Source of the DNA: Iphione sp. A-MEVVRFRX5
Lineage: Eukaryota
Assembly: GCA_976226885.1 (NCBI GenBank)
Contig: OZ320315.1
Location: 97,154,001 to 97,218,000 of the forward strand
Direction of reading: 5' to 3'
DNA: 64,000 bases
The notes beneath the pieces were generated by a model. The model had not been told where the DNA came from. It did not search any database and saw only the letters and a list, made by a program, of their open reading frames with translations. Each line of letters begins with the position of its first letter. The stretch's first letter is position 1. Shown here piece by piece: positions 1-64,000 of this stretch. The position numbers were made by a program, and so were the translations under genes.

Positions 1-539
1 ATGCCAGTGCTGACGGATGGTTGTCTTGGAAAACCGGATGTAGTGGGGGACCTCTGTATCCCAGCGAAAAACCAAATGCCACGCCGTTTAAGACAAACTG
101 GTCGTCTGGTTGACCCATTGCTGTATTTATCCACTTGTCCAGCTTGAGCGTGGAGTCGAGGTGTAGTCTCGCCCCTGCAGCATTTTGTACTCTAGTGCTG
201 GCCACAACATTGTACAAGTATGCCAATTTCTTCAGGAACTGTGCAACCGGCTCGGGCCAGGTCTCCGATGCCCCGCCAGGATATACTGCGGCAGCGGCAG
301 GACGATGGCGGTATCCTGGTATCTTGAAGGCCGTCACTGTCATAGTCCACTGAATGGGAGGACTCGATATCAGTGACAACATAACCTTGTTCGTGTGTCG
401 AGTGCCGGTGCACCTTCACATATGGGAGGGGGATGACCGCATGTAGCGAATAGTCCTTGGACATGGCCAAATTGTTTCGATGACCTAATAATGGTGTCGA
501 TGTGAGAAGCGGGGGCCCCAGGTCAAATAGTACTGCTGT

Positions 540-1050
540 AGCATCTAGTTTTTTTGGCTCCTTTTCTTGCTTCTCTTCTCGTCTCCACTTTGGCTCATCT
601 TGCTTCTCATTACGTTGTAGTTGCTGTTGCAGCTGAGCCTGTTGGTCTGATTCCTTTAAGCCAGGCGTACCGGCCAGGGGGGTGGGTGCGCTAATTGGTG
701 CGCCGGTAGTGGTTTCTGACCCTACTGGGTCACCACAGGCAGCAACAGAGACAGAAACAGGTATCATGGACACACCAACAGACACAGTACTGAGGGAGCA
801 TTCTACCCCCTCTGCACTGGTCTGTTTAGTCTTTTTAGCAAATCTGCCAGAGGAAGATCTCTTGCCTCTCTTTTGCTGACTAGGCTGCTCAGCTGGCATG
901 CCCATGATAGAGGAGGCCAAGTCCATGATACCACAATCACAAAAGCAATAAACACAAAATCAACAAAGCAAAGTTGAAAAAATACTCCCTTTGATGATCC
1001 TGATAGCAATAGAAATAGCAGAAAGATAGAACAGTGACAGAACAGTAAGT
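540..1050 (-). mobile_element. LINE ORF1 5-prime fragment embedded between DIRS gag and RT
   Basis: MGMPAEQPSQQKRGKRSSSG.. (about 730-907) is clearly homologous at DNA level to 36738-36910, which lies directly upstream of a LINE ORF1 coiled coil. Confidence 0.55.
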
Positions 1051-1888
1051 CTTCATGCACCCCTTCCTGGCACAGGCCATAGCGGTGTCCTGGCAGTCTT
1101 TGTTTTGCACACCGTACCAGCACACTGCGCACCTGTGCCAGTACATAAGTGGACCTTCCTTGTGGCCGTCATGTTCGCTACATGTTGACGAATTGTACAT
1201 GGGACATGGATGTCGCCTTTGGTCCTCCGTAAGGTTGCCCTTGATTAACGAGAGACGAGTATGGAGGCGATGAATATGGTCCTCCTGGAACCATGAGAGT
1301 TTTCCCTGGTCGATGTTATCAATAGTTGTGAGGGACCAATTCCTCACCGCCGGCCAGTCCCCATTGGTTGCATCCTCACATATCTCTGAGAGATGTATCA
1401 GGACATGGCATAGCTCGAATTCCATAGAGAAATCATCCAAGATCCGCACACAGAAGCCGAGGATATACTCCGAAAGCAAGAGGGTGTTTCCTAACAGGGA
1501 CAGCTAAATCTCGTGGAAGTGACACATAAGGACGCCATCTTAGATAAGTGTCCTGAGTGACTGGGTCTGGATATATCTTACCCGTCGCCGATCCAAAGTT
1601 GATATTCTCCCGTTCCAACCAGTTTCTTCTGCCATATTCTGAGTATCTGCCATTACGGTAGTCCTCAAGCGAGCGATACTGGTACGACTCAGTTCTGTGG
1701 TCGCAGTCATCCTTTGCCGATCTGCATTCCTCGCCTTTTGTTCGGTGCTCATGACTGCCCTCTCGGGAGCCTCGCTCCACCTCGCTACGTTTAGACTTGG
1801 ATTTGGACTTGGTTGTTGACTTGGGCGTCGAGGTCTTGACTATGCATTTCGCCTTGGTTTTCACGGCCTTGGTCTTTTTCCGACTCAC
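937..1888 (-). pseudogene. DIRS gag (frameshifted, Cys/His zinc knuckle)
   Basis: Overlapping ORFs 1433-1888 and 937-1479. Same W-x-x-VR-x-WS and PC-x-x-YN motifs as the gag remnant at 37590-37730. Confidence 0.75.
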
Positions 1889-2511
1889 CTCATGCTTCTG
1901 CTCCTCATGTTGAGGAGATTAGCAATGCACTCCTCAATACGCTTTTGGTCCAGGGTACCAGTAGACAGAACTGAGGGAGTAGAATCCGAGTTCTAGGGCT
2001 TGTCGTCGTGTGGTGGGTCATTTTTTTTCTTTTTTTTTAAACATTTCTTTATTTCAGGAATTTTGGGAGGCCTTGGAGGCCTTACATTTCCAGATCAGTC
2101 TTCTATGATTTCTTGCTATATCTTCGTTAAGTAAAAAGTAAAACATTGTTAGTACTGATTATGCATAATCTTTATTTGCGACGTATACCGAAACAAGGGG
2201 GGGGTCTCTCATATGAGAATACCCACCATTCTCATTGCATCATTTCTTCTTATCTTTCAGATTCTGACTATCAAAGTCTATTTGTTAGTAATGTGGTAGT
2301 GTGGAATGATTATGACGATGGATGTTAGTACTTGTATCAGTATAGTTTATGATAAGTAAATGATGGAGGAGAATTGCTGGGAAGAGAGTGTAGATGGGGG
2401 TGTTATGAAAGTGTTTTATTGCACGCTACCCTAGATGATTTTATGTGAATCCACGGACAGATGAGTATATAGTACAAACTCATATAAGCAATCTGGCCAG
2501 ATTGTTGTTCA

Positions 2512-5050
2512 TCATACTCTCCAATTTTCTTTCATCATTCGGTCAAACAGAAATTTCTTCAGTTGATTTTTAATATGGCTTATTGTTTCTTTGTTGGAAG
2601 CAATTGTATATTTCTGTAGGGCACTGGGGATAGTATTCCAGACCTTAATCTTGTTGTAATGAGGGGAATACCTGTAGGCCTCACAGTGCACCTTCAGCAT
2701 TTTTAATTGCAGACTAGTTTTTGCACGTGTATGCACCCCTGGGTGGCCATAGGTTGAGACAGATTCATCTTTAGGGGCTCTGCTACCATTGTTTTCTTTT
2801 ATGGCCATCAGTCCTAGGAAATATTCAATTCTCAAGTCGTATGGTAACAGGTGTAAATTTTGGTATAATATGTCAATGGGGCTTCGCCAATCTAAGAAAC
2901 AGTGCAGGACCAGTCTGTTCAAACAATTTGCAATACTCCTGAACCCAGGACTTCTTTTATTCAGTAGTAACTGGCAGCCCTGATCTGAGTATGGGACTAT
3001 GAAGGACTTAAATATCTGTTCTGTGCCCTTTTGAACAGGATAGTCAGGGGCTTCAAGGAATTCAGCACTCTAGTAATTTGTTTGGTCATTTTCAGGTGCT
3101 CTTCTAGATAGATGCCTAATATTTGACATGGTCCCTTTTATGAAGTCCTATCTTGTTTTCTATCAACTTTCCTTCCTGCTCACTCAATTTATTCCTCGGG
3201 TTAGAGAAGATTATCAGTTATGCTTTCTGATCATTTATATGTAGCCCATTTTTTCTACACCAATGCAATAATACCTGAAAGCCATTTTTTAATTTAGTAC
3301 CAACTTCCTCAGGTGTATTCCCAGTCATCACAAGAGTAGTATTGTCCGCATAGAGCTGACACTCACCCTTGGTAAATTGATTAAGGGGTACTCCTGCTCC
3401 CACTAAGTGTGGTTTAGATATCTTGTTATTCATTTTTGTGTGCTGTTTATGATCTGCAACCAGCAGTGATAGTTGTTTAGGCCAAATAAAGGTAATTTAG
3501 ACAGTATTATATCATGTTGGATGCTGTTGAATGCTTTAGCATAATCTATTAATAGTACCCCAGTTAACTGCTTCTTATTGAAATTTTCATATATAATATC
3601 TGCTAGTCTGACCACGGCGTCAGTAGTTGATCTATTTTTTCTAAAGCCAAATTGGAACTCATGTAGTAAATTGTTTGTCTCAATATGGTTATAGATTCTG
3701 GAATGTACAACCTGCTCAATAATTTCAGAAAATACTGGTAAAATAGTTCTTGGTCTATAGTTTGCTGCATTCTTTCGATCACCCTTTTTAAATAGGGGAG
3801 TTACCAACCCCTCTTTCCAATCAGCTGGTATAGTACCTTTCGTTAGTGAGGCATTTATTAGATGGGTTAGTTGATCTGTTAGGAAGAGCAGCACATTTTT
3901 TAAGAGATAACTTGTACACCGGTATAAGCCCGATGGTTTTGAAGTAACCTTTGAGAATTTCTTTGATCTCCTTCACAGTAGCTACTGTCATGTTAAGTCA
4001 AGGTATTCCTTCATTTTCTTCATCCAGTATGTTACTGAGTATTGGCAGCTCTGGATTTGATGATACATTCTGGGTCCCTACTGTTGCAAAGAATTTGTTT
4101 AAGTATTCAACACTATCCTCCTCATTTAGCAAAAGTCCGTTCTGATCATGTAATATAATACTTGGTTGAGATTTTTCTTTGGTCTTAAAAGCGTTCTTAA
4201 GGATTTTCCAATATCTTTTGGGATCATCCCGATTAGCATCTATTGATTTCTGGTAGTAAACACGTTTACAATTTTTTATTTTAGTTTTAACAGCGTTAAT
4301 TATGCGTTTCGCATATTTTATGTCAATAGGGTCCCTACTTCTCAACGATTTACGATAGACTCTCGATGACGGGATTCCATTTCCTGAATTTACAAGCTTG
4401 TTTATTGTATTTGGGTCCTTCAAATGGGCGTGAGCATGATGATCACTTAAATTCTATTTCCTTCGCACATATTTCAAATCAATAGTTGAGTTCACATACA
4501 GGTGGTCAATAAGTCGCACCCTTGCTACTTTCACGTGTAAATTCTGTTATTATTTGAGTATAGGAGTATTCCTCAAATAACAGTTTCAACCTTTGCGCTG
4601 GTGGATGTTCAAGGTTGGCATAGTTGATATTTACGTCTCCAATGAGAATCGTATTACCCCCCCTACGACCATCTATGGACTCCAATGAGTTCCTAATGTG
4701 GTCAAGAAAAACACCTACACTCCCAGATGGCGGTCTATAGATCATCCTTATGTTTATTTTCGCCCTTAGCAAGATTTGGAGCCAAAATAGCTCAATATCT
4801 TCATTATTGCCCTTTTTGGGTTGGATGAATCACGTATTTGAGTCTTACGATCTTGTCTTAACAGGTAATATCCACCAATTGCCAGACTCGGTGTTAAGAT
4901 ATTTGGAGTCAACCATGACTCAACCAAGATAATTAAGTTATAGCTAAATTTGTTGATTATGATCTTTAATTCATCCAGTTTCCCTTGAAGGCTTCGCACA
5001 TTCATGTAAAATATCTGGAGAGTCCATTTGGCATCGTGTGTCACCGCCAT
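2512..5050 (-). pseudogene. LINE A ORF2 (AP endonuclease + reverse transcriptase), fragmented
   Basis: ORFs 4766-5050, 4506-4772, 3998-4423, 3430-3894, 3218-3433 and 2512-2922 are collinear pieces of an EN-RT protein. Confidence 0.9.
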
Positions 5051-5689
5051 AATACGATCATTAATACAGTTTCATTTCTGGCATTATTTGACTTTATACT
5101 ATTTAGCATATTAAACAAATGATGGGCATACCGCTTAGATGGATATAGATAAATGAAATAATTATGTTGGAAAACACTGGTTGCCATAATTAATATAGGT
5201 AATGTAGGTCCCACCTTTATGATGAAGATACGGTTAGAAATGACAAAATAGGATGATGGTGACAAGGGTGGGGGAGGAGGCGGAGGCACAACTAAGATTT
5301 ACAGACTTCGTGAGAGTATTGTTGCATATCAGATATGTGGATTCACTATAGTTCAATCATCTGAAGCATGCACAATATGATATGAAGCAGTATTTATTTG
5401 CAAAACATTTATCTGTTTCAATGGCGTTGAAGACATGTTAGCCGAACATGGCAAAAAATACTATTCACTCAAGTTATTTGATTGCCCAATCGAAAAGATT
5501 TTTGAATTTCAAATGTTGAAATACTGCAATTACCAAGCTAGTGACCAAAATAGGTTTTATCGGGCAATACATAAATCCGTTAGTGGATAAATCCATACTT
5601 CATGTCTTTATAGGAGTGCGTTAGATAGGTCTAATACTAGAACCAGAATGGAAGTAGATGCTACCCATTTTCAACATGCACTCGGTAAT

Positions 5690-6376
5690 TCAAACAATAC
5701 ATTTTGTCAAAAATTTGACTAATTCTCTGGTTCGTTCCCAACGGAATTCTTCTTTTAGATGACATCCATCTGCTGTCTTATAATAACGATGATGGATTTT
5801 ACGGTTGTTGCGACTGTGAATAATACTTCCGACCCATGGAGTTGGCATATCTCGTTTAGCGTTCATTGCAGTAATATCAAGATTGATACGAATTATAGCA
5901 TCGTTTATCATATGCTGACATGGGTGGTCACTACCCATGTCTATATCCTCACTGCCATTGTATGCATTGTATTGGTGTAGGTTTGGTGCAGTAAAGGTAC
6001 TGATTGCAAACTTGTTGCTTTGAAAACGTCGTGACAGCTTCGTTTCTGCCTTGGCCAGCTCCCAATGTACACGGTAGTAAATCTCATCAGCTGATTCGTC
6101 TTGTGGCTGGATATTTCTTGCTGATTTTCCATTTGATAGGGTCACATATTCCAGGTGGGTGATATCATTTGTGCCAGCCAGGATGACTATCAGTGCCGGA
6201 TCCTGATTATACTCAAAATCGACAGCCAAATCGACCACCTCATTCAGCCTTCTTCCCGGATAGTGATGCATGTTTACAAACTGATCTTCTTTCCAGAGAT
6301 TATAACCAATACCCCTGCCGTTCGAGTCTGTGAACAAATAAACATCACTATGCAGATCCCAGATTTCACGAGCCAT
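5690..6376 (-). CDS. SGNH/GDSL-like esterase ORF (228 aa, open)
   Basis: Blocks FTDSNG (Ser), YPG, AGTNDI and ADGCHL (Asp-x-x-His) are all present. Its ATG overlaps the ORF1 stop (ATGGCTCGTGA, 6366-6376). Confidence 0.85.
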   Translation of the reverse strand: MAREIWDLHSDVYLFTDSNGRGIGYNLWKEDQFVNMHHYPGRRLNEVVDLAVDFEYNQDPALIVILAGTNDITHLEYVTLSNGKSARNIQPQDESADEIYYRVHWELAKAETKLSRRFQSNKFAISTFTAPNLHQYNAYNGSEDIDMGSDHPCQHMINDAIIRINLDITAMNAKRDMPTPWVGSIIHSRNNRKIHHRYYKTADGCHLKEEFRWERTRELVKFLTKCIV

Positions 6377-7612
6377 TTTCTAGCATTCGATTTTCGGCAT
6401 GTTTGTCCATGCCTGATCCTTCGTTACGTAGTGTCGTGCGGAGTTCAGTGAGTATATGACCCAGCTGATTCAGTCCTTTGTAGGTACCAGCTGTTATGAG
6501 GGGCGATCTGATTGGGGTGCCTGCCCCCTAAAACCCATCATTGCTTGCCTCAATTAGTAGGCAGTCACCACTCGATAGCAATTTACACTTCAGGTCATTG
6601 TTCTGGGTGAATTGGCAGTGAATATTTCCTTCATACAGGTAATCCTGTCTGCTTCCCAGGCCTCATCGAGTAACAACCTGTGCGTCTTTGCCTTTGTTTT
6701 GAAAGGGTCCTCGGTCATAAGAAGTTCACTTGCAAGAGTTTCGTCGCCCAATCGTTTGGCTTTGGCCACTGCGAATGCTTGTTTGACTGACGTAAATGCC
6801 ATTCTTTCCCAAATGAACTGGCATGAATACAAATTTGAAAAGGGATGGTGTTTCCCGGAGAACGCTAGGCCGGTTGTTGTTCTCACCTCTGAGGCCTTTT
6901 CAAGAGAAAGCTCGTCAGGCAGTTTATGCAAATTGTTTGTAGTAAACACTTGGCCGTTGATTGATAGTTTATCATTTTCCAATTTGGCGGATGCTCTGCT
7001 GGCTCGGGCATGGATAAGTATTTTTCTTAGCTCAGCCCGTTTATTTCTGTCTGATAGAGACAAGTCTTCGTTTATCCAAATCCCGGGGTGCTGTTTCAAT
7101 TTTGGTTTGTTCCCCAGGATTTCATGTTTCCATGACACCTTGAGGAAACTGACCATTATGTCTCTGTTCTTTCCAAATTTCTTTGGGCCCAGGCGAATGC
7201 ATTGGTCAATCTCGTAAGGCTGCATGGTTGGTGATAGCATTTGAAAAAGACCAAGCACCTTGGTCATTGTACTTAGTGGTGACTCAGACTCTTCCTCTAT
7301 TATGCCTGACATTATGATGTTATTCTTGCGTAATATTTTATCATGTTCTTAGGGTAGAATTATCATTGCGTAAAACTGTTACCTCAGCTTGAAGTCGGCT
7401 CACCTCACTTTTCTTGGACTGACCCCTAATTTCATCCACTAGTCTTGAAGTCTCTTCACTATTTTTATTATTAGCATGGGTCCATTCAGCTACCTCAGGT
7501 GTTAACTCATCATTTTTTGCTGTATTAGCTTTTATTGACTGTGTCATAAGAGTGAAGGAAGATGCAATTGTGCTAATATCACGGACAAGCTCTTGTAAGT
7601 TCGTTATATTTT
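6366..7612 (-). pseudogene. LINE A ORF1: coiled coil + RRM/CTD fused to a NADAR domain
   Basis: CIRLG..RDIMVSF..IWINEDLS (L1-like RRM/CTD), then FSGKHHPFSNLY..SVKQAF..AKA..W. After a frameshift near 6600: KFTQN..LL.SG..LIEASNDGF*GAG..GLNQLGHILTELR. Confidence 0.85.
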
Positions 7613-7945
7613 GGTAACGATTCTTCCTAGATCATTACCTGCCAAGTTACTCCTCACCTCACCAATGACTTGATCAAACATATCATGGAGTACATCATAC
7701 ATATTTACAATCTGAGTGCCATGAAAATCATCAAATTTTACCTCATATGTTGTATCAATAGCTCCATCTTTCATGAGAGTTCTTTGGTGTCTCTTTCTCA
7801 CTGTGTAGGGTGGTTTAGACAGTGTTGGTTGTGATGCTAGTGGTGCTTTGTCGTTAACCTGAAGCTTTCTCTTCTTCAGTGGAAGTGGTGGTGGTGGTTG
7901 TGATGGTACACTGAAGGCCTCTGCTGAGTGGGTTGGTTGTCGCAT
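7604..7945 (-). pseudogene. Polinton/Maverick-type protein-primed DNA polymerase ORF, N-terminal fragment, truncated at the LINE A junction
   Basis: DTTYEVKF..LHDMFDQVIGEVRSNLAGNDLGRIV resembles the N-terminus of invertebrate Polinton PolB ORFs as I recall them. No polymerase catalytic motifs remain. Confidence 0.6.
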
Positions 7946-8019
7946 GGGTTCAGGTGAGCGTCTCCTGTTCTCAAAAGGACCTCCTTTCCTTACTCTGGAA
8001 CGTGGCGACCTCTCAAACT

Positions 8020-8405
8020 CAGTCGGGTAGACACTGTTGGATCATCATCCTCCCATTCCCCGTCTGCCACACAAGCATTGACCAATTCTTCAATGGACTA
8101 AAACAATGTAAAACCATTTTCTGTAAAGATGTATATCACAGACACAAGAGAAAGATAGACAGTACTGAAATATTTTTCTACCTCTTGACTGTCCACAATA
8201 TGAAAAATGTGTTGAATTCTCATTCATCATGATTTATACCAAAATAATACATATAAGTGTATTAACATATACACACCTCATCTTCATGAGCCACTAAGTC
8301 ATCAGTATGCATTGATTCTCCATTTTGATCAGAGACAGTTTTGTCCTCATGATCGTCACCACTCTCCCAATCTTCCAGACAAGCATTCATCAGCTCTTGT
8401 ATGGA
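8020..8405 (-). other. Two paralogous exon-like segments upstream of the PolB-like ORF
   Basis: tttcag|SIQELMNACLEDWE..EDE|gtgtgt (8405-8277, 129 nt, phase 0) and ttttag|SIEELVNACVADGEWEDDD (from 8097). Confidence 0.45.
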
Positions 8406-8825
8406 CTGAAAGTATATTATACACCAAAAGGAAAAGATGAATTTACATTTTTTGTCATTGTGATACATTTCAATGATCAACATGTAATTTGACCAATATG
8501 GATATGGACTTGAAAGAAAAGTAATCTAACAATGTCAAGCCTACACAAGCCTATAAATCGAACCCTTCAAACTGAAAATTAATTCATGAATTCACAGAAT
8601 ACATTTGGTAAGTACTGTAATTCTTTCTGCTGTGAATACCATGTTGTATCATAATATAAAAATTACCTCTGGTACATGATCAGGAGAACTGAATACTTCT
8701 TCGACATCCATAGTATTCAACATATCAAGAACAGCTTGATTCAATTCATCCAGTGTCCCAGGAGACATGGAGAGATTCATGTCAACGTTGTCCATCTGAA
8801 AAAAAAAAATTTTAAAGATCTTTTG

Positions 8826-9260
8826 CTTTTTAGGATGGGTCTACTAAAGTCGACAGAAAGAGCACTTTAACTTGTTCAAAGTTCATGTATTTTATATCTA
8901 CAGAAAGCTAAAGGGCTGTTCTTTTCAGATCTGCATTCCGTTTTTCTCTATCTGTACTGTAAGTGTCTAATAACAGTGAGTGTAATCAGCAATCGGAAAG
9001 CGGCCGACTGGGCGAGCAGCATAATGTGCATGTTAGGGTAGGTCTACTAAGGTAGCCCAAAACAGCACTTATACTTGGCCGATTTTAATAAATTTTATGT
9101 CTACAGAAAGCTAATACTCTGCTCTTTCGAAATCTAAAATCCATTTGTTTCTATCTTTATTTTAAGTGTCTCAAAATGGCGAATAGATTTGCCAACAGGA
9201 AAGCGGCTGACTGTATGAGTGGCAACCAGAAAAGCTCAGTTTAGGGTGGACCAACTAGAA
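8826..9260 (+). repeat. R1: degenerate ~203-bp tandem repeat block
   Basis: Core GGTCTACTAA(A/G)GT at 8838 and 9041, degenerate at about 9245. Shared motifs TATRTCTACAGAAAGCT, AAGTGTCT and GGAAAGCGGC. Confidence 0.85.
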
Positions 9261-9614
9261 ATTGTCTGCAGTCTATGATCGGAATTAGATTCAACAACTT
9301 GGCTTGGAATGTTGAGAGTTCACTGATTCAAATAATACAACCAGTTTGACTGATATATTAACACCCATGCTACGAGGAGAGGTTTTGCCTATCAACAAGT
9401 GAAGAGCAGTGGATTGATAATTAAGTACCCACACTTTAGGGGGTTTATGACAGGGCTATACAACAGGACAGAGGTCAGTAAAGAGAGCAACAGATCCACG
9501 TCCTCAAGAGGAAAACAGTCTATGGGGAGGTCAAGTGTTTGATACGAAGTTGCAGTATCTGATATGTGAGTATTGAATCTGTATCAGTCTTTGTGAATCA
9601 ATGAGACAGGCAAC

Positions 9615-10196
9615 ATGGATTTCTTCAAATACTATTTAATTTTCACTGTGTTTGGATGTGCTCAGTCAACCTGGATATTATGTGGTCAACCCCACGTTTG
9701 CTACTGCTCCATGGATGGGGTAAATGTACGCTGTATGGGACCTCAGGTCATCCTGTTTCCACCCTTTTCAGTTGCTACTCATAGATCAACACAGATCTTA
9801 ACCATACAAGATACCAATATACGGAGCATCAAAAATTTGAATCTACACACATGGCCCGCACTTCAGATATTAAACATCCATAGAAATAACTACATGAAAA
9901 ATTGTCAACAGGAGAAGGAGACACTTATACTGGAAGGTAGAAACATTTCTGTTGTTAATGTACAATGTGACCATCCAGGGTCTACAGAAGAAAATCAGAT
10001 TTTTAATGTAACATTGATGGGAAATGACACGACTATGAGTGTAAATGACACAACACCAAATGTGGTGATAGTCAACAGTAATATGTTGTTTGCCTACATA
10101 ATACCTGTCATCGTTTTTGTTGGCATATTCATTGTGCCTGTTGCAGTTCTCTCATTGAAAAAATGTCGCAAAGGCAAAGAGACTCATTGTCAATGA
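9615..10196 (+). CDS. Minimal LRR type-I membrane protein (193 aa)
   Basis: Signal peptide, LRRNT C..CYC..C, about 2 LRRs (ILTIQDTNI, LQILNIHRN), Cys cap, N-glycosylation sequons NIS/NVT/NDT, TM segment LFAYIIPVIVFVGIFIVPVAVLSL, basic short tail. Intronless and intact. Confidence 0.8.
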   Translation: MDFFKYYLIFTVFGCAQSTWILCGQPHVCYCSMDGVNVRCMGPQVILFPPFSVATHRSTQILTIQDTNIRSIKNLNLHTWPALQILNIHRNNYMKNCQQEKETLILEGRNISVVNVQCDHPGSTEENQIFNVTLMGNDTTMSVNDTTPNVVIVNSNMLFAYIIPVIVFVGIFIVPVAVLSLKKCRKGKETHCQ

Positions 10197-10394
10197 AATA
10201 TACAAACCCACTACTACAGACTTTCTATAGTAGACTGAATTTTGATGATCCAAAATTTAACAGAAAACTAAGACTCCACCTTTTTAAAAACTGTATACAG
10301 TTTGACTCTATACCTCATACAAGTTTTAACAAATGTGAGGGGTTTTGTTGATCAGAAAATGGTGACCTGTATGAACAACAAGTCATAGTAAAAA

Positions 10395-10925
10395 CATGTA
10401 TTAGGGTAGGTCTAAAAAGTGTTCAGAAAAGGCTATGAATAGGAGAGACTGTGGTCTTTTTAAACATGAAATCCATTTGTCTCTATTGGCAGTGTCTAAA
10501 AAGGATGAGTATAATTGCCCACGGCTACTGCGGTAGTGGCCGGCCGGATAATGGGTTTGACAGTGGGTATACTAAAGTGGGAGGAAAGAGCACTTATACT
10601 TGTCCGATTTCTATAAACTTTACATTTCCTAAATGCTGAGAGTCTGCTCTTTCTAACAAGCTATGGTATAACTTGGTAGCATTTGTCTAAATGTCTGAAA
10701 AAGTGAGCGGATTTGCCAACAGGAAAGCGGCCGCCTGTGTGAGCGGCATAATGTGTATGTTAGGGTAGGTCTACTAAAGTAGCCCAGAACACTTCTAATT
10801 ATCCGATTCTCATAAACTTTATATTTCCTAAAAGCTAAGTATCTGAAATCCGTTTCTCTCTATCTGTATTTTAAGTGTCTAAAAATGGCGAGCGGATTTG
10901 CCAATCTGAAAGTGGTCGGCCAACT
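10395..10925 (+). repeat. R2: ~203-bp repeat block (about 2.7 units)
   Basis: Cores at 10409, 10566 and 10768 (GGTCTACTAAAGTAGCCC). Same unit motifs as R1. Confidence 0.85.
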
Positions 10926-11521
10926 GTTGATTGTGGGTGTACTCTGCTATTTCTACATGTATACATAACAAAACTGTACAGGTATTTTTGTATCTAATAC
11001 ATGCAAGTTTAACTGTTGTATTAAAAAGAGTGTACTTACATTCACTTGGGGGTCCAGATGGATGTTTCCTTATTCAGAGAAATTGTGTATGTCCAAAGGG
11101 ATGATTCCTTGCCACAGGTGTTTCTTCATCCAAAGAGAGACGTTTTCTTGTCTACAGGAGTGGTTTCCTTGACAGAATATGCCTTCAGGGTTTCTCTTGT
11201 GCCTTTTCAATCCTCCAGGAGGATCCCATTAACGAATCACATCTCTGGAACTTTCCTACATATTATCTAACCAATCAGTGGACATTTCTCATTTGATCCC
11301 CCCTCCCTCTTCCTCCCCTCTCCACCTTACCTACCTGTCATGAAAAAAAAACCGTTTCCTAACATTTCCTACCTTTTGTGAAACTAATTGAATTAAACTT
11401 CAGACATATATTTATAAATATGATTTCACTAATATTATCCTATATTGATACTACCATACACTATTATCCCTACCAATCTCCTCCTTTATAAACCCTCCTT
11501 TTCTTTTTTCTGTCACATGTT

Positions 11522-12481
11522 TTACCACCTTTCTTCATCTAACTTTTTCATCTGTTCACCTACCTTTCTTGCCATCTCATGAATTATTTCACCATCATTA
11601 TCCCATGACTCTTCCTCTATATTCCCTTCCTCCTTCTCCCATAACTCTTCCTCATTATTCTCAGTATCCCGGTTCTCCTCCTCCTCCCACTCTTTCTCCT
11701 CCTCCTCCTCTACCTCCTTTTTCCTCACTGTTGAAGGTGTCCAGATGGAATGGTAAACCTTAGGCTTAACTATTTCATTTTCTAGTAAGTATTTTATAAT
11801 ATGTTTTAGATCAAAACCAATGGAACAGTATCGTTCTAGGGTTTCCAAACAGACTGCAAATAGTTTGTGATATCTTATATAGCCAAAACTGCAGTTTGAA
11901 TTCAAAGAATAAAATGTACATTTTTGATCTGTGAAATATAAATTGTTCATGATCATATTCCTGATAGATCCCTTGATATCTGACTTCCATAAAGGTTCAA
12001 AACCAAAGTAGTCATCAAGTTTCTTCTTCTTTGTAAAGCGAGAATGCTTTATTATATCATCAATATATATCCTTGACATGATCATGTTAGCCAGGTACTG
12101 GGCATGTCCATAATCTACACTGTTATAAAGAAAAAGACCATGCACCAGTCTACATGCAAACTCCAAATGCCACATGTCATCTGGTAAGGATTTTTAAAAT
12201 TTGTGAGAAAAGGAGTTTAGATAGGCATGCTCATCACAAAATAGACTGTAATACATAATAGGTTTTCCACATCTCACCTTTATCCCATCCTGTGCTTCAC
12301 AGAACCTGTCTTCTCTTCTAAACCCTCCTACCTTCCTCTTTTTTGGAGCTGATCTTCCCGTCAGTGCAGCAACAATGTTTAGAAAAATGTACATGGAATA
12401 CATTTCTCTGTATGTGTGTGTCTGTGTGTTTGTGTGTAGTTTTCCCTGAGATGAATCCTCATTTGAAAATATAAATCCCAA
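11522..12481 (-). pseudogene. Putative nuclear protein: PKKRKV NLS, C-x8-C-x9-C-x2-H motif, acidic C-terminus (one in-frame stop or intron)
   Basis: ORFs 12194-12481 and 11522-12175 are in the same frame, separated by a single TAA (HKF*KSLPDDMWHL). Confidence 0.55.
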
Positions 12482-12689
12482 TGAGCACTTATGCTAGATC
12501 CAGAGAGATCCTAGAGATGTGTCCACTGTAGAGTCAAGCCAGAAAATGACACAGATTCGAACTAGTGAACCCCAGAGATCAACTACAATCATTACCTTGA
12601 ACATCTGTTCGATTTGATATCACTTTTATCTGGACGACACACCTGGACATTCCAGGTTCTTTGCTTATTGTGAGTGGTTATCAGCTTCA

Positions 12690-13200
12690 CCCGATTGGGT
12701 GAATCTCCTGCCCCCGTTCATGCATGTAAAATAAGGATAGAAGCCCATAAAGTATACCAAATTAAAGAGGAGACTTTCAGCTTTCAGAAAATATAAGTTA
12801 TGTGGTGATACGACGATTAAAACTGATGAAAAAAAATTTCTTTGTAGATGCACCCTCAACCACTGTAGATGCAGATTATGTGATTGCCGCTCGCCGCTTC
12901 CCAATTAGTGATACGTTTTGTACAATTATGAGCATACTAGACTAGATAGAGACAAACAAATTACAGATTCAAAAAGCCCAGAATCGCTGCTTTCGGCCGC
13001 TTCCCGACTGGGGATACATTTCATACAATTACGAGCAGATCGTAATAGATAGAGACAAACAGATGGTAGATTCAGAAAGCCCAGACTCTCTGCTTTTAGG
13101 AAATATAAAGTTTGTCTATATCGGACCACAACATGGTTAGATAATCGTCTCTGAATAGACCCCCCTATCAAACAGCTGTTCATCCGGTCGCCGCTTTCTG
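12690..13200 (-). repeat. R3: inverted block of the same repeat family with an internal ~103-bp partial duplication
   Basis: The reverse complement contains AAACTTTATATTTCCTAAAAGC (identical to R2), GGAAGCGGC and GTTTGTCTCTATCT. Confidence 0.75.
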
Positions 13201-13346
13201 ATCGGTTGCAATTAAACCTCCCAGGTTCGTTTTATTACCCCCAGCTAAACCAACATGCATGTGTGTCCCATTCTGTCCCACTTCCAACATCTTTAGAGGA
13301 TTTTTGAACCGTCTCAGACCTGTTTGAAACTCCTTCAGAGACAGAC

Positions 13347-14414
13347 ATGGCTAGTATGACAAGGTGGTTGATTTTCTTCTTGTGCTTGATTACATACACC
13401 ACTGGATACAGATGTGGCAGGTATTGTCGATGTATACCACAAAGAGGATTGATAAGTTGCTCACATAGAAATATCAGAAACTATCCAACATTTACCACCA
13501 CACATGGATTCACCAGGCTAGATTTGAGGAGTAACAGACTGACGCATTTGCCTGAGCCAGGATATACCAAACTCTTCACTAAGATTGATATTAGAGGAAA
13601 TCCGATCGATTGTGCGAAGGTTTTTGACAACATATCTTCTGTCATCATCCAGGATACATGTGTGGTTGTGAACAGGGCAGCTCTTAATACATCACCTCAG
13701 CCAACTGTCAAGGAACCTACCTCTCAACCAGTAATGACAACCACCACCACACCCAGTTTTGTGGATAGGCCTGCACTTAATACATCATCCTACAGGAAAA
13801 CTCACAATGCACATCAACCCTCTGATCATGTTGAGGAGCCTTCCTCTCAACCAGTGATGACAATAGCCTTCAGTACAACTGGTGCCATAGGATTTTGTGT
13901 CCTGATGACTGGTTCAATGTGTGCATTCATCTTTAAAACCAAGCGGAGCAAGGATGTGAGAAAGACTGTGCAAACTCAGGATGATGGACTTGGCATCACT
14001 AGCTCTGAGACGTCCTTTGTGTCATCATCACATGGTCATATTGAAGCTGATGGAAACAAGGTGACAGTGGCAGAGGTGCATAAACCTTCCTCTGCACCCT
14101 TGGATTTGTGTACACCAATGGAAGTCAGCACTGAGGGAGATATTTCTTCAGAGAATACATTTATGGCTGTGGCTGCTCCCTACACTCAGTCTAAAGGGAA
14201 CATTATTCATAACAAACGTCGTACTAGGGCTAGGCCCTACGAGGCTCCTCCTCCTCCACCGCTACCATCACCACCACCACTACCATCTGGGGAGAAGCCT
14301 TATAAATGTAAGAAACGATGTGGGACTTACAATCTGACTCTAATGAGGACTATCAAGGCAAGCGTAAAAAGTGATTGTCATTTGTTGTTTCCCCCATATA
14401 GAGTAAAGATGTAG
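13347..14414 (+). CDS. Minimal LRR type-I membrane protein (355 aa) with mucin-like stalk and long cytoplasmic tail
   Basis: Signal peptide, LRRNT (CGRYCRC..ISCS), LRRs LDLRSNRLTHLP and IDIRGNPIDC, duplicated ALNTS..EP(T/S)SQPVMT stalk, TM segment, Pro-rich tail. Intronless and intact. Confidence 0.85.
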   Translation: MASMTRWLIFFLCLITYTTGYRCGRYCRCIPQRGLISCSHRNIRNYPTFTTTHGFTRLDLRSNRLTHLPEPGYTKLFTKIDIRGNPIDCAKVFDNISSVIIQDTCVVVNRAALNTSPQPTVKEPTSQPVMTTTTTPSFVDRPALNTSSYRKTHNAHQPSDHVEEPSSQPVMTIAFSTTGAIGFCVLMTGSMCAFIFKTKRSKDVRKTVQTQDDGLGITSSETSFVSSSHGHIEADGNKVTVAEVHKPSSAPLDLCTPMEVSTEGDISSENTFMAVAAPYTQSKGNIIHNKRRTRARPYEAPPPPPLPSPPPLPSGEKPYKCKKRCGTYNLTLMRTIKASVKSDCHLLFPPYRVKM

Positions 14415-14699
14415 TTGGAAAAATATTACCAACGTTGTAACAACAAATATGCTTCTCACTTTTTTGTAGGGTAGTACCTTTCTTTAGTATCACATGTAGT
14501 TTTTGTTTATGCCACCTATATGCAAGAAAGATGTAGTTCTCATGTGGGTAAAAAGAAAGTTTTTTTTCTTTAGCCTCATGTAGATACATCTTTAAATGTA
14601 ACCTGATGAATGTTTTGAAGAGACAGTAAAGTGATTCATGTAAGACTGATGTTGGATTCTTTTTATTGATAATACATTTATATTTGGGTAGGGGAGGAT

Positions 14700-15130
14700 A
14701 AGAAGGAAACTGACCGACTGTACGAGCAGCATAATTTGTATTTAGGGTAGGTGTACTAAAGTGGGCAGAAGGACCACTTCTAATAATCATATCTACACAT
14801 ATTTTATATCTACAAAAAGCTGAGTCTCTGGGCATTTCAAATCTGTAATCAGTTTTTCTCTAGCACTAGGCTAAGTACCTGTAATCGGCGAGCGGATTCA
14901 CCGATTGGAAAAGCAGCCGACTGTACAAGTGGCATAATGTATGTTTTAGGGTAGGTCTACTAAAGTAGCCAAAAATACCACTTTTAATTATTTGATTTTC
15001 AAATATCTTATATCTACAAAAAGCTTGTACTCAGAGCTTTTCGAATCTGAAATCCGTTTGTCTCTATTTGAGCTAGAACAGTCGTAATCATACAAAACAT
15101 ATCTTCAATTGGCAAGCGGCCGACAGGGTA
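14700..15130 (+). repeat. R4: ~204-bp repeat block (2 units)
   Basis: Cores at 14750 and 14954. Same unit motifs as R1 and R2. Confidence 0.85.
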
Positions 15131-16106
15131 GCGACCGACGGGAAGAGGTGATAGGAAGATACCGATTATTCTTTGATGCTACCACTGTTTCACACATACC
15201 TACATGTTAAAATCGAAGCTTAGAGACACTCCTTTCATCTAGATGTAATCCATCTGATACAAACATGAAAAACGAGCCCCTAGGTGTCATACAAAGAGTA
15301 GGGAACTACAACATGTGTTATCACTTTGATAATCTCTCTGATAAAGTATGGCAAACGAACTCTTAGATGTGGTAGGGGGAGGGAGCACTGATGGTGGGGC
15401 TAAAAATTGATCTGACCCAGGTGCTCCTTAGGTTCCTCAGGGGTCTACCCATGAATACCCTTACCGGGAGGACACATGGGCTACTTGCAGGATTTTCCCT
15501 AGTAGGCTTTGATAGTCATGCCTACTAACCATCTTGTGTTCACTAGCTTTGGTTACAACCAGAAGTATCTGCCCTATTCTGCCTTTCGGGATGGACAATA
15601 TCATGTTTTGGGTGTCTATTCAACAATCTCCGATGTACATGTCTGATCTCTGATGTACATGTCAGAGCTTTCCGTGTGAAAACAGTGCAAACAACAAAAA
15701 GAGTGCAGGAATATCGAATGCGCTGAAAACAGCAGGAATGCATAGTATTTAGAATGAAACGGGCAAGCATTGAGTACAGGGTACATTTCATAGGCATTCA
15801 CCCCTGGTCATATGTTATATCATCAGGGTAATAAACATTCTTTATAAACAGTCTTTTTGTTTGACACAGTTCTTATCTCCAACTCAGCAATGATAGATGA
15901 GATATTCATAACTATAGTAAACATTTCCATGTAGATACATGATTGAGAGTCCAAAGCTGCTCAATCTATTGAGTGAGTATGATACTAATACAGACGACAT
16001 TATTAATTGATCATACCCAAACTTGGTTACCAGTATAGAACTATATCTCACACCTCGCACTGAGAAGGAATGCTTCTGTTACATGGACGGGTCTTTAACA
16101 AAAACA

Positions 16107-16598
16107 TTAAAGTAGAATGTTGTGTGGCACAGCTTGAAGCAGTTCACCAAAGTCACATGCACGGATGGACAATGACATAACTACTCTGGTTGTAACAGGA
16201 TTAGTCCAATAGACTAAAACCAAGTATGGCTCCAGTTTCAATGCTACTTCATGGATATTAGAACTGGGAGAGGAGGAAGTAGAGTTAGGGCACCAGGGCA
16301 GGGGCTTGCGGCAAGATGGGTAGAGGCGGGATAAAAGACAGTCAGAGGACTGTCCAGGATAGGATGTACATGCAGTTAGCCTAGGGGCAAATTCTCCATA
16401 TGTTTTATAAGGGCAGGGAGTATAGTGCAGATTCGCTGTGACCTCGCATGCCCCCAGTATTGCTACCACAGTCATATGCGGGTTTTGGTGACAGTCATGG
16501 TCATGGTCCTCATACCGTTTTCTCCAGCCATTGTAATCATGGTTTATTGACTGACTTCCACCCTCGCCAGTGGTCATTGGCTGCCTTCTGGGTTTCAA
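16107..16598 (-). pseudogene. Possible degenerate SGNH-type ORF remnant
   Basis: VVAILGACEVT resembles block III of the other SGNH ORFs (LCGGICDIT). Other blocks are not recognisable. Confidence 0.3.
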
Positions 16599-16891
16599 CT
16601 ACTCCTTTGCTGACTGCGGGAGACTGTTCCAAGCTGTGGTTCTGTCTAGTGGTAGGAGACCTAGTCTCCATTGATTGTTGACCCCTCCATGGAAGATCAA
16701 GTCTCTCAGCCTAGTGACCCCAAATTTCTTGCTTAGAGTGGCTGCTAAGAGGAAACTTCCTTTCTGTAGGCAAATTCTGGCACATCTTTTAAGATGAACC
16801 TGGAGCTTGACCATCGTTGATGATGATATGCCAAACCAAAGGGCAGCATGGTAATGGAAGTGTGTATAGACCAGGCTTTTGAAGAGCAGGA

Positions 16892-19730
16892 ATAATTCCC
16901 GTCGACATAACTTAGGCCGGAAGGGATGTGTAGAGGTTGGAATAAGCTGAGAACACAAAAACACGAGGCCATAATTGTGAACAAATAGTGGGCGAATGCC
17001 GCCCCTTTATTACAAAGCAAGAGAAAAAGAAAAACGTCTGTAGTTTAAACTAGCGAACACTGGTTATATGTACCGGGAAGTCGCTACCTGGTGTATCATT
17101 GAATTATACCTGCGTACCCATGTACGCTCCCCATAATTCCCGTTGACATAACTTAGGCCAGAAGGGATGTGTAGGAAGTGGGAATAAGCTGAGAACACAC
17201 AAGACAAGACCATAATTGCGAACAAATAGCCACAGTTCCAGCCAACGCAGTGCCGTCAGGTAGGGATTTTGGGATCCCGCCAAACAAACAGCAGGTCTGA
17301 GGGGGACCCCGGTGTAGACACAATGTAACTTGACAGCCAGTGAGCTGCACAGAGCACTTTGAGGGGGCAGCGGGCCAAAGGAATGCAAAGGATCCTGTCC
17401 TGGAACTGGATAGTCTTTGTAACCTTGACTGTCAGAAGTACCCCGTAGCTGGTGAAGGAGACGTCACTCCTAGTAAGGGGATGTAATTCCATATCTCTCG
17501 AGCTGAAGACATTTGATTTCTGCAGGAACCTGCGGAAACAAAGGCAGATAGCTGCCCAAGTAAGCCATTGGGATCGGTCGGATAGGTCCACGTGGGCGAA
17601 CATGGCTAGTAGTTGAGACGGGAACAGGGGCATCTTAAACTTCATTTGCCAGCCCAGTTCCTGCTTCATCCCTCTCAGCAAGAACTGGATGCTAACATGC
17701 TTGCGGAAGGAGTGGGTGACATGTCGATCATGTTAATTTTAATGCCCAGGAAGAGGCAGGACTGTGACGGGGCCAACAACTTGCCCCAGCTGAGGAAAAA
17801 TCCCAAGGAGGGCAGTAGCCTAATAGCTGTGAGCTGGTGATCCACGCATGTCTCGTAAGTGGGGGCGACCACAAAATCGTGAAATAAGCATGGGGCCATC
17901 TTGGCCCTGAAGCACAAGCAGTTGTCCTGAAGGTAGTAATCCACCCCTCCGAATTCCCATTTGAGGCCCTGGTGTTCGTGATCTGCTGGATGCATGTTCA
18001 TCTAGTGGTAGGCGGCCTTAATCTCAATGCTGCATGCAAAGTAACCTAGTTCTATCAAGGTGGCTACCTTGTCTATCTTGGTTCATGTAATTGTTGATTG
18101 ATTTACCTTTAGGCCTGCTGCAGTCTGTGATGGGGCGTATACCTCCCCTCTACTTTGGGACTGCACCAATCGCATGTATCTGGCGAGGTTAAGTGTGCAT
18201 GACAAAGATTTTGTCTTCTGTGATCTCTGACTAAATGAGGTCAGTGAGCGTGCGGTAGTTGTCCTTATGCCGACAGGATTTGTAGTTGTGAGCCTCGTAC
18301 GTCAGTATGTCAGCCCCCGGGTTGATGGTCTTGAACCCGTATGCAATCCCATCCAGCAAGTAATGCATGTCAGGATCGTTGTTGTCTAGCAGCTCCTAAT
18401 ACCAGGTGGCAAGGTTGAGCTGACTGCGAGTGCCGCCGATGTGAAAAGGGGCCCCCTGCCAGGTGGCCTGTAGACGAGGGTCAGCGATGATGGACCGCAC
18501 ATCTGGGGAAGTGACGACACTTGTATAGCCCCCAGACTTTACCACTTTGGCGCCAACTATGGTCTCTAGCGGCATTTGTTCTCCTCCTCCTTCTTCTTCG
18601 ATGGGCAATCCACCACCTTGTGTGATTTGCGGCATGCAGAACATACATGTAGTCTGCGACAATTGGCAAAGGGACATTCACGCCTGTTGTGTTGCCAACA
18701 AACGTCTTGTGGGAAATTATCCCACTCTCTGTTAGCCTGGCGCTTGTCTCTGGGGCCCCCGATAGCTGGAAACACGTCATCCACCAGAAAATAAGCCCCA
18801 CTGTCAGTGTCAGCTACCGCCCAGTCTGCTAGTTCCCCAGTGAGGACTTTTGTGGTCACTGCATGCTCGTACTGAGACCAATTTTCTGGTGAGTACCCTC
18901 TTTTTGATCCTTTAAAGGCAACAAATCTCAAATGCTTCAAATAGCCCTGAATAGGTAGAGATTGTTTAAAAATGTGGGCGAGGACACTTGTCATGCCATA
19001 AATAAGCTCACCGAATTGCAGTTTCTCCTGTGTGACGTCTCGGGAAACATGGACTTCTGGCCTGAACCTGCTTGCTGATTTCTTCTTGCCGTCCTGGTGA
19101 GCCTCTATATCCACCTGCCCTCTGTCCTCTCTAAAGACACTGTGTCCCAGACCTGGGTCAGGGAATTGGAAGCCTGTTTTGAGTGGCCTGCCCTGGCCAT
19201 TGCCGGACGCTTGACCGTTAGCGTTGGCGCCAGCCACTGAGTTAGTCCCGCTGGCATTCCCTGCTGACTGGTTCTGGCCTCCTGTGTTGTTTGCCCGATC
19301 GTAGTGCAAGCCTTGCCTGCCGGACCTCCTCCAGTCATTTTCTTAGGCGGGTTTCCTCCGATTCTTGCTCCTCTGCCAGACGTGCTTCCTCCTGCTCGAT
19401 CTGCTTTTGCAGCCAGGTGAGGTACTCCGGTGAGCCTTGGCTCGGGGGCTTGTCTGGTCCCGAAGATTGGGGGTTATCTTCGCCATCTAAATGGCCCCCT
19501 AGATTCGATAACATGGTGTCATCGGGATTCAGAAGGCATAAATGTACCTGCATTCCATACCAGTCGGGGGTAGGTGACAGTCTCCGCAAGCTGTACAGTT
19601 GACGCTCATGACTTGCTGAGCCAAAAAAAAATCTGCAGTTTGAACTAGCGAACACTGGTCATGTGTACCAGGGAATTGCTACCTGGTGTATCGTCTTCGA
19701 ATTATACCCGCGTACCCACGTACGCTCCCC
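16892..19730 (-). mobile_element. Ngaro/PAT-like YR retrotransposon B with complete split direct repeats (A1-ORFs-B1-A2-B2), internally deleted
   Basis: A1 about 19633-19730, B1 17133-about 17230, A2 about 17037-17132, B2 16892-about 16985. Gag with CCCH-like finger (18566-19655), RT (17680-18450), partial YR (17256-17681). Confidence 0.9.
18566..19655 (-). pseudogene. Ngaro B gag with Cys/His finger
   Basis: ORFs 19335-19655 and 18566-19309. CWQHNRRECPFANCRRLHVCSACRKSHKVVDCP. Confidence 0.8.
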
Positions 19731-21070
19731 GACATGCTCACAGCAGCAGAAAGCTCTTCATTCTGCCAATCTGCAGTGAGGCAGACCAAGAAGCTCGCTT
19801 GATTTTATTGACGCTTTCCTTCATTTTCAGCCGGCCATCAATATTGTAGCCAAGCAATAAGACAGGATAAGTAGTGACCGTTGTTAGACTGTCCCCACAC
19901 AGGCATAGATCCAGTGGGATACCAGCTGCCTTACCAAGTGGGTAGTAAGCGCATTTCTTTGTATTAAGTAAGATACCACATCCAAGGTTGTAGGTGCCAC
20001 TCCTCAGAGTTGTATAATACCACGTGACTGTTCCGGGGAAGGATGTTAACTACCGCATTTACCGCTAGATTGAATACCAAAGGGTCAGTTCCCTATGCTT
20101 TAGAAGTCTTGACCATGGCAGCAGACGAATTGTTGGCGTCCCGACAGGTATGACAGGTCCTGACAGCTAGGTAATGATCATTTTCCACAGCTGACTACCC
20201 GCACGCATGTCTCTTAGTCTTCTCAACACTTTAGCATGCCTCACAAGGTCAAATGTCAGAAGACACATATAGAGACCTTGGTTCAGCAGCTCATTTGCGA
20301 CATTTATCAGCCCAACCATGGCAGACTCCGTACTTCTGCCAGTCCTGAAACCGTGCTGAGAACTGGTGATTGCATTGTTTAGCTCCAGTTTCCTTGTCAA
20401 TGCATCTGTAAACCATTCGCAAAGTTTACCAGGGATAGGCAAGATAGATACATGGTGGTAATTGTTCAGTTCACTAATGTCCCCCTTTTAATGGACCAGC
20501 TTTACCCATGCTAGCTACCAGCTAGCAGTATAATGTCCTGTGGTGTAGATCCTCTCGAATAGCCAGGCTAGGTAATCAGGACACTTAAGAAGAAGTGGCT
20601 TCAGGATACTGGTCGGGACCCCCTCCATGCCTGACGATTTCCTCAGGTCCACTTTCTTCACCGAATCCCTTACCTCTAGCGGCGTCGGGGTCCTTAGTTC
20701 AAAACCGTCACCATGTAGAAAGGTGTCCATGGTTTTGATGTCCTTGTTCTTATCTGCCAAGGTTTCTACTTCCTCAATGAAGAAGCGGTTGAAAGACGTT
20801 GCCAGGTTTTCACCCTTACTCATCAGCCACTCATCGTGTCAGGCAGGCACTCCTTGTGTATGTTCCTGTTTAACACTTTGTTCAGGCATGCCGAGTTCGC
20901 CCTTCGCTTCGGTGAGGACAGTCTCCCAGTGGGCACTTACGTTTCGTGGCATTCTTTACCGGGTGATTCAGGAATTTGAAAATCCTGTGGCTATCAGTGC
21001 AACCTGTTCTCCTCCACCGATTGAAGAAGAATAGCCAGTCTGTAGTCACTGCCCTGACATCACCATTAAC

Positions 21071-22733
21071 TTTTTTTTTTTTTTTATTGCTTTATTTAAC
21101 CTGGAATCTTATACAAATAGTACGTATATCCAGGATGTTCAAGTCAAATTTGTCAAATAAAATCCATTAATGTTATGAGATGATATGTATCATTATATAC
21201 AATGATTTTCTGTGCCGATTTACGATAACTTCTGCATTACTCTTTATCTTTTACGGTTGATTTACCTCCCTTCATCAGACGATGCCTGCGAAAGGTCATT
21301 TGTTTTCAATATGTTCCATAAGATCACTGACAGACGACGCCTGCAGTGTTTTGACTAGCTATCACTGGAGATATCCTTTTATAAATTGTTTGAATTGACT
21401 TTTCGACATTTTTTCACTACCAGGTGGTAATCTATTCCAAATATTACTGCCCATATACTCAGGTGAACCTCTGAACCCCTCTCGTTGTACTCTTGGACAT
21501 TAAAAGTGGTATTTTCTCTCCCATCTAGTCCTGCCATTCACATTGATTAATCCTTTGTCGTCAAGCATATCATTATACATTAGGTTTAACAGCATATAGT
21601 CCCGTCTGGCCTTCAGGCTTGGACATTTACTAATCATAAGACAATTGTCTGAGCCCCGTCCCTCACCTACTCCTAGACGTACTGCCTTTCTATATAGCCT
21701 GTTTAGTCGATCAAATGAATCTGTACCATCTCTAGCAAAAACGGCTATTCCATATTCAATGATTGGTAGGATCATTGTTTTCACAAGCAAGATACGATCT
21801 TTTCTGGATAATAACTTTCTCAGCTTTGCAAAGTATCTAATTTTTTGTGATACTCTTTTATATATTGCATCAACGTGCCACCTATAGGTAAGCGTTTCAT
21901 CTAGTAGAAGCCCTAGATACCTATAGCTCGCCACTCGACCTATTTCATCATCTCCAATTGTAATTTTGGGGATATTTCGCGGATGGTATCGGTAATTGAA
22001 ACCCATTACTTTAGTTTTACTTATGTTCAGTTTGATTCTATGTTTGTCTGACCATTGCTTGATATTCAATAGATCTCCTTGTAGTTTTGCTCCTGCCTCT
22101 TTCAGTGAGTTTCCTTCGCTTATAATCATAAGGCCGTCCGCATAAAGAAATGCCTTGGTATTTTTACAGACCTTTTGAATGCCTTCTATGAATATCACAA
22201 ATAGGAGAGGTCCGAGCTGGGATCCCTGAGGGACCCCACAGGTAATTCGCCCGGTTTTTGATTTTTTGTCATTGGCTACTGTGAACTGGGTTCTATACGA
22301 CAGATAATCTTTAAACCATTTCAAGCTATTCACAACTCCCATGTTATTCAATTTAGACAGGATAATATTGTGATTCACAGAATCAAATGCTTTCTTGTAA
22401 TCAACGTAGCAGGCCATAACCTTTTTACCTACATTAAGATTTCGATGTATTTCAACTTGAATGTTCCCATCTTCTGATTGTTTCCATGAATCACGTAGTG
22501 GACACATCTCTTCCACTTTTGATCTTAGGTCCAAGATAAAAACCTCCCAGGACATCTTGTGGTCAATGCTGAGTTTCATTGATGCCTCTTGTAGGTGATC
22601 ATCAAGCGTCAAACTTGCTCCATTGTCTCCTCATCACCCTAGTCATGTGGATTCTTGGCCTGCCTTGCTTTACATCAACTGTGTCACTTAATGATCACTA
22701 AGGGACCATTCGAGGACTCTTCCTCCATGTCTG
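21071..22733 (-). mobile_element. LINE F, 3-prime part (RT) with poly(A) tail
   Basis: T15 at 21071-21085 plus TTTATT. ORF 21500-22612 has VDYKKAFDSV, GVPQGSQLGP, YADG and YLG. Confidence 0.9.
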
Positions 22734-24480
22734 TTGTATTTGTATTTTCAAATTTTATTTCTGAAGGGTGAAACATACAGTACTGTACATGGTCTCCAGA
22801 TCATAATACAACAATTAATGTAATGAGATGAATGATAACATTTCTAATCATATCCGATTGTTACAATGGTTCATATATCCACAGATATTTCTTAGATCAT
22901 TACATACATGTTATATATGTATTTCATACTTTCAATTGTTCTTCCATACACATTCATTAGACATTTGGAGATATACTCTTGTTTTATACCAAGGTTTACA
23001 CCAAAGTATTGCCATCATCCTACTAACATGTAATCATATACAATACCATACAATTTCCTCACCTTGTTGTAATGATCAATAGGATTCCTTTTTAAAATAT
23101 TGGTATTCTTGACATTTACCACATGATTTGGGAGCGAGTTCCACAATTTTACACTTTTGTAATATGGTGCTGATCTGCATCTCTCAATCTTTATTTTTGG
23201 GCATTTGAGAAGGTGCTGCTTACTTGTTCTTACATTTGCCCTTTCACTTAATTTCGCCACTGGCAGAATGCCTGTTTGATCTTCAATCCACAGTCTTGTT
23301 ACCAGTTGTACGTCTATTCTCAATATAATACACGGAATTCGAAGAGTTGGTAATACATCCCTTTGCTCCACCCCCAATATTTTACTTACTCTTTTTACAA
23401 AAGTGTTCAATATTTTTTGCAGCACCCTGCTTTTTACCAGACAAATTGTCAGACCGTTCTCAAGTATTGGCAACACAAAGGTCTTAATTAGTACAACCAT
23501 CATTTTTTGGGGTACATACATTTTAATTTTATTCAGGTACCACAGTTTCCAAGTAATACTTATTAGCCTACATTTCAGAAATGTCACAAACGTTAACCTC
23601 TCATCTAGTTCCATACCAAGGTATCTGTATCCATCTACTACACGTAACTGACTTGTACCCATTTTACATATGACATTTTTATACCTTGGACCTTCCTCTT
23701 TATATTTGTACACCACTACCTGGGTTTTGTTAACATTGACCAAAATTTTGTTGTTTTTAAACCATGTACAAATATTATCACTCAGTACTTGTAGTTTTTG
23801 TTATACTTTGGACTCATTGGACCCTGTGACATATGAGACTGTGTTGTCTGCATAAAGAATCGTCGTACCTTCTCCGTTTGATTTAGGCAGATACAAATAT
23901 GCTAAATAAGATCGGTCCCAAGGTGGACCCTTGCGGGACCCCACAATTAATAGGTTACTCACTGTTAGTTAGTGTCTGAACCTTTCTATTCACTAAGTAA
24001 CTTTTAAACCATGATATCTGATCCTTTATGCCAAGTGACATCAATTTTACAATCAGTGTATCGTGATCTACACTATCGAAGGCCTTGCGGCAATCGACAA
24101 ATATAGCTGCTAACACTTGCTTGGATTCCACGCATCATATATAGCACTAACAAATTTTGATGCAGCTGTGGTTGTACTTCGTGATGGCCTGAAACCGTGT
24201 TGACTTTCTGACAAGATATTATTATCTCTCAGGTAAGCCATCAACTGTCTGCACACACATTGTTCAATTATCTTAGACAGAATTGAGAGCATGCAAATTG
24301 GTCTATAGTTTACTGCATCACATGGATCACCACCTTTAAATAATAGTACGATTTTACCTCGTTTCAATTTATTTGGAAAGGTATTTGTTTTCAAGGAGGT
24401 GTTACATAAAGCGGTTAATTGTTTAGCCAAAATTAGGAAACATCTCTTAATCCATTTCAAGATTTTTATTTCCATCTCCG
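22734..24480 (-). mobile_element. LINE G RT remnant with short (AATAC)n-like tail
   Basis: TTGTATTTGTATT plus TTTATT at 22734-22759. RT ORFs 24110-24475 and 23015-23743. GVPQGSTLGP at about 23910-23940. Confidence 0.85.
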
Positions 24481-24489
24481 TGATACGAC

Positions 24490-27400
24490 GTCAGGAGCTT
24501 ATCTTGGAAACATGAGTGTAATGCAGTGCAATAAAAGGACAATTATGAAGATAGTGAACAGTGCAATATAAGATAGCTAAATACAAGAATTCATACATAT
24601 AAGAGTACAGACGTAAGTTTGCTCATCCAATTGTACAAGCGATATCATAATTGTTCCTATTGGTTGATAAACCTTATGATAGTTGCATATTTCACTTTTA
24701 GATAATCACATTTATCAGTTTTAATACATAAAATATAACGAGGTATGTCAGACCTCTGACACTAAATAATCATAGCGGATCACTTCGATGACAGACGTAT
24801 AGTAAATCACGTTTATCACACAAGGTACCTTTCATGGGTACTTCATCACAATTATAGCACAATAAAGTTCTATGGGGCAACACATTTTGCATTTCACACT
24901 TTCATCTATAATTCATATGTAGGTAAATTGAAGCAGTGGGCTTTAATGCAGGTATCAATGTCAGGGTAAAATTGACACATGTTAAGCCAAACAGTTTAGA
25001 GAAGTAGCTACTACAACCTACGGTATTGTTTGGCATTCCATTCGATTGCTGCCTTGTAACGAAGGCAGCGGCGAAATTTTGCACTGTTTGGTTTGGAACA
25101 AATGCACGTTGCAAACAACCAAGTCTTGTATTGGTTTTCATTGCCTCAGGCAGTAGACCTAGCCTCATTAACTTACCAATGCACATAGTGCCCTTAGTGT
25201 CCAGTAGCAAGTTTACATTCGGCACAGAAAATTTATTGGCAAGCAACCTGTTAGATAGGAAGTCTTGTTTTTGGAAGCAAACACGAGCACATTTGTTCAG
25301 GAAGGTTTGGAGTTAAAATCTCTGGCCACTGGACATCTCATACAGCATTATGGCATGGAAATGTAAATGCGTCAGTACTATTGATGTAAATAGTATTTTA
25401 CGAGCACCTGTCGGTAGTAAGTGTTTTGTTCTACCAATTTTCAGAGTAGCCATCCACATTAATCGCTTTAGATGGGTGAGTGACAATGTAGGCCTTAGGT
25501 CAGCGGACAATTGGTACCCTAGTACTCTAGCCCAACTTACCATCCCCAGCTGATCTCTGTCCAGGGTCAAGTCCAAATCATACCCGGATGTTTTCCCAAA
25601 CGTCATGTACGAGCAGTTTCCCTTACTTAGAACCAGTCCCATTTTCCTGCACCAGTCAGATACACTTCGCAGTACCACAAGCGCAGTTTCCCTGAGGTGA
25701 ATTATGTTTTACCACCTTCCTGCACCAGTCAGATACACTTTGCAGTACCACAAGCGCAGTTTCCCTGAGGTGAATTATGTTTCTAGCATAAACTGCAACA
25801 GGTAGATCGTCGGCGTACAGCATAGGGAAGCAGCCAGAGGGGATCATGGAGATGATATCATCAATAACCAGAGAGAAGGCACTGGGCCCAAGTATAGAGC
25901 CCTGTGGGACGCCATATGTTACTGGTAAGAACGAAGACTTATCCCCATTGCATACCACACATTGAGTGCGATCCGAAAGGTAACTACTGATCAGGTTTCT
26001 TGTTGTGATACCTATACCTTTCTGTTTAAGTACCTGCAGTAGCACACGGTGGCTCACTACATCAAAGGCCTTTTTTAGGTCAAACAGTAGGATGCAACCA
26101 TGCCAACCATCATTGCACTTCTCTTGGATGTTGCACAATAAGCTAGTGACAGCAGTTTCCGTGGAGCGTCCCTTCCTAAAACCATGTTGTGCATTTGATA
26201 ATCGGCCTGTGCTTTCAATCCACCCCATGATCTTCTCACAAAACCACAGCTCAAAGATTTTACCCGGTAGTGGTAGTATCGTGATTGGCCTGTAGTTTTG
26301 CAAGTCATTACAGTCACCTTTTTTATATACAGGTGTTACTAGTCCCCGTTTCCACACTGAAGGGAACCTTCCTTGCAGCAGCGATTGCAGAAAAATCCAA
26401 GTAAGGATCTCATGACACAATAGTAGTACAGGCCTGAGTACTCTCGTTGGGATACCGTGGACACCAGATGGTTTGTTTAGTTTTTGTTTTTGGACACATT
26501 TCAAGATTTCGTTTGGCATTGGCTGAGGTAGTTCAAAGATTTCTGGAGGAACAGATACGTCATTTGTAATTGGGGACAAGTCCTTTGTCAGAGTAGTTAC
26601 CTCATCCAAGAAATGCATGTTGAACGCTGATGCTAAATTTGTCATCCCAGTAGGTGGGGCACTAGGGAGTACACAATTTTTCTTTTCTCTCCCTGCAGCA
26701 CTATTCAAGAGATTCCAGCCAGCCTTTGAGTCCCCCTTAGCTTTTCTTATTGGGTTTTCCCAGTAGATGCGGCGTTCTTCCCTGATAGCTGATCTTATCC
26801 TTTTGTTTAGGAATTTGAAGATTCTCTGGCTGTCCACGTCTCCCAACCTCTTCCACTTTCGAAAATAGTATTTTCTGTCTTTTATTAGATCTAGTAGATT
26901 CCCACTAGGAACGAACCCATCCCTATCCTTTTTTACAGTTTTTGTCTTTTCTGGGCATTTATCTTCTAAGTAGATTCTAGGTTCTCCCATTTCTCTTCAT
27001 GATCACCATTACATTCAAGCAAGCCCTCATTTGCTAACATGTTGTGTATTTCATTCGGATCTGCACTTGACCAGTTATGTACAGTGATAGTTTCCCTTTT
27101 TCTCCATCGTACCCCCTTTTTCATAGTGACAGTTACAGGTAGGTGATCACTTAGGAAGAAGTCAAGGGTGTGACCCCCATTGTGATCCTTGAAGTCGACC
27201 CATATATGGTCAAGACAATGATTCGAACCAATCATAGTTGAGTCTTGTATTAGTTGACGAAAACCCCAGCCAGAATTTTCCCTCCCCCTTTTGTGTGGTC
27301 CCTGTAGTTATAGTTAAAATCCCCCATGATGATTCTGTCAGTACCATTTGCTATGAAGAATTCTGATGAGGCCACTGATAAACATTCCAGCGAGTTAGTG

Positions 27401-28880
27401 ATTTTGTCATCAGGTGGCCTATAGATTCCCAAAATTTCTATTGGTTTCTTTTCCTGGCTATAAGTGTAATACCTAAGATTTCACATGTGGAGTCTGGATG
27501 ACAGTGCCTCATTAGCGCAGTTGTTTTGAAATCAGCTCTATAGTACAGTAAGATACCCCCACCTCTCCTCTTTACATTAGTTTGTCTGTCATGTCTAATG
27601 AACTTGTAGCCTTTGATTTCAAGATATGTGTCATCAACTGTGTCAGTTAACCAAGATTCAGTAAGGAGGCAAACATCAATCCTTTCCTCATCAAGTAAGA
27701 CTCGGATATCGTCAATTTTCTTTGAGATACTTCGTATATTGTAACATACAAATTTCAGACCAGGCGACATGATTGCAATTGGTAGTAAATAAAATAAACA
27801 TAACATCCCGAGGTCAAACAACAGCGTCCAATGGAGCATTGTACTATGATAATAATAGAAACTTAGAATCAGCAATGCATCGATAATCGATGTTATTGAG
27901 GCTGAGTCTCTGGGATATAACTTTTACCTTGTGCACTGTGCTACTGATTGCTTAGCTTATAGGATAAATAATCAGCATTAGACACACGAGGTAGGTTTAG
28001 CTTGATTACTGGAATTGATTCTCTTTATGAATTTCTAATTAAGTAATGATAGCCTTTGTCACTACTTTTGATGTACCAACAGTTTCTGGTTAAATTATAT
28101 ATGAATATTCATCTAGGCCCCTCAATAGCTTACCAAAACTGTACACGTGTAGATGATAGGACAAGATATTTGTATACAGTATATATATCACAGGTAACAC
28201 AAGAACAGTCCGTTGGCCAAGTGCAACATTAGTCACTGTTGGAATTCACACAGCTAATAGCATAGTACTCAAGTGCCTGTGTAAAGTAGTAACATTACCC
28301 ATGTGTTAAACAGCACAGCCGTAATTACAAAGACAAATGATGCAAATTTCTGGTAGTACGATGAAGGAACCATGCTCTCCCGGTCATTGGTCCCAATATG
28401 CAGATAGCAATAGTCCAGCAAGTCAGTCTGTGTGATACACTGTTAGAAATTCAAAGTTAATAATGAATGTGCATATAATTCAAAGTCAATAGTGAATGTG
28501 CATTAGAGGACCATTGTTTCCCACATGATAGCTCCCATACAGTGAGATATATTCGTGCAGGAATAGACACATAGAGTATGACCATTCATTCACCGTGGCA
28601 GCCTTTGACCTGAAGCCATCATTTAGCAGATGGTCAAAATTATTTACCACATCTCCACCAGAAGGAAGGGAAACTGGTGATGATAATCAGCAAGGGATGA
28701 CTCCTATGGCACATGCTGAGGAGTCACATTTCATGTTGTGGATTGTTAGTGCTGCATTCACCTTGAGTTGCTCTAACTCATTGTCCATGTCAGGCTCCAT
28801 CGATGCAAGGTCTATTCCAGCAGCTGAGCAGAACACCACGTGTGGACCACCATCACCATTTAGTTTTAAGATCACCAATG
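24490..28880 (-). mobile_element. LINE H: SGNH ORF remnant + EN-RT ORF2
   Basis: EN 27250-27770 (YNIRSISKKIDD, TESWL, YRPP, GDFN), RT 25656-26990 (GVPQGSILGP, YADD), C-terminal 24902-25678, SGNH C-terminal remnant about 28500-28880. Confidence 0.85.
25644..25790. repeat. 73-bp tandem duplication within LINE H RT
   Basis: TTCCTGCACCAGTCAGATACACTT..GAATTATGTTT occurs twice, about 73 bp apart, and shifts the ORF2 frame. Confidence 0.85.
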
Positions 28881-31320
28881 TTGCTTGCCTTACTGTCTTT
28901 AACTCCTTTAATGATATTTCTAACAGTGGTTATATCAACTTCGCTCCAGGAAAATGTACATCCTACATCAGGTTCTATTGGGGGCTTGATACTACCATCA
29001 AGATATTTTTGTAAATTTATTCCGATGTTAGCAAAATAGCTGTTCAGACTGTTGGAAGCGACAAGTCCTCTTACTAGTCGATTACCATCTCACACAATAA
29101 TCTCATGTGATTTGGCACCCTTTTTGTTATCTACCAGCGATTTTTTAACGTTAGTCCAGAAACCTCTTGGAGTAATTTAAACGTTTTAAAGAGAGTGTAA
29201 TAGTAGTCTTGTTTGGATTTAACTATATATCGTCTCACTTCATATTTACTAATACGGTATCTCAGCCTAGTATTGGGACTACCACTATTATTATGCATTA
29301 TATAGGCTTTGTTTTTAGAAAGGATTAATTCCCTGAGTCTTTTGTCTTCACCTGCCTTTTTCTTTTTAGGTGTAGTAACCACATACGGGCAGACAACATC
29401 AAACAGTTTGAATAATACCCTTAATAGAAACTCAACCATGTAGTTTACATTACCACTCTCATAGTAAGATGTCCACTTTATGCTTGATAGCTCCTCTCTT
29501 ATTGCTTGCCTTTTTATAGGCATGGTATTCCGAGCTTCCTTCTAAAAACACCCAAAAAGATACTTGATTATGATCACTGATTTCTACTACTTTGCTATCT
29601 AGATCTTGGTAACTCAGGTTTGTAAAACATAAATCAATTCTGGAGTGTTTATTCTTAGATATCCTAGTGGGTTGCCTGACTATTTGCCGTAATCCTGATA
29701 GCCATCATCTCCTCGATATCATCATATCTGGCATCTTTAGTATCGACATTAAAATCACCACAAATAAGCACTCTATTATCTTCAACATATTCCAGTTGTA
29801 TACCTATCAACTCACATGCTGTTTTGAGATTACCACTTGGCGGTCTGTAAATTGTACCTAAGTAAACTTTTTCATCTAACATTAGAACAACCCACATTAT
29901 TTCAATACTTGGTAAAGATTCATTTAAAATACTATATGTCATTAGCTCAGCGTTATAACATTTTTTACGTACATACAGACACCACCTCCTTTCTTCTCTT
30001 CCCGGTCTTTTCTTAACATTTTATAGCCATCGACTGAGAGTGATACTGAAGGTAAAACAGGCTTTAACCAGGTTTCAGTCACCATGAATACATCAAAGTC
30101 ATTGTTTGAGATTATGATTCGTATCTCTTCCATCTTATTAAATAGGCTCCTAACATTTAATTGACCAACATACAAATTTGTCTTGCATTTTACTTTACCG
30201 ATTCTTACCTTACTGAATCAGGTATACATTCCCTAGTACCTTTGAGGGAGATATATATTCCCCAATAATGAGTGAAAATGATCGACAGTGAGTCATGTGT
30301 GAGATTTATGTAATAATACATGATAACAACAAGAAAATGACCCTTCGTGAGGTATCCACACGTCGCCGTAGACCCCCACGGTGAAGACTTGTTCCTTAGA
30401 TATACTTCGTTATGCATTAGGTTTGCATAGATAACTGCGGATTTTTTTAATACACTGAGCACAGAGACCTCCATACTCAGCACATTGTAATCGGTAGTGA
30501 TTCCACAACTAGCCTGTATACTTAGACAACGTTTGTTATCTTATTACACCACAGGAAGTACAATACCAACGGGCATAACAACATCCACACTCGCTATACG
30601 TTGGTACGGTTAGCCGTCGTCAGATATTTTTATCTTCGTTAAAAAACCTCCACCGTACATCAGAGCAGTTATGGGCTTTGAACAGACATACATAGATGGG
30701 TACAGAAACCTCCGCACCCAAGTACAGAAACCTCCATACCTTCCTATCTGATTAAACCAACTAACCAACGAATCCATCGATGTATTTCTTAATAATTACT
30801 GCCATTCTGCCATATGCTTCATCAGTCAAATGGCAACCGTCCTCTAGAGTGTCCTTTCTTAAACGGTATTTACCATGCTTGTTTGGATATGCAACCTTAT
30901 TAATCCATGATGTCGGTACTCCACACGAACAGTTCTTAGCAATTATAAAATTGTTACATTGGACTACCGCATCGTTGATAGTGTCCTGATATTTTCCTGA
31001 TCCCTCAATCTGCTGGCCTAGGTGATGGTTATACAGCACAACATCGAGCGGGTTGAAGGTGGCAAAGATCAACGGACTATTTGGTAATGCCTCAGAGACC
31101 TCCAAGGAAACCAATTTTAAGTTATCTTCGAATTCCCGCACGATTTCTGTAACCGATCCTTTCCTTGGTAGACAGCATCGATATCCTTGTTCATCTTGAT
31201 GCAACTCTGTGATATCACAGATTCCCCCACACAACATGATAAACGCTGGCTGCTCAAAGTCTGTTGTCAAAGGATGTCCACAGATTGTCAAGGCAGTGTG
31301 AGTTGGTCACCATAGTCAGA
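28880..31320 (-). mobile_element. LINE I, 5-prime part: SGNH ORF (30761-31291) + EN/linker of ORF2 (RT deleted)
   Basis: GGICDIT and EDGCHL in the SGNH ORF. GQLNVRSLFNKMEE, TETWL, YRPP, GDFN in EN. Confidence 0.8.
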
Positions 31321-31329
31321 GCATTGAGG

Positions 31330-32340
31330 GTTTGTACGAAGCCCTTACCAGAAATTTGGTTGGCCAAGTTCCCACCACATTTGGGGCCCCATAATCATAG
31401 TTGAAATTACTGATGATGATCGATGGCAGTGGCAGAATCAGATACTCGGTCGCCCGGTGGTCTGTAGACAGTTAACACTTAACTGAGTGATGAGCAGTTC
31501 ACATTTTGAGTCAGTATCGGCTACGGGGGGTTGACCCAGGAAGCAAATGGTGTCCCTGTTGTAAACAGCAATTCCTCCTCCTCTGTTGCAGCGGTCTTTC
31601 ATCACCATGTTTTATCCTGGGATGTGTATCTCTCCAACTGTGTGGCTTGATCCAAACCACGATTCTGTAATGCAGGCTATGTCAACATCATTGCTTGCAA
31701 GCAGGACAGCTAACTGCCAAGTCTTCTTCAGTAGACTTCTGATATTGTAGCCAATTATGCGGTATCCCATGTTTCCTGGCGTTTGCTAGTAGATAAGCAT
31801 TCTGCACTGGTTCTCATAGACTGTTAAAGAAAGACTGTTAAAGATCCAAAACATAATGCTCAGCTCCCTTTTATTGAATATTCTTACCGAAAACCTTGCC
31901 CCTTGCCAGTATAGTTACCAATGGAATTACAGTGATTCACTAAACGACCAATCGCTAGTCCTAGCAAGTTGGCTCCCCTTTCTATATCATCTTCGCCACA
32001 CTCTTAGATTGGAGTCAAGAGCTAGGTATGGTTGTGATTGTATTTACTCTCAATAAATGTGTCCAGAATAACCTCTAAGGCATCTGTCCATTGCTTAGTT
32101 GCATTGATTCTGTTTCCAATTTTTCGCGCTTTGTAATCGGAACAACAGTAGTAATTGCCATCTAATTCTAGTGGCGAATGCTCCATTGGTGATAGCCCGA
32201 TAGAGTCTTGCATTAGATCATCACGGTCCTTAGGTGTATAGCGCTCCCCTTCCAGAAGCAGTTCACGCACACTCGAGCGCTTCCCCTGTTTTCTTGCAGA
32301 TGCTGCTATGCATGATTGACTCTGATGTGCATCCATGTTT
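31330..32340 (-). mobile_element. LINE J remnant: ORF1 CTD + deleted NADAR (about 31930-32132) + EN fragment (31330-31780)
   Basis: ARKQGKRSSVRELLLEGERYT (CTD), KIGNRINATKQW-x13-SKYNHN, GANLLGLAIGRL (NADAR). Manual translation gives GYNIRSLLKK..ITESW..RGGGIAVY and YRPP. Confidence 0.7.
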
Positions 32341-35300
32341 TTATGCATGTTACATCTCATGACATCCCGATACCAGCTACCCTTTTTGTACTTTGATAGA
32401 GTGGGTCTATACAAGGACAAGGTGGGACCCATACTTTTCCTGGTTGGTCTCCTCGGTCTCTTCAGATGACACAGCTTTTGATTCACCATCTTGTGGAACA
32501 ACAGCATGCCTTGTATGTTACCTCTTTTCTCCAGACTCCTCAGGTTTAATTCACGTCTGAGACGTTTTGCAGACTTGATAGTTATTCTAGTGCACAGTAC
32601 AAATCTCTTTAGTAAGTAGTTGTACTCAATCTGCAGGTTTGTTAACAACTTATCATTTGCAGATACTATATGACAATTGAGAACAACAATGGGCTCAAAT
32701 GGCTCCCCTGTGGGACTCCTTGCTGGACAGACCGTTTGGATGCTTTAAATTTAGAAACCATTCCGAAATGAGTCTGCCTATTGAATTGATTCATAGCACT
32801 CATTCATAAGGAATGTCATGGCAGTGGACATCCTCCTATCAGGTCTGAACACGTGCTGTTCTGGAGCGAGCTGGGACAATTTCTCTAAGTATTCAGACAA
32901 CTTCTGCTCTACATGACTTTCTACCAGCTTCCCCATTCCATGAAGGATGGATACTGGTCGATAGTTCTCTTTCAGTACAGCAGGCTTCTTTTTGAGAATG
33001 GGCCTGACTCATGATGTTTTCCAGGCACTTAGGAAATTGGTGCTAGTGATTGAGATATTTACTATTGACAGCACTAACATCAGATTGATCATAGTGGTGT
33101 CTTTGAAAACCCACATTGGCACATCCTTATTCCACTCGATTTCTTGTCATTTAGCCAATGTACTGCCATTTGTAACTCTCTCTCATTGTCGGTGTGCACC
33201 ACCCTGTCAGATTAGCCTCAATATTTTCTATTTTGATCGATGAGCTTGCCACCCTTGTAAGGCCTGTTGCCTTTGCAATAAACCACTCATTGGGTAACTC
33301 TGGTACACTTTCCAGTGAGACCTGGGCATCATCTGTGTCCTCTTCAAGACATCGGTGTTGATTATATTCCAGTAATCCCTGGCATTGCTACAACTGTCCA
33401 GTCATCATTCTCTTGTAGAATTTGCCTATCCTGTTTGGGTCTGTCTGCATGTTTACGGTATTCATTTAGAAAGTAATTTCTATTCTTAATAGCCTCAACG
33501 ATTCTTGGTGTTACCCATTCATGCTGTTTCCTACACTTGTATTTTCGGATTAACACAGATCATTTGCCCCTCCCTCATTGCATCTTTTAGCCAGGTCCAT
33601 ACTTCATCAATGTTTCCAGTTGTCGGGTTTGGGAGGTTCTTTACTATGGGGTGCAGAAATTCAGCTCCGACTTACTATACTTAACTGTATGATCTAGCCT
33701 CATATTCCATTGTGATGTACTTTTCCCTTTCCTTCTTATTTATTAGGTAGACTGGATAGTGGTCACTAGTGGCTTTATCAAATACACCTGATGCTGTACG
33801 ACATATTAGTAAACATCAGATCAAGACATGATTTTGACGTTTTGTGTAGTAGTGTTGGTTCTGTAAGGTACTGATGTATACCTCACAGTTTCATGCTTTG
33901 CTCAAATGCAACCTTGTGTGCCGTGTCCGTTAACCAATTTATATTAAAATCCCCACATATGATTACATCTGTTCCTTTTTGAAGAGAATGTAAACAAGTA
34001 GTGAAATAGTAATTTCTCATCTCGAAGTTTACTGGGGGAATGCAATAGCAGCAGCAAAGCAAGCTGACTCCAAGTGTTCGTTCATTATGTCCATGTCATT
34101 CAACTCAGTTAAATGGCAGTCTTCTCTAATAAATATGCATGTCCCACCACCTTTGCTTTTCAATACTGATTTTAACTTGATCCTCCCAGATAGTCTGTTA
34201 ACCATGTTTCTACCAGTTAAATTGCAATCAGTGTATATTGTTTTGCCAGCATTTCAACTTCATGTAGTTTCGGAAGTAGACTCCTGATGTTCCAAGTGAT
34301 GAATTCACGCCCCTTGCTGTCCGCCATTCCTCTGTTGTCACGACGGGCAGCTGATAGGTTGATAATTAGTCCTGGAGCAGTCCTGTAATGTAGTCTCCTA
34401 CATTACATGACCAGTTGTAGATGATGTGATGACTCACTCTGCCAGCTGTAACTCATGAGAACTCATGTACTGGCCACGAGGTCTCAGGAGTAGAATGGCC
34501 TGCAAGTAAGTTCCGTTTCTTCAACGGCCAGATTGTAATGGCATATCTGGGCATTCAAGACGGATTGCTCCTCTGGCTTGCTGTCAGACAGAGGTATACT
34601 GTGTATCGGGAGGAACAGAACAGGGTGCATCATATTATTAACAAGATGGTGCGAGATGGTGGCTCGGTATGTTGTGTGTCCACATCATCATCACTACTCA
34701 CACGTAGCACCCACCATCCTCCTTCCCGTTCTAGAAACGTGTGGAGCCCCAGCCTTATCACAGGTCAAACTGAATAGACTGATTGGAAGTGAAGAGGTGT
34801 GGTGAGCAATCTCTTATATGGTCGTCGCCGGGTACACATGCGTCGATAGGAAAAACCTGTCATAGAATTTCTCCTGGACGTAGTAGACCAGTTCAATGCC
34901 GGTTTCATCTGTTATGTACCGCACAGTCCGATTCATACCTGGAAACACCCCAGGAAACAAGCTTCATTACTTAGTCAGACAAGCAGTTTGTGCTTTATGG
35001 ATGCAGTAGTCCCGTTATATGAATAAAGTTAGACACTATTTTTGAGTGATAAATCCTATCTGAGGACCAGCGTTAGGCACACAACTCAAAGAGAGGGGGA
35101 CTCATCCACCTGGTTTAGTAAGATGTATAGGCTAAAATGTCCTCTCCCATCTCATCAGTCATAAATTGGATTACAGGATTCCTCCATGGAATGGAGATAT
35201 AAATAACTGTCTTTCATCGATCCCACACCACCGCATTGTTGTACTTTACTAATTAGAAGAAATCATGGATGCGTGTCCATTGAGGTATTCATCACAGAGT

Positions 35301-36910
35301 CAAGCCTACCATATACTTGTCCCCGTGTCTGTCCCCCCACACACATGAGTCCCACAGATTTAAACTTGAGCCTAGTTAGGACGCCTCAACAAGGTACAGG
35401 GTGTCACTTTTACAAAGAAAGTCAAAAATGGCTGGATTCTGCTCCAGCTTACTTCGTGTCAGGTCTACCAGGAGTTGAGCACTTTGTGATTCCCACTCTG
35501 TGTTTGTTGGTAGGCGACTCCCAATGGTTCTTATGACTATCGGGTTTCTCTCGTCTTTGATGCTCTGCGCTGTTTATGTATCGCCCAGTGCTACCACTTC
35601 ACAGTGCTGCTAGGTCTGCTCAACCTATGTGTACTTTGTAAAGCAGGTTACACTCGTACTGATTGACAATGGGAATGTGAATGTCAATGTGTTCTCGTGG
35701 TGATACAAGTTTGCTTCTTCTAATGTCTGCCAGCATGTCAGGGCTGGCAGTAACTCCGATAGCTTGTCATAGCTGTAGCGTATGCCATTAACCATGAGGA
35801 TTATCCCCTTCACACCTGCCCGATGGCCTAGCTCCCTTGCATGATGGGCAATTGTTTGAAGATCCCAATGTTTTCCTTGTAAATGAAGTGGTGTAAATTC
35901 GTTTGTATTCTTTGTGTGTTTTTTAGCTGAAATCTGGCTCTGTAAGCAACATCTCTGGCCCTCGGTTGGTTTTGCCTGTGTTTTCCAATTCTTCTTACCT
36001 CCTCGATTTCATTTTCATCCATTGCACTGCCAATACTTGCCAGGATGTCTGTAACTACCTGATAAATGTCTTCGTCTTTCTTCCTCTATCCCTTGGAATA
36101 TGAGGTTATTCTGACGTTCTGTTAGGTCTTCACTACTGTCTGCGACGGAAGCTTCGGTTTTGTCTCTCAAGCTAGATGATGATTCTTCCTTAAGAGTGCT
36201 TACATCGTTTTCAATCTTGTTAGTTTTTATTTGAATATATTCCGTTGAGGATGCAATCTCTTGTAGTTTTTCCTCTTGTTTCATTAGCCCTTCTTCCTCG
36301 AGCCTCCTAAGCCTTTCTCAATGTTTTACTGTGAAACCCGACTTCCTGTGCTCTAGAACAGTTACAGGGCTTTGTTTTGCTAAGCTTCTGAAAGGTTTCA
36401 TGCGAGTCTGCTACTACTGGTTACCTCTTCATCCTGTCTTCCCGCGCAGGTGGGAGCCCCTCTTGGCCGGCGTCCTTCCTTGTCCTGGCCGGGGTTTTCG
36501 GGCGGTAATGGGTTACTCCACTCACAATCCCTGTCCTCGGTTGCAGTGGTTGGTATCCCGCTACCGGTACTCCCTGTTGCAACTTTGCCGTTTAGATCTT
36601 GTTCGGTTTATCATGTCTTCCTGTCTACTTGGACATCCACTTGGATTTGTAAATTTGGTTATAGTGGCGATTCTGTTTATCAGTATTGTAGCGCTCGGTA
36701 CAGACACCCACTACCGTTTCTATCTATACTACTGAGTCACCACAGGCAGCTACAGACACAGGTATCATGGACAGACCAACCGAAACAGAACTGAGGGAGC
36801 ATTCTACTACCTCTGCACTGCTCTGCCTAGTCTTCTTAGCAGATCTGCCCCCAGAGGAGGATCTCTTGCCTCTCTTTTGCTGCCTAGGCTGCTCAGCTGG
36901 CATGCCCATG
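32340..36910 (-). mobile_element. LINE M (related to LINE D), heavily decayed: ORF1-NADAR, SGNH-like ORF, EN-RT
   Basis: ORF1 35625-36910. NADAR about 35290-35690 (VEQT*QH..W..SKLEQNP..YLVEAS). TDEMG at about 35140. EN TWNIRSLLPKLHEVE at about 34200-34320. RT YRPVSIL and GVPQGSHLSP at 32700-32970. Confidence 0.8.
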
Positions 36911-36919
36911 CTGTTTGTT

Positions 36920-37730
36920 CATTCTTGCTGGTAATAATATCATCCAAATACATATTACCAGTGATGCCCTCTCTGCCGCAATATGTTGCATATGGTTGGC
37001 AGAACATCTTGATCCAAACGGGATAGCTGTATCAAAATAATACTGCCGCTCCCATCTGAATCCTAGAAGCGGCCAATCAAGGGGGCAGGTGGCAAGATTC
37101 CTGTAAGCTCTGGCTATATCTAACATTGCTAGGTAAGGACTCCCTCCCATCTGTCTGATATTAGTTGATAGGGCTTGTATCCAGAGCCATATTTTTCCCT
37201 ATATGGGCGTTGACAGAGGTCTCTTCTGGAACAAACACATCAATTGTTGAGTGGGACGCGGGCGCCCAGGAAACTGGCTGGAACAAACATATCAATTGTT
37301 GAGTGGGACGCGGGCGCCCAAGAAATTGGGGTGGCCAGTGATAGCCGCCCTGGAGTAGATGTCCACCAGGTGAGCCAGAAGGGACCGTCGTATGGTGGGC
37401 CAGGTTGCTGTCCGATGCGTCAAGGGCAACGGTGAACCAGGGAAGGATCGGTGCCTCTTGTGTGTAGACATCCTGAATGCTCAAGCCTGTCATCCGCGCA
37501 AGCGTGTCGTCTTGATCGGGGTCGGCGTGTGTCCTGCAGAGGAGGGGGTGGGCCGACTAGTCCCTGTGCTGGGCGTTTTTCACCATGTATTGTAGAGGAA
37601 ACATGGCACATCAGTGGGGTCTGTCTCTTGGTGCCCCTGCAGAGGGACAGTGAGCCCTCCTTCGTTAACCTGTTGGATCACTGCCAGCGACCACTTGCGA
37701 ACATCGGACCACCTGTACGAGATAGTCCAG
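36920..37730 (-). mobile_element. DIRS-type remnant (gag fragment + RT)
   Basis: WSDVRKWSLAVI..PCFLYN (gag). LDIARAYRNL..YFDTAIPFGSR..YLDD (RT). Confidence 0.8.
37232..37330. repeat. ~52-bp tandem duplication
   Basis: GGAACAAACA(C/T)ATCAATTGTTGAGTGGGACGCGGGCGCCCA occurs twice. Confidence 0.85.
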
Positions 37731-38147
37731 GAGGAGGGTTTCGGTATGACATAACTGATGCCAGGTCGTATGAAAAATAATGATTAGCTGCATTTATTTC
37801 CTGAGTAAAAACACAAAGAAATTATTATCAAAATCATTGAACATATTATGCAAAGTCACGGACAATTGTATGTGTGCTGAAACATGTAAAAGGGTGCATC
37901 TACAGAAATCATGATATGGTCAAACCCTGTAAAACTCTCAGCTGCTTTATTTCATGCATACCAACACCAACATTGTAATCATGTCAAATGCTACTCAGAA
38001 ATCATGAACAATAGTCATGGTAATAGAAATGATTGAAGTCGCAGACAAATATATGTCCGCTATTCAAATCGCGGACAACTAAAGGTCCACTATCAAATTA
38101 AAATGTCAATTCTCTGCAAGAAACATCACGTTAAATTACAGGGCACA

Positions 38148-38674
38148 TCACATGTCCTGATAGTTCCTGCCGATCTGACTGCATTGATTGTACAGGTCTG
38201 CATCACCGAACATATCCTGAGAAGCTCCCTCGTGTACGAGTTGCTCCCATGGGCCTGGAGTTGGTGGAGTCTGCACCCAGTAGCTTGACGGGACAGGTGT
38301 GGCAGATGATGGATATGCAGGTGTACTGTGCCCAGATCTTTCAATGTAGTAAACCATCTGTGCCAACTGTATTTGAAGCAATGCCCTCTGTTCTTCTTTC
38401 AGTTTTTTGAAAGGGGGTGTAAAAGAGGCCCAGAACATCCAGGCATCACTCTTCCTCCATCTTGCTTCTGGAGCAACTCCAAGCGCTGCACACTTTCTTC
38501 TCTCCTCCTGCCCTCTGCCGCTACGAATCCCTGCATGGCAGCAGTGAGACCATCTTCCTCACCTTGGTCTTTTTTCTTCCTGCTCTTTCTCTCCAACTTG
38601 CCATCTGGTGAAGCCGACCTCTTCCCAGTTGGCTTCTTGATCAGCTCTGGAGTAGAAGCCATAACAGGTGTCCT
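38148..38674 (-). pseudogene. BESS-motif-like protein exon (MADF/BESS or PIF/Harbinger ORF2 type)
   Basis: Acceptor ttttacag at about 38675, basic linker KRSASP..RKSRKKK, then (frameshifted) FWASFTPPFKKLKEEQRALLQIQLAQMVYYIE, which is BESS-like. Confidence 0.45.
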
Positions 38675-39124
38675 GTAAAAGAGCGTGTGTAAAAGAGAGT
38701 GTGTTTATATACGTGACAACATGTGTCACATGACCACCACATGACCACCGCCTCGCCCCTGTTATGTAATGAAAACCCCTCCGGAGTCTGTGCTGTGGAA
38801 AAATTTATGGCCCGGGGCCATAAACGGTCTCCGGACTCCAGCACACAGAACACGTAGGGGGCCAAACCCGTATACATGGAAACACTCGCTCTCATAACCG
38901 TTATGCCGTTTTTTTCCATGTTCACGCACACATGCTCCAGACGCGTTTTCTGTATGCATGGAAAGCCAGCCTTATACATGTATATGGTCGCCAGAATGGA
39001 ACCATTTTCTGCTTAACCAGATCATAGATCGGCATACCTTTTGTCTTGTGAAAGCTTATGGCCTCCGCTTGCATTGAAAGGATGCGTTTTTCCTTAGATA
39101 TGCATTCACTGAGCTCTCGTCTGG

Positions 39125-39635
39125 AAATGAGAGGTAATTGATGATCCGGTGGCTGCCTGCCTCCTCTGTCGGTCTGGGAAATGAGGGGTGAGACGTGCAC
39201 AAAATGTGGGTAGGGCGATGGGCCACAGACAGCACTGTGTTAGCGTTCATCAGCAATAAGAGAGTAACCTGGTTATAGGTATGCCCTTGCAGATGGGTGG
39301 TTTTCCATTCTCCTGGTGTCCCTTACAACGACAAACGCCCTTATGCACTGGAGGTTTTTATTGCTGAGAGGAACATGAGTCAAACAATGAATGTCTTCAT
39401 GGACTCTAGGTAGTACAAAATCACCCTGGCACATGATCCCAGGACCGGATCCCTGGATCTTCTGGATCTCAAGACCTCGACTGTGGCAGGGTTGTCACAG
39501 ACCAATAGGAAGTGCCCTGCCTTGGTGCTCGCTGGTGACGAAGGTCTGGACTGCAGCCATACAATTTACCGCCTCAAGCTGTGAGGTGTGGTGTGAGGCT
39601 GCAAACTGCTGTGGCCAGTCGAAGGCATAGAAGGG
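39125..39635 (-). mobile_element. DIRS RNase H/YR-start fragment (host of the Ngaro C insertion)
   Basis: FYAFDWPQQFAASHHTSQLEAVNCMAA parallels HHISQLEAINCLLA at 58164-58535. Confidence 0.7.
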
Positions 39636-41140
39636 ATAAATTCCCTTTGACACCCTAACCAGAAAGGTAGTCATCTTGGATCTGACGTAAGGCGAGATTA
39701 AGGGAAATAATAAACACAAGTCTGTGTTCAAATAGAGCCAGGCGAGTGCTGCCCCGTTTATTAACAAAGAAAAATTCAAACAAGTGAAGAGCAGTTGAGA
39801 TAAACATATGTAGCGAGTCGTCCTCTGGTGTTTACTTCGAATTATACGCAATATTAAAAATACGCTAGGCATAATTCCTGTCGACACCCTAACTGGAAAG
39901 GTAGCCATCTTGGATCTAACGTAAGGTGCGAATAGAACCAGGCGAGTGCTGCCAAGACCCAGTGTATTAGAAGGAGGCGACGAAGTGAGCATCGACCTGC
40001 AGTCTGTGAAAGGGAGGAGCCACAAGGTATGCTAGGACCGACATTGGTGCCCAGTCTCCAGCAGCACGGATATCCTTGAACGCCATTTCAAGATGCATGT
40101 GGGTGGCCGCACCTCTATGTAAGCTGTGGAAGCCAATGTCTTGGGGCCTTCAACCGACCCTGCCAGCCAACAGCTTGAGCCAGCGCAGTGCGGTCAGATA
40201 GGGGAACTGACTGCCCCCCCCCCCCCCTAATAAACAGCAAATCCGAGGGAGAACCGGGGTAGGTAGCAATGTACTTGGATAGCCAGTGGGCTGCACACAG
40301 GGCCTTTAAGGTGCAGTGTGCCAGAGGAATACAAATCACTTTTTGTTAAAATTGTATAGTCTTGGTTACATGAACACTGAGTAATACACTGTAGGAGGTG
40401 AAGGCGACGTCCCCCTGGGTCAGAGGGTGGAATTCTGTATCCCTGGTTTGATTTCCCGAGTAGGCTATGGAAGCACAAGCAGATAGTGGCCCAGGACAAC
40501 CACTGGTCGGGGTCTTGGAGGTTTACATGAGAAAACATGGTGAGGAGATGAGATGGAAAGAGGGGCGACTTGAAATTTACTTGGCAGCCCAGCTTGCATT
40601 TCAACCCACGGAGCAGAAACTGGATGCTGGTGACGTCCCTGACGTTGTGGGGTAGTTTACCGCATTTATGCATCCAGGCTATCCCTGAGAGATAGTTGTT
40701 GATGGTTGAGAAGGACAGGTTGGTAGAGAGATAAGCCAGGAACCTCGCCACGGTGAGGCGAGGCAGGAAGCGCTATTAGATCGTAGTCAAAGCAGAAAGT
40801 TGAGAACCTGCACCATTGAGACGTCCTTGTCTTGTTGGTCATAGCTGCGAAAGGCCCTGGATTCCAGGAATGTGCATCTCGTCGTCAACAACCTGTAGAC
40901 CTGCAAGACAAGGACCTGGCTAGGCCCATCGAAGCGTAGCATGACAAGGCATCTGCTTTAATGCTGGCTTTTGTGGGAATGTGTCAGGCCGTGTTGTGAA
41001 AGTTGTATTGTGCGGATATCCAGAAAACCTGCCTCAATACCATCATGCAGACCGGATCCCTGGACGTCCCAGAGTTAATGAAATATTTCAGGCCCATATT
41101 GTCAGTGTACAGTAGGACATGCCTGGAGCCGCAAGGGGGT
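39636..41140 (-). mobile_element. Ngaro/PAT-like element C, 3-prime half: RNase H end, YR, B1-A2-B2
   Basis: RH LLYTDNMG..RDPVC. YR 40115-40751 (STINNYLSGI, K.PLFP). B1 39871-39955, A2 about 39780-39870, B2 39636-39755. Confidence 0.85.
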
Positions 41141-41150
41141 CCCCACCTAA

Positions 41151-42260
41151 TTCTTTTTTTTGTATTCAATTCTTTTACCTGGCAGTCCTGTCTGGTACCA
41201 GGATTTTACAATAAGTAGAGCGTTCCTTTTCAATGTGCTATATACAGTAGCTGGTATATACAGTATTTACAGGTATATGTACATATTTACAGGATGATGA
41301 TGATGAGGAGGAAACGATGTTGGGCAGTAACAGAGTTGTCAGCTGAAAGGGACTATTTCTCCTTAAGATGCTTGGTAAACAACAGTTTCTTATGTTGTTG
41401 CTTGAAGATTTTCTTGGACATGATTTTGTAATGATGTTCAAGATCATTCCAGATAGTTGTTGCTTTATAGATTGGGTTGTGTTTGAAGTTGCAAACGTTC
41501 GGTTTAATTGTTGGGATCCGGGCAACTCTGGCAGAGATTTCATTGTATTTTGATGAGAGGTAATTGAAAAGGGTGCATACCACAAAGTAGGAGCTTCTAA
41601 CACGGAAAGGCGGATTATTTTCTCTACTCATAATACTGGCACATTCACCATTGCTACAGTTCCATACGATTTTAATAGCTTTATATAGTTGATCCTCAAG
41701 TTTTTGGAACAGACTGCAATTGTGATTTTGTATCGAGCCAATGCCATATTCTAGATTTGGTAGGAAGTATGATTTGAACACCAGAGCAGCTGTTTCCTTG
41801 TCTGTTTGTCGTCTGATAGTTCTCAGTAAATTTAGGAGGCTATATGATTTCCTTAACTTATGTTGTAGCTCATTAACCAACAGAAGGTGGGAGTCTAATG
41901 TAAAGCCCAGATATTTGTATGTGCTTACTTGTCTGAGACGTCTGTGATTAATTGTGATTCCTATGTTTGATTTACGGAATTTGCTATGATTAGTAGTGAA
42001 CAGCATTGCCTCGGTCTTGGTCCAGAACAGATAGCTCCAGTGTTAGTAGATGCTCAACTTCTTCGGGAGTATCACTTGCATATAATATTACTGTGTCGTC
42101 TGCATACACTATACAGCGACATTTCTTGAAGCAGGGAGTACTATCATTATTGAAGAGGGTGAACAATACTGGCCCGAGGATACTACCCTGGAGCACTTCA
42201 AGCCTTATATCAGTTTTACTTGACTTTACATAGTTGACCTTTGTGTTTGATATGATTTTT
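41151..42260 (-). mobile_element. LINE K, 3-prime fragment (RT) with poly(A)
   Basis: T-run at about 41151-41162. QGSILGP, YADD, YKYLG, C-terminal WNDL. Confidence 0.85.
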
Positions 42261-42317
42261 TACCTTTTCCCTTATATAACGGGATTACAGTGTCAGATTT
42301 CCAGGGACTGGATATAA

Positions 42318-45300
42318 TTTTTTTAAATCTTTATTTTCACTGGAGCAATATACATTAATGTATGTACATCCAGTATCTAACATAATTACCTTATAAATTA
42401 GATGTGGTGGGATGAGATGAAATTTTGATCGCGAAAGTTTGATGATAGGCAAATTCCATATACTTTAAACATCAAACAACAGCTTTAGTGTTACACTACT
42501 GGCGCAGCGGCTTTACCCCATGCACACATATCTGCATATTTACACAAATTCTCTTATACACATACATATATTTACTGTAGACACCTGGGCTTTACCCCAA
42601 GTGTCTTCTCACTAATGATAGATTACAGAAACCGTGTCTTTCACATCTATATCAATACAGCCAAGACGGAAGCAGGAGCTTTGCCCCATGCTTCCTTAAC
42701 CATGGGCACAGGCTTTTCCTAGTGCCTCATTGTACATCATACGATAAGAAGTACTCGCATCCCAAACCTTTTATATGCTTGAGATATTCAGACCTTCGTA
42801 GAGTTGTTACATGCACAGGTAAATTACACCATAATTGTTTTGCAACATAACCAATTGACCTACGAAACCTCTCCTTCTTGGGTCTATCATTAAATCACGC
42901 CTCAGGTTATTCCTGGTTATTCTGTGGTGCTCGATATCTTGTGCTACATCATAAGCTATTTTTCATAACTTGAAATTCCTAGTCTCCAAGAAGTCCGCTG
43001 TTACCTCCACTTTATTATAACCTTTATATCCAAAAGCACAATTTATTATTGCTTTTCGAATGGCCATCAGGCATAAGCAGGATTTTGACCTATCATTTGT
43101 ATGTATGATAGAGGCATAGTCCATTATTGGTAGTATCATTACCCTTGCTACCCGCACCGCAGCAGCCCTATCTAATAAGTAACGAATTTTCCTGAAGTAA
43201 TAAAGTTTCGGTATCACTTTTTTTGCAAGGCGTCTGCATGCGGTGCTCATGGTCAAGTTCTCATCTAGTACAACCCCCAAGTATTCAGCTTGAGGGGCTA
43301 TACCAATGACACCATCACCGAACAATACTGTAGCCCCCAGGGGGTGGGCCCCTCTCCTCCTATAGCTGAAATATACAGCTTTTGTCTTTTGTCTATTTAC
43401 CAATATTCTCGTGCGATTAGCCCATTTCATAAACAGATCCCCTAATTTTTCAGTATTCGCAATAAGGTCTGCATCAGTACCTCCACTTACCACAATCGCT
43501 ACATCATCCGCATACATATAACATTCATAGCATGGCAGATAATTCGGCAGATCATTTATCAATACCAGGAAGAGAAGGGGCCCCAATATTGACCCCTTGG
43601 GGACTCCACAGCTTATCACACCAACATCAGACTCACTGTTGTTACAAGTAATATACTGTTCCCTGTTGCACAGATACTCCCTTACACGGAGTAAATTTTT
43701 CCCAACTACTCCTAATTTGGTCAACTTGTATAAAAGAACAGAGAGGTCCACTGAGTCGAGCGCTTTCTTGAAATCGACGAAAACCCCCAACACTTTCCTA
43801 CCGTTGTTTAGACTTTGGTGAATCTTGTCTGTTAAGGCTCGCATCGCTGACTCTGTAGAGCACCCTGGCCTGAAACCAAATTGTCTGGGACTCAACAGAC
43901 CTCTTCCGTTCAAGTATGAATATAACTGGGAATGCACCACCTTTTCTATCACTTTGGATAGAATACTTATAGGCCTATAATTTCCGATATCTTGTTTATT
44001 TCCTCCCTTCTATAAGGGTACTACGCGAGCTAACTTCCAGTCCTGAGGAAATTCACCCGTCTGAAAGTTCTGGTTAAACAGATTCACAAATGTATCCCCG
44101 GACTCTAACATAATTCTTTTTATATGCTTGACTTGGATATCACCCACCCGAGATGGTTTGTTATTCTTTAGGGAGTTTATTATTTTATACACATCCAGAA
44201 TTTTTGCACTAAAATCTTCGGTCATAGTTACTGCCGCCCTATTTAACCCAATCGCTTCTATATTCTCGGCACGGATAGTCTGAAGTATATTCTTACCAAT
44301 AACCAGAAAAAAGTTGTTTATTTCATTAGGTACATCAGTCCCACTTACTTTAATACCCGAGATCAATAAATTTATCTCTTGTTTTTTTGGTTTTACAAGA
44401 CCCAGATGGTGTTTCAAACTATGCCAATATTTCCCACTATCCCCTACATATTCCTTTAGTGCAGTCATTACATACACACGCTTTGCTCTTCGTATTTGTC
44501 TATTTACTACTTTCTTTTCACCCTATAATTTAACCAAATATCAACCGGTTTTGTCTTACGTGCTTTTCCTTATAGGGTTATATTTGTCATAGACTGTTAG
44601 TATGAGTGCCTGAATGGCAATCCATGTTCCATTTACACCCAGCCCCTTGGTACTTAATACTTCAATTCCGTTTCTTACATCGTTAAAACTTTTAGTTCCC
44701 TTCTCCGTTTATAAGTCGGTGTAAATCGTTCATAGTTTTCAGCTAGTGTGCACATAATACTTCAGTGATCCGTGAAAGAGGCATCAGCAGACTTTACATC
44801 TGCTATCATATTATCAGTGTTCGTTATGAGCAAGTCTATGGTACTACTAGTCCTAGCTGTCACACGAGTTTGATCCCTAACCAATTGACAAGCTCCCATA
44901 TCAAAAATGAACTTCTCTAATCTTTCAAAGGCAGGAGTTAATTTACCATAGTCTACATTCAAATCCCCCATCATTATAAAATTTGCTAATGAGGGAGTTA
45001 TTCTTTTTTAATATTGTCGCTATCATTTGCAAGGTTCGATCTAAATTCCCCCTTGGCGGGCGATAACATCCTGTACAATAAATATTTGTATTTGAAACTC
45101 GCAACGTCACCACTATATATTCACCATCATGGTCAGCGAAACACATCTCATCAGATACACTAACTGTGGACAACACAGTCATCTTAATGTAAGCTATCAT
45201 CCCCCCCCCTCCCCTTCGTATATTAGTACAATAGTATATCTAGTATACCATCTGGTATACTTTTGTTTAACCAGGATTCGGCCACAAAACAAATGTCAAT

Positions 45301-48080
45301 GTTATGTGTATTCAAAAAATAAACAAAGTCATCCCAGTTTCGCAATAGGCTGCGCACATTAAGGTATGTTATTAACAACATTTGTTACAACAACATCTTG
45401 ATCCACTGCCTAGTATGAATAAGATTGAAATAATGACTGAAAGAAAAATTGCTGAAAAGCAAAAAAGTGACATCAAATTTTGATATTAAGAAATTTGGAC
45501 GATTAATATAACAATCTATCATGGGATCAGTTGCGCCAAATCTTGAACTGCATGGGCTCTATCTACAAAGTTTCATAAAGCCGACTGAGATACCGACACA
45601 TAATGCGTGACATGACATAGCTGTAATGTCTAGTTAGATGCACACCATCTCAAAGCCTATTATACTTATGCCTGTAGTGTTGATTCTCCCTCTTATGTAC
45701 AATAGCAAAGATCGGCACCGTGTACAGGCCTTGGCTACTATTTTCGCATCTAATGAGCCAATTTAGGTACAACACACAAGCATTTATTATCCGCTGAAAA
45801 ATCAACTGACTGCTTTTCCATACTTGAAAACCAAATCTATGTTTTAGTCATGGTAAAACATGCTAAACATTGATGAGATAACTAGAGTGGTGCCCACTGC
45901 TGCTAGTTCAGCACGAGCATCACGCACCTCATTTTCAAACAAATCTTTTAATGCGGTCTTACCCTCCTGCGCAGTCAGTGATCTAGTACATACCATACCA
46001 GTGGGCAGTCCTGGGTCCACTCGAGCAAATTTGTACAGTTTTGTTATATCAGATATACCAGCAAGTACCACTAGGAATCTAATCCTGTACCTATACTGAT
46101 AACAAAAATTCACTCCTACCTTAATAGCGGATCCCAGTCAAGCCCCTGGCATCACAATTACCCTAGCGCCATAGTACGACATATTTGAAAAGTCCTCCAC
46201 AAAGTCCCTTCCATGACTGTTCGTCATGATCCTAAATATGGTAACATGATCGTATTCCATCATATATAACGAGGCCTCTTAGATACAGGAAAACCCAAAG
46301 GATAGAAAACAGATAAGGAAACAATAGATAACATAGGATTTAAACATTGTCAATCACAAATGCAAAAATATACAATAAACAGACATAAATGCGAAATATT
46401 CATCACAACACAGAGGAAAAACATTCTTATTTGCCCCTGATGTCATTGCGCACTAGTGTCAGTAGACGCCCATAATGGTTGTGCCCCTTATAGGCATATC
46501 GTTCCTTTTTAGACGAGGTTGGTGGCACTCCAGACCCCCAGTAATTGTCACCAGACAAAATCACTATTCCGATGTCACCTGTTGCTAGAAGATCGTCCCG
46601 GGATCTTTTGTCTTGCTGGAATTTCTCCCTCAATATTGCACGAAGGACCGACAGCTTAGCAGAATCCCATGCCTTGGTTACAGGAATCTTCTTGCTCAAC
46701 TTACTTATCTTCATAGAGCTTGCTGCCTTTTTAATGTTTGCCCCCAGCCTTTCCTGCTTCGATTGCATAGCAGCCTCGTAGTGGAAAACGTGAGCGGCAG
46801 ACCTAAAATAAGATCCGTGCCACATTAGGTGTTCATCTTAACCATATGCAAGTCTTGACCCCTTCAGTTCAATAAAACACAATTTCTCGACACCAGCTGG
46901 TGAACCAACAGAGGATGCAGGTGAATTTACCTTACTATCCTCTGCAGCGACCTCAGTCTTGTAATTCGGTGTCGATATTGTAGGGTTGACGACAGAAGAC
47001 AAATTATTACTTACTTCTGAACTCAATGCAGAGTGTTCATCCGGCACAGGCACCAGTGTCACGGAAGGTGAGGTGGCAGTGTCTGTGCTCACTGTTACAC
47101 TGGCATCGGAGCTCGGTGCGCACTGGTGCGTGTCGGAGGGCAGGGTCGGGGAGCCCGAACAGCCTGCCACACTGACATTCTGGTCCGAATCTCCGGCACC
47201 CACCCCCCCGTCCACGACGGCTTGCACCATGCCAATGGACACATCCATTGCCTGCTCCCCCTCAGACATGGGGTCTCTCGATTTAGTCGCCTCACTAGCT
47301 GCCCCCTTGATGCGGTCTTGACGGTCCTGGGAGGGCGGTCTGCACTGCATTTTCTTGAGACGATCTGCCTGGCCTGTTCCCGTTGGAGCGGGGTGTAATC
47401 GTTGTTTATCCAAACATCCTGTCCATGTAATCGCCTTTTGGCACCCATGACTGCCTCTTTAGTGCTGGTTGAAGTAAACCGTACAAAAATACCTCTCACC
47501 CCACCAGCATTTTGCCGGTTGGTCCTATAGGTCCTAATCACATTCACATTTATAGACTTGCACATATCAAGTACAGTCCTAACTACGTTTTCTCCCAGCC
47601 TCTCTGTGAGACCTATGTAAATATTATTTTTCCGTAGCAGTCTGTCCATCATCTCGCATTTCTTCTGAAGAGCTGATAGGTTACCACTACTCGTTATACC
47701 CACAACCTGCCCTTGCAAGGCAGAGTTATGTGTCTCTAAATCATCCATACGCTTATTCATGGCTGTGACATCATTACAGAGGTCAGCAATGTCTGTGGTA
47801 TTTTGCCTTACCAAATCAGAAAGTTCACTGATGTTATTATCACATATCAGAATCGAGTCCATCTTACCGTGAAGTTCCTTGTCTCTTTCTTTAAGTGATT
47901 CATCTCGTAGCTGTATCTCATCCAAGATTCTATCCAACCTTCTCAATATATCCCTGTCAGGCTTTGGAATCGTCCCGGCACTACCCTTTGACAGATCTTC
48001 TTCCAACACTTGTATTTTCAAATCACGGTCCAAAGGACTGATCTTTCCTTTTCTCACCAGGGAGACTGTTATTTGAACCG
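42318..48080 (-). mobile_element. LINE L, near full length: ORF1, Ser/Thr linker, NADAR, SGNH ORF, EN-RT
   Basis: AATAAA/poly(A) at about 42318-42337. RT 42963-43952, EN 44762-45200, SGNH about 45844-46260 (TNSHG, AGISDI), NADAR 46427-46880, ORF1 46838-48057. Confidence 0.9.
46427..46880 (-). pseudogene. Divergent NADAR domain of LINE L ORF1
   Basis: FRSAAH..W..LRAILREKFQQD..LLATGD..SGDNYWGSG..GHNHYGRLLTLVR. One in-frame stop upstream of the 132-aa ORF. Confidence 0.8.
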
Positions 48081-48099
48081 ACGGGTGTAGAACCTAGGT

Positions 48100-49665
48100 C
48101 CTGACCATCGCCTACACCTTGTAAATCCCTGCCTGTTGCCATTTTTGCAATTTCACAGTGCCCAGATAGTGAAGGTACTTGACACATCTATTCCTATGTA
48201 CGGTTGCTGTTGCCACCACCGGCTTCCTATTATCGTTCACTCCTAGGTTTTAAAATCGCTTATCCTCCTTGAATACTCCTTTTGGAGTCTCAACAACAAT
48301 TTATATCCATTAGATACACTTTTACACCCTCGATGCGTACATATTCTAATCTTCTCGCCTCTCCGGCTCTCCGCACATTCAAGAAATAGCACCAACAGCA
48401 CAGGGTCACAACCTCACACCGCCATGACAGAAAAACAATGTTTGCAGATAGTATACAGTTTATTAGGTGACAGAACTGGTTTGATAATACTAACAAATAC
48501 TGTATTGCAATAGGCTAATCCACTTGGTTTGTGCTTATTCATCATGTTAATGATTCTAATGTCAGTAGTCTGTACATGCTTGAGTGATAGACTAGAGGAA
48601 ATATTAGGTACCCAAAACGTTATCAATGGATTATCAAGATCATAATCTGAAGCACTTATGGTTGCAAAATGGGCGTTAAGCCTGTTTACAGAGTCTTCGG
48701 TTGATAGTACATTGCTCTGACTATTCAGAATTATTGAATCCTTACTCTTTGTTTTACCCAAGAGACCATTTATTAACTTCCTGTACTTCCGTGTATTGTC
48801 TTTATTTTCTACCCACTGCTTGAAATATCTTGATTTGTCTGTCATAGGATTCTTGTTCACCTCTAAACGTAATTCATTTGCTCTGGAGAATAGTGATTTG
48901 CTCCGAAGTCTGAATGCTGCTTTATACATTTTATTCTTAGTTGATATAAGCTTTCTGGTACTGTCACTTAGCGATTGTTTATTTTGATTGGAGTTGCATG
49001 AGATTTTCTCCGGCTAGATTTCGTTAAGGGAGTTTTTAATAAAAAATTCTAGTATCGTCCAGAGATAATTTGGGTCTCTTTCCATATAATAACGAGACCA
49101 GTCATATTCATCCCCTAACATGACCAATTCTTGGTTATGTCTAGCTGTCCATGGTCGGTATTTTGTGCTGGCTATTGGATCTCTCCTCAGAGGGGATGGT
49201 ATCTCAACTAGAATACTGTGGTGGTCGCTAATAGTGGCCCCTGTGATTACCTGGGAAAGACCAAAATTGTTGAAGAGATGGACTAAATTATGATAATCCT
49301 TGCTTCTTTTTAGGGCATCTATATTGAAATCCCCTAATATAATTGCCTTACTTGAGTCCTGAAAAATTGTTTCCAACTTTACATCCAGCATATCTAGCAT
49401 CACATCTACATTGCGCCGCGGTTGCCTGTAGACTGCTCCTACATCTATAGTGTCATTATTCAATAGGATCTTCACCCACAATGCTTACATCTAGATCTGT
49501 AATCGTGTCATGGGTTATGTTCTTCTTGATGTAGATGGCCAGTCCACCTCCTCTCCGGTTGCATCCGTCATGCCTTAGTACGGTATAGTGTGGAATTGAT
49601 ATTGTTGCATTTGGGATAATATCATTTAACCAAGTTTCAGATATTATGATTATATCTGGGCTATT
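48100..49665 (-). mobile_element. LINE C ORF2 (EN C-terminal part and linker, RT mostly deleted), split by LINE D
   Basis: SPDIIIISETWL, RRGGGLAIY, GDFN, ISDH in ORFs 49456-49695 and 49014-49481. Confidence 0.8.
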
Positions 49666-49918
49666 AATTGAATTGAAATTGAAAATTGAAAACATGTTTA
49701 TTCACTGCTCAATGTAATTCTACGAAATACATCGAGATATTCCCGTGAATGGTGAAAGAAATAACAGGGTGGTGAGAGAATAAAAAAGAAAATTAGATAA
49801 GGGAAAAAATGATGTTAATTTGAGAGTCAGTAGATTTATACATTTCAATTCTGAGGAAGAGGATTCGGTAGTAATTTACACAGTGACGATCAGGCTAGAT
49901 ACCCAATCATTTTGATCT

Positions 49919-52691
49919 CTAACTAGCTGGTGTTTGATGCTGCCTATACACAATTCTCTTGAATTCCTGCACAGAGAGATTGGGTTTACTTGGATAGGGA
50001 ACTCTGTTCCATGCAATAGTGCCTTTGTACCAGAAAGACTTTTGATACAGGCCTTTCCTTGGGTTTTTCAATTGGATGTTATCCACGTTACTGTATCTGA
50101 GACGTCTGGGCTTTACAAGCATCTTACTTTCAGCAATACAATGGAGTCTGTGAATTAACATGATCAATTGCTTGTTCCCTCTATCACTCACTGTTTCAAG
50201 ACCAGCTTTTGTACGTAGGGAGGTCGCTGAGATCCTGGTTTTTGTGCTCCCTAACAGTACTAGTTTGCTTGCTCGATTGATTTCAGATTGAAGATCATCC
50301 ACGATGCCCTTACTAGCATTGATCATGAAAGGGACACCGTAGTCCAAAGTTGGCAACACAAAAGTATGGAATAGTCTAAGCCTGTCTTTAAAGGGGAGAA
50401 ACTTGACCAACTTAGAAAGACCTATTGCCCTTTGTCTGATTGCTGTTTTTGTTTTTCTCACCATAGGCCTCCAGGATAGCTTATCATCTATAACATAGCC
50501 CAGTAACTTGCAATATGATACTCTTGTTATCGGCTGGCTATCAACACTTAAATCCAACACATACTGATTTGTCCTTCCAAAAGTGAGATACTGAGTTTTT
50601 TCTATATTTAGAGTCAACCCGTTTTCATTAGACCAGTTCAGCACATCTTTGATGGACCTCTGTAGCTTCAGCCGCAGGGTTAAGGCATTTAAGCCTACAC
50701 ATGTTACTGTTAGATCATCTGCATACAGGACTGCGCTTGGGGAGGGAATTTATGACAATGGAGAACATCAGGGGGCCCATAAGGCTCCCCTGAGGCACTC
50801 CTTGGTTTACATTGAGTAGGGAGGAGACAGCCTGATTACACTTTACATATTGCATTCTACCACATAGGTATGTTGACGACCACTTCAGAGCCTTGGGACC
50901 CATGCCTGCTGAATGAAGACAGTTTATAATCAGATTGTGGTTGATTACATCGAACGCTTTGGAGTAGTCAAAGAGAATGCTCGCTACATATTTGTCGTCA
51001 TCAACTGCTGAATATATATCTCGCAGGTATACACCAAGGGCTGTGCTGGTTCCCCTCTGACGACGGAAACCGTGTTGCTCGCGACAGTAGTAGTTACTCT
51101 CTTCCAAGAAGGAGACCATCTGATCATGGATTAGGGCCTCCACTAATTTCCCTACCAATGGGAGTATTGCAATCGGCCTATAATTCTCTTTTTTGACTTT
51201 AGACCCTTTTTTGTGCAGAGGTGTTATTCTTGCTACTTTCCATGCGCTTGGGAAGGTACCAGTAACAATTATCTCGTTAACAATGCTAAGAAGTAACTCT
51301 GAGGACACCAGGAGAGCATCCTTGAGAACTATAGTAGGGATCCCATCAAGACCACTTGGCTTTTTCGGTTTAATTTGCAGTACCTTCTTTACTAATGCAT
51401 GATGTGTCACCGGTTCGAGATCCCATTTATGCTCGCTAGATGGAGGTGTTGGACTGATATACTGACATAGCTTTTCAGCTTGAGTAACAAACATGTTGTT
51501 GAAAACATCAGGGATTTCGGATTCAGATAGATTCATATCATTTTCAGTTAAATTGATTTTGGTAGAACCTTTTCCTTTGTTTAACACTGATGAATTAATA
51601 CAAGACCAGTACTCTTTCGCACTCGTGCAACTTCTGAGTATCTTTCTATAGTAATCACGTTTGGCTTGTGTTGTAAGCTTTTTCACTTTAGATTTAAAGA
51701 ATTTCGAGATTCTTAAATCATCGACGTTACCGGAAAATTTGTATTCACGCAGGAAGTGGTCACGATTGCGAATTGCATCTAACAGTTCAGGGGTTACCCA
51801 GTCCGAACCTGTCTTTTTTGACTTTGGGACCTGTGGACACAATACGGTAACAGCTTTCTCAATACCATCTTGTAATGCATTCCACTTATCAGTGGATGAG
51901 TACTTGTCGTCATTCAGATAGTTATCTAATATTGGCTGTAAACAATCCTGCAGGGCATATTTGTCATAATTTCGCCAATCCCTACCTAGAAAGCATTGTT
52001 TCTTTTTTCTTTCCCTGATTTTCTTATTTACTATGAATACAGGTTTGTGGTCGCTTACATTTATATCCAATGTCCCATGATCTGAGATATTTGACATATT
52101 CGTGAAGATTAAGTCGATAATCGACTTGCTTGAGTCATGTATTATTGTCGGCTCATCAATTAATTGACTCAAACCAAACTTTGAACAGATCTGATCTAAT
52201 TTACATACTGTGGGAGTTTTCTTCGCCCAGTCAATATTTAGATCTCCCCCAATAATAACATCACCTGCACCCTTTCGCTTCATAGCAGTTGTAGTAACTT
52301 CAAGATACTTGATTAGATCAGTTTTACTACTAGATGGCGATGAGTATACAACACTGACACCTAGTGGTTTACGGTACTTTGATTGTAATAATAGCCAAGT
52401 CGATTCAAGGTTTTCAGAACTACAGGATAGCTCTGGGTATTCAATAACAGTCACGGTTTTTTGAACGTACACTAGTATCCCACCAACGCGCTTTTTTATT
52501 GATGACACTCTGTCCTGACGAAAAAGATAATAGTCTGAGTGGTTCAAAATATCGTCAGTAGCTGCTGATGAGAGCCAGGTTTCGGTGATGCAGCACATAT
52601 ATGGTTGATAATTGTCTAGCAGCAGCTTCACCTCATCAATTTTAGGTAGAATACTCCTAATATTCCAGAAGATTATTCCACGGCCTTTCAT
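49919..52691 (-). pseudogene. LINE D ORF2 (EN + RT, frameshift near 50700)
   Basis: FWNIRSILPK, TETWL, GDLN, SDH, NYRP, QHGFR, FDYSKAFD, GVPQGS, YADD. Confidence 0.92.
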
Positions 52692-53491
52692 TTTTATGGA
52701 TTAATAACGATACAGCTAATGTAATTAAGCCCGTTGTGGTAGGGTTAATTGAATTAATTCAGATACTGAGACAACCTAGTGGAAATTGAAAGGAATGAGA
52801 TGAAAGATTAGGTTTAGAGAAGCCTAACGAGGTAGTCTCCAACATTGCAGGCCCAATTGTACACAATATGGTGTTTAACCCTGCCTGCAACATTCATCCG
52901 TCGATGAAATCATTTACAGGCCATGCTGTTTCTGGTGTTATGGGCCCCCCAAGTAGGTTCACCTCTGCTACTGCCAGGTTGTAATGGCAGATCTGCGCAT
53001 TTAACAGAGATTGTTCATCGTTATTGTCACTGATCAGGGGCACCCCATTCACAGGGAGGAAAACAACAGAGTGGCCTAATGCATTGAGGTGATTGGTGAT
53101 TATGGATAGGTTTGTAGGCACATTAGCCTCCACGTCCTCATCATCACTGTGTTTAAGCGTTCATCGACCATCCTCCTCTTTGGCATACGAGTGAAGCCCC
53201 ACTCGCACTACATTCAGGCTGAAAGGACCATCAGGAATTGATGCTATGTGTGATGCGAGGTCCTCTGTCGATAGTCCAGGGTAGATATGAGATGATAATA
53301 TGAACTTGTCTTGGTACGTCTCCTGTATGTGATATGCAAGTTCAGCACCTGTTTCATCCGTCAATAAGCGCACCAAGTGGTTCATCCCTGCAATCGACCC
53401 AGATGTGCTTGTCAGAATATATTCCCTATTGTCACTAGTAAATTAGTTCCTATTTTCACCAATTTACTTGAACAGTTTACAAGTATCTATG

Positions 53492-54967
53492 TTAGATTTT
53501 GTTCGGATTCCAGTTTTCATTGATACACACTTCCCTTAGAGACATTAGCGCTTTGCCCACTTTGTTTGCCCCTTGTTGCTCGTTGCCTCTATCACAGCTA
53601 TCCCACAGATTAACCCCTGAACCGAGGTCAGCGTCGTATGTGGATTCAACCAAGTAGAGGTTTTCACTCCTTCTGAGATAGTCAAGTAAGCTAGGGTTTT
53701 GCTGGAACTTACTGTATGTGATTTCCCGAACCAGGTCCGTACTACTCTTTTCCCAGTCCTCGGTCATTGTGACAAAGTTGCCAAAATGCCTTATCTTCGA
53801 GGGAATATTTTCATTGAGAATTTCTCAAGCTATGGTAGACTCTCCTGCGGCGAGTGCCTTCTGATGTTGGTAGGCCTGCTCGGCCGAATTATATTCTGTA
53901 CCCTTGAAAACGACTCTACATTTGTACAGATTTGAAACAGTCACATGTTCTCCCCTGAACGCCAGCGTCTGGTCATTGTGGTAACTGTTTGCTTCCTCAA
54001 GTGTCAGAGCTGTTGGTAAGGCCAATAGTTTGTCGTGACAATAGGTTATGCCGTCTACCTGAATGCTAATCCCTTTTACGGTTGCCCTATGTCCCAGCTC
54101 ATGGGCGTGTCGAGGAATGTCTTCACTGACATACACATTCTTGTATTTTCGAGAATGTTTTAGTCAAAATCTCCCTTTGTAGACTTGATTCCTGGACCAA
54201 ACAGCCTTGAACACAATCAAGATTGGTCTCGATTTCTCTCTGTTGTACTTTCCTAGACGCCTGACATCAGCTATTTTGTCTTCATCCACAGCGTCATCTA
54301 TGTAGCCGCAGATTTCACTCACTCTTTCAATCAGATTCTCATTAGGCCTTTCCGATAGTCCTTGTATAATTAGGTTGTTTTCTCTTTCCTTTAGTTCTTC
54401 ATTTTGAGTGTCATCCTCTCCGTTTACAGTTGATCTCTCAGCATACTCACAGTCCTGCGTAATTTTCTCAACAGATCCCTCGATCCTGTCAAGCCTCTCA
54501 TTAAATTTGGCCGAGAGTGTTTCCACTCTCTCATCAAAGCTCTTTTCCACTTGATCCAGCCTGGTAGATATTGCTTCAAGCCGATCAGTCAGTGTGCGTT
54601 GAAAGCTATCATACAATGCTTTCAATTGATGTAGGGTTTCCAGAATTCCTTCCTTCTTCAGGTCAGTGAGCGAATTCAGCAATAGAGCTTGCTGACCTTC
54701 AATTTCTTGCAATCGGCAGTTAATATCCACTATACCTTGTTCAACGATTTTCATGCTTGCTGTCGGGGTAATTCCTTCCGAGCGGTCATCGTTCTGCTTG
54801 GACCGGGGGCCCTCCACGTCGTTTCTGTGACCATTGGGCGATATAGGAGGCGAACGCTTGGTATTTGAAAGTCCATGGCTCGTAACGGTCGTACCTTCAA
54901 CATTTGAATCATTGTTGTCTGGCTTTTTCTTTCCTTGAGTCTTTTTTGATCTTGTTAGATTCGTCAT
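53492..54967 (-). pseudogene. LINE D ORF1 (coiled coil-RRM-CTD) fused to NADAR
   Basis: FRGEHVTVSNLY..SAEQAYQHQKA..W..SKFQQNPSL..LVESTYD..GANKVGKALMSLR. Confidence 0.88.
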
Positions 54968-55039
54968 GCCTGTTTGCCTCAGTCTGAGTGGATACCTTTA
55001 ACATTCAGTTCGCTTAGATCACTTTAAACACTCACTTTT

Positions 55040-56516
55040 AGATTCTGCCAGGTGATGCACTCCAGTGATTTTATTTAGTAGGCTGGTGACACCTGTAACA
55101 ATAGGTTTAGTATTCATGCAATAATGAGATGTGAGTTTGTGAACAAGCAGTGTTAGAAGGAAAGGTTTGGAAGTATATATTCAGTAAGAAATATTCAGTA
55201 TTACGTTGGGACCGGGGGAGATGATGAGATGGTATTAACTAGACAGCTGTACCATATCTCTATCGAGACTAGTGGCAAATTGAACCTTGTAATGAGGCAT
55301 TGTTTTATTGATAGCAACACTAACACCTTCGTAAATAACATTAATCACAAAAACATAAGCAAAGTTTTACACGGGGGTAAGATTATGTATAAATTACATG
55401 AGATTCGCAAGAAACTCCTCAAGGAAATCTGGAGCGATTTCTACTCAGGAAATATTAGACCAGGCATGTGAGGACGTGGTAGCCCTGAAATTCAAATATT
55501 TACATACTTTATAAAGACACACATACTTTGCAGTAGGGTCTCTCAGTATCGACACTATGAATGTTTGACCATTTTGCAGAAAAGATGCATATAACTAACC
55601 AGGCTGGCCTTTTGAGCACATAAATCAGATGATTTTCATATATATGATGGTAACAAAACATTGCTCTTCTGTCGACAGTTAGGTACAATAATAATATTAC
55701 AGGTATATTAGGAAATCCGAACGATTTCATCACAATCTGTATTCGGGTCGTTCAATGGCATGTAGCGCTCATTCTGTAGGTGGACGAGCATCGTCAATGC
55801 ATCCAGAGATTACCAGATAATTCATCATAATTATTTCACCTGTACCCGGTACAGCACAATGCGTGGCGGGATTAATGAAACAGTTTGCCGAGGAACTTAA
55901 TCACCTTCTCAATCATCTCAAGTCGACCCAGGGAATCCAGATGACAGCCATCCTCCAATTTCTGGTGCTTGTTGGTGTCACGTCCATTCGTCCCTACCAT
56001 GGATGATTGTTCCGATATGTGGAGTTGGCAGCCCATGGGATTTATTCAGCGCTCGGATGTTATTGATGACCTCATGCATAGCCGAGCTGAGGCTTCGTTG
56101 GGTGTCGCTAACCGATTTTCCTGTAAAAGAATCTCCGCGAAAGTAACTGTTATACCGGAGAATATCAGGGCAAAAAAACAAAGACCACAAATGAACTCGT
56201 CTCTTGTAGCATGTGTCAAAAAGTAATGTTTTGTCATCAGGTAGATATATTTGCTGACATACCTCACCGTTGGGTAGTGACGCATACTGATCCAAAGCGG
56301 TAGCATCATTTGTCCCAACTAGCAGCACAAACGGAATGTCATTAAGTGAGAAGTCCATTACCTTTTGCGTCAGATCGACAAGTCCGATTCCCGGGAAATA
56401 CTGAACTCTTAGGTCCTAATACCTCTCCGCCTAAGGTCTGATTGTAGGTGTTTCCCATGAGAATCGGTAAATATGTAAACTGATGGTGGGTATGCGTGCG
56501 AGTTCATAGTGTACAT
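55040..56516 (-). mobile_element. LINE C, 5-prime part: SGNH ORF (about 55750-56516) + EN N-terminus (55040-55110)
   Basis: Manual translation gives VYIFTDSHG..YFPG..LLVGTND, and VTSLLNKI..HLAES, which continues into (N)SPDIIIISETWL at 49665. Confidence 0.7.
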
Positions 56517-56520
56517 GGTG

Positions 56521-58535
56521 TCATTACAACACAACAAGAGGTGAGTGGAGACATGTTTATTGCGAGGAGACATGAGCAACAAGTGACATGAGGGCCTAAT
56601 GGCCAGAATAACAGCAATTACATGGATTAATCAATAATTAGGAGATATTAGGTTCTGGTTAGGCCAGTGGTTGCCCTGTGGGCATGAGGAGAGGGGCATG
56701 GCCTATGGCCTGAGTCCTCCTTGTCATTTGATTACTGAGAGTCCTTGCTGTTATCTTTGTGTTCGGCTTGGCTTGGAAGTGCTGAAAAGAGGGTTGGGTG
56801 GGTGGGTAATCTCAACGGTGGCGAGGACCAGAGTGAGGAGAGGGTGCGTAGGGGGGTCCCCTTCCTCACCATCGCGCATGCTCCATGCCTCCTCACCTCC
56901 CTCTGCAATGAGGGCGCATGCTCCGCATGCGTACTCATTACAACACAACAAGAGGTGAGTGGAGACATGTTTAATGCAAGGAGACATGAGCAACAAGTGA
57001 CATGAGGGCCTATAATGGCCAGAATAACAGCAATTACATGGATTAATCAATAATTAGGAGATATTAGGTTCTGGTTAGGCCAGTGGTTGCCCTGTGGGCG
57101 TGAGGAGAGGGGCATGGCCTATGGCCGGAGTCCTCCTTGTCATTTGATTATTGAGTGTCCTTGTGTTTCTGGCCCAAGGAGAGTTGTGTACTGATGGTGG
57201 CCCGTCGAACCTCTGGGAGGTAGGCGGATGCTGCCAGAGAGCGCCAGTCATCCTTCTCCAGCACTTGGCGCAGCCCAACGCCCGAGTGGAGGTCATGTCA
57301 GGCACCCCCGTGCCAGAGGGCGTGGAGTGTGACTGCACCCCTCGGGATGCCCAGCCGCTCCATAGCAAAGGCCCAACGACGGGCGACCACCGAGGCCTGG
57401 AGCGGGGTCCCATCCCTCCTCGAGATGAGGGGCTGGTGTTGGCTCAACGTTGGGGCGTACAGCAGGAGTCGTAGTATGGCTTCTATCAGTGCCGACCCCC
57501 AGGGCTCCTGTGGGTGTTGAATGGGTCAGATCGGGTGTAGAAGTGGCTCTGCCTCAGGAGGGAGGCGAACTGCAGCCGGAGGCCGCAGACAAGAGCCGGG
57601 CCATCTGGGTCATCGTGGAGGACCCGGCAGACGGCGTCCAGGAGCCCGGTGGTAACTGCAGGACGGGGCGCGTCCAGCACAGGCCGCCTCCTGGCAAGGC
57701 CTTTGAGGGCATTTGCAACGGGCTTTGAGGTCCAGGCTGAGTGCAGCAGATTGCGGTCCCCCAGGGCGCCCCGGATTGCCCCGATGGTGTTGGCGGTGGA
57801 CCAAGCTGAGGTGGACTCGGCACAGTGCTCCATGAAGGCGCAGTTCACTGCTGGTGTTGGGCACCCAGGGTCGATGCCATGTTTAGTGGCAAAGGCGGCA
57901 AACTTGGAGACCGCTGAGTCCCTGTTTCTCTTGGTGCCTGGGCGGATGGCTTCTTTGATGGTGTCCTCCGCCCTGGCGAGGAGTGTGTTGAGGCGTGGAT
58001 CTGTGGGTTATAAGAACATGTTGTAGTCATATGCCAAGGGAGGAATAGAGGTAAACGGAAGGGAGACAGAGGTGGTCAGGCGGGTGGCAAGCTCATGGGC
58101 GGCCGGGGAGAGGGAGGAGCGGCTGAGGGCGTCGGCGAGGACCATGGAGGCGCCGGGGCAGTGCTAGAAGGAGACTGCAATGCCCTCCAGTTCAGCCTCC
58201 ATCAACATCGCCCAGGCGCAAGCCAGGAGGACCGGGTCCCGGCCTCTGCCAGAGGAGTAGACGGAGACGGCTGCGGAGTTGTCACAGAGGAGGCAGACTC
58301 TGGTGGCCAGGGGTAGCCCAGGGAGGAAGGTCCTGAGGGCCAGGAGGCAATTGATGGCTTCTAGCTGAGAGATGTGGTGGTCGCGAGCCAGATGGCGGGG
58401 CCACATGGAGTAGCACCGGCTGCCATCAGAAGCGCCTGTGCTCTGGAGGCAGGCGTCGGCCTCGATGGTGATGTCGGGGGGGCCCGGCAGGAAGTATGAT
58501 ATACCATTGAAACGCTGGGTGAAGGAGTGGAGCAA
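56521..58535 (-). mobile_element. Ngaro/PAT-like element E, 3-prime half: RNase H, YR, B1-A2-B2
   Basis: ~225-bp near-identical direct repeats at 56521-56745 and 56936-57160 flank A2. RH ADACLQSTGA..HISQLEA..CDN. YR ASLLRQS. Confidence 0.88.
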
Positions 58536-58539
58536 TCAA

Positions 58540-61500
58540 TACATTAAAATACATCCATAAATAAATTACATAAAATATAATAAGTGTAGATGAGTGCCAA
58601 ACATTAGGATATGAGTGAGTTGACGAGGGCCTCCGTAGGCATTGGAGGTCCAGGTACCGAATTAACTGTAATACGTCACATCTGTGCTCATATGCTACTG
58701 TTGCTGCTGTTCTGCGGAGGCTATGCAAAGAGAGGCCTTCTGGATTCACATTGGCCTGAGTGGCCAGTTTAAGTAGTTGCTTACCAAGCCATGTCGACGT
58801 CACTGGTACCCTCAAGTTAGGCCAGGTAAGCCGAGGCTGAGCTACATGTAGCGTTGGTTGAAGTGTCGTTAACATTTTAAAAGTGTGTACAGGGCACAAC
58901 ATTGGATCAGGGGAACTGGGCAACACTATGTCTCTACACTGATAATACAATTGTTGGGTCTTCGACCATTTTTGTCTAATACACAGCGAATCCTTAACCA
59001 TTTTACAATCTGCCCGTGTTGGGTGACGTTCTTGGTTGAAAGCTGACATGGCTCGTGGAGCCACTTCCGACTGCCTTAACCCGGCATAAAACATCAGCAT
59101 AAGTGCCATTCGCAAAATCAGACCATGAGGAGCTGAAATAGTTGCGTACAGCAATCGTTTCACCTCGCCAGGTTTCAAGGGCCGTTTTTGTGCAAATACA
59201 TGTGATTTCGTACTTAAGACAGCGTCCAAGGCATGTTTTGCTTGCCTTGACTCAAAGGCTGTATCAAAATAGCCGTGGTCCTTAAGGAACTCTCTTATGG
59301 AAGAAATAACATTTACAACGGATGCTGGACTGCCGAGGAAGCTGGTTAAGTATGATATATACATACAGGCTTGCAACACACTGGGTTGGAACGGGAGTAC
59401 CCTGACGCGAAAGCAGAATGACAAGCATGTCCGGGCCGCAGATCGCCTGTTTGCAAGCGTCCCAGGAGCCCTTGCCTTAGCAACTAACCGTTCTGCTTCT
59501 GCCGCCAACGTCTGGAATCAGAGGTTAGGCCAGATAAAGTGTCAGTGACAGGTGAGATTCTCTGCAAGTTTCTCTGTGTGATGAAGTCTGAGGCAATGTA
59601 ATGGTACTTAGGATGGTCGTGCCATCTGGATGAGGCATCCGCAAGTACCATCATACTACCAGGAGTGTGTTCATACAAAATATTCACATGATACCTAGCT
59701 TGAAACAACCACATAGATCGGGCACATTTGAGTAATGTCGGGTCCCTCCCCCGACCAGATCTGAAGTTGTCAACTGCTGGCATGTTATCACATCGCACCT
59801 TGATGGTGGACCCTGCATGGCCGCGAATACACAGCGATTACAAGATTTGTTGCTTCTATCTGACTAATGTGCAATCCTTTGCAGTACGCGGGGATGGTCT
59901 CAGCGTAGTAGCTGAACTGGTCAGCCCCGCCGATTCTGTCCATACATGCGTCAACGACTATCTCTTTGTCCACAATGGTGTTGGGAATTATTGCAATTCC
60001 ATTCCACTCTGATAAGTAAGACCTAAGTCATCTGAGATCCAATCTAGCTTTACCATTCGTTTCCCTAAGGTTCTGCAGCAACCTACCCACGAACAGCCTG
60101 GCTGGTGGCACACATCTGGCTACCTGTAGGACTTTGCTGAGTAAGCTTTGGAAGTCGTGTTTGGACACCGATCGCCTCTTCAATGTCCCGACCACGACGT
60201 TCGATATCTCAGCTAGTTTGTCACCAGGGATTGAGACAGTCATATTTGTAGTGTCTATTTAAATTCCCAACCACCTGACACGCTGAGCGGGGGTTTGTGC
60301 TTTCTCATTTGCCTCGGGTAGGTTAAGTTCATTCAGGAGCTGCCGTACCCGTTCAAATGCCATGTCTGCTTTTTCCCTAGACTCTTCTGGCTATTCTTTG
60401 CATATGGTAAGCTGAGCATCGGAACCAAATGGAATGGCCGTGTCGAAGTAAACCTGGTTTTGCCAGGAGAACCCTAACAGTGTGGTGAAATTCCGATAGG
60501 CTCTAGCTACATCTAGCGTTGCCATAAATGGTGGCGAATGCATCTGTCGGATAACATTAAGTAGAGCTGCGACTGTTGGAAGAGAGTGGTCGCGAGTTAC
60601 CCCGAGAACCATATTTCTCCCAATGTATGTCTAATATAACCCTACGTTGCTGTGGCTCTTTTTTAGGTCGTGTCAAGAGAGGGGATAAGTGCATGGCTGG
60701 TGAGAAAGGACTTTTGTCCAAAGGGCCATGTACTGCGCCAAAAGATATTTCTTTTTGAATATAACTGTGTATTGAATCTGGAAACTGTGTAGCAGAGGGA
60801 TGATTAGTAGCACATTGCATCACGGGAGCTGGACCCATATAGCCTAGTGGGAAACCGTACGTCAGTAGATCGAGTAGCTGTGAATCGCCATCGTCGTACT
60901 TCAGGTATGCTTCCCAGGCAGCTATATTTGTGGTTGTGGGCACTGGTACACGTGTAACCACCACGTTCGGTTGCCCATCCTGTTTGACTGCTTGGTAAAT
61001 ACTACATCGGGCCAATTGGTCTTTTTATAGGCAGCTTATTGTTGAAAAGTACATACTGTCGTTATTTCCCCTATTTTGGTTTTACAAATTTCTCTGACCT
61101 TGTCAAACGTGATCTGAGATGGAACTGTTTGGTTCGCCAGAGGACTACAAGAGTCTCCTACTGGTGAACCTGTTGATACTCGTTTTTTGATTGAATCTTT
61201 GCATGTGGTTGTTGCGTAGCCAGAATGTTCGGGTTGGTCAGTTGTGTTTTTCCAATGTGCGTATGCTGGAGTTGTTGGTTTGGGGGTCGTGTCTGTGCTG
61301 TGGCCTTAGCTCGTTTTCCACAAACTATGTTTGTGTGAGGGTTCCTTGCCCTGCTAAGGGCATAGCAATACATACAGCAGTGTGTGAATTTTACCAATGG
61401 TTGTTTTGTATGGTCTGTCGTGTGTGAGCACCCAATTCCATTGAAGTGTGGACAAGGAACCTTGGTTGTTTGCTGCATTTGTCGAACCGCCTCTGCTACT

Positions 61501-61650
61501 CCCTTTATATACACCTTCAGCGGTGACGTGGCGATCTGGTTGACTTCACTCCTAATGACTCACCCTTACATGCCGCCACAATGAGTCATTGGTTGCATAG
61601 TATCGTTCCCGGTGGTCAATGAACTGTGACCTTAGCGAAGCACCTGCCCC
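58540..61650 (-). mobile_element. DIRS-type element F: gag C-terminus, RT, RNase H, tyrosine recombinase
   Basis: Gag 61158-61514 (PCPHFN..C..H..HCC.YC). RT 60028-61015 (LDVARAY, FDTAIPFG). RH VDACMD..HISQIEA..CDN..ADASSR. YR AGLRQSE, HSLRR, (frameshift) GTWTSNAY. Confidence 0.9.
58640..59508 (-). pseudogene. Tyrosine recombinase of DIRS F
   Basis: Catalytic R (AGLRQS) and H-x-x-R (HSLRR) are in frame. The W..Y motif follows a frameshift. Confidence 0.85.
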
Positions 61651-61653
61651 CCC

Positions 61654-62500
61654 ATTTGATTTGATTTGATTTGATTTTTATTGTCTTTTCTCATAATGCA
61701 ATGAGGTGTTAATTTGACAGTGGTTGCTACAGAAAAAAGAGTTATTAACATTCTATACAAAAAGAAGTCGTGTTTACCCATTTACTGTCGAGGGAGGCTT
61801 CCACTAGCATCAGATCAGCAGTTTCTAACACCACTGTCGCCCTGTGACGTATCCCTTTCTAGTGTATCTATTCTAGCTTTCTCAGATTCAAGGTGTACGA
61901 TTTTCTTTTTGTCTACTTAGCGCAGACAGCGCGTCATTGATTTTTTGATTATTGTTTTGAATGCCCATATTGAATGATTCATGTATTTTCTTTGTTTCTG
62001 AAATATGTTCTGTCAGAATATCAGTCACATTTTTAAGCATAATTTGCAGGTCCGACCTCGTTTCATAAAACATAACCTGGACTGAGTCAGTAGGTTGGGA
62101 TTGCTCTATTAGTCGTTGGAGAGTCTGGAGAACTGACCTTTGTCTGGAATTAGTTCTGAATAACTGCCATCAGCAGTATTATTAGAAATCCCAGTAAGAG
62201 ACTCTTTACTTTTTTGTATCGATATTGAGATCAACAGGGCTTACCTCTTTTCTTTTGATGCCACCGTCATTCGGGACTATATTTCCCTTCCCTTCAGGGG
62301 TAATCGGTGTGACAGCAGTTGGCTCTAATGGGATAGGGTCTGTTGAGCAGGCATTCTTTTCTTCTTTTGCCATTGATTGAAGCGGGGTTAAAAATAATGG
62401 TGTTGCAAGCACTGCGTCCACATAGCCTGCGGCCGAGTGCGTTGAAGCGTCGTGTGGTTGGGTATTGTTTTCCGCGGTGTCCATGTCTCTTGGGTACGAG
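61654..62500 (-). mobile_element. LINE remnant: ORF1 N-terminus/coiled coil, short NADAR remnant (61775-61835), (AATCA)n tail
   Basis: VLETADLMLVEASLDSKW. GATTT repeats at 61654-61675 plus TTTATT. Confidence 0.6.
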
Positions 62501-62599
62501 ACAATCCAGCGGTAGTTTTTAAATCCAAGTTTCCGCGTTAAATGTCTTAAATGTCGCCCTGATGATTATATTGGCGAGCGGTCTAGTGTAGTTGAGGGG

Positions 62600-62960
62600 A
62601 ATTAGTGCCACCAGTCACTCCCCCAGTCCGCAAAACACGTCCGTTCACCTCCACGCCATCATGTGTCTCTCTAGCTGCCATCACTGCCTCACGAGGGAAG
62701 ATGGACCTGTCCACCCTGTGTGTATCAGATGACGGGGTGCCGACAGTGATGCCGAAATCCTCACCAAGGAAGAAATCTCCCAGTTGCCAGTCACCCGACC
62801 AGGTTATGCTCTAGGCTTGCATGCTGGCGTCTATCTTCACACTGTCTGAGATGGGGTCCTGAGGTCTTATGATCTTGGCTGCTTTGTTGAAAGTAGCTGC
62901 AAACTGAGTCCACCAGTTTGTCCTCATGGAATTCTCTGCCCAACCTCACTCGGTCAGATT
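62600..62960 (-). mobile_element. Possible DIRS RNase H fragment
   Basis: Manual translation WWTQF..FN..VKIDASMQA*..DWQLG resembles the DIRS RT-RH junction. Confidence 0.5.
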
Positions 62961-62964
62961 TGCT

Positions 62965-63800
62965 TTGAATTGAATTGAATTGAAAAACTGTTTATTGAGC
63001 AAAGATACGTCATCTACAATAGATATTTTGCAGCAAGCTGCTCAGCCCATGACTTCCTCCAATCAACAGGCTGCAATCTTACAGAGAAAACAGAAAACCA
63101 GAAACTTTTGAAAACTACATTTTCTTCAAGTACTTTCTTATGCTTTTACCATTCCCAGTTAATATGATGAGGGACTACATAAGCGGCAAATAATTTTCTT
63201 CTTAGCTCAATGTCTGAAAATAGTTTACTCCTCTTTAATAAAAATGATACCGAATGCAATTTATTAATTTTGTACTGTATCATTCCTGACACTGTCAACT
63301 TGTTATCTAAGTGAATGCCTAGGAATTATCCAAGTATCCACTTGTTCCAACACTACAGTACCCAGTTTTAAATCCAAATGGAATCCTATTGTCTTCCCAA
63401 ATACCATGGCTTTTGGTTTGACTACATTCAGTATTAGGCCATTCTGAATGCTCCATGTTAATACTTGATTTAGTGTATACTGCAGTTTGGCCCTTAAACT
63501 TAAGGCATTCGACCCCGTCGACACAATCATATGCTAATATTTTACTTGGGAATGACACCCCAAATATGACATTTAATAAAATTATGAACAACCAAGGGCC
63601 TAAGATAGACCCCTGAGGTACACCACATGAAACAACAGTCTCCGTAGACATAGAGCCATTACACTTTACTCTTTGAGTTCTTCCACTAAGATAATCCATA
63701 AACCAACGCAGAATTTGCCCTTTGAACCCATATTTGTCCAACTTCTTTAATACTAAGGTATGGTTGATGAGGTCGAATGCCTTCGACATATCCAAATTTG
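62965..63800 (-). mobile_element. LINE 3-prime fragment (RT) with (ATTCA)n tail
   Basis: TGAAT repeats at 62965-62984 plus TTTATT. DMSKAFD, GVPQGSILGP. Confidence 0.88.
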
Positions 63801-63822
63801 CCGTAGCTATCTATTTGTTTTG

Positions 63823-64000
63823 ATTTTTTTTTTTGGAACTTTTATTTATCCTGGCTTCCACTGAAGCCAGCCATAGCACTGGGTACATGATTCATCCAGC
63901 CATAGCACTGGGTACATGATTCAGACTTGACTTTAAATATATACAATATATACAATGTATGTACAATGTATTCTTAATCCAAATTCCAATGAAACGTTGA
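63823..64000 (-). mobile_element. 3-prime end of a further LINE (poly(A), AATAAA), containing a 30-bp tandem duplication
   Basis: T-run at about 63823-63834, TTTATT at about 63841. CCAGCCATAGCACTGGGTACATGATTCA occurs twice. Confidence 0.55.

What the first reader, a model, noticed from the sequence alone, without database searches (positions are those of the whole stretch)
1..64000. All ~25 transposon segments of several classes share one strand (flamenco-like piRNA cluster or TE trap)
Seen in sequence: every LINE, DIRS/Ngaro, Polinton-like PolB and BESS-like remnant reads on the minus strand, and all LINE tails appear as T-runs or pentamer repeats at the left end. The only long intact plus-strand genes are the two LRR ORFs. 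For 20 independent, randomly oriented insertions, the chance of total agreement is about 2 x 0.5^20 (roughly 2e-6), although nesting may not be independent. The elements use different integration chemistries (TPRT vs tyrosine recombinase), so a shared targeting bias is a poor explanation. Established: uni-strand piRNA clusters such as Drosophila flamenco are nests of fragmented TEs oriented antisense to one long transcript. Inference: a plus-strand precursor transcript selects for antisense TE fragments here.
Basis: partly seen in the sequence, partly recalled or inferred. Interest (0 to 1): 0.78.

Follow-up and report, generated by a model that had tools for sequence, protein, structure and literature searches.

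The report
One-strand nest of decayed transposons
About 22 broken transposon pieces from three unrelated classes all point the same way across this 64 kb window, which fits a locus transcribed on the opposite strand (a piRNA-type transposon trap or a long host intron), but DNA alone cannot say which.

Summary
I count about 22 transposon-derived segments, all coding on the minus strand:
- 14 LINE or retroposon pieces
- 7 Ngaro/DIRS-like tyrosine-recombinase retroelement pieces
- 1 remnant of a protein-primed PolB gene

107 outside proteins gave 691 tblastn matches. All were on the minus strand and none on the plus strand. 83 homologous ORF pieces lie on minus. The 4 on plus are only antisense frames of one direct DNA repeat.

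The longest plus-strand ORFs that do not just overlie a minus-strand transposon ORF are two small signal-peptide/TM ORFs with weak LRR similarity. Five LINE tails are T-runs or pentamer repeats at the left ends. I did not find the "BESS-like" remnant.

Recent segmental duplication, an old about 18 kb tandem unit and a telomeric array were each tested and rejected.

The chance value depends on independence: about 5e-7 for 22 events, but 0.004 if neighbouring same-class pieces are merged into 9 groups. Several LINE tails abut 5'-truncated LINEs, so the smaller count is reasonable.

The piRNA-cluster reading remains untested. Plus-strand transcription, small RNAs and flanking exons cannot be seen here. 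I rate it 0.35, a plus-strand host gene or intron 0.30, and insertion mechanics 0.20.

The parts
1..2017 (-). N4: 5' part of a Ngaro/DIRS-like retroelement (gag-like region, then the start of RT). It runs off the left edge of the window.
   Evidence: The outside element L003 maps here: gag aa 246-389 and RT aa 107-191, both on minus. The gag-like ORF also matches the L003 and L004 gag proteins.
2018..7518 (-). LINE J, near full length but broken many times. Order: NADAR-like region, domain X, endonuclease, RT, C-terminal region, A-rich tail. A 9-bp target duplication is possible.
   Evidence: Pfam RVT_1 and weak NADAR. Homology to the other LINEs. Tail. 9-mer repeated at both ends. Domain X matches an outside LINE ORF.
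7541..7945 (-). Remnant of the N-terminal, non-catalytic part of a protein-primed PolB gene (Polinton-type or similar). It is cut off next to the 5' end of LINE J.
   Evidence: 57 relatives were found. All 5 relatives of 685 aa or more that were scanned carry PF03175 downstream of the matched stretch. tblastn hits occur only here, and only on minus.
8044..12436 (.). Stretch colinear with metagenome contig L001 at 71-88% DNA identity. It holds two arrays of a roughly 205-bp repeat, the shorter plus ORF, and an unassigned minus ORF (11525-12193).
9615..10196 (+). 193-aa ORF with a signal peptide, a Cys-capped LRR-like stretch and a TM helix.
   Evidence: Translation. Pfam LRR_4 E 0.02 and LRR_8 E 0.034, both below cut-off.
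12893..15128 (.). Inverted copies of the roughly 205-bp repeat (12893-13125 and 14704-15128) framing the longer plus ORF.
13347..14414 (+). 355-aa ORF, the longest open frame on the plus strand. It has a signal peptide, an LRRNT/LRR/LRRCT-like cap, a TM helix and a proline-rich tail.
   Evidence: Translation. Weak PDB matches to LGR4, TLR8 and VLR LRR caps, E 8e-4. No exact match in the gene index.
16101..19660 (-). N3: decayed recombinase retroelement with gag-like, short RT and recombinase N-domain pieces in that order. A short LINE C-terminal-like piece lies at its 3' side.
   Evidence: Weak but colinear matches: gag E 0.004, RT E 0.001, recombinase E 0.003. 63% aa identity to N2 pieces.
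19665..21064 (-). LINE I: pre-RT and RT only, truncated at both ends.
21071..22700 (-). LINE H: 5'-truncated (RT C-half plus C-terminal region) with an A15 tail that abuts LINE I.
   Evidence: Pfam RVT_1 4.5e-23. Tail.
22750..24553 (-). LINE G: 5'-truncated within RT.
24520..27923 (-). LINE F: endonuclease plus RT plus C-terminal region, broken.
   Evidence: Pfam RVT_1 2.3e-24 and Exo_endo_phos. Also.
28850..31394 (-). LINE E: domain X plus endonuclease. The 3' part is unclear.
31507..31767 (-). LINE E2: short endonuclease N-terminal fragment abutting the 3' end of LINE D.
31850..36227 (-). LINE D: near full length, heavily decayed. Its ORF1 region (coiled coil plus NADAR-like) and ORF2 are related to LINE B.
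36727..41150 (-). N2: composite of at least three recombinase-retroelement fragments (RT pieces, RNase H-like pieces, recombinase N-domain).
   Evidence: L003 RT maps at 37417-36906 and 39187-39077. Homology to N1, N3 and N4 pieces.
41165..48093 (-). LINE C: ORF1 region with a NADAR domain, then endonuclease, RT and C-terminal region, then a short A-run.
   Evidence: NADAR PF08719 E 2.9e-20. RVT_1 1.9e-29. Also.
48400..49662 (-). LINE K: begins inside the endonuclease domain directly after the tail of LINE B. The 3' part is missing.
   Evidence: Exo_endo_phos_2. Also.
49666..55500 (-). LINE B, the least decayed element. Order: ORF1 region (coiled coil plus NADAR-like), ORF2 (endonuclease plus RT; longest open piece 661 aa), then AATAAA and a TTCAA-like tail. 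Breaks: one frameshift in ORF2 and two in-frame stops in the ORF1 region.
   Evidence: Pfam. Tail. Best outside ORF2 hits are only 31% identical.
55884..56415 (-). LINE piece L: domain X only, lying upstream of LINE B.
   Evidence: 29% aa identity to domain X of LINE J, E 1e-14.
56521..58535 (-). N1b: 5'-truncated Ngaro-like element (end of RT/RNase H, then recombinase), followed by two 234-bp direct repeats of 96% identity.
58429..61650 (-). N1a: nearly full-length Ngaro-like element with gag-like Zn-knuckle region, RT/RNase H and tyrosine recombinase in that order. Broken.
   Evidence: L003 gag, RT and recombinase map colinearly, RT E 4e-84. Recombinase relatives carry PF00589/PF13495. Weak Pfam hit.
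61654..62964 (-). A2: 3' part of a retroposon with AATAAA and a (TCAAA)n tail. No coding homology was found.
62965..63810 (-). LINE A: 5'-truncated (RT C-half) with AATAAA and a (TTCAA)4 tail.
   Evidence: RVT_1 5e-12. Also.

Best explanation
The window is part of a long plus-strand transcription unit that serves as a one-strand transposon trap, that is, a uni-strand piRNA source locus. LINEs, Ngaro-like elements and a PolB-bearing element inserted over a long period. Copies lying antisense to the plus-strand transcript were kept, for two reasons. They do not bring their own poly(A) signals or promoters into the transcript. Their antisense RNA can be processed into small RNAs that silence active copies. 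Sense-oriented copies were lost.

Shown here:
- Strict co-orientation of about 22 pieces from three classes.
- Agreement in orientation between old and young copies.
- No duplication that could explain the pattern.

Inferred, not shown:
- The plus-strand transcript.
- Its processing into piRNAs.
- Orientation-dependent retention.
For: - All transposon coding similarity is on minus: 83 ORF pieces against 4 on plus, and those 4 are antisense frames of a direct repeat. Outside proteins gave 623 + 13 + 55 matches, all minus.
- Three integration chemistries are represented: endonuclease/RT LINEs, a gag-RT-recombinase element and a PolB remnant.
- Decay ranges from LINE B (661-aa open piece, about three breaks) to LINEs D and I (longest homologous open piece 127 and 107 aa), so the bias persisted over time.
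- The copies are different families, not duplicates. Self-blastn finds only 20 short matches, the longest 421 bp.
- AATAAA occurs 60 times on the transposon sense strand (expected 38, z 3.6) but 28 times on plus (expected 25). A plus-strand RNA would therefore meet about half as many canonical poly(A) hexamers.
- The longest plus-strand ORFs that do not merely overlie a minus-strand transposon ORF (355 and 193 aa from ATG) are both on plus.
- Strand bias in 100-kb windows has successfully nominated flam-like clusters (PMC10643416).
Against: - There is no expression or small-RNA evidence of any kind.
- Flam-like clusters are defined by Gypsy/ERV enrichment. No LTR-element domain was found here.
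- Two apparently intact plus-strand membrane-protein ORFs sit inside the array, which is unusual for a dedicated cluster.
- AATAAA is not depleted on the plus strand.
- Effective independent events may number about 9 rather than 22.
- The number of windows scanned is unknown, so a look-elsewhere effect applies.
- The same pattern is expected inside a plus-strand host gene.
Confidence: 0.35

Rival explanations
1. This is ordinary antisense retention bias. The window lies in a very long intron, or in the transcribed neighbourhood or read-through zone, of one or more plus-strand host genes. Sense-oriented transposons were purged because they disrupt host mRNA processing. No piRNA role is needed.
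For: - The two plausible host ORFs are both on plus.
- AATAAA is enriched on the transposon sense strand, which is the usual reason given for antisense bias in genes (established knowledge).
- The pattern covers the whole window and runs off the left edge.
Against: - The antisense bias known for introns is moderate, roughly 60-70% for LINE/LTR elements in mammals (my own knowledge). It is not 22 of 22.
- Introns longer than 64 kb are uncommon in most invertebrates.
- No plus-strand ORF of the 24 tested has any Pfam domain that would mark a flanking or internal exon.
- Same-strand nested genes inside an intron are unusual.
Confidence: 0.3
2. Insertion mechanics make the events non-independent. 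New LINEs were added head-to-tail at or next to resident LINE ends, by priming on tails, by template switching, or by insertion at breaks. Recombinase elements recombined into resident relatives. That leaves only a handful of founder orientations, which agree by luck.
For: - LINE tails directly abut 5'-truncated LINEs at B to K, H to I and D to E2, and at the tail-bearing A to A2 junction.
- The run F-G-H-I is a series of 5'-truncated elements.
- N1a/N1b and the N2 pieces are tandem partial recombinase elements.
- With 9 groups, p is only 0.004.
- Priming on A-rich or repeat tails giving same-orientation neighbours is established for L1/Alu-type elements (my own knowledge).
Against: - This does not explain why LINE blocks, recombinase-element blocks and the PolB remnant all agree with each other.
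- The 3' flanks of six tails share no common target sequence.
- No tail remnant follows the downstream element, and the search for target duplications found nothing except a 9-mer for LINE J.
- Tail motifs differ between neighbours: (TTCAA)n against (TCAAA)n.
- 0.004 is still small for a single window.
Confidence: 0.2
3. This is chance. The window is an extreme value picked from a scan of very many windows in a transposon-rich genome.
For: With about 9-12 effective events, p is 1e-3 to 4e-3 per window. A genome of several tens of thousands of 64-kb windows would then contain dozens of such windows.
Against: With 15 or more independent events, p is below 1e-4. There is not one counter-example among 83 ORF pieces and 691 outside-protein matches.
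Confidence: 0.1
4. The orientation was inherited through segmental or tandem duplication of a founder block, or the region is a former telomeric retrotransposon array.
For: - Protein-level colinearity at about 18.3 kb offset: D with B, E2 with K, N2 with N1.
- Head-to-tail 5'-truncated LINEs resemble Drosophila telomere arrays (established knowledge; PMC5537684 was listed).
Against: - The spacers share no DNA similarity, and D against B is only 56-62% identical.
- A block-order shuffle gives P = 0.49 for offset clustering as strong as the strongest observed in the real order.
- B is far less decayed than D, so they cannot be same-age duplicates.
- There are no TTAGGG or TTAGG repeats.
- Intact-looking genes lie inside the array.
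Confidence: 0.03

Closest known systems
Drosophila flamenco and flam-like uni-strand piRNA clusters (PMC10643416)
   Same: A transposon-dense stretch of tens of kb or more, with fragments of many families nearly all on one strand. Old and young copies are mixed. It was found by the same kind of strand-bias criterion.
   Different: No Gypsy/ERV LTR elements are present. The content is LINE plus Ngaro-like plus a PolB remnant. Two intact-looking protein ORFs lie inside. The genome shows CpG decay (o/e 0.53), unlike Drosophila. No promoter, transcript or piRNA evidence exists, and the full size is unknown.
Antisense orientation bias of retroelements inside host genes or introns
   Same: The transposons lie antisense to the only plausible host ORFs. 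Poly(A) hexamers are enriched on the transposon sense strand.
   Different: The bias here is absolute (22 of 22) and spans at least 64 kb. No spanning gene could be seen.
Head-to-tail telomeric non-LTR arrays (HeT-A/TART/TAHRE)
   Same: There are runs of variably 5'-truncated LINEs whose tails abut the next element, all in one direction.
   Different: No telomere repeats are present. Recombinase elements, a PolB remnant and genes are interspersed. Many LINE families are involved rather than dedicated ones.
Tx1-type LINEs with a NADAR domain in ORF1, noted for Crassostrea gigas (PMC12477816)
   Same: A NADAR domain lies upstream of the endonuclease/RT ORF2 in LINEs B, C, D and J. Outside locus L002 has the same layout.
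   Different: Clade membership was not tested by phylogeny. The best outside ORF2 identity is only 31%. No shared insertion target was seen.
Ngaro / DIRS-like tyrosine-recombinase retroelements
   Same: The gene order gag, then RT/RNase H, then recombinase is present. Short direct repeats lie at the 3' end of N1b.
   Different: No methyltransferase domain was seen. Full terminal repeat structure was not recovered. All copies are broken.

Membership tests
flamenco-type uni-strand piRNA cluster | Transposon-dense region with strong one-strand orientation bias | tested here: met
   About 22 of 22 segments are on minus. All 691 outside-protein matches are on minus.
flamenco-type uni-strand piRNA cluster | Single long Pol II transcript antisense to the transposons | not testable with these tools
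   No expression data are available. The consensus promoter scan offered covers bacterial-type sites only and was not used.
flamenco-type uni-strand piRNA cluster | Abundant one-strand 24-32 nt small RNAs with 5' U bias | not testable with these tools
   No small-RNA data are available.
flamenco-type uni-strand piRNA cluster | Enrichment of Gypsy/ERV LTR elements (a criterion in PMC10643416) | tested here: not met
   No LTR-element domains (integrase, protease, env) were found in 81 window ORFs scanned against Pfam. No LTR-sized direct repeat pairs were found.
flamenco-type uni-strand piRNA cluster | Extent of hundreds of kb | tested here: inconclusive
   The pattern fills the window. N4 runs off the left edge. 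Nothing beyond 64 kb is visible.
APE-type LINE (non-LTR retrotransposon) | Endonuclease (Exo_endo_phos) and RT in one ORF, with a 3' tail | tested here: met
   The 661-aa open piece of LINE B's ORF2 has both domains. Tails were confirmed.
Tx1-type LINE with NADAR ORF1 | NADAR domain encoded upstream of ORF2 | tested here: met
   PF08719 E 2.9e-20 in LINE C. Weaker matches in J, B and D. Outside locus L002 has the same layout.
Tx1-type LINE with NADAR ORF1 | Tx1 clade placement; sequence-specific target | tested here: inconclusive
   No phylogeny was run. The 3' flanks of six tails share no motif, which argues against a single specific target.
Ngaro/DIRS-like retroelement | gag, RT/RNase H and tyrosine recombinase in one element | tested here: met
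   N1a is colinear with the L003 gag, RVT_1 protein and recombinase. Recombinase relatives carry PF00589/PF13495.
Ngaro/DIRS-like retroelement | Split direct or inverted terminal repeats | tested here: inconclusive
   Two 234-bp direct repeats lie 3' of N1b. No matching 5' copy of the spacer was found.
Polinton/Maverick | Protein-primed PolB catalytic domain | tested here: inconclusive
   Only the N-terminal, non-catalytic stretch survives. Its long relatives carry PF03175. No DTDS-type polymerase motif sits in a PolB context.
Polinton/Maverick | Integrase, capsid genes, terminal inverted repeats | tested here: not met
   No such domains appeared in the scanned ORFs. No fitting inverted repeats were found.
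Telomeric retrotransposon array | Association with chromosome end or telomere repeats | tested here: not met
   No TTAGGG or TTAGG arrays were found.
Intronic antisense transposon bias | Flanking exons of a plus-strand gene spliced across the region | not testable with these tools
   No annotation or RNA data are available. The source genome is absent from the protein index.

The most novel reading that the evidence does not exclude
This is a flamenco-like uni-strand piRNA source locus in a CpG-methylating animal that is neither an insect nor a mammal. It would be built not from ERVs but from NADAR-bearing LINEs, Ngaro-like recombinase elements and a Polinton-type remnant, with two small LRR membrane-protein genes embedded in, and co-transcribed with, the precursor.
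Probability: 0.3. Interest if true: 0.6.

Novelty: new member of a known kind. Interest (0 to 1): 0.45.

Why it matters
If small-RNA and transcript data confirm it, this would be a DNA-predicted uni-strand transposon trap outside Drosophila, aimed at non-LTR and recombinase retroelements. That would show that strand-bias scans can nominate piRNA source loci in poorly studied animals.

If the region turns out to be an intron, it is an unusually clean example of orientation-dependent purging.

Either way, the window gives a compact catalogue of LINEs with a NADAR domain in the ORF1 region. That feature has so far been mentioned only in passing for oyster Tx1 elements.

Tried and rejected
1. Recent segmental duplication. 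Self-blastn found only 20 short matches and no long blocks. Rejected.
2. Old tandem unit of about 18.3 kb, suggested by colinear offsets. The spacers share no DNA similarity and a block-shuffle test gave P = 0.49. Rejected.
3. Telomeric array. No telomere repeats were found. Rejected.
4. Tail-targeted insertion, tested by searching for target duplications or tail remnants. Nothing was found beyond one 9-mer for LINE J. Unsupported, but not excluded.
5. LINE pieces L and K as two halves of one element split by LINE B, and likewise E and I as halves split by F-G-H. No supporting homology was found in the spacer. E and I appear to overlap in reference coordinates. Left open.
6. Identifying the organism. 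There was no exact gene match. The best LINE ORF2 relatives are 31% identical, including some Mytilus proteins. Outside loci come from unnamed ENA metagenome assemblies. The organism is unknown. It is not human-like, because Ngaro-type elements and pentamer-tailed LINEs are present.
7. Depletion of poly(A) hexamers or splice-donor motifs on the plus strand, as a footprint of transcription. No depletion was seen. Uninformative.
8. Rfam and tRNA scans found nothing.
9. The 'BESS-like' remnant was not located in any Pfam scan.
10. The joined-exon step does not apply, because no spliced model was proposed.
Full report
**Material.** The window has no N and 43% G+C. CpG o/e is 0.53 with TpG/CpA excess, so the genome undergoes germline CpG methylation decay. 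It is eukaryotic and not human-like, since Ngaro-type elements and pentamer-tailed LINEs are present. Nothing was filled in or fetched from other copies of this genome.

**Check of the observation.**
- Open frames are lopsided. There are 35 minus and 7 plus stop-to-stop ORFs of at least 150 aa.
- Pfam places RVT_1 and/or the LINE endonuclease only on minus, in eight LINE stretches, with a weak tyrosine-recombinase hit also on minus.
- 24 plus-strand ORFs gave no transposon domain.
- Inside the window, all 92 homologous ORF pairs are co-oriented. In six-frame searches only a roughly 205-bp non-coding repeat matches in opposite orientation.
- Independent outside evidence agrees. 50 LINE ORF2 and recombinase proteins from other organisms give 623 matches, all minus.
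- In total, 83 homologous ORF pieces lie on minus. The 4 on plus are antisense frames of one direct DNA repeat.

**Anatomy.** Reading the minus strand from right to left, the order is as follows.
- LINE A, then retroposon end A2.
- The Ngaro-like element N1a, nearly full length, then the 5'-truncated N1b with two 234-bp direct repeats.
- LINE piece L, then LINE B (least decayed), then LINE K, then LINE C.
- The composite recombinase-element block N2.
- LINEs D, E2, E, F, G, H and I.
- The recombinase element N3.
- A stretch of about 7 kb holding the roughly 205-bp repeats and the two plus ORFs.
- A PolB remnant, then LINE J, then the Ngaro-like N4, which runs off the left edge.

**Class assignments.**
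- The recombinase-element assignment rests on an outside locus, L003, encoding gag, an RVT_1 protein and a recombinase in that order. It maps colinearly onto N1a (RT E 4e-84) and partly onto N1b, N2 and N4.
- N3 has only weak but colinear matches.
The ORF at 7607-8041 has 57 relatives. All five scanned relatives of 685 aa or more carry DNA_pol_B_2 downstream of the matched stretch. The match in the window is confined to 7541-7945 on minus.
- I could not find the BESS-like remnant.

**Tails and junctions.** AATAAA followed by (TTCAA)n, (TCAAA)n, a TTCAA-like run, A15 or an A-rich run closes A, A2, B, H and J on the minus strand. F, D and I show no clear tail. Several tails or 3' ends directly abut a 5'-truncated LINE: B to K, H to I, D to E2, and A to A2. 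The neighbouring LINEs are therefore probably not independent events.

**State of the genes.** Every element is broken. LINE B has one frameshift in ORF2 and two in-frame stops in its ORF1 region. The other LINEs and the recombinase elements are split into between 1 and 8 homologous open pieces each. I give no positions for the breaks.

**Statistics.** With 22 independent segments the two-sided chance is about 5e-7. Pooling adjacent same-class pieces into 9 groups gives 0.004. The true value lies between these, and the unknown number of windows scanned weakens it further.

- Recent segmental duplication is excluded.
- A suggestive offset of about 18.3 kb (D with B, E2 with K, N2 with N1) fails on three counts. 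The spacers share no similarity. B is far less decayed than D. Shuffling block order reaches the strongest offset clustering seen in the real order (6 block pairs in one band) in 49% of trials.
- There are no telomere repeats.
- Whether the window lies in an intron cannot be tested.

**Explanation.** Agreement across three integration chemistries, and across old and young copies, argues for a lasting, orientation-dependent force. Transcription of the plus strand is the best known such force. AATAAA is enriched on the transposon sense strand (60 against 38 expected) and is at expectation on plus (28 against 25). This fits the usual cost of sense-oriented insertions, but it is not a footprint of transcription.

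My ratings are:
- A uni-strand piRNA-type trap: 0.35.
- A plus-strand host gene or intron: 0.30.
- Mechanical non-independence plus luck: 0.20.
- Pure chance: 0.10.
- Duplication or telomere origin: 0.03.

Strand bias alone has nominated real flam-like clusters before, but confirmation came from small-RNA data (PMC10643416).

**The plus-strand ORFs.** Both have a signal peptide, a Cys-capped LRR-like stretch and a TM helix. LRR similarity is weak, and the two are not detectably related to each other. A 368-codon open frame is unlikely by chance in this composition. That is my own estimate, about 1e-3 for the whole window.

**Housekeeping.**
Comparisons used ORF pieces as they stand.
- While counting the breaks of LINE B, I derived the place of one stop from those bounds in my reasoning. 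I flag this here. No break positions appear in this report.

Noticed in passing
46430-46837, 53495-54163, 6593-7348, 35295-35858 (all minus); outside locus L002 7841-8518: LINEs B, C, D and J encode a NADAR domain upstream of ORF2 (PF08719, E 2.9e-20 in C). The nearest outside LINE has the same layout. The literature mentions this only in passing, for oyster Tx1 LINEs (PMC12477816).
   Followed up: partly
5693-6379, 30764-31306, 55981-56415 (minus); L002 8950-9588: A further conserved LINE ORF ('domain X') lies between the NADAR region and ORF2 in J and in L002, and upstream of the endonuclease in E. The third copy (piece L) stands alone upstream of LINE B. It has no Pfam family. By eye, a TDSNG-like motif hints at an SGNH/GDSL-type esterase, as in some LINE ORF1 proteins. 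This was not verified.
   Followed up: partly
8824-9224, 10452-10918, 14704-15128 (direct); 12893-13125 (inverted): Short arrays of a roughly 205-bp repeat frame both plus-strand ORFs. The longer ORF sits between inverted copies. These are the only features in the window found in both orientations. They may be satellite-like repeats carried by a non-autonomous element.
   Followed up: partly
8044-12436; locus L001: A 3.3-kb metagenome contig is colinear with this stretch at 71-88% DNA identity but lacks the segment holding the 193-aa plus ORF. This could be a repeat family or an orthologous locus in a relative, with loss or gain between flanking direct repeats.
   Followed up: partly
11525-12193 (minus): This 223-aa ORF has a Glu-rich tail and one 272-aa relative (P0051, 55% aa identity, 71% DNA identity). 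It has no known domain. Similar identity in all reading frames suggests little purifying selection.
   Followed up: partly
56521-56752 and 56935-57167: Two 234-bp direct repeats of 96% identity, 182 bp apart, lie just 3' of the N1b recombinase. They resemble the split direct repeats at Ngaro 3' ends. No 5' partner of the spacer exists in the window.
   Followed up: yes
whole window: CpG o/e is 0.53 with TpG and CpA excess in all blocks (0.36-0.66), indicating long-term germline CpG methylation of both transposons and the gene-bearing stretch.
   Followed up: no
722-906 and 36729-36910: This is the only long-range DNA repeat with identity above 85% (87% over 188 bp). It links the N4 element to a fragment in N2, so one Ngaro-like family has been active relatively recently.
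   Followed up: partly

What the first reader, a model, noticed from the sequence alone, without database searches (positions are those of the whole stretch)
6366..7612. LINE ORF1 proteins fused to a NADAR (ADP-ribose glycohydrolase) domain, in six diverged copies
Seen in sequence: directly after the L1-like RRM/CTD of ORF1 there is a NADAR signature (F..SN.Y, S.EQ..KA, W, KF.QN, LVEAS.D..WG.G, G.N..G..L..LR). It occurs at about 6400-6865, 31930-32132, 35290-35690, 46427-46880, 53492-53960 and, as a short remnant, 61775-61835. The copies differ too much in protein sequence to be recent duplicates, so this looks like a lineage-wide module rather than one capture. Established: NADAR is the YbiA/T4 gp30.3 superfamily, and characterised members remove guanine-linked ADP-ribose from DNA (the DarT1-NADAR toxin-antitoxin system). 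Guanine-specific DNA ADP-ribosyltransferases exist in animals (pierisins, clam CARP-1), and viral macrodomains counter host ADP-ribosylation. Known CR1/L2 ORF1 modules are RRM, PHD and esterase; I know of no NADAR description there but cannot exclude one. Inference: these LINEs carry an ADP-ribose eraser in their RNP to protect RNA, cDNA or TPRT intermediates, implying a host nucleic-acid ADP-ribosylation defence against retrotransposons.
Basis: partly seen in the sequence, partly recalled or inferred. Interest (0 to 1): 0.92.

Follow-up and report, generated by a model that had tools for sequence, protein, structure and literature searches.

The report
LINE ORF1 proteins carrying a NADAR domain
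Several old, broken LINE retrotransposons in this window encode an L1-type RNA-binding ORF1 protein that ends in a NADAR domain (an enzyme fold that removes ADP-ribose from DNA and RNA bases). The same fusion is intact, widespread and conserved in public assemblies, has been mentioned once in the literature, and its function has not been tested.

Summary
On the minus strand, four diverged LINE copies carry a NADAR domain directly after a coiled-coil/RRM/CTD ORF1 (6868-6369, 35573-35266, 46837-46430, 53962-53495). A fifth copy is a weak remnant (32140-31887). A sixth (61807-61778) is only a motif.

Intact relatives are common. HMMER finds 2119 clusters at 50% identity, and 148 of the best 150 carry NADAR. 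They sit in front of APE-RT ORF2s in young, poly(A)-tailed, multi-copy elements.

An AlphaFold model of an intact relative (pLDDT 90.8) matches both solved NADAR/YbiA structures and the human L1 ORF1p trimer. The catalytic Glu/Lys/Glu are nearly invariant, NADAR is the best conserved part of ORF1, and dN/dS is about 0.1.

The fusion is not new. A 2025 paper notes NADAR in the ORF1 of oyster "Tx1" LINEs.

Possibly new: in a sub-lineage (window copies A and E10, public loci L005 and L009) a separate SGNH/GDSL-like esterase ORF overlaps the end of the NADAR ORF1. One window copy has lost all three catalytic residues.

The anti-ADP-ribosylation counter-defence idea is plausible, consistent with published NADAR biochemistry, and untested.

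The parts
7344..7547 (-). Copy A (element E1): coiled-coil piece of ORF1, in a different frame from the RRM part
   Evidence: Heptad-like ORF with weak bZIP/coiled-coil Pfam hits. The position matches the long helix 39-131 of the intact homologue model.
6869..7312 (-). Copy A: L1-type RRM plus CTD of ORF1
   Evidence: HMMER hits span this part and NADAR in a single stretch in the best 150 public proteins. The homologue model matches the human L1 ORF1p trimer 2ykp/2yko, TMt 0.72.
6369..6868 (-). Copy A: NADAR domain. Broken by a frameshift near 6613 and an in-frame TAG at 6530-6528. The first catalytic Glu position is Lys. The frame stops at 6368-6366.
   Evidence: Pfam PF08719 E=7.3e-6, 7e-4 and 0.05 on the three pieces at consecutive profile positions. 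Family HMM. Sequence read.
5690..6376 (-). Copy A: intact 228-aa SGNH/GDSL-like esterase ORF. Its ATG (6376-6374) lies 11 nt before the end of the NADAR frame, in another frame.
   Evidence: SGNH blocks FTDSNG, GTND and DGCH. Pfam Lipase_GDSL E=0.013. Homologous ORFs in the same position in L005 (BLASTP E=3e-9) and L009 (HMM 1.4e-25; Pfam GDSL E=1.3e-4).
3191..5050 (-). Copy A: decayed ORF2 (APE 5050-4509, RT 3942-3191)
   Evidence: tblastn with APE-RT ORFs.
53495..54967 (-). Element E12 ORF1: coiled coil 54967-54167, RRM/CTD plus NADAR N-half 54163-53828, NADAR C-half 53824-53495. One frame with two in-frame stops. Catalytic E, K, E kept; the Trp of the WG motif is Leu.
   Evidence: Pfam NADAR 56.9 bits. 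Family HMM 9e-23 and 2e-17. Residue check.
52897..53442 (-). E12: region between NADAR and ORF2, a possible esterase relic with TDE in place of TDS
   Evidence: Conserved with 34963-34487. hhalign to esterase blocks I-II gives E=0.002 but only 14% probability. Weak.
49958..52691 (-). E12 ORF2 (APE-RT; 658-aa open stretch 52691-50715)
   Evidence: Pfam Exo_endo_phos, Exo_endo_phos_2 and RVT_1. tblastn.
46430..46837 (-). Element E10 NADAR: open 136-codon stretch and the best Pfam score in the window, but all three catalytic positions are replaced
   Evidence: 73.6 bits, E=2.9e-20. 0 of 3 catalytic positions kept against 17 of 29 other conserved positions, Fisher p=0.09.
47098..48093 (-). E10 ORF1 N-part (coiled coil plus RRM), followed by a Ser/Thr/Pro-rich linker (47458-46841)
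   Evidence: BLASTP to the RRM region of public ORF1-NADAR proteins, 1e-9. Sequence.
45653..46278 (-). E10 esterase-like module in three pieces, about 150 nt after NADAR
   Evidence: tblastn with the copy A esterase and alignment. These pieces were used to build the esterase HMM, so their scores are not independent evidence.
35266..36299 (-). Element E8 ORF1: coiled coil/RRM 36299-35628 and a decayed NADAR 35573-35266. Sister of E12.
   Evidence: Pfam NADAR E=6.4e-5. Family HMM 1e-13. tblastn 40-44% identity to E12.
31887..32140 (-). Element E7: 5'-truncated NADAR remnant joined to the end of E8 ORF2 and followed by APE 31767-31519
   Evidence: Family HMM E=9e-7, profile 58-93. No Pfam hit.
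61748..61858 (-). Possible NADAR remnant (LVEASLDSKW at 61807-61778)
   Evidence: Motif only: 2 matches in the window against 0.055 expected in shuffles, with a pattern chosen after seeing the data. No significant profile score.
30764..31306 (-). Esterase-like ORF of another 5'-truncated element (E6), upstream of APE 30217-29570
   Evidence: tblastn 7.5e-14. Pfam GDSL E=0.07. Alignment.
55875..56630 (-). Esterase-like module of a further element (E13), in three pieces
   Evidence: tblastn 4e-16. Blocks FTDSHG, GTND and DGCH.

Best explanation
These are decayed copies of at least three deep lineages of a poly(A)-tailed, APE-type LINE family.

The ORF1 protein is an L1-type packaging protein with a coiled coil, an RRM and a CTD. 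By analogy with the human L1 ORF1p trimer that the model matches, the coiled coil probably drives multimerisation. The C-terminus of ORF1 is a Glu-type (YbiA/NADAR-family) NADAR domain.

Shown here: the domain identity, the fusion, its wide occurrence, its position in the element, its fold, and strong purifying selection on its catalytic residues.

Inferred:
- The domain is an active N-glycosidase.
- It rides on the retrotransposon RNP because it is tethered to the RNA-binding ORF1p.
- It removes base-linked ADP-ribose (guanine- or cytosine-linked, as shown for characterised NADARs on ssDNA and ssRNA) from the element's RNA, its cDNA or the nicked target DNA.
- This would reverse a host or toxin-type ADP-ribosylation that would otherwise block reverse transcription or integration.

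In a sub-lineage a second accessory hydrolase is added. It is an SGNH/GDSL-like esterase, encoded as a separate ORF that starts 11-20 nt before the ORF1 stop in another frame. That layout suggests coupled translation.
For: Domain identity: Pfam NADAR above the gathering score in two window copies, with collinear sub-threshold pieces in two more.

Breadth and architecture: 2119 public cluster representatives at E<=1e-3 and 546 at E<=1e-10. The best 150 match RRM/CTD and NADAR in one stretch. 148 of 150 carry NADAR, usually at the very C-terminus.

LINE context:
- L001-L003 are about 4.9 kb and 99.8% identical, with a 438-aa ORF1, a 964-aa APE-RT ORF2, an AATAAA signal and a poly(A) tail.
- The same ORF1-then-ORF2 order is seen in L005-L011.

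Fold: AF2 pLDDT 90.8. Foldseek gives 8bau NADAR with ADP-ribose E=3.9e-10, YbiA 2b3w 6.6e-9, and human L1 ORF1p trimer about 1e-7.

Selection:
- First Glu kept in 145 of 146 sequences, Lys/Arg in 131 of 148, last-strand Glu in 120 of about 124.
- E315, K374 and E395 are invariant in 53 full-length proteins that share 26% mean identity.
- NADAR is the most conserved ORF1 region: 33% mean pairwise identity, against 28.5% for the RRM and 15% for the coiled coil.
- dN/dS is 0.11 between two intact subfamilies.

Biochemical precedent: NADARs, including an animal (sponge) one, remove G- and C-linked ADP-ribose from ssDNA and ssRNA (PMC11543638, PMC11125620, PMC12945103). NADAR and Macro domains in invertebrate +RNA virus polyproteins are read as counters to host ADP-ribosylation (PMC9503650).

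Esterase ORF.
Against: - No enzymatic activity, substrate or host ADP-ribosyltransferase was tested, so the target is pure inference.
- YbiA itself acts on riboflavin intermediates, so NADAR chemistry is not restricted to ADP-ribosylated nucleic acids.
- One window lineage (46k) has replaced all three catalytic residues while keeping the fold motifs. Catalysis may therefore be dispensable in some lineages.
- All window copies are broken.
- The source organisms of the window and of most public hits are unknown.
- The esterase assignment rests on motifs and sub-threshold GDSL hits. Its AF2 model was poor (pLDDT 59) and its fold search was not significant.
Confidence: 0.5

Rival explanations
1. 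The NADAR domain acts on small molecules or RNA ends rather than on base-modified nucleic acid. Candidates are ADP-ribose-derived immune signals, ADP-ribose phosphate by-products of RNA repair, and NAD/ADP-ribose-type 5' caps on the LINE RNA.
For: The Aravind group proposes soluble ADPr derivatives or RNA-processing by-products as preferred substrates of many viral NADARs (PMC9503650). [quoted passage not shown] The conserved catalytic residues fit any N-glycosidase role.
Against: Every NADAR family assayed so far removes base-linked ADP-ribose from ssDNA/ssRNA. Covalent tethering to an RNA-binding, multimerising ORF1p fits a macromolecular substrate on the RNP better than a diffusible one.
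Confidence: 0.2
2. The domain is kept mainly as a non-catalytic nucleic-acid- or ADP-ribose-binding module of the RNP, that is, a pseudoenzyme or reader.
For: Window copy 46k keeps 17 of 29 conserved fold positions and an open 136-codon frame but has lost all three catalytic residues.
Against: The catalytic Glu, Lys/Arg and Glu are nearly invariant across 148 highly diverged representatives. The 46k pattern is a single decayed copy and is not significant (Fisher p=0.09).
Confidence: 0.1
3. The juxtaposition is an artefact: host NADAR gene fragments, chance motifs, or unrelated insertions lying next to LINE ORF1 remnants.
For: All window copies are broken, and the window is a dense pile of nested and truncated elements.
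Against: Intact single ORFs encode RRM/CTD plus NADAR in many public assemblies, upstream of ORF2, in near-identical multi-copy elements. The same order recurs in four diverged window copies.
Confidence: 0.02

Closest known systems
[quoted passage not shown]
   Same: A NADAR domain inside a LINE ORF1 protein of a marine invertebrate. Some public relatives found here (L010, L011/L012) have an L1/Tx1-like ORF2 with a C-terminal zf-RVT zinc motif.
   Different: That report is one sentence based on a BLAST hit. It has no architecture, conservation, structure or esterase ORF. I could not test whether the window elements belong to the Tx1 clade. Their ORF2 relatives of about 960 aa lack the zinc motif.
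Mammalian L1 ORF1p (Type II ORF1: coiled coil-RRM-CTD; PDB 2ykp/2yko)
   Same: The intact homologue model superposes on the human trimer chain with TMt 0.72 and E about 1e-7. It has a long N-terminal helix, an RRM and a CTD in the same order.
   Different: Sequence-level membership is not seen. Pfam Transposase_22 is not hit by the window ORF or by P0002, and is only 'faint' in P0010. L1 ORF1p has no enzymatic domain.
Esterase-containing ORF1p of CR1/L2/RTEX/Penelope elements (ZfL2-1; PMC3905857)
   Same: An SGNH-type esterase with Ser (block I), GxND-like block III and DxxH block V, encoded upstream of ORF2.
   Different: Published esterase ORF1ps 'lack structural RNA binding domains' and were called unique among ORF1ps in having an enzyme. 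Here the esterase is a separate overlapping ORF after an RRM/CTD-NADAR ORF1. Homology to ZfL2-1 was not demonstrated: there was no PDB sequence hit to it.
Characterised NADAR/YbiA glycohydrolases (P. nicotianae NADAR 8bau, E. coli YbiA 2b3w, sponge NADAR, DarT1-associated NADAR)
   Same: The same fold (TMt 0.74-0.75) and the Glu...Lys and last-strand Glu catalytic residues of the Glu-type NADAR/YbiA families.
   Different: Not a toxin-antitoxin partner: there is no adjacent DarT/ART gene, and the last-strand residue is Glu, not the Asp of DarT1-linked NADARs. Here the domain is fused to a retrotransposon packaging protein. Activity is untested.
NADAR or Macro domains in polyproteins of invertebrate +RNA viruses, and NADAR at the N-terminus of Gypsy Pol in Ectocarpus
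   Same: A selfish RNA-based replicator carries an ADP-ribose-processing domain. Foldseek against viral models finds nido-like and other RNA-virus polyprotein NADARs at 22-28% identity (PMC9503650; PMC12477816).
   Different: Different host protein (ORF1p rather than replicase or Pol). No close viral donor was found, because all viral matches are 31% identical or less.

Membership tests
NADAR superfamily (Pfam PF08719) | Profile match above the curated gathering score (35.1 bits) | tested here: met
   46837-46430 scores 73.6 bits and 53824-53495 scores 56.9 bits. Intact homologues score 81-137 bits. Copies A and 35k give only collinear sub-threshold pieces because of breaks.
NADAR superfamily (Pfam PF08719) | YbiA fold (five core helices flanked by small sheets) | tested here: met
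   Tested on the intact homologue P0002, not on a window copy. AF2 pLDDT 90.8; Foldseek 8bau TMt 0.74 and 2b3w TMt 0.75.
NADAR superfamily (Pfam PF08719) | Catalytic Glu (SxEQ), Lys/Arg seven residues on, and Glu in the last strand (Glu-type NADAR/YbiA families) | tested here: met
   Nearly invariant in the family. Within the window: 53k keeps 3 of 3, copy A 2 of 3, 35k 1 of 1 readable, 46k 0 of 3.
NADAR superfamily (Pfam PF08719) | N-glycosidase / ADP-ribose glycohydrolase activity | not testable with these tools
   Needs a biochemical assay.
DarT1-NADAR toxin-antitoxin system | Adjacent DarT1 ADP-ribosyltransferase gene and Asp in the last strand | tested here: not met
   The neighbours are an esterase ORF and an APE-RT ORF2. 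The last-strand residue is Glu.
L1-type (Type II) ORF1p | Coiled coil, then a single RRM, then a CTD, as in 2ykp | tested here: met
   Structural match of the intact homologue to human L1 ORF1p trimer chains, E 1.8e-7 to 1.6e-5.
L1-type (Type II) ORF1p | Sequence match to Pfam Transposase_22 (PF02994) | tested here: not met
   Not reported for the window ORF or for P0002. Only a 'faint' precomputed hit in P0010.
SGNH/GDSL esterase (as in LINE Type IV ORF1) | Blocks I (Ser), II (Gly), III (GxND) and V (DxxH) in order, and a family profile match | tested here: inconclusive
   The blocks are present in copy A, L005 and L009. Pfam Lipase_GDSL hits are all below the 23.6-bit cut-off: 22.7 bits/E=1.3e-4 (L009), E=0.0035 (L005), 0.013 (copy A), 0.07 (E6). 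A profile search against PDB finds mostly GDSL-like proteins at E 0.015-0.4, with one unrelated BolA-like chain among the six hits. AF2 pLDDT is 59 and the fold search is not significant.
Tx1 clade of LINEs | Placement by RT-domain phylogeny with reference elements; C-terminal zinc motif in ORF2 | not tested
   No reference RT set was available. The zinc motif is present in L010 and L011 but absent in L001 and L006. The window ORF2 ends are decayed.

The most novel reading that the evidence does not exclude
A large, old family of invertebrate LINEs equips its RNP with one or two accessory hydrolases. NADAR is always present, and a sub-lineage adds a translationally coupled SGNH esterase. [quoted passage not shown]
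Probability: 0.25. Interest if true: 0.85.

Novelty: new variant of a known kind. Interest (0 to 1): 0.58.

Why it matters
ORF1 proteins of LINEs are usually seen as RNA chaperones and packaging proteins. The SGNH esterase was described as their only enzyme.

A second enzyme in ORF1p changes that picture. It is strongly conserved, its relatives erase ADP-ribose from DNA and RNA bases, and it occurs in thousands of diverged ORF1 clusters. That points to a host-retrotransposon conflict over nucleic-acid ADP-ribosylation in animals.

The idea is directly testable, because natural intact copies exist and assays for NADAR activity are established.

It also suggests that some of the 'animal NADARs' counted in surveys may in fact be retrotransposon genes.

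Tried and rejected
- Word-indexed protein search with the esterase ORF found nothing. The same search with the isolated NADAR domain found only 4 short hits. No outgroup tree for the origin of the domain could therefore be built.
- AF2 on the esterase with a 4-sequence alignment gave pLDDT 59, and its Foldseek search was not significant.
- phmmer of the esterase against PDB found nothing relevant.
- None of the best 150 ORF1-NADAR proteins contains the esterase. The C-terminal extensions of the longer ones have no Pfam domain and are low-complexity where read.
- The viral fold library showed no close donor; all matches are 31% identical or less.
- Source organisms could not be named.
- dN/dS for the NADAR part alone failed because synonymous sites are saturated.
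- Other large window ORFs gave no Pfam hits.
- The artefact and host-gene readings were rejected (see rivals).
- No contig looked human. No N runs are present.
Full report
**What is in the window**

The flagged interval 6366-7612 lies on the minus strand. It is the ORF1 region of a decayed LINE, here called copy A or element E1.

Reading from high to low coordinates, copy A contains:
- a coiled-coil piece at 7547-7344;
- a 240-aa open stretch at 7312-6593 with an L1-like RRM/CTD followed by the first half of a NADAR domain (Pfam PF08719, E=7.3e-6, profile positions 9-97);
- a frameshift near 6613;
- the second half of NADAR in another frame, 6641-6369 (profile 97-124 and 144-163), with an in-frame TAG at 6530-6528 and the frame stop at 6368-6366.

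The window has no N.

**The other copies**

All copies are on the minus strand.
- 46837-46430 scores 73.6 bits (E=2.9e-20).
- 53824-53495 scores 56.9 bits (E=3.9e-15). Its N-half, 54163-53828, lies in the same frame across one stop.
- 35573-35379 gives E=6.4e-5.
- An HMM built from public homologues raises these scores. It also detects 32140-32025 (E=9e-7, profile 58-93), a 5'-truncated remnant.
- The 61.8 kb site is only the string LVEASLDSKW. That is one of two matches in the six-frame window to a motif pattern chosen after the fact, with 0.055 expected in shuffles. I treat it as suggestive.

Each NADAR follows a coiled-coil/RRM part and precedes an APE-RT ORF2.

On a tree of the domain, copies A, 46k and 53k/35k are as far apart as random members of the whole family. 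Their distances are 3.0-3.6 substitutions per site against a median of 2.8. Only 53k and 35k are sisters.

**Intact relatives in public data**

An exhaustive HMMER search with the 240-aa piece found 2119 representatives of 50%-identity clusters at E<=1e-3 and 546 at E<=1e-10. The best 150 align in one stretch across RRM/CTD and NADAR.
- 148 of the 150 contain NADAR and 117 contain it full-length. It normally ends the protein, with a median of 6 residues after it.
- Pfam scores for intact members are 81-137 bits.

Genomic context confirms that these are LINE ORF1s.
- L001-L003 are three loci of about 4.9 kb that are 99.8% identical. Each has a 438-aa ORF1, a 366-nt spacer, a 964-aa APE-RT ORF2, an AATAAA signal and a poly(A) tail.
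- The same ORF1-then-ORF2 order is seen in L005-L011, from four ENA or NCBI assemblies.
- Window elements also end in poly(A), for example T15 on the plus strand at 21071-21085.

**Structure**

AlphaFold2 on the intact homologue P0002, with 53 homologues, gave mean pLDDT 90.8 and pTM 0.77. The model has a long helix (39-131), an RRM, a CTD and a C-terminal alpha/beta domain.

Foldseek against the PDB returned, in this order:
- Phytophthora NADAR with ADP-ribose (8bau, E=3.9e-10, TMt 0.74);
- E. coli YbiA (2b3w, E=6.6e-9, TMt 0.75);
- the human LINE-1 ORF1p trimer (2ykp/2yko, E about 1e-7, TMt 0.72).

At sequence level Pfam Transposase_22 is not matched.

**Selection**

Mutagenesis of characterised NADARs defines a Glu, a Lys seven residues later, and an acidic residue in the last strand. 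That last residue is Glu in the NADAR and YbiA families and Asp in the DarT1-linked ones (PMC11543638, PMC11125620).

In the LINE family:
- the first Glu is present in 145 of 146 sequences, Lys/Arg in 131 of 148, and the last-strand Glu in 120 of about 124;
- in 53 full-length proteins with 26% mean identity, E315, K374 and E395 of P0002 are invariant;
- NADAR is the most conserved part of ORF1, with 33% mean pairwise identity against 31% for the CTD, 28.5% for the RRM and 15% for the coiled coil;
- two intact subfamilies in one assembly (L001 and L006) give dN/dS 0.11 over ORF1, with synonymous sites saturated.

The domain is under purifying selection on its active site.

Within the window, 53k keeps all three catalytic residues, copy A has Lys at the first Glu position, and 46k has replaced all three.

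**A second hydrolase**

Directly after NADAR in copy A lies an intact 228-aa ORF (6376-5690). Its ATG is 11 nt upstream of the end of the NADAR frame, in another frame. It carries SGNH blocks I (FTDSNG), III (GTND) and V (DGCH).

Diverged relatives in the window lie:
- after the 46k NADAR (46278-45653);
- alone in front of APE fragments at 31306-30764 and 56630-55875.

Two public loci from different assemblies have the same three-ORF layout with an overlapping start:
- L005: ORF1 6887-8173, esterase ORF 8157-8801, then APE and RT. BLASTP to copy A gives E=3e-9.
- L009: HMM 1.4e-25; Pfam Lipase_GDSL 22.7 bits against a cut-off of 23.6.

Other members (L001, L006, L008, L010) have no esterase.

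Evidence for the SGNH assignment is convergent but sub-threshold. The structure route failed.

Published esterase-type ORF1ps are said to lack RNA-binding domains and to be the only enzymatic ORF1ps (PMC3905857). This combination is therefore a variant I did not find described.

In elements E12 and E8, the stretch between NADAR and ORF2 may be an esterase relic with Glu in place of the nucleophile Ser. The hhalign support is weak (E=0.002, 14% probability).

**Clade**

The clade is unresolved.
- ORF1-NADAR sits in front of very different ORF2s. L011/L012 and L010 end in a CxxC...H...C zf-RVT motif, as in L1/Tx1. L001, L005, L008 and the window copies are about 960 aa without it.
- L011 shares only 21-26% identity with the others over short stretches.
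- This fits ORF1 shuffling as described for the Jockey superfamily (PMC4120745), or great age.
- An RT phylogeny with reference clades could not be run.

**Prior knowledge**

Only one paper in the searched library links NADAR to LINE ORF1. PMC12477816 (2025) reports NADAR at the N-terminus of Gypsy Pol in Ectocarpus. It adds that Repbase ORF1 proteins of several oyster Tx1 families also appear to be YbiA-family NADARs, possibly processing RNA intermediates.

The survey of viral NAD/ADP-ribose systems lists NADAR in nido-, hepe- and picorna-like viruses of invertebrates but mentions no retroelements.

NADARs of all tested families, including a sponge enzyme, remove guanine-linked ADP-ribose. 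The NADAR and YbiA families also remove cytosine-linked ADP-ribose, from both ssDNA and ssRNA.

**Interpretation**

Shown: identity, architecture, breadth, fold and constraint.

Inferred: the domain is an active glycohydrolase, carried on the RNP by ORF1p, that clears base-linked ADP-ribose from the element's RNA, cDNA or target DNA.

It has no direct support here. Rivals are small-molecule or RNA-end substrates, or a non-catalytic role. Artefact is excluded.

**Handling notes**

No contig looked human. Broken copies were read in pieces or with X at the breaks.

Noticed in passing
window 3191-63810, minus strand: Every LINE-derived block in the window (at least 13 APE, RT or ORF1 pieces from many diverged elements) is on the minus strand. 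Several are joined head-to-tail with 5' truncation, for example E8 ORF2, then a truncated NADAR at 32140, then APE at 31767, then the esterase at 31306, then APE at 30217. This could be serial insertion into A-rich tails or a one-strand TE trap such as a piRNA-type cluster.
   Followed up: no
window 46430-46837 (-): This is the best-scoring NADAR in the window and is open for 136 codons, but all three catalytic positions are replaced while 17 of 29 other conserved positions are kept (Fisher p=0.09). It may be a pseudoenzyme lineage or just decay.
   Followed up: partly
window 52897-53442 (-) and 34487-34963 (-): In the sister elements E12 and E8, the stretch between NADAR and ORF2 is conserved between the two. 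It aligns weakly to esterase blocks I-II, with TDETG in place of TDSxG, so it may be an inactivated esterase relic.
   Followed up: partly
window 6366-6376 (-); L005 8157-8173; L009 about 7438-7457: The esterase ORF starts 11-20 nt before the ORF1 stop, in another frame, in three diverged elements. This layout suggests termination-reinitiation or another form of coupled translation.
   Followed up: partly
L004 1109-1834: In one public copy the DPYWGAGV.LT segment of the NADAR C-terminus is expanded into a long tandem array.
   Followed up: no
L008 6001-7995 and 8806-10800: Two identical 664-aa ORF1-NADAR genes lie in tandem in front of a single APE-RT ORF2.
   Followed up: no
window 58426-59508 (-): A 360-aa ORF with a weak tyrosine-recombinase match (Phage_integrase, E=1.4e-5, below the cut-off) lies in a GC-rich stretch at 56-60 kb. 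It is possibly a DIRS- or Crypton-like element.
   Followed up: no
L011 (GCA_029976255.1) and L012 (GCA_013332695.1): Here ORF1-NADAR carries a faint Transposase_22 signal and precedes an L1/Tx1-like ORF2 with a zf-RVT zinc motif. A conserved 90-aa ORF of unknown nature lies between ORF1 and ORF2.
   Followed up: no
window 13347-14414 (+): This 355-aa ORF is the longest on the plus strand and has no Pfam match.
   Followed up: no

Follow-up and report, generated by a model that had tools for sequence, protein, structure and literature searches.

What are the repeat blocks, built of units of about 203 bp, that separate the accessory genes of a virus-like locus in Iphione sp. A-MEVVRFRX5, and what do they do for the element that carries them? 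The window analyzed here is a stretch of 64,000 nt (assembly GCA_976226885.1, contig OZ320315.1, positions 97,154,001-97,218,000, forward strand). An earlier note on this stretch described genes on alternating strands separated by four blocks of the repeat (R), the third inverted, with core spacings of 203, 202 and 204 bp, and took them to be cassettes of an endogenous DNA virus, possibly a Polinton. The four blocks, the inversion of R3, the spacings and the gene order are all present in the sequence and, as had been noted, the repeat is confined to this part of the window: a profile of natural units finds it at 8835-15137 (E down to 6e-52, the best E on the reversed sequence being about 3). 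The parts are the following:

7616..8026, minus strand: PolB 5' fragment, from a Polinton protein-primed PolB, interrupted at about 7615 by a LINE-like insertion
~8265..8800, minus strand: gene X, exon-like pieces between the PolB fragment and R1, with predicted splicing, conserved in family-1 copies
8835..9226, plus strand: R1, 2 units
9615..10196, plus strand: LRR1, signal peptide, mini-LRR ectodomain and transmembrane helix
10240..10934 (start approximate), plus strand: R2, 4 units, two of them partial
11522..12403, minus strand: gene Y (the "NLS protein"), basic N-terminal motif, helical middle and acidic tail
12685..13208, minus strand: R3, inverted, 3 partial units, without a core in the window copy
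13347..14414, plus strand: LRR2, read from sequence as signal peptide, Cys/LRR-like head, S/T-rich stalk, hydrophobic segment and long tail
14746..15137, plus strand: R4, 2 units
15138..15423, plus strand: terminal spacer and inner part of the TIR, the outer end being absent from the window copy by comparison with sister copies

The ORF at 7604-7945, previously called PolB-like, does belong to a Polinton PolB: the frame at 7616-8026 matches amino acids 3-139 of the 1485-aa PF03175 PolB of the sister copy L022 (133 of 137 residues, 97%), and no further PolB was found in the window or in the 20 kb upstream. The ATG of gene X immediately follows a pyrimidine tract and AG, an acceptor-like context in all nine copies shown, and this tract is likely to be a splice acceptor. 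LRR1 has a weak Pfam LRR match (E 0.02), the top Foldseek matches of its model are LRR ectodomains (probability 0.96-0.98, E 0.025-0.07), and its tail is frameshifted in the alignment with a sister copy; LRR2 has no Pfam match. The ORF of gene Y reaches about 12400, with a premature stop near 12194 in the window copy; a single outside homolog was found, and there was no Pfam, Atlas or fold match (model pLDDT 56). R3 of the window copy has one unit fewer than in sister copies.

The carrier of R is a Polinton, not a baculovirus genome. A sister copy encodes a PF03175 PolB (E 1.5e-44), an rve integrase (E 1.6e-13), which is absent from the truncated window copy, and a Pox_A32 packaging ATPase (E 1.2e-6). 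The major capsid protein has no direct Pfam match; it scores 0.98 in Atlas to clusters with the double-jelly-roll domain PF21738 in 14-30% of their members, and a capsid query of viral contigs gave no confirmed match. The TIRs are 65-100 bp long (157-184 in family 2, see below) with termini AGCAGC/AGTAGT, and a 6-bp target-site duplication could be read directly in 13 of the 22 elements listed. An adenain-type maturation protease was not found among the seven core ORFs scanned, which do not include a pair of short frames that separate the ATPase from the integrase. Polintons/Mavericks (adintoviruses) of the Alpha PolB class are described as carrying pPolB (PF03175), an rve integrase, an A32-type ATPase, a double-jelly-roll capsid, TIRs and a 6-bp duplication (PMC8502044, PMC8097293), and the R-bearing elements resemble them in combining a conserved core with an accessory region. 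They differ in the dispersed, converting repeat blocks of the accessory arm, in its eight arrangements and in that no protease was found among the ORFs scanned; the passages of those papers that mention accessory regions contain no such repeats.

R is tied to these elements. A Polinton context was found for 50 of the 52 R loci examined, from searches in one of which 40 of 197 candidates were scored and in another 100 of 120 matches were listed; the two loci without it are C1:128.57 Mb and C17:79.05 Mb. Conversely, an R arm accompanies 24 of the 25 integrase loci of family 1. A reading of blastn results under which sister families lack R was ruled out by the profile search, which detects one degenerate unit or none in the closest of them; sister families have single units upstream of PolB, and single units also occur near the left TIR. 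In every arm class R is found on the 5' side of X/PolB, and the predicted X acceptor is 29-184 nt from R1 irrespective of the DNA beyond. R occurs in both orientations relative to the same genes.

Blocks of 2-8 units lie between the accessory genes and make up 30-43% of the R-bearing arm. Units of the same block are 67% identical, those of different elements 63-64% and those of different families 63%, and the blocks start at phases 1-159 and end at phases 72-202, so that there is no fixed end. The imperfect palindrome described earlier for the cores is present in some units, and its conservation across units is not supported (of 147 units, 86 have the inner 3-bp arms and 27 have perfect 5-bp arms). 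Short motifs are conserved, TATAAA is found on one strand in 110 of the 147 units, and the CpG observed/expected ratio is 0.85 in R vs 0.23 in the arm and PolB. R has no match in Rfam, its exact 21-mer core has none in viral and metagenome contigs, and no description of such a repeat in Polintons was found in the literature listings searched.

Gene order varies in the R-bearing arm and is fixed in the R-free core: it is identical in 19 of 19 cores, and 34 arms fall into eight arrangements. Several cases speak for accessory cassettes being gained, lost or exchanged at R, the exchange having been proposed in the earlier note. A 2.3-kb match of 93% identity between classes H and H2 begins within R, and the sequences to the left of it are dissimilar; classes A and D both have X and Y, with LRR1 and an R block additionally lying between them in A. 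Routine inversion of genes between inverted blocks, the other half of that proposal, is not supported, as Y is flipped in none of the 14 copies that have inverted blocks around it; the same count rules out a herpesvirus-like flip-flop inversion. Several switch points lie outside R, namely within LRR2, in X introns and at both ends of the inverted D-H LRR2 match. The R-free core is likewise mosaic between subfamilies (a comparison that left out the PolB 5' rows of A, B2 and H, which ended at stretch borders), and therefore recombination does not need R; moreover, alignments can end at R edges without crossing-over because R turns over fast. Altogether, of the virus-like cassette interpretation, the tie to Polintons, the varying gene order and cassette exchange are supported, and routine inversion and a conserved palindrome are not; the three contrary outcomes named in the earlier note (a PolB mismatch, no tie to Polintons, an invariant gene order) were each looked for and none was found.

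R blocks exchange sequence patches, and units are gained and lost. Between sister copies, R diverges 3-18 times as much as adjacent DNA, in clustered patches; it exceeds its flanks in all eight family-1 pairs (e.g., 2.1 vs 0.4% and 8.2 vs 0.9%) and in six of seven family-2 pairs, one family-2 pair showing no excess. The differing patches occur elsewhere in the R pool: in seven of nine tests, the presence of both alleles in the wider pool exceeded all 100 point-mutation simulations, the other two falling within the null. In one pair, a tract of about 105 bp was copied in register from the adjoining unit. Linkage between sites drops from r2 0.18 to 0.02 within about 30 nt, a value as low being reached in none of 500 permutations.

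The exchange extends to a second lineage. In family 2, a Polinton of 9 kb that lacks a capsid and has another class of PolB, an R array is all that lies between TIR and PolB. With thresholds of 60 nt and 90% identity, families 1 and 2 have 155 matches, every one of them within R (reaching 504 nt at 94%), against identities of 49% for the integrases and about 35% for the ATPases. The family-2 PolB has no Pfam PolB or PDB sequence match and was recognized from four motifs; given the absence of PF03175, it would be of Beta type. Recent DNA exchange between the families implies that both are present in one nucleus as templates for recombination, and the degenerate units of sister families are compatible with transfer in either direction. 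The earlier note mentioned neither gene conversion among units nor the presence of R in another Polinton lineage.

The explanation that we favor, and consider fairly probable, is that R is a Polinton-borne repeat whose patches are exchanged between blocks, between subfamilies and between two lineages of PolB, and which would act as a portable, orientation-independent promoter/enhancer module. Enhancer, promoter and origin functions of R are putative. Hints at a regulatory role come from the CpG ratio and the TATAAA motif of the units, from the position of R relative to X and PolB, including that of the single units in sister families, and from its occurrence in both orientations; the TATA-like motif of R in family 2 is directed away from PolB, which speaks against it. 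The capsid-less family likely retains R for the same transcriptional input. The blocks would have arisen by amplification of one ancestral unit located near the termini and upstream of PolB. Cassettes would then be gained, lost or relocated when direct blocks cross over in co-replicating genomes, with R staying at the 5' side of each gene, and inversions would stem mostly from fold-back replication errors, not from R-by-R flipping.

R could instead be a functionless or selfish minisatellite-like Polinton repeat that spreads through recombination into tolerant intergenic gaps, gene shuffling being a by-product or unrelated. The low similarity of units (only about 65%), the many phases of block ends, the near-lack of R in the closest sister families and the mosaicism of a core without R fit this view; the retained CpG and conserved motifs, the constant position 5' of X/PolB, the finding that R is the sole DNA upstream of the family-2 PolB besides the TIR, and the survival, in sister lineages, of single units ahead of PolB speak against it, and we regard it as unlikely.

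Still less probable in our analysis is that R would mainly be an internal origin helper or a packaging signal, retained by the capsid-less family to use the family-1 capsid. Baculovirus hr sequences serve as enhancers of early genes and origins of replication, and adenovirus genomes carry packaging repeats. In family 2 and in the majority of arm classes, an R block adjoins the TIR, deleted derivatives of 2.7-3 kb retain TIR and R (which may reflect mere proximity), and the R core half-site resembles TIR motif nt 32-44 (p 0.003 in D and E, 0.013 in C; uncorrected values, and not significant in five of eight family-1 TIRs). Protein-primed elements, however, start replication at their ends, R blocks also lie deep between genes, and class C has no detected R beside the right TIR. 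A host satellite, MITE or nucleosome-positioning repeat inserted into Polintons, an alternative raised at the outset, is largely refuted and very improbable: the unit length is near the nucleosome repeat and two loci lie outside Polintons, but the other 50 lie within them, R has no fixed ends and forms no long homogenized arrays, and there is neither a 10-10.5-bp A/T periodicity nor a special hairpin (z -1.6 and 0.1).

Among known systems, baculovirus hr are similar in forming several dispersed intergenic blocks with an imperfect palindromic core, variable unit number and variable genes between blocks, as does R, where some units have such a core (as far as hr are covered in PMC4758234). R differs in residing on a linear integrating 20-kb element, in its 203-bp unit and poorly kept palindrome, in its confinement to one arm and in being common to a second replicon; and whereas 17 AgMNPV isolates are reported as collinear (PMC4758234), R-bearing elements change gene order. 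Family 2 resembles the transpoviron-like capsid-less pPolB and integrase modules reported, with polisuvirus mosaicism and internal repeats near module borders, in a recent preprint (bioRxiv 10.64898/2026.10.13.758929), being likewise a replication-integration element beside capsid-encoding relatives with mosaic exchange. That study proposes tandem integration and replicase mobility, unlike the present case, where R is the only near-identical DNA between two lineages and patch exchange is ongoing.

A broader and tentative possibility is that R is a control-and-exchange module held in common by a community of animal Polintons. R would turn accessory genes into self-contained cassettes, would itself stay hypervariable through templated patch conversion (possibly as an escape from silencing by host small RNAs or zinc fingers), and would allow a capsid-less Polinton of another PolB class to plug into family-1 transcription or packaging. 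One short non-coding module would thus link the gain, loss and reordering of accessory genes, Polinton transcription, and the dependence of capsid-less elements on those that encode a capsid.

The ~203-bp repeat unit (R) is tied to Polintons, as the earlier note had proposed. Repeat-first searches yielded pattern counts of 47 (control, 0) and 120 (control, 3); 53 loci were fetched from the matches listed (for the second count, 100 of the 120), one of which lacks the repeat and is a chance match, and Polinton genes or termini were identified near 50 of the 52 repeat-bearing loci. Five further pattern loci, placed by position only, lie 6-8 kb from an integrase of the type found in family 2, a capsid-less Polinton with an R array. 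The integrase-first search detected an R arm at 24 of the 25 loci of family 1, the capsid-encoding Polinton to which the window copy belongs (for one of the 24 the assignment is positional, across an insertion); the single locus without the arm is a truncated copy. At the other two R arrays, L209:3800-5400 (C17:79.05 Mb) and L197:4640-5510 (C1:128.57 Mb), neither Polinton genes nor Polinton termini were detected in the surrounding 10 kb.

By membership, the carrier is an ordinary Polinton. Sister copies, 96-98% identical to the window copy outside the repeat blocks, encode a protein-primed polymerase (PolB) of 1485 aa (PF03175, E 1.5e-44). They also carry an rve integrase, an A32-type ATPase, an ORF with a PC4 domain and the gene for a capsid protein, which scores 0.98 in Atlas against clusters labelled in part DJR-like. 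The elements are ~16-21 kb long, with terminal inverted repeats (TIRs) of 65-100 bp starting with AGCAGC or AGTAGT. Of 22 elements listed, 13 show a directly readable target duplication of 6 bp. The window ORF earlier described as PolB-like is 97% identical to the start of family-1 PolB. The basic motif PLPLKKRKL occurs in the PolB N-terminus (window 7870-7890) and again in sister-copy exons of X, which with Y, LRR1 and LRR2 makes up the accessory-arm genes.

The spacing and alternating genes reported for the window are present, as are the four blocks (R1-R4), but R2 is longer than had been given (10240-10934) and R3 consists of partial units only. All matches in the window to an R profile made from natural units (best E of the reversed control about 3) fall within 8835-15137. 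The window copy is a damaged element: PolB ends at ~7615, abutting an insertion, with no second part in the window or in the 20 kb upstream, the right terminal repeat breaks off at ~15423, the Y reading frame is interrupted by a premature stop, and a frameshift affects the tail of LRR1. In the alignment, LRR1 tails of family 1 and its sister family 1b finish with a conserved N-x-I-Y motif, reminiscent of a sorting signal, which the window copy has lost. Judged from its ORFs, the insertion reads like a LINE; its minus-strand ORFs (5690-7631) comprise a coiled-coil, a NADAR-like domain (the sole domain match there, at E 8e-6, below the cut-off) and a weak GDSL-like ORF. Positions 1-7600 and 15424-64000 appear to be nested, decayed retroelements of reverse-transcriptase and tyrosine-recombinase types.

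All 19 family-1 copies that were fetched and counted, two chimeras being left out, have their core genes in one order. The comparison between copies suggested earlier revealed variable accessory arms, with 34 arms falling into eight classes.

Accessory-arm classes of family 1, written from PolB outward; (inv), inverted
A: X-R-LRR1-R-Y-R(inv)-LRR2-R; n=5, window included
B: X-R-LRR1-LRR2-R-Y-R; n=7
C: X-R-Y-R-LRR2-R-LRR1(inv); n=1
D: X-R-Y-R(inv)-LRR2(inv)-LRR1(inv)-R(inv); n=8, plus 1 without Y
E: Y, then LRR2 and inverted LRR1, with different R orientations; n=3
F: Y, then LRR2 and inverted LRR1, with different R orientations; n=1
G: X-R-Y remnant-R; n=6
H: X-R-Y remnant-R-LRR1-LRR2-R; n=2

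The blockless family 1b retains PolB-LRR1-LRR2 in five of five copies. Which class is nearest to A depends on the module: E and G, both at 98%, in the ATPase and in X respectively, H in the PolB end at 94%, D in Y at 93% and F in LRR2 at 88%. Clean cassette joints lie at R between H and H2 and between A and D; further joints fall outside R, within LRR2 or X introns, and the R-free core is also mosaic. Routine inversion of cassettes between inverted blocks is not borne out, given that Y is flipped in 0 of the 14 copies with inverted blocks around it. At C2:7.911-7.935 Mb (L032-L035) and C15:45.796-45.817 Mb (L036-L038) we identified fold-back derivatives, in which one arm is present as two inverted copies with the junction in 5' PolB; in that on C2, a 2-kb stretch of R piece-X-PolB start is present in three additional tandem copies, and C1:168.86 Mb (L175-L176) is a family-2 fold-back. 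The C2 and C15 derivatives bear TIRs and 6-bp target duplications; fold-backs with such duplications show that strands are switched in the course of replication, and this would be a possible route to inversions without R. A family-1 arm in L112 and L135 (C17:16.288-16.301 Mb) is interrupted beside Y by ~11 kb of inserted DNA with ORFs that resemble those of retrotransposons.

The R units themselves recombine. Identity among 147 distinct units is 67% within blocks, against 64% across subfamilies and 63% across families, and linkage decays over about 30 nt (134 dereplicated units; 0 of 500 permutations as low). R differs more than the outside sequence in 8/8 pairs of sister family-1 copies, 3-18 fold, and in 6/7 family-2 pairs (some values are inflated by unequal block lengths; equal-length blocks agree); non-coding terminal spacers of the family-1 pairs are as quiet as genes. 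Whole-unit differences between sister copies are frequent, and R differences are clustered. Both alleles are present in blocks of other elements, above all 100 simulated point-mutation sets, in seven of nine tests (for class G the pool contained other G members), and one tract of ~105 bp reproduces the corresponding part of the neighbouring unit.

Family 2, a ~9-kb element at 16 loci, has the order TIR-R array-PolB-ATPase-integrase-TIR and is about 49% (integrase) and 35% (ATPase) identical to family 1. Its PolB combines N-terminal C2H2 fingers and PolB motifs with no match to PF03175, which suggests the Beta class by the scheme of PMC8502044. When four whole family-2 elements and seven R ends were compared with 240 kb of family-1 loci that took in the core genes, 155/155 matches (>=60 nt, >=90%; overlapping stretches counted twice) were within R, the longest being 504 nt at 94%. 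No R arrays were found in sister families 3 and 1b; single degenerate units lie upstream of PolB at 3/5 family-3 loci (profile E 5e-8) and, one strong and one weak, among five family-1b loci, and some family-1 copies have a single unit near the left TIR, so the unit is old. No R unit was detected in three more distant Polintons. At the R1 site of family 1, sister families have other repeats of 79-90 bp upstream of PolB:
L186:2099-2375
L193:2776-3578
L161:7142-8099

Two 8-kb chimeras, L068 (C10:17.83 Mb) and L128 (C10:111.71 Mb), have the ends and a shortened capsid module of family 1 together with an R array and an ATPase of the family-2/3 type. At C15:5.81-5.83 Mb (L071-L072, L136) a class B arm with family-1 5' PolB is fused to a complete family-2 element, which could be either a nested insertion or a recombinant. 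The integrase of the family-2-like L203 (C11:50.22 Mb), with parts matching family 2 (83%) and family 1 (79%), is possibly mosaic. For this virus group, bioRxiv 10.64898/2026.10.13.758929 and PMC8502044 already describe both mosaicism and modules that lack a capsid, and PMC8097293 describes accessory regions in vertebrate Mavericks. In the literature searched, we found no account of a repeat that is dispersed, undergoes conversion and is common to Polinton lineages. R is similar to baculovirus hr, as described in PMC4758234, in layout and variability, although it is not itself a member.

Several indirect signs point to transcription control as the likely role of R: CpG is kept (observed/expected 0.85 in units versus 0.23 in arm and PolB), only TIR and R lie upstream of family-2 PolB, in 9/9 copies X starts behind an acceptor-like tract that is 29-184 nt away from R1, whatever lies beyond R1, and TATAAA occurs on one strand in 110/147 units. 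The palindromic core noted earlier is weakly kept, being perfect in 27/147 units. A role as an origin or packaging element is less likely but would fit the resemblance of the core half-site to a TIR motif at nt 32-44 (3/8 family-1 TIRs, p <0.02, uncorrected). As to transcription control, R is found in both orientations beside the same genes, which an enhancer or two-way promoter would fit better than a directional one.
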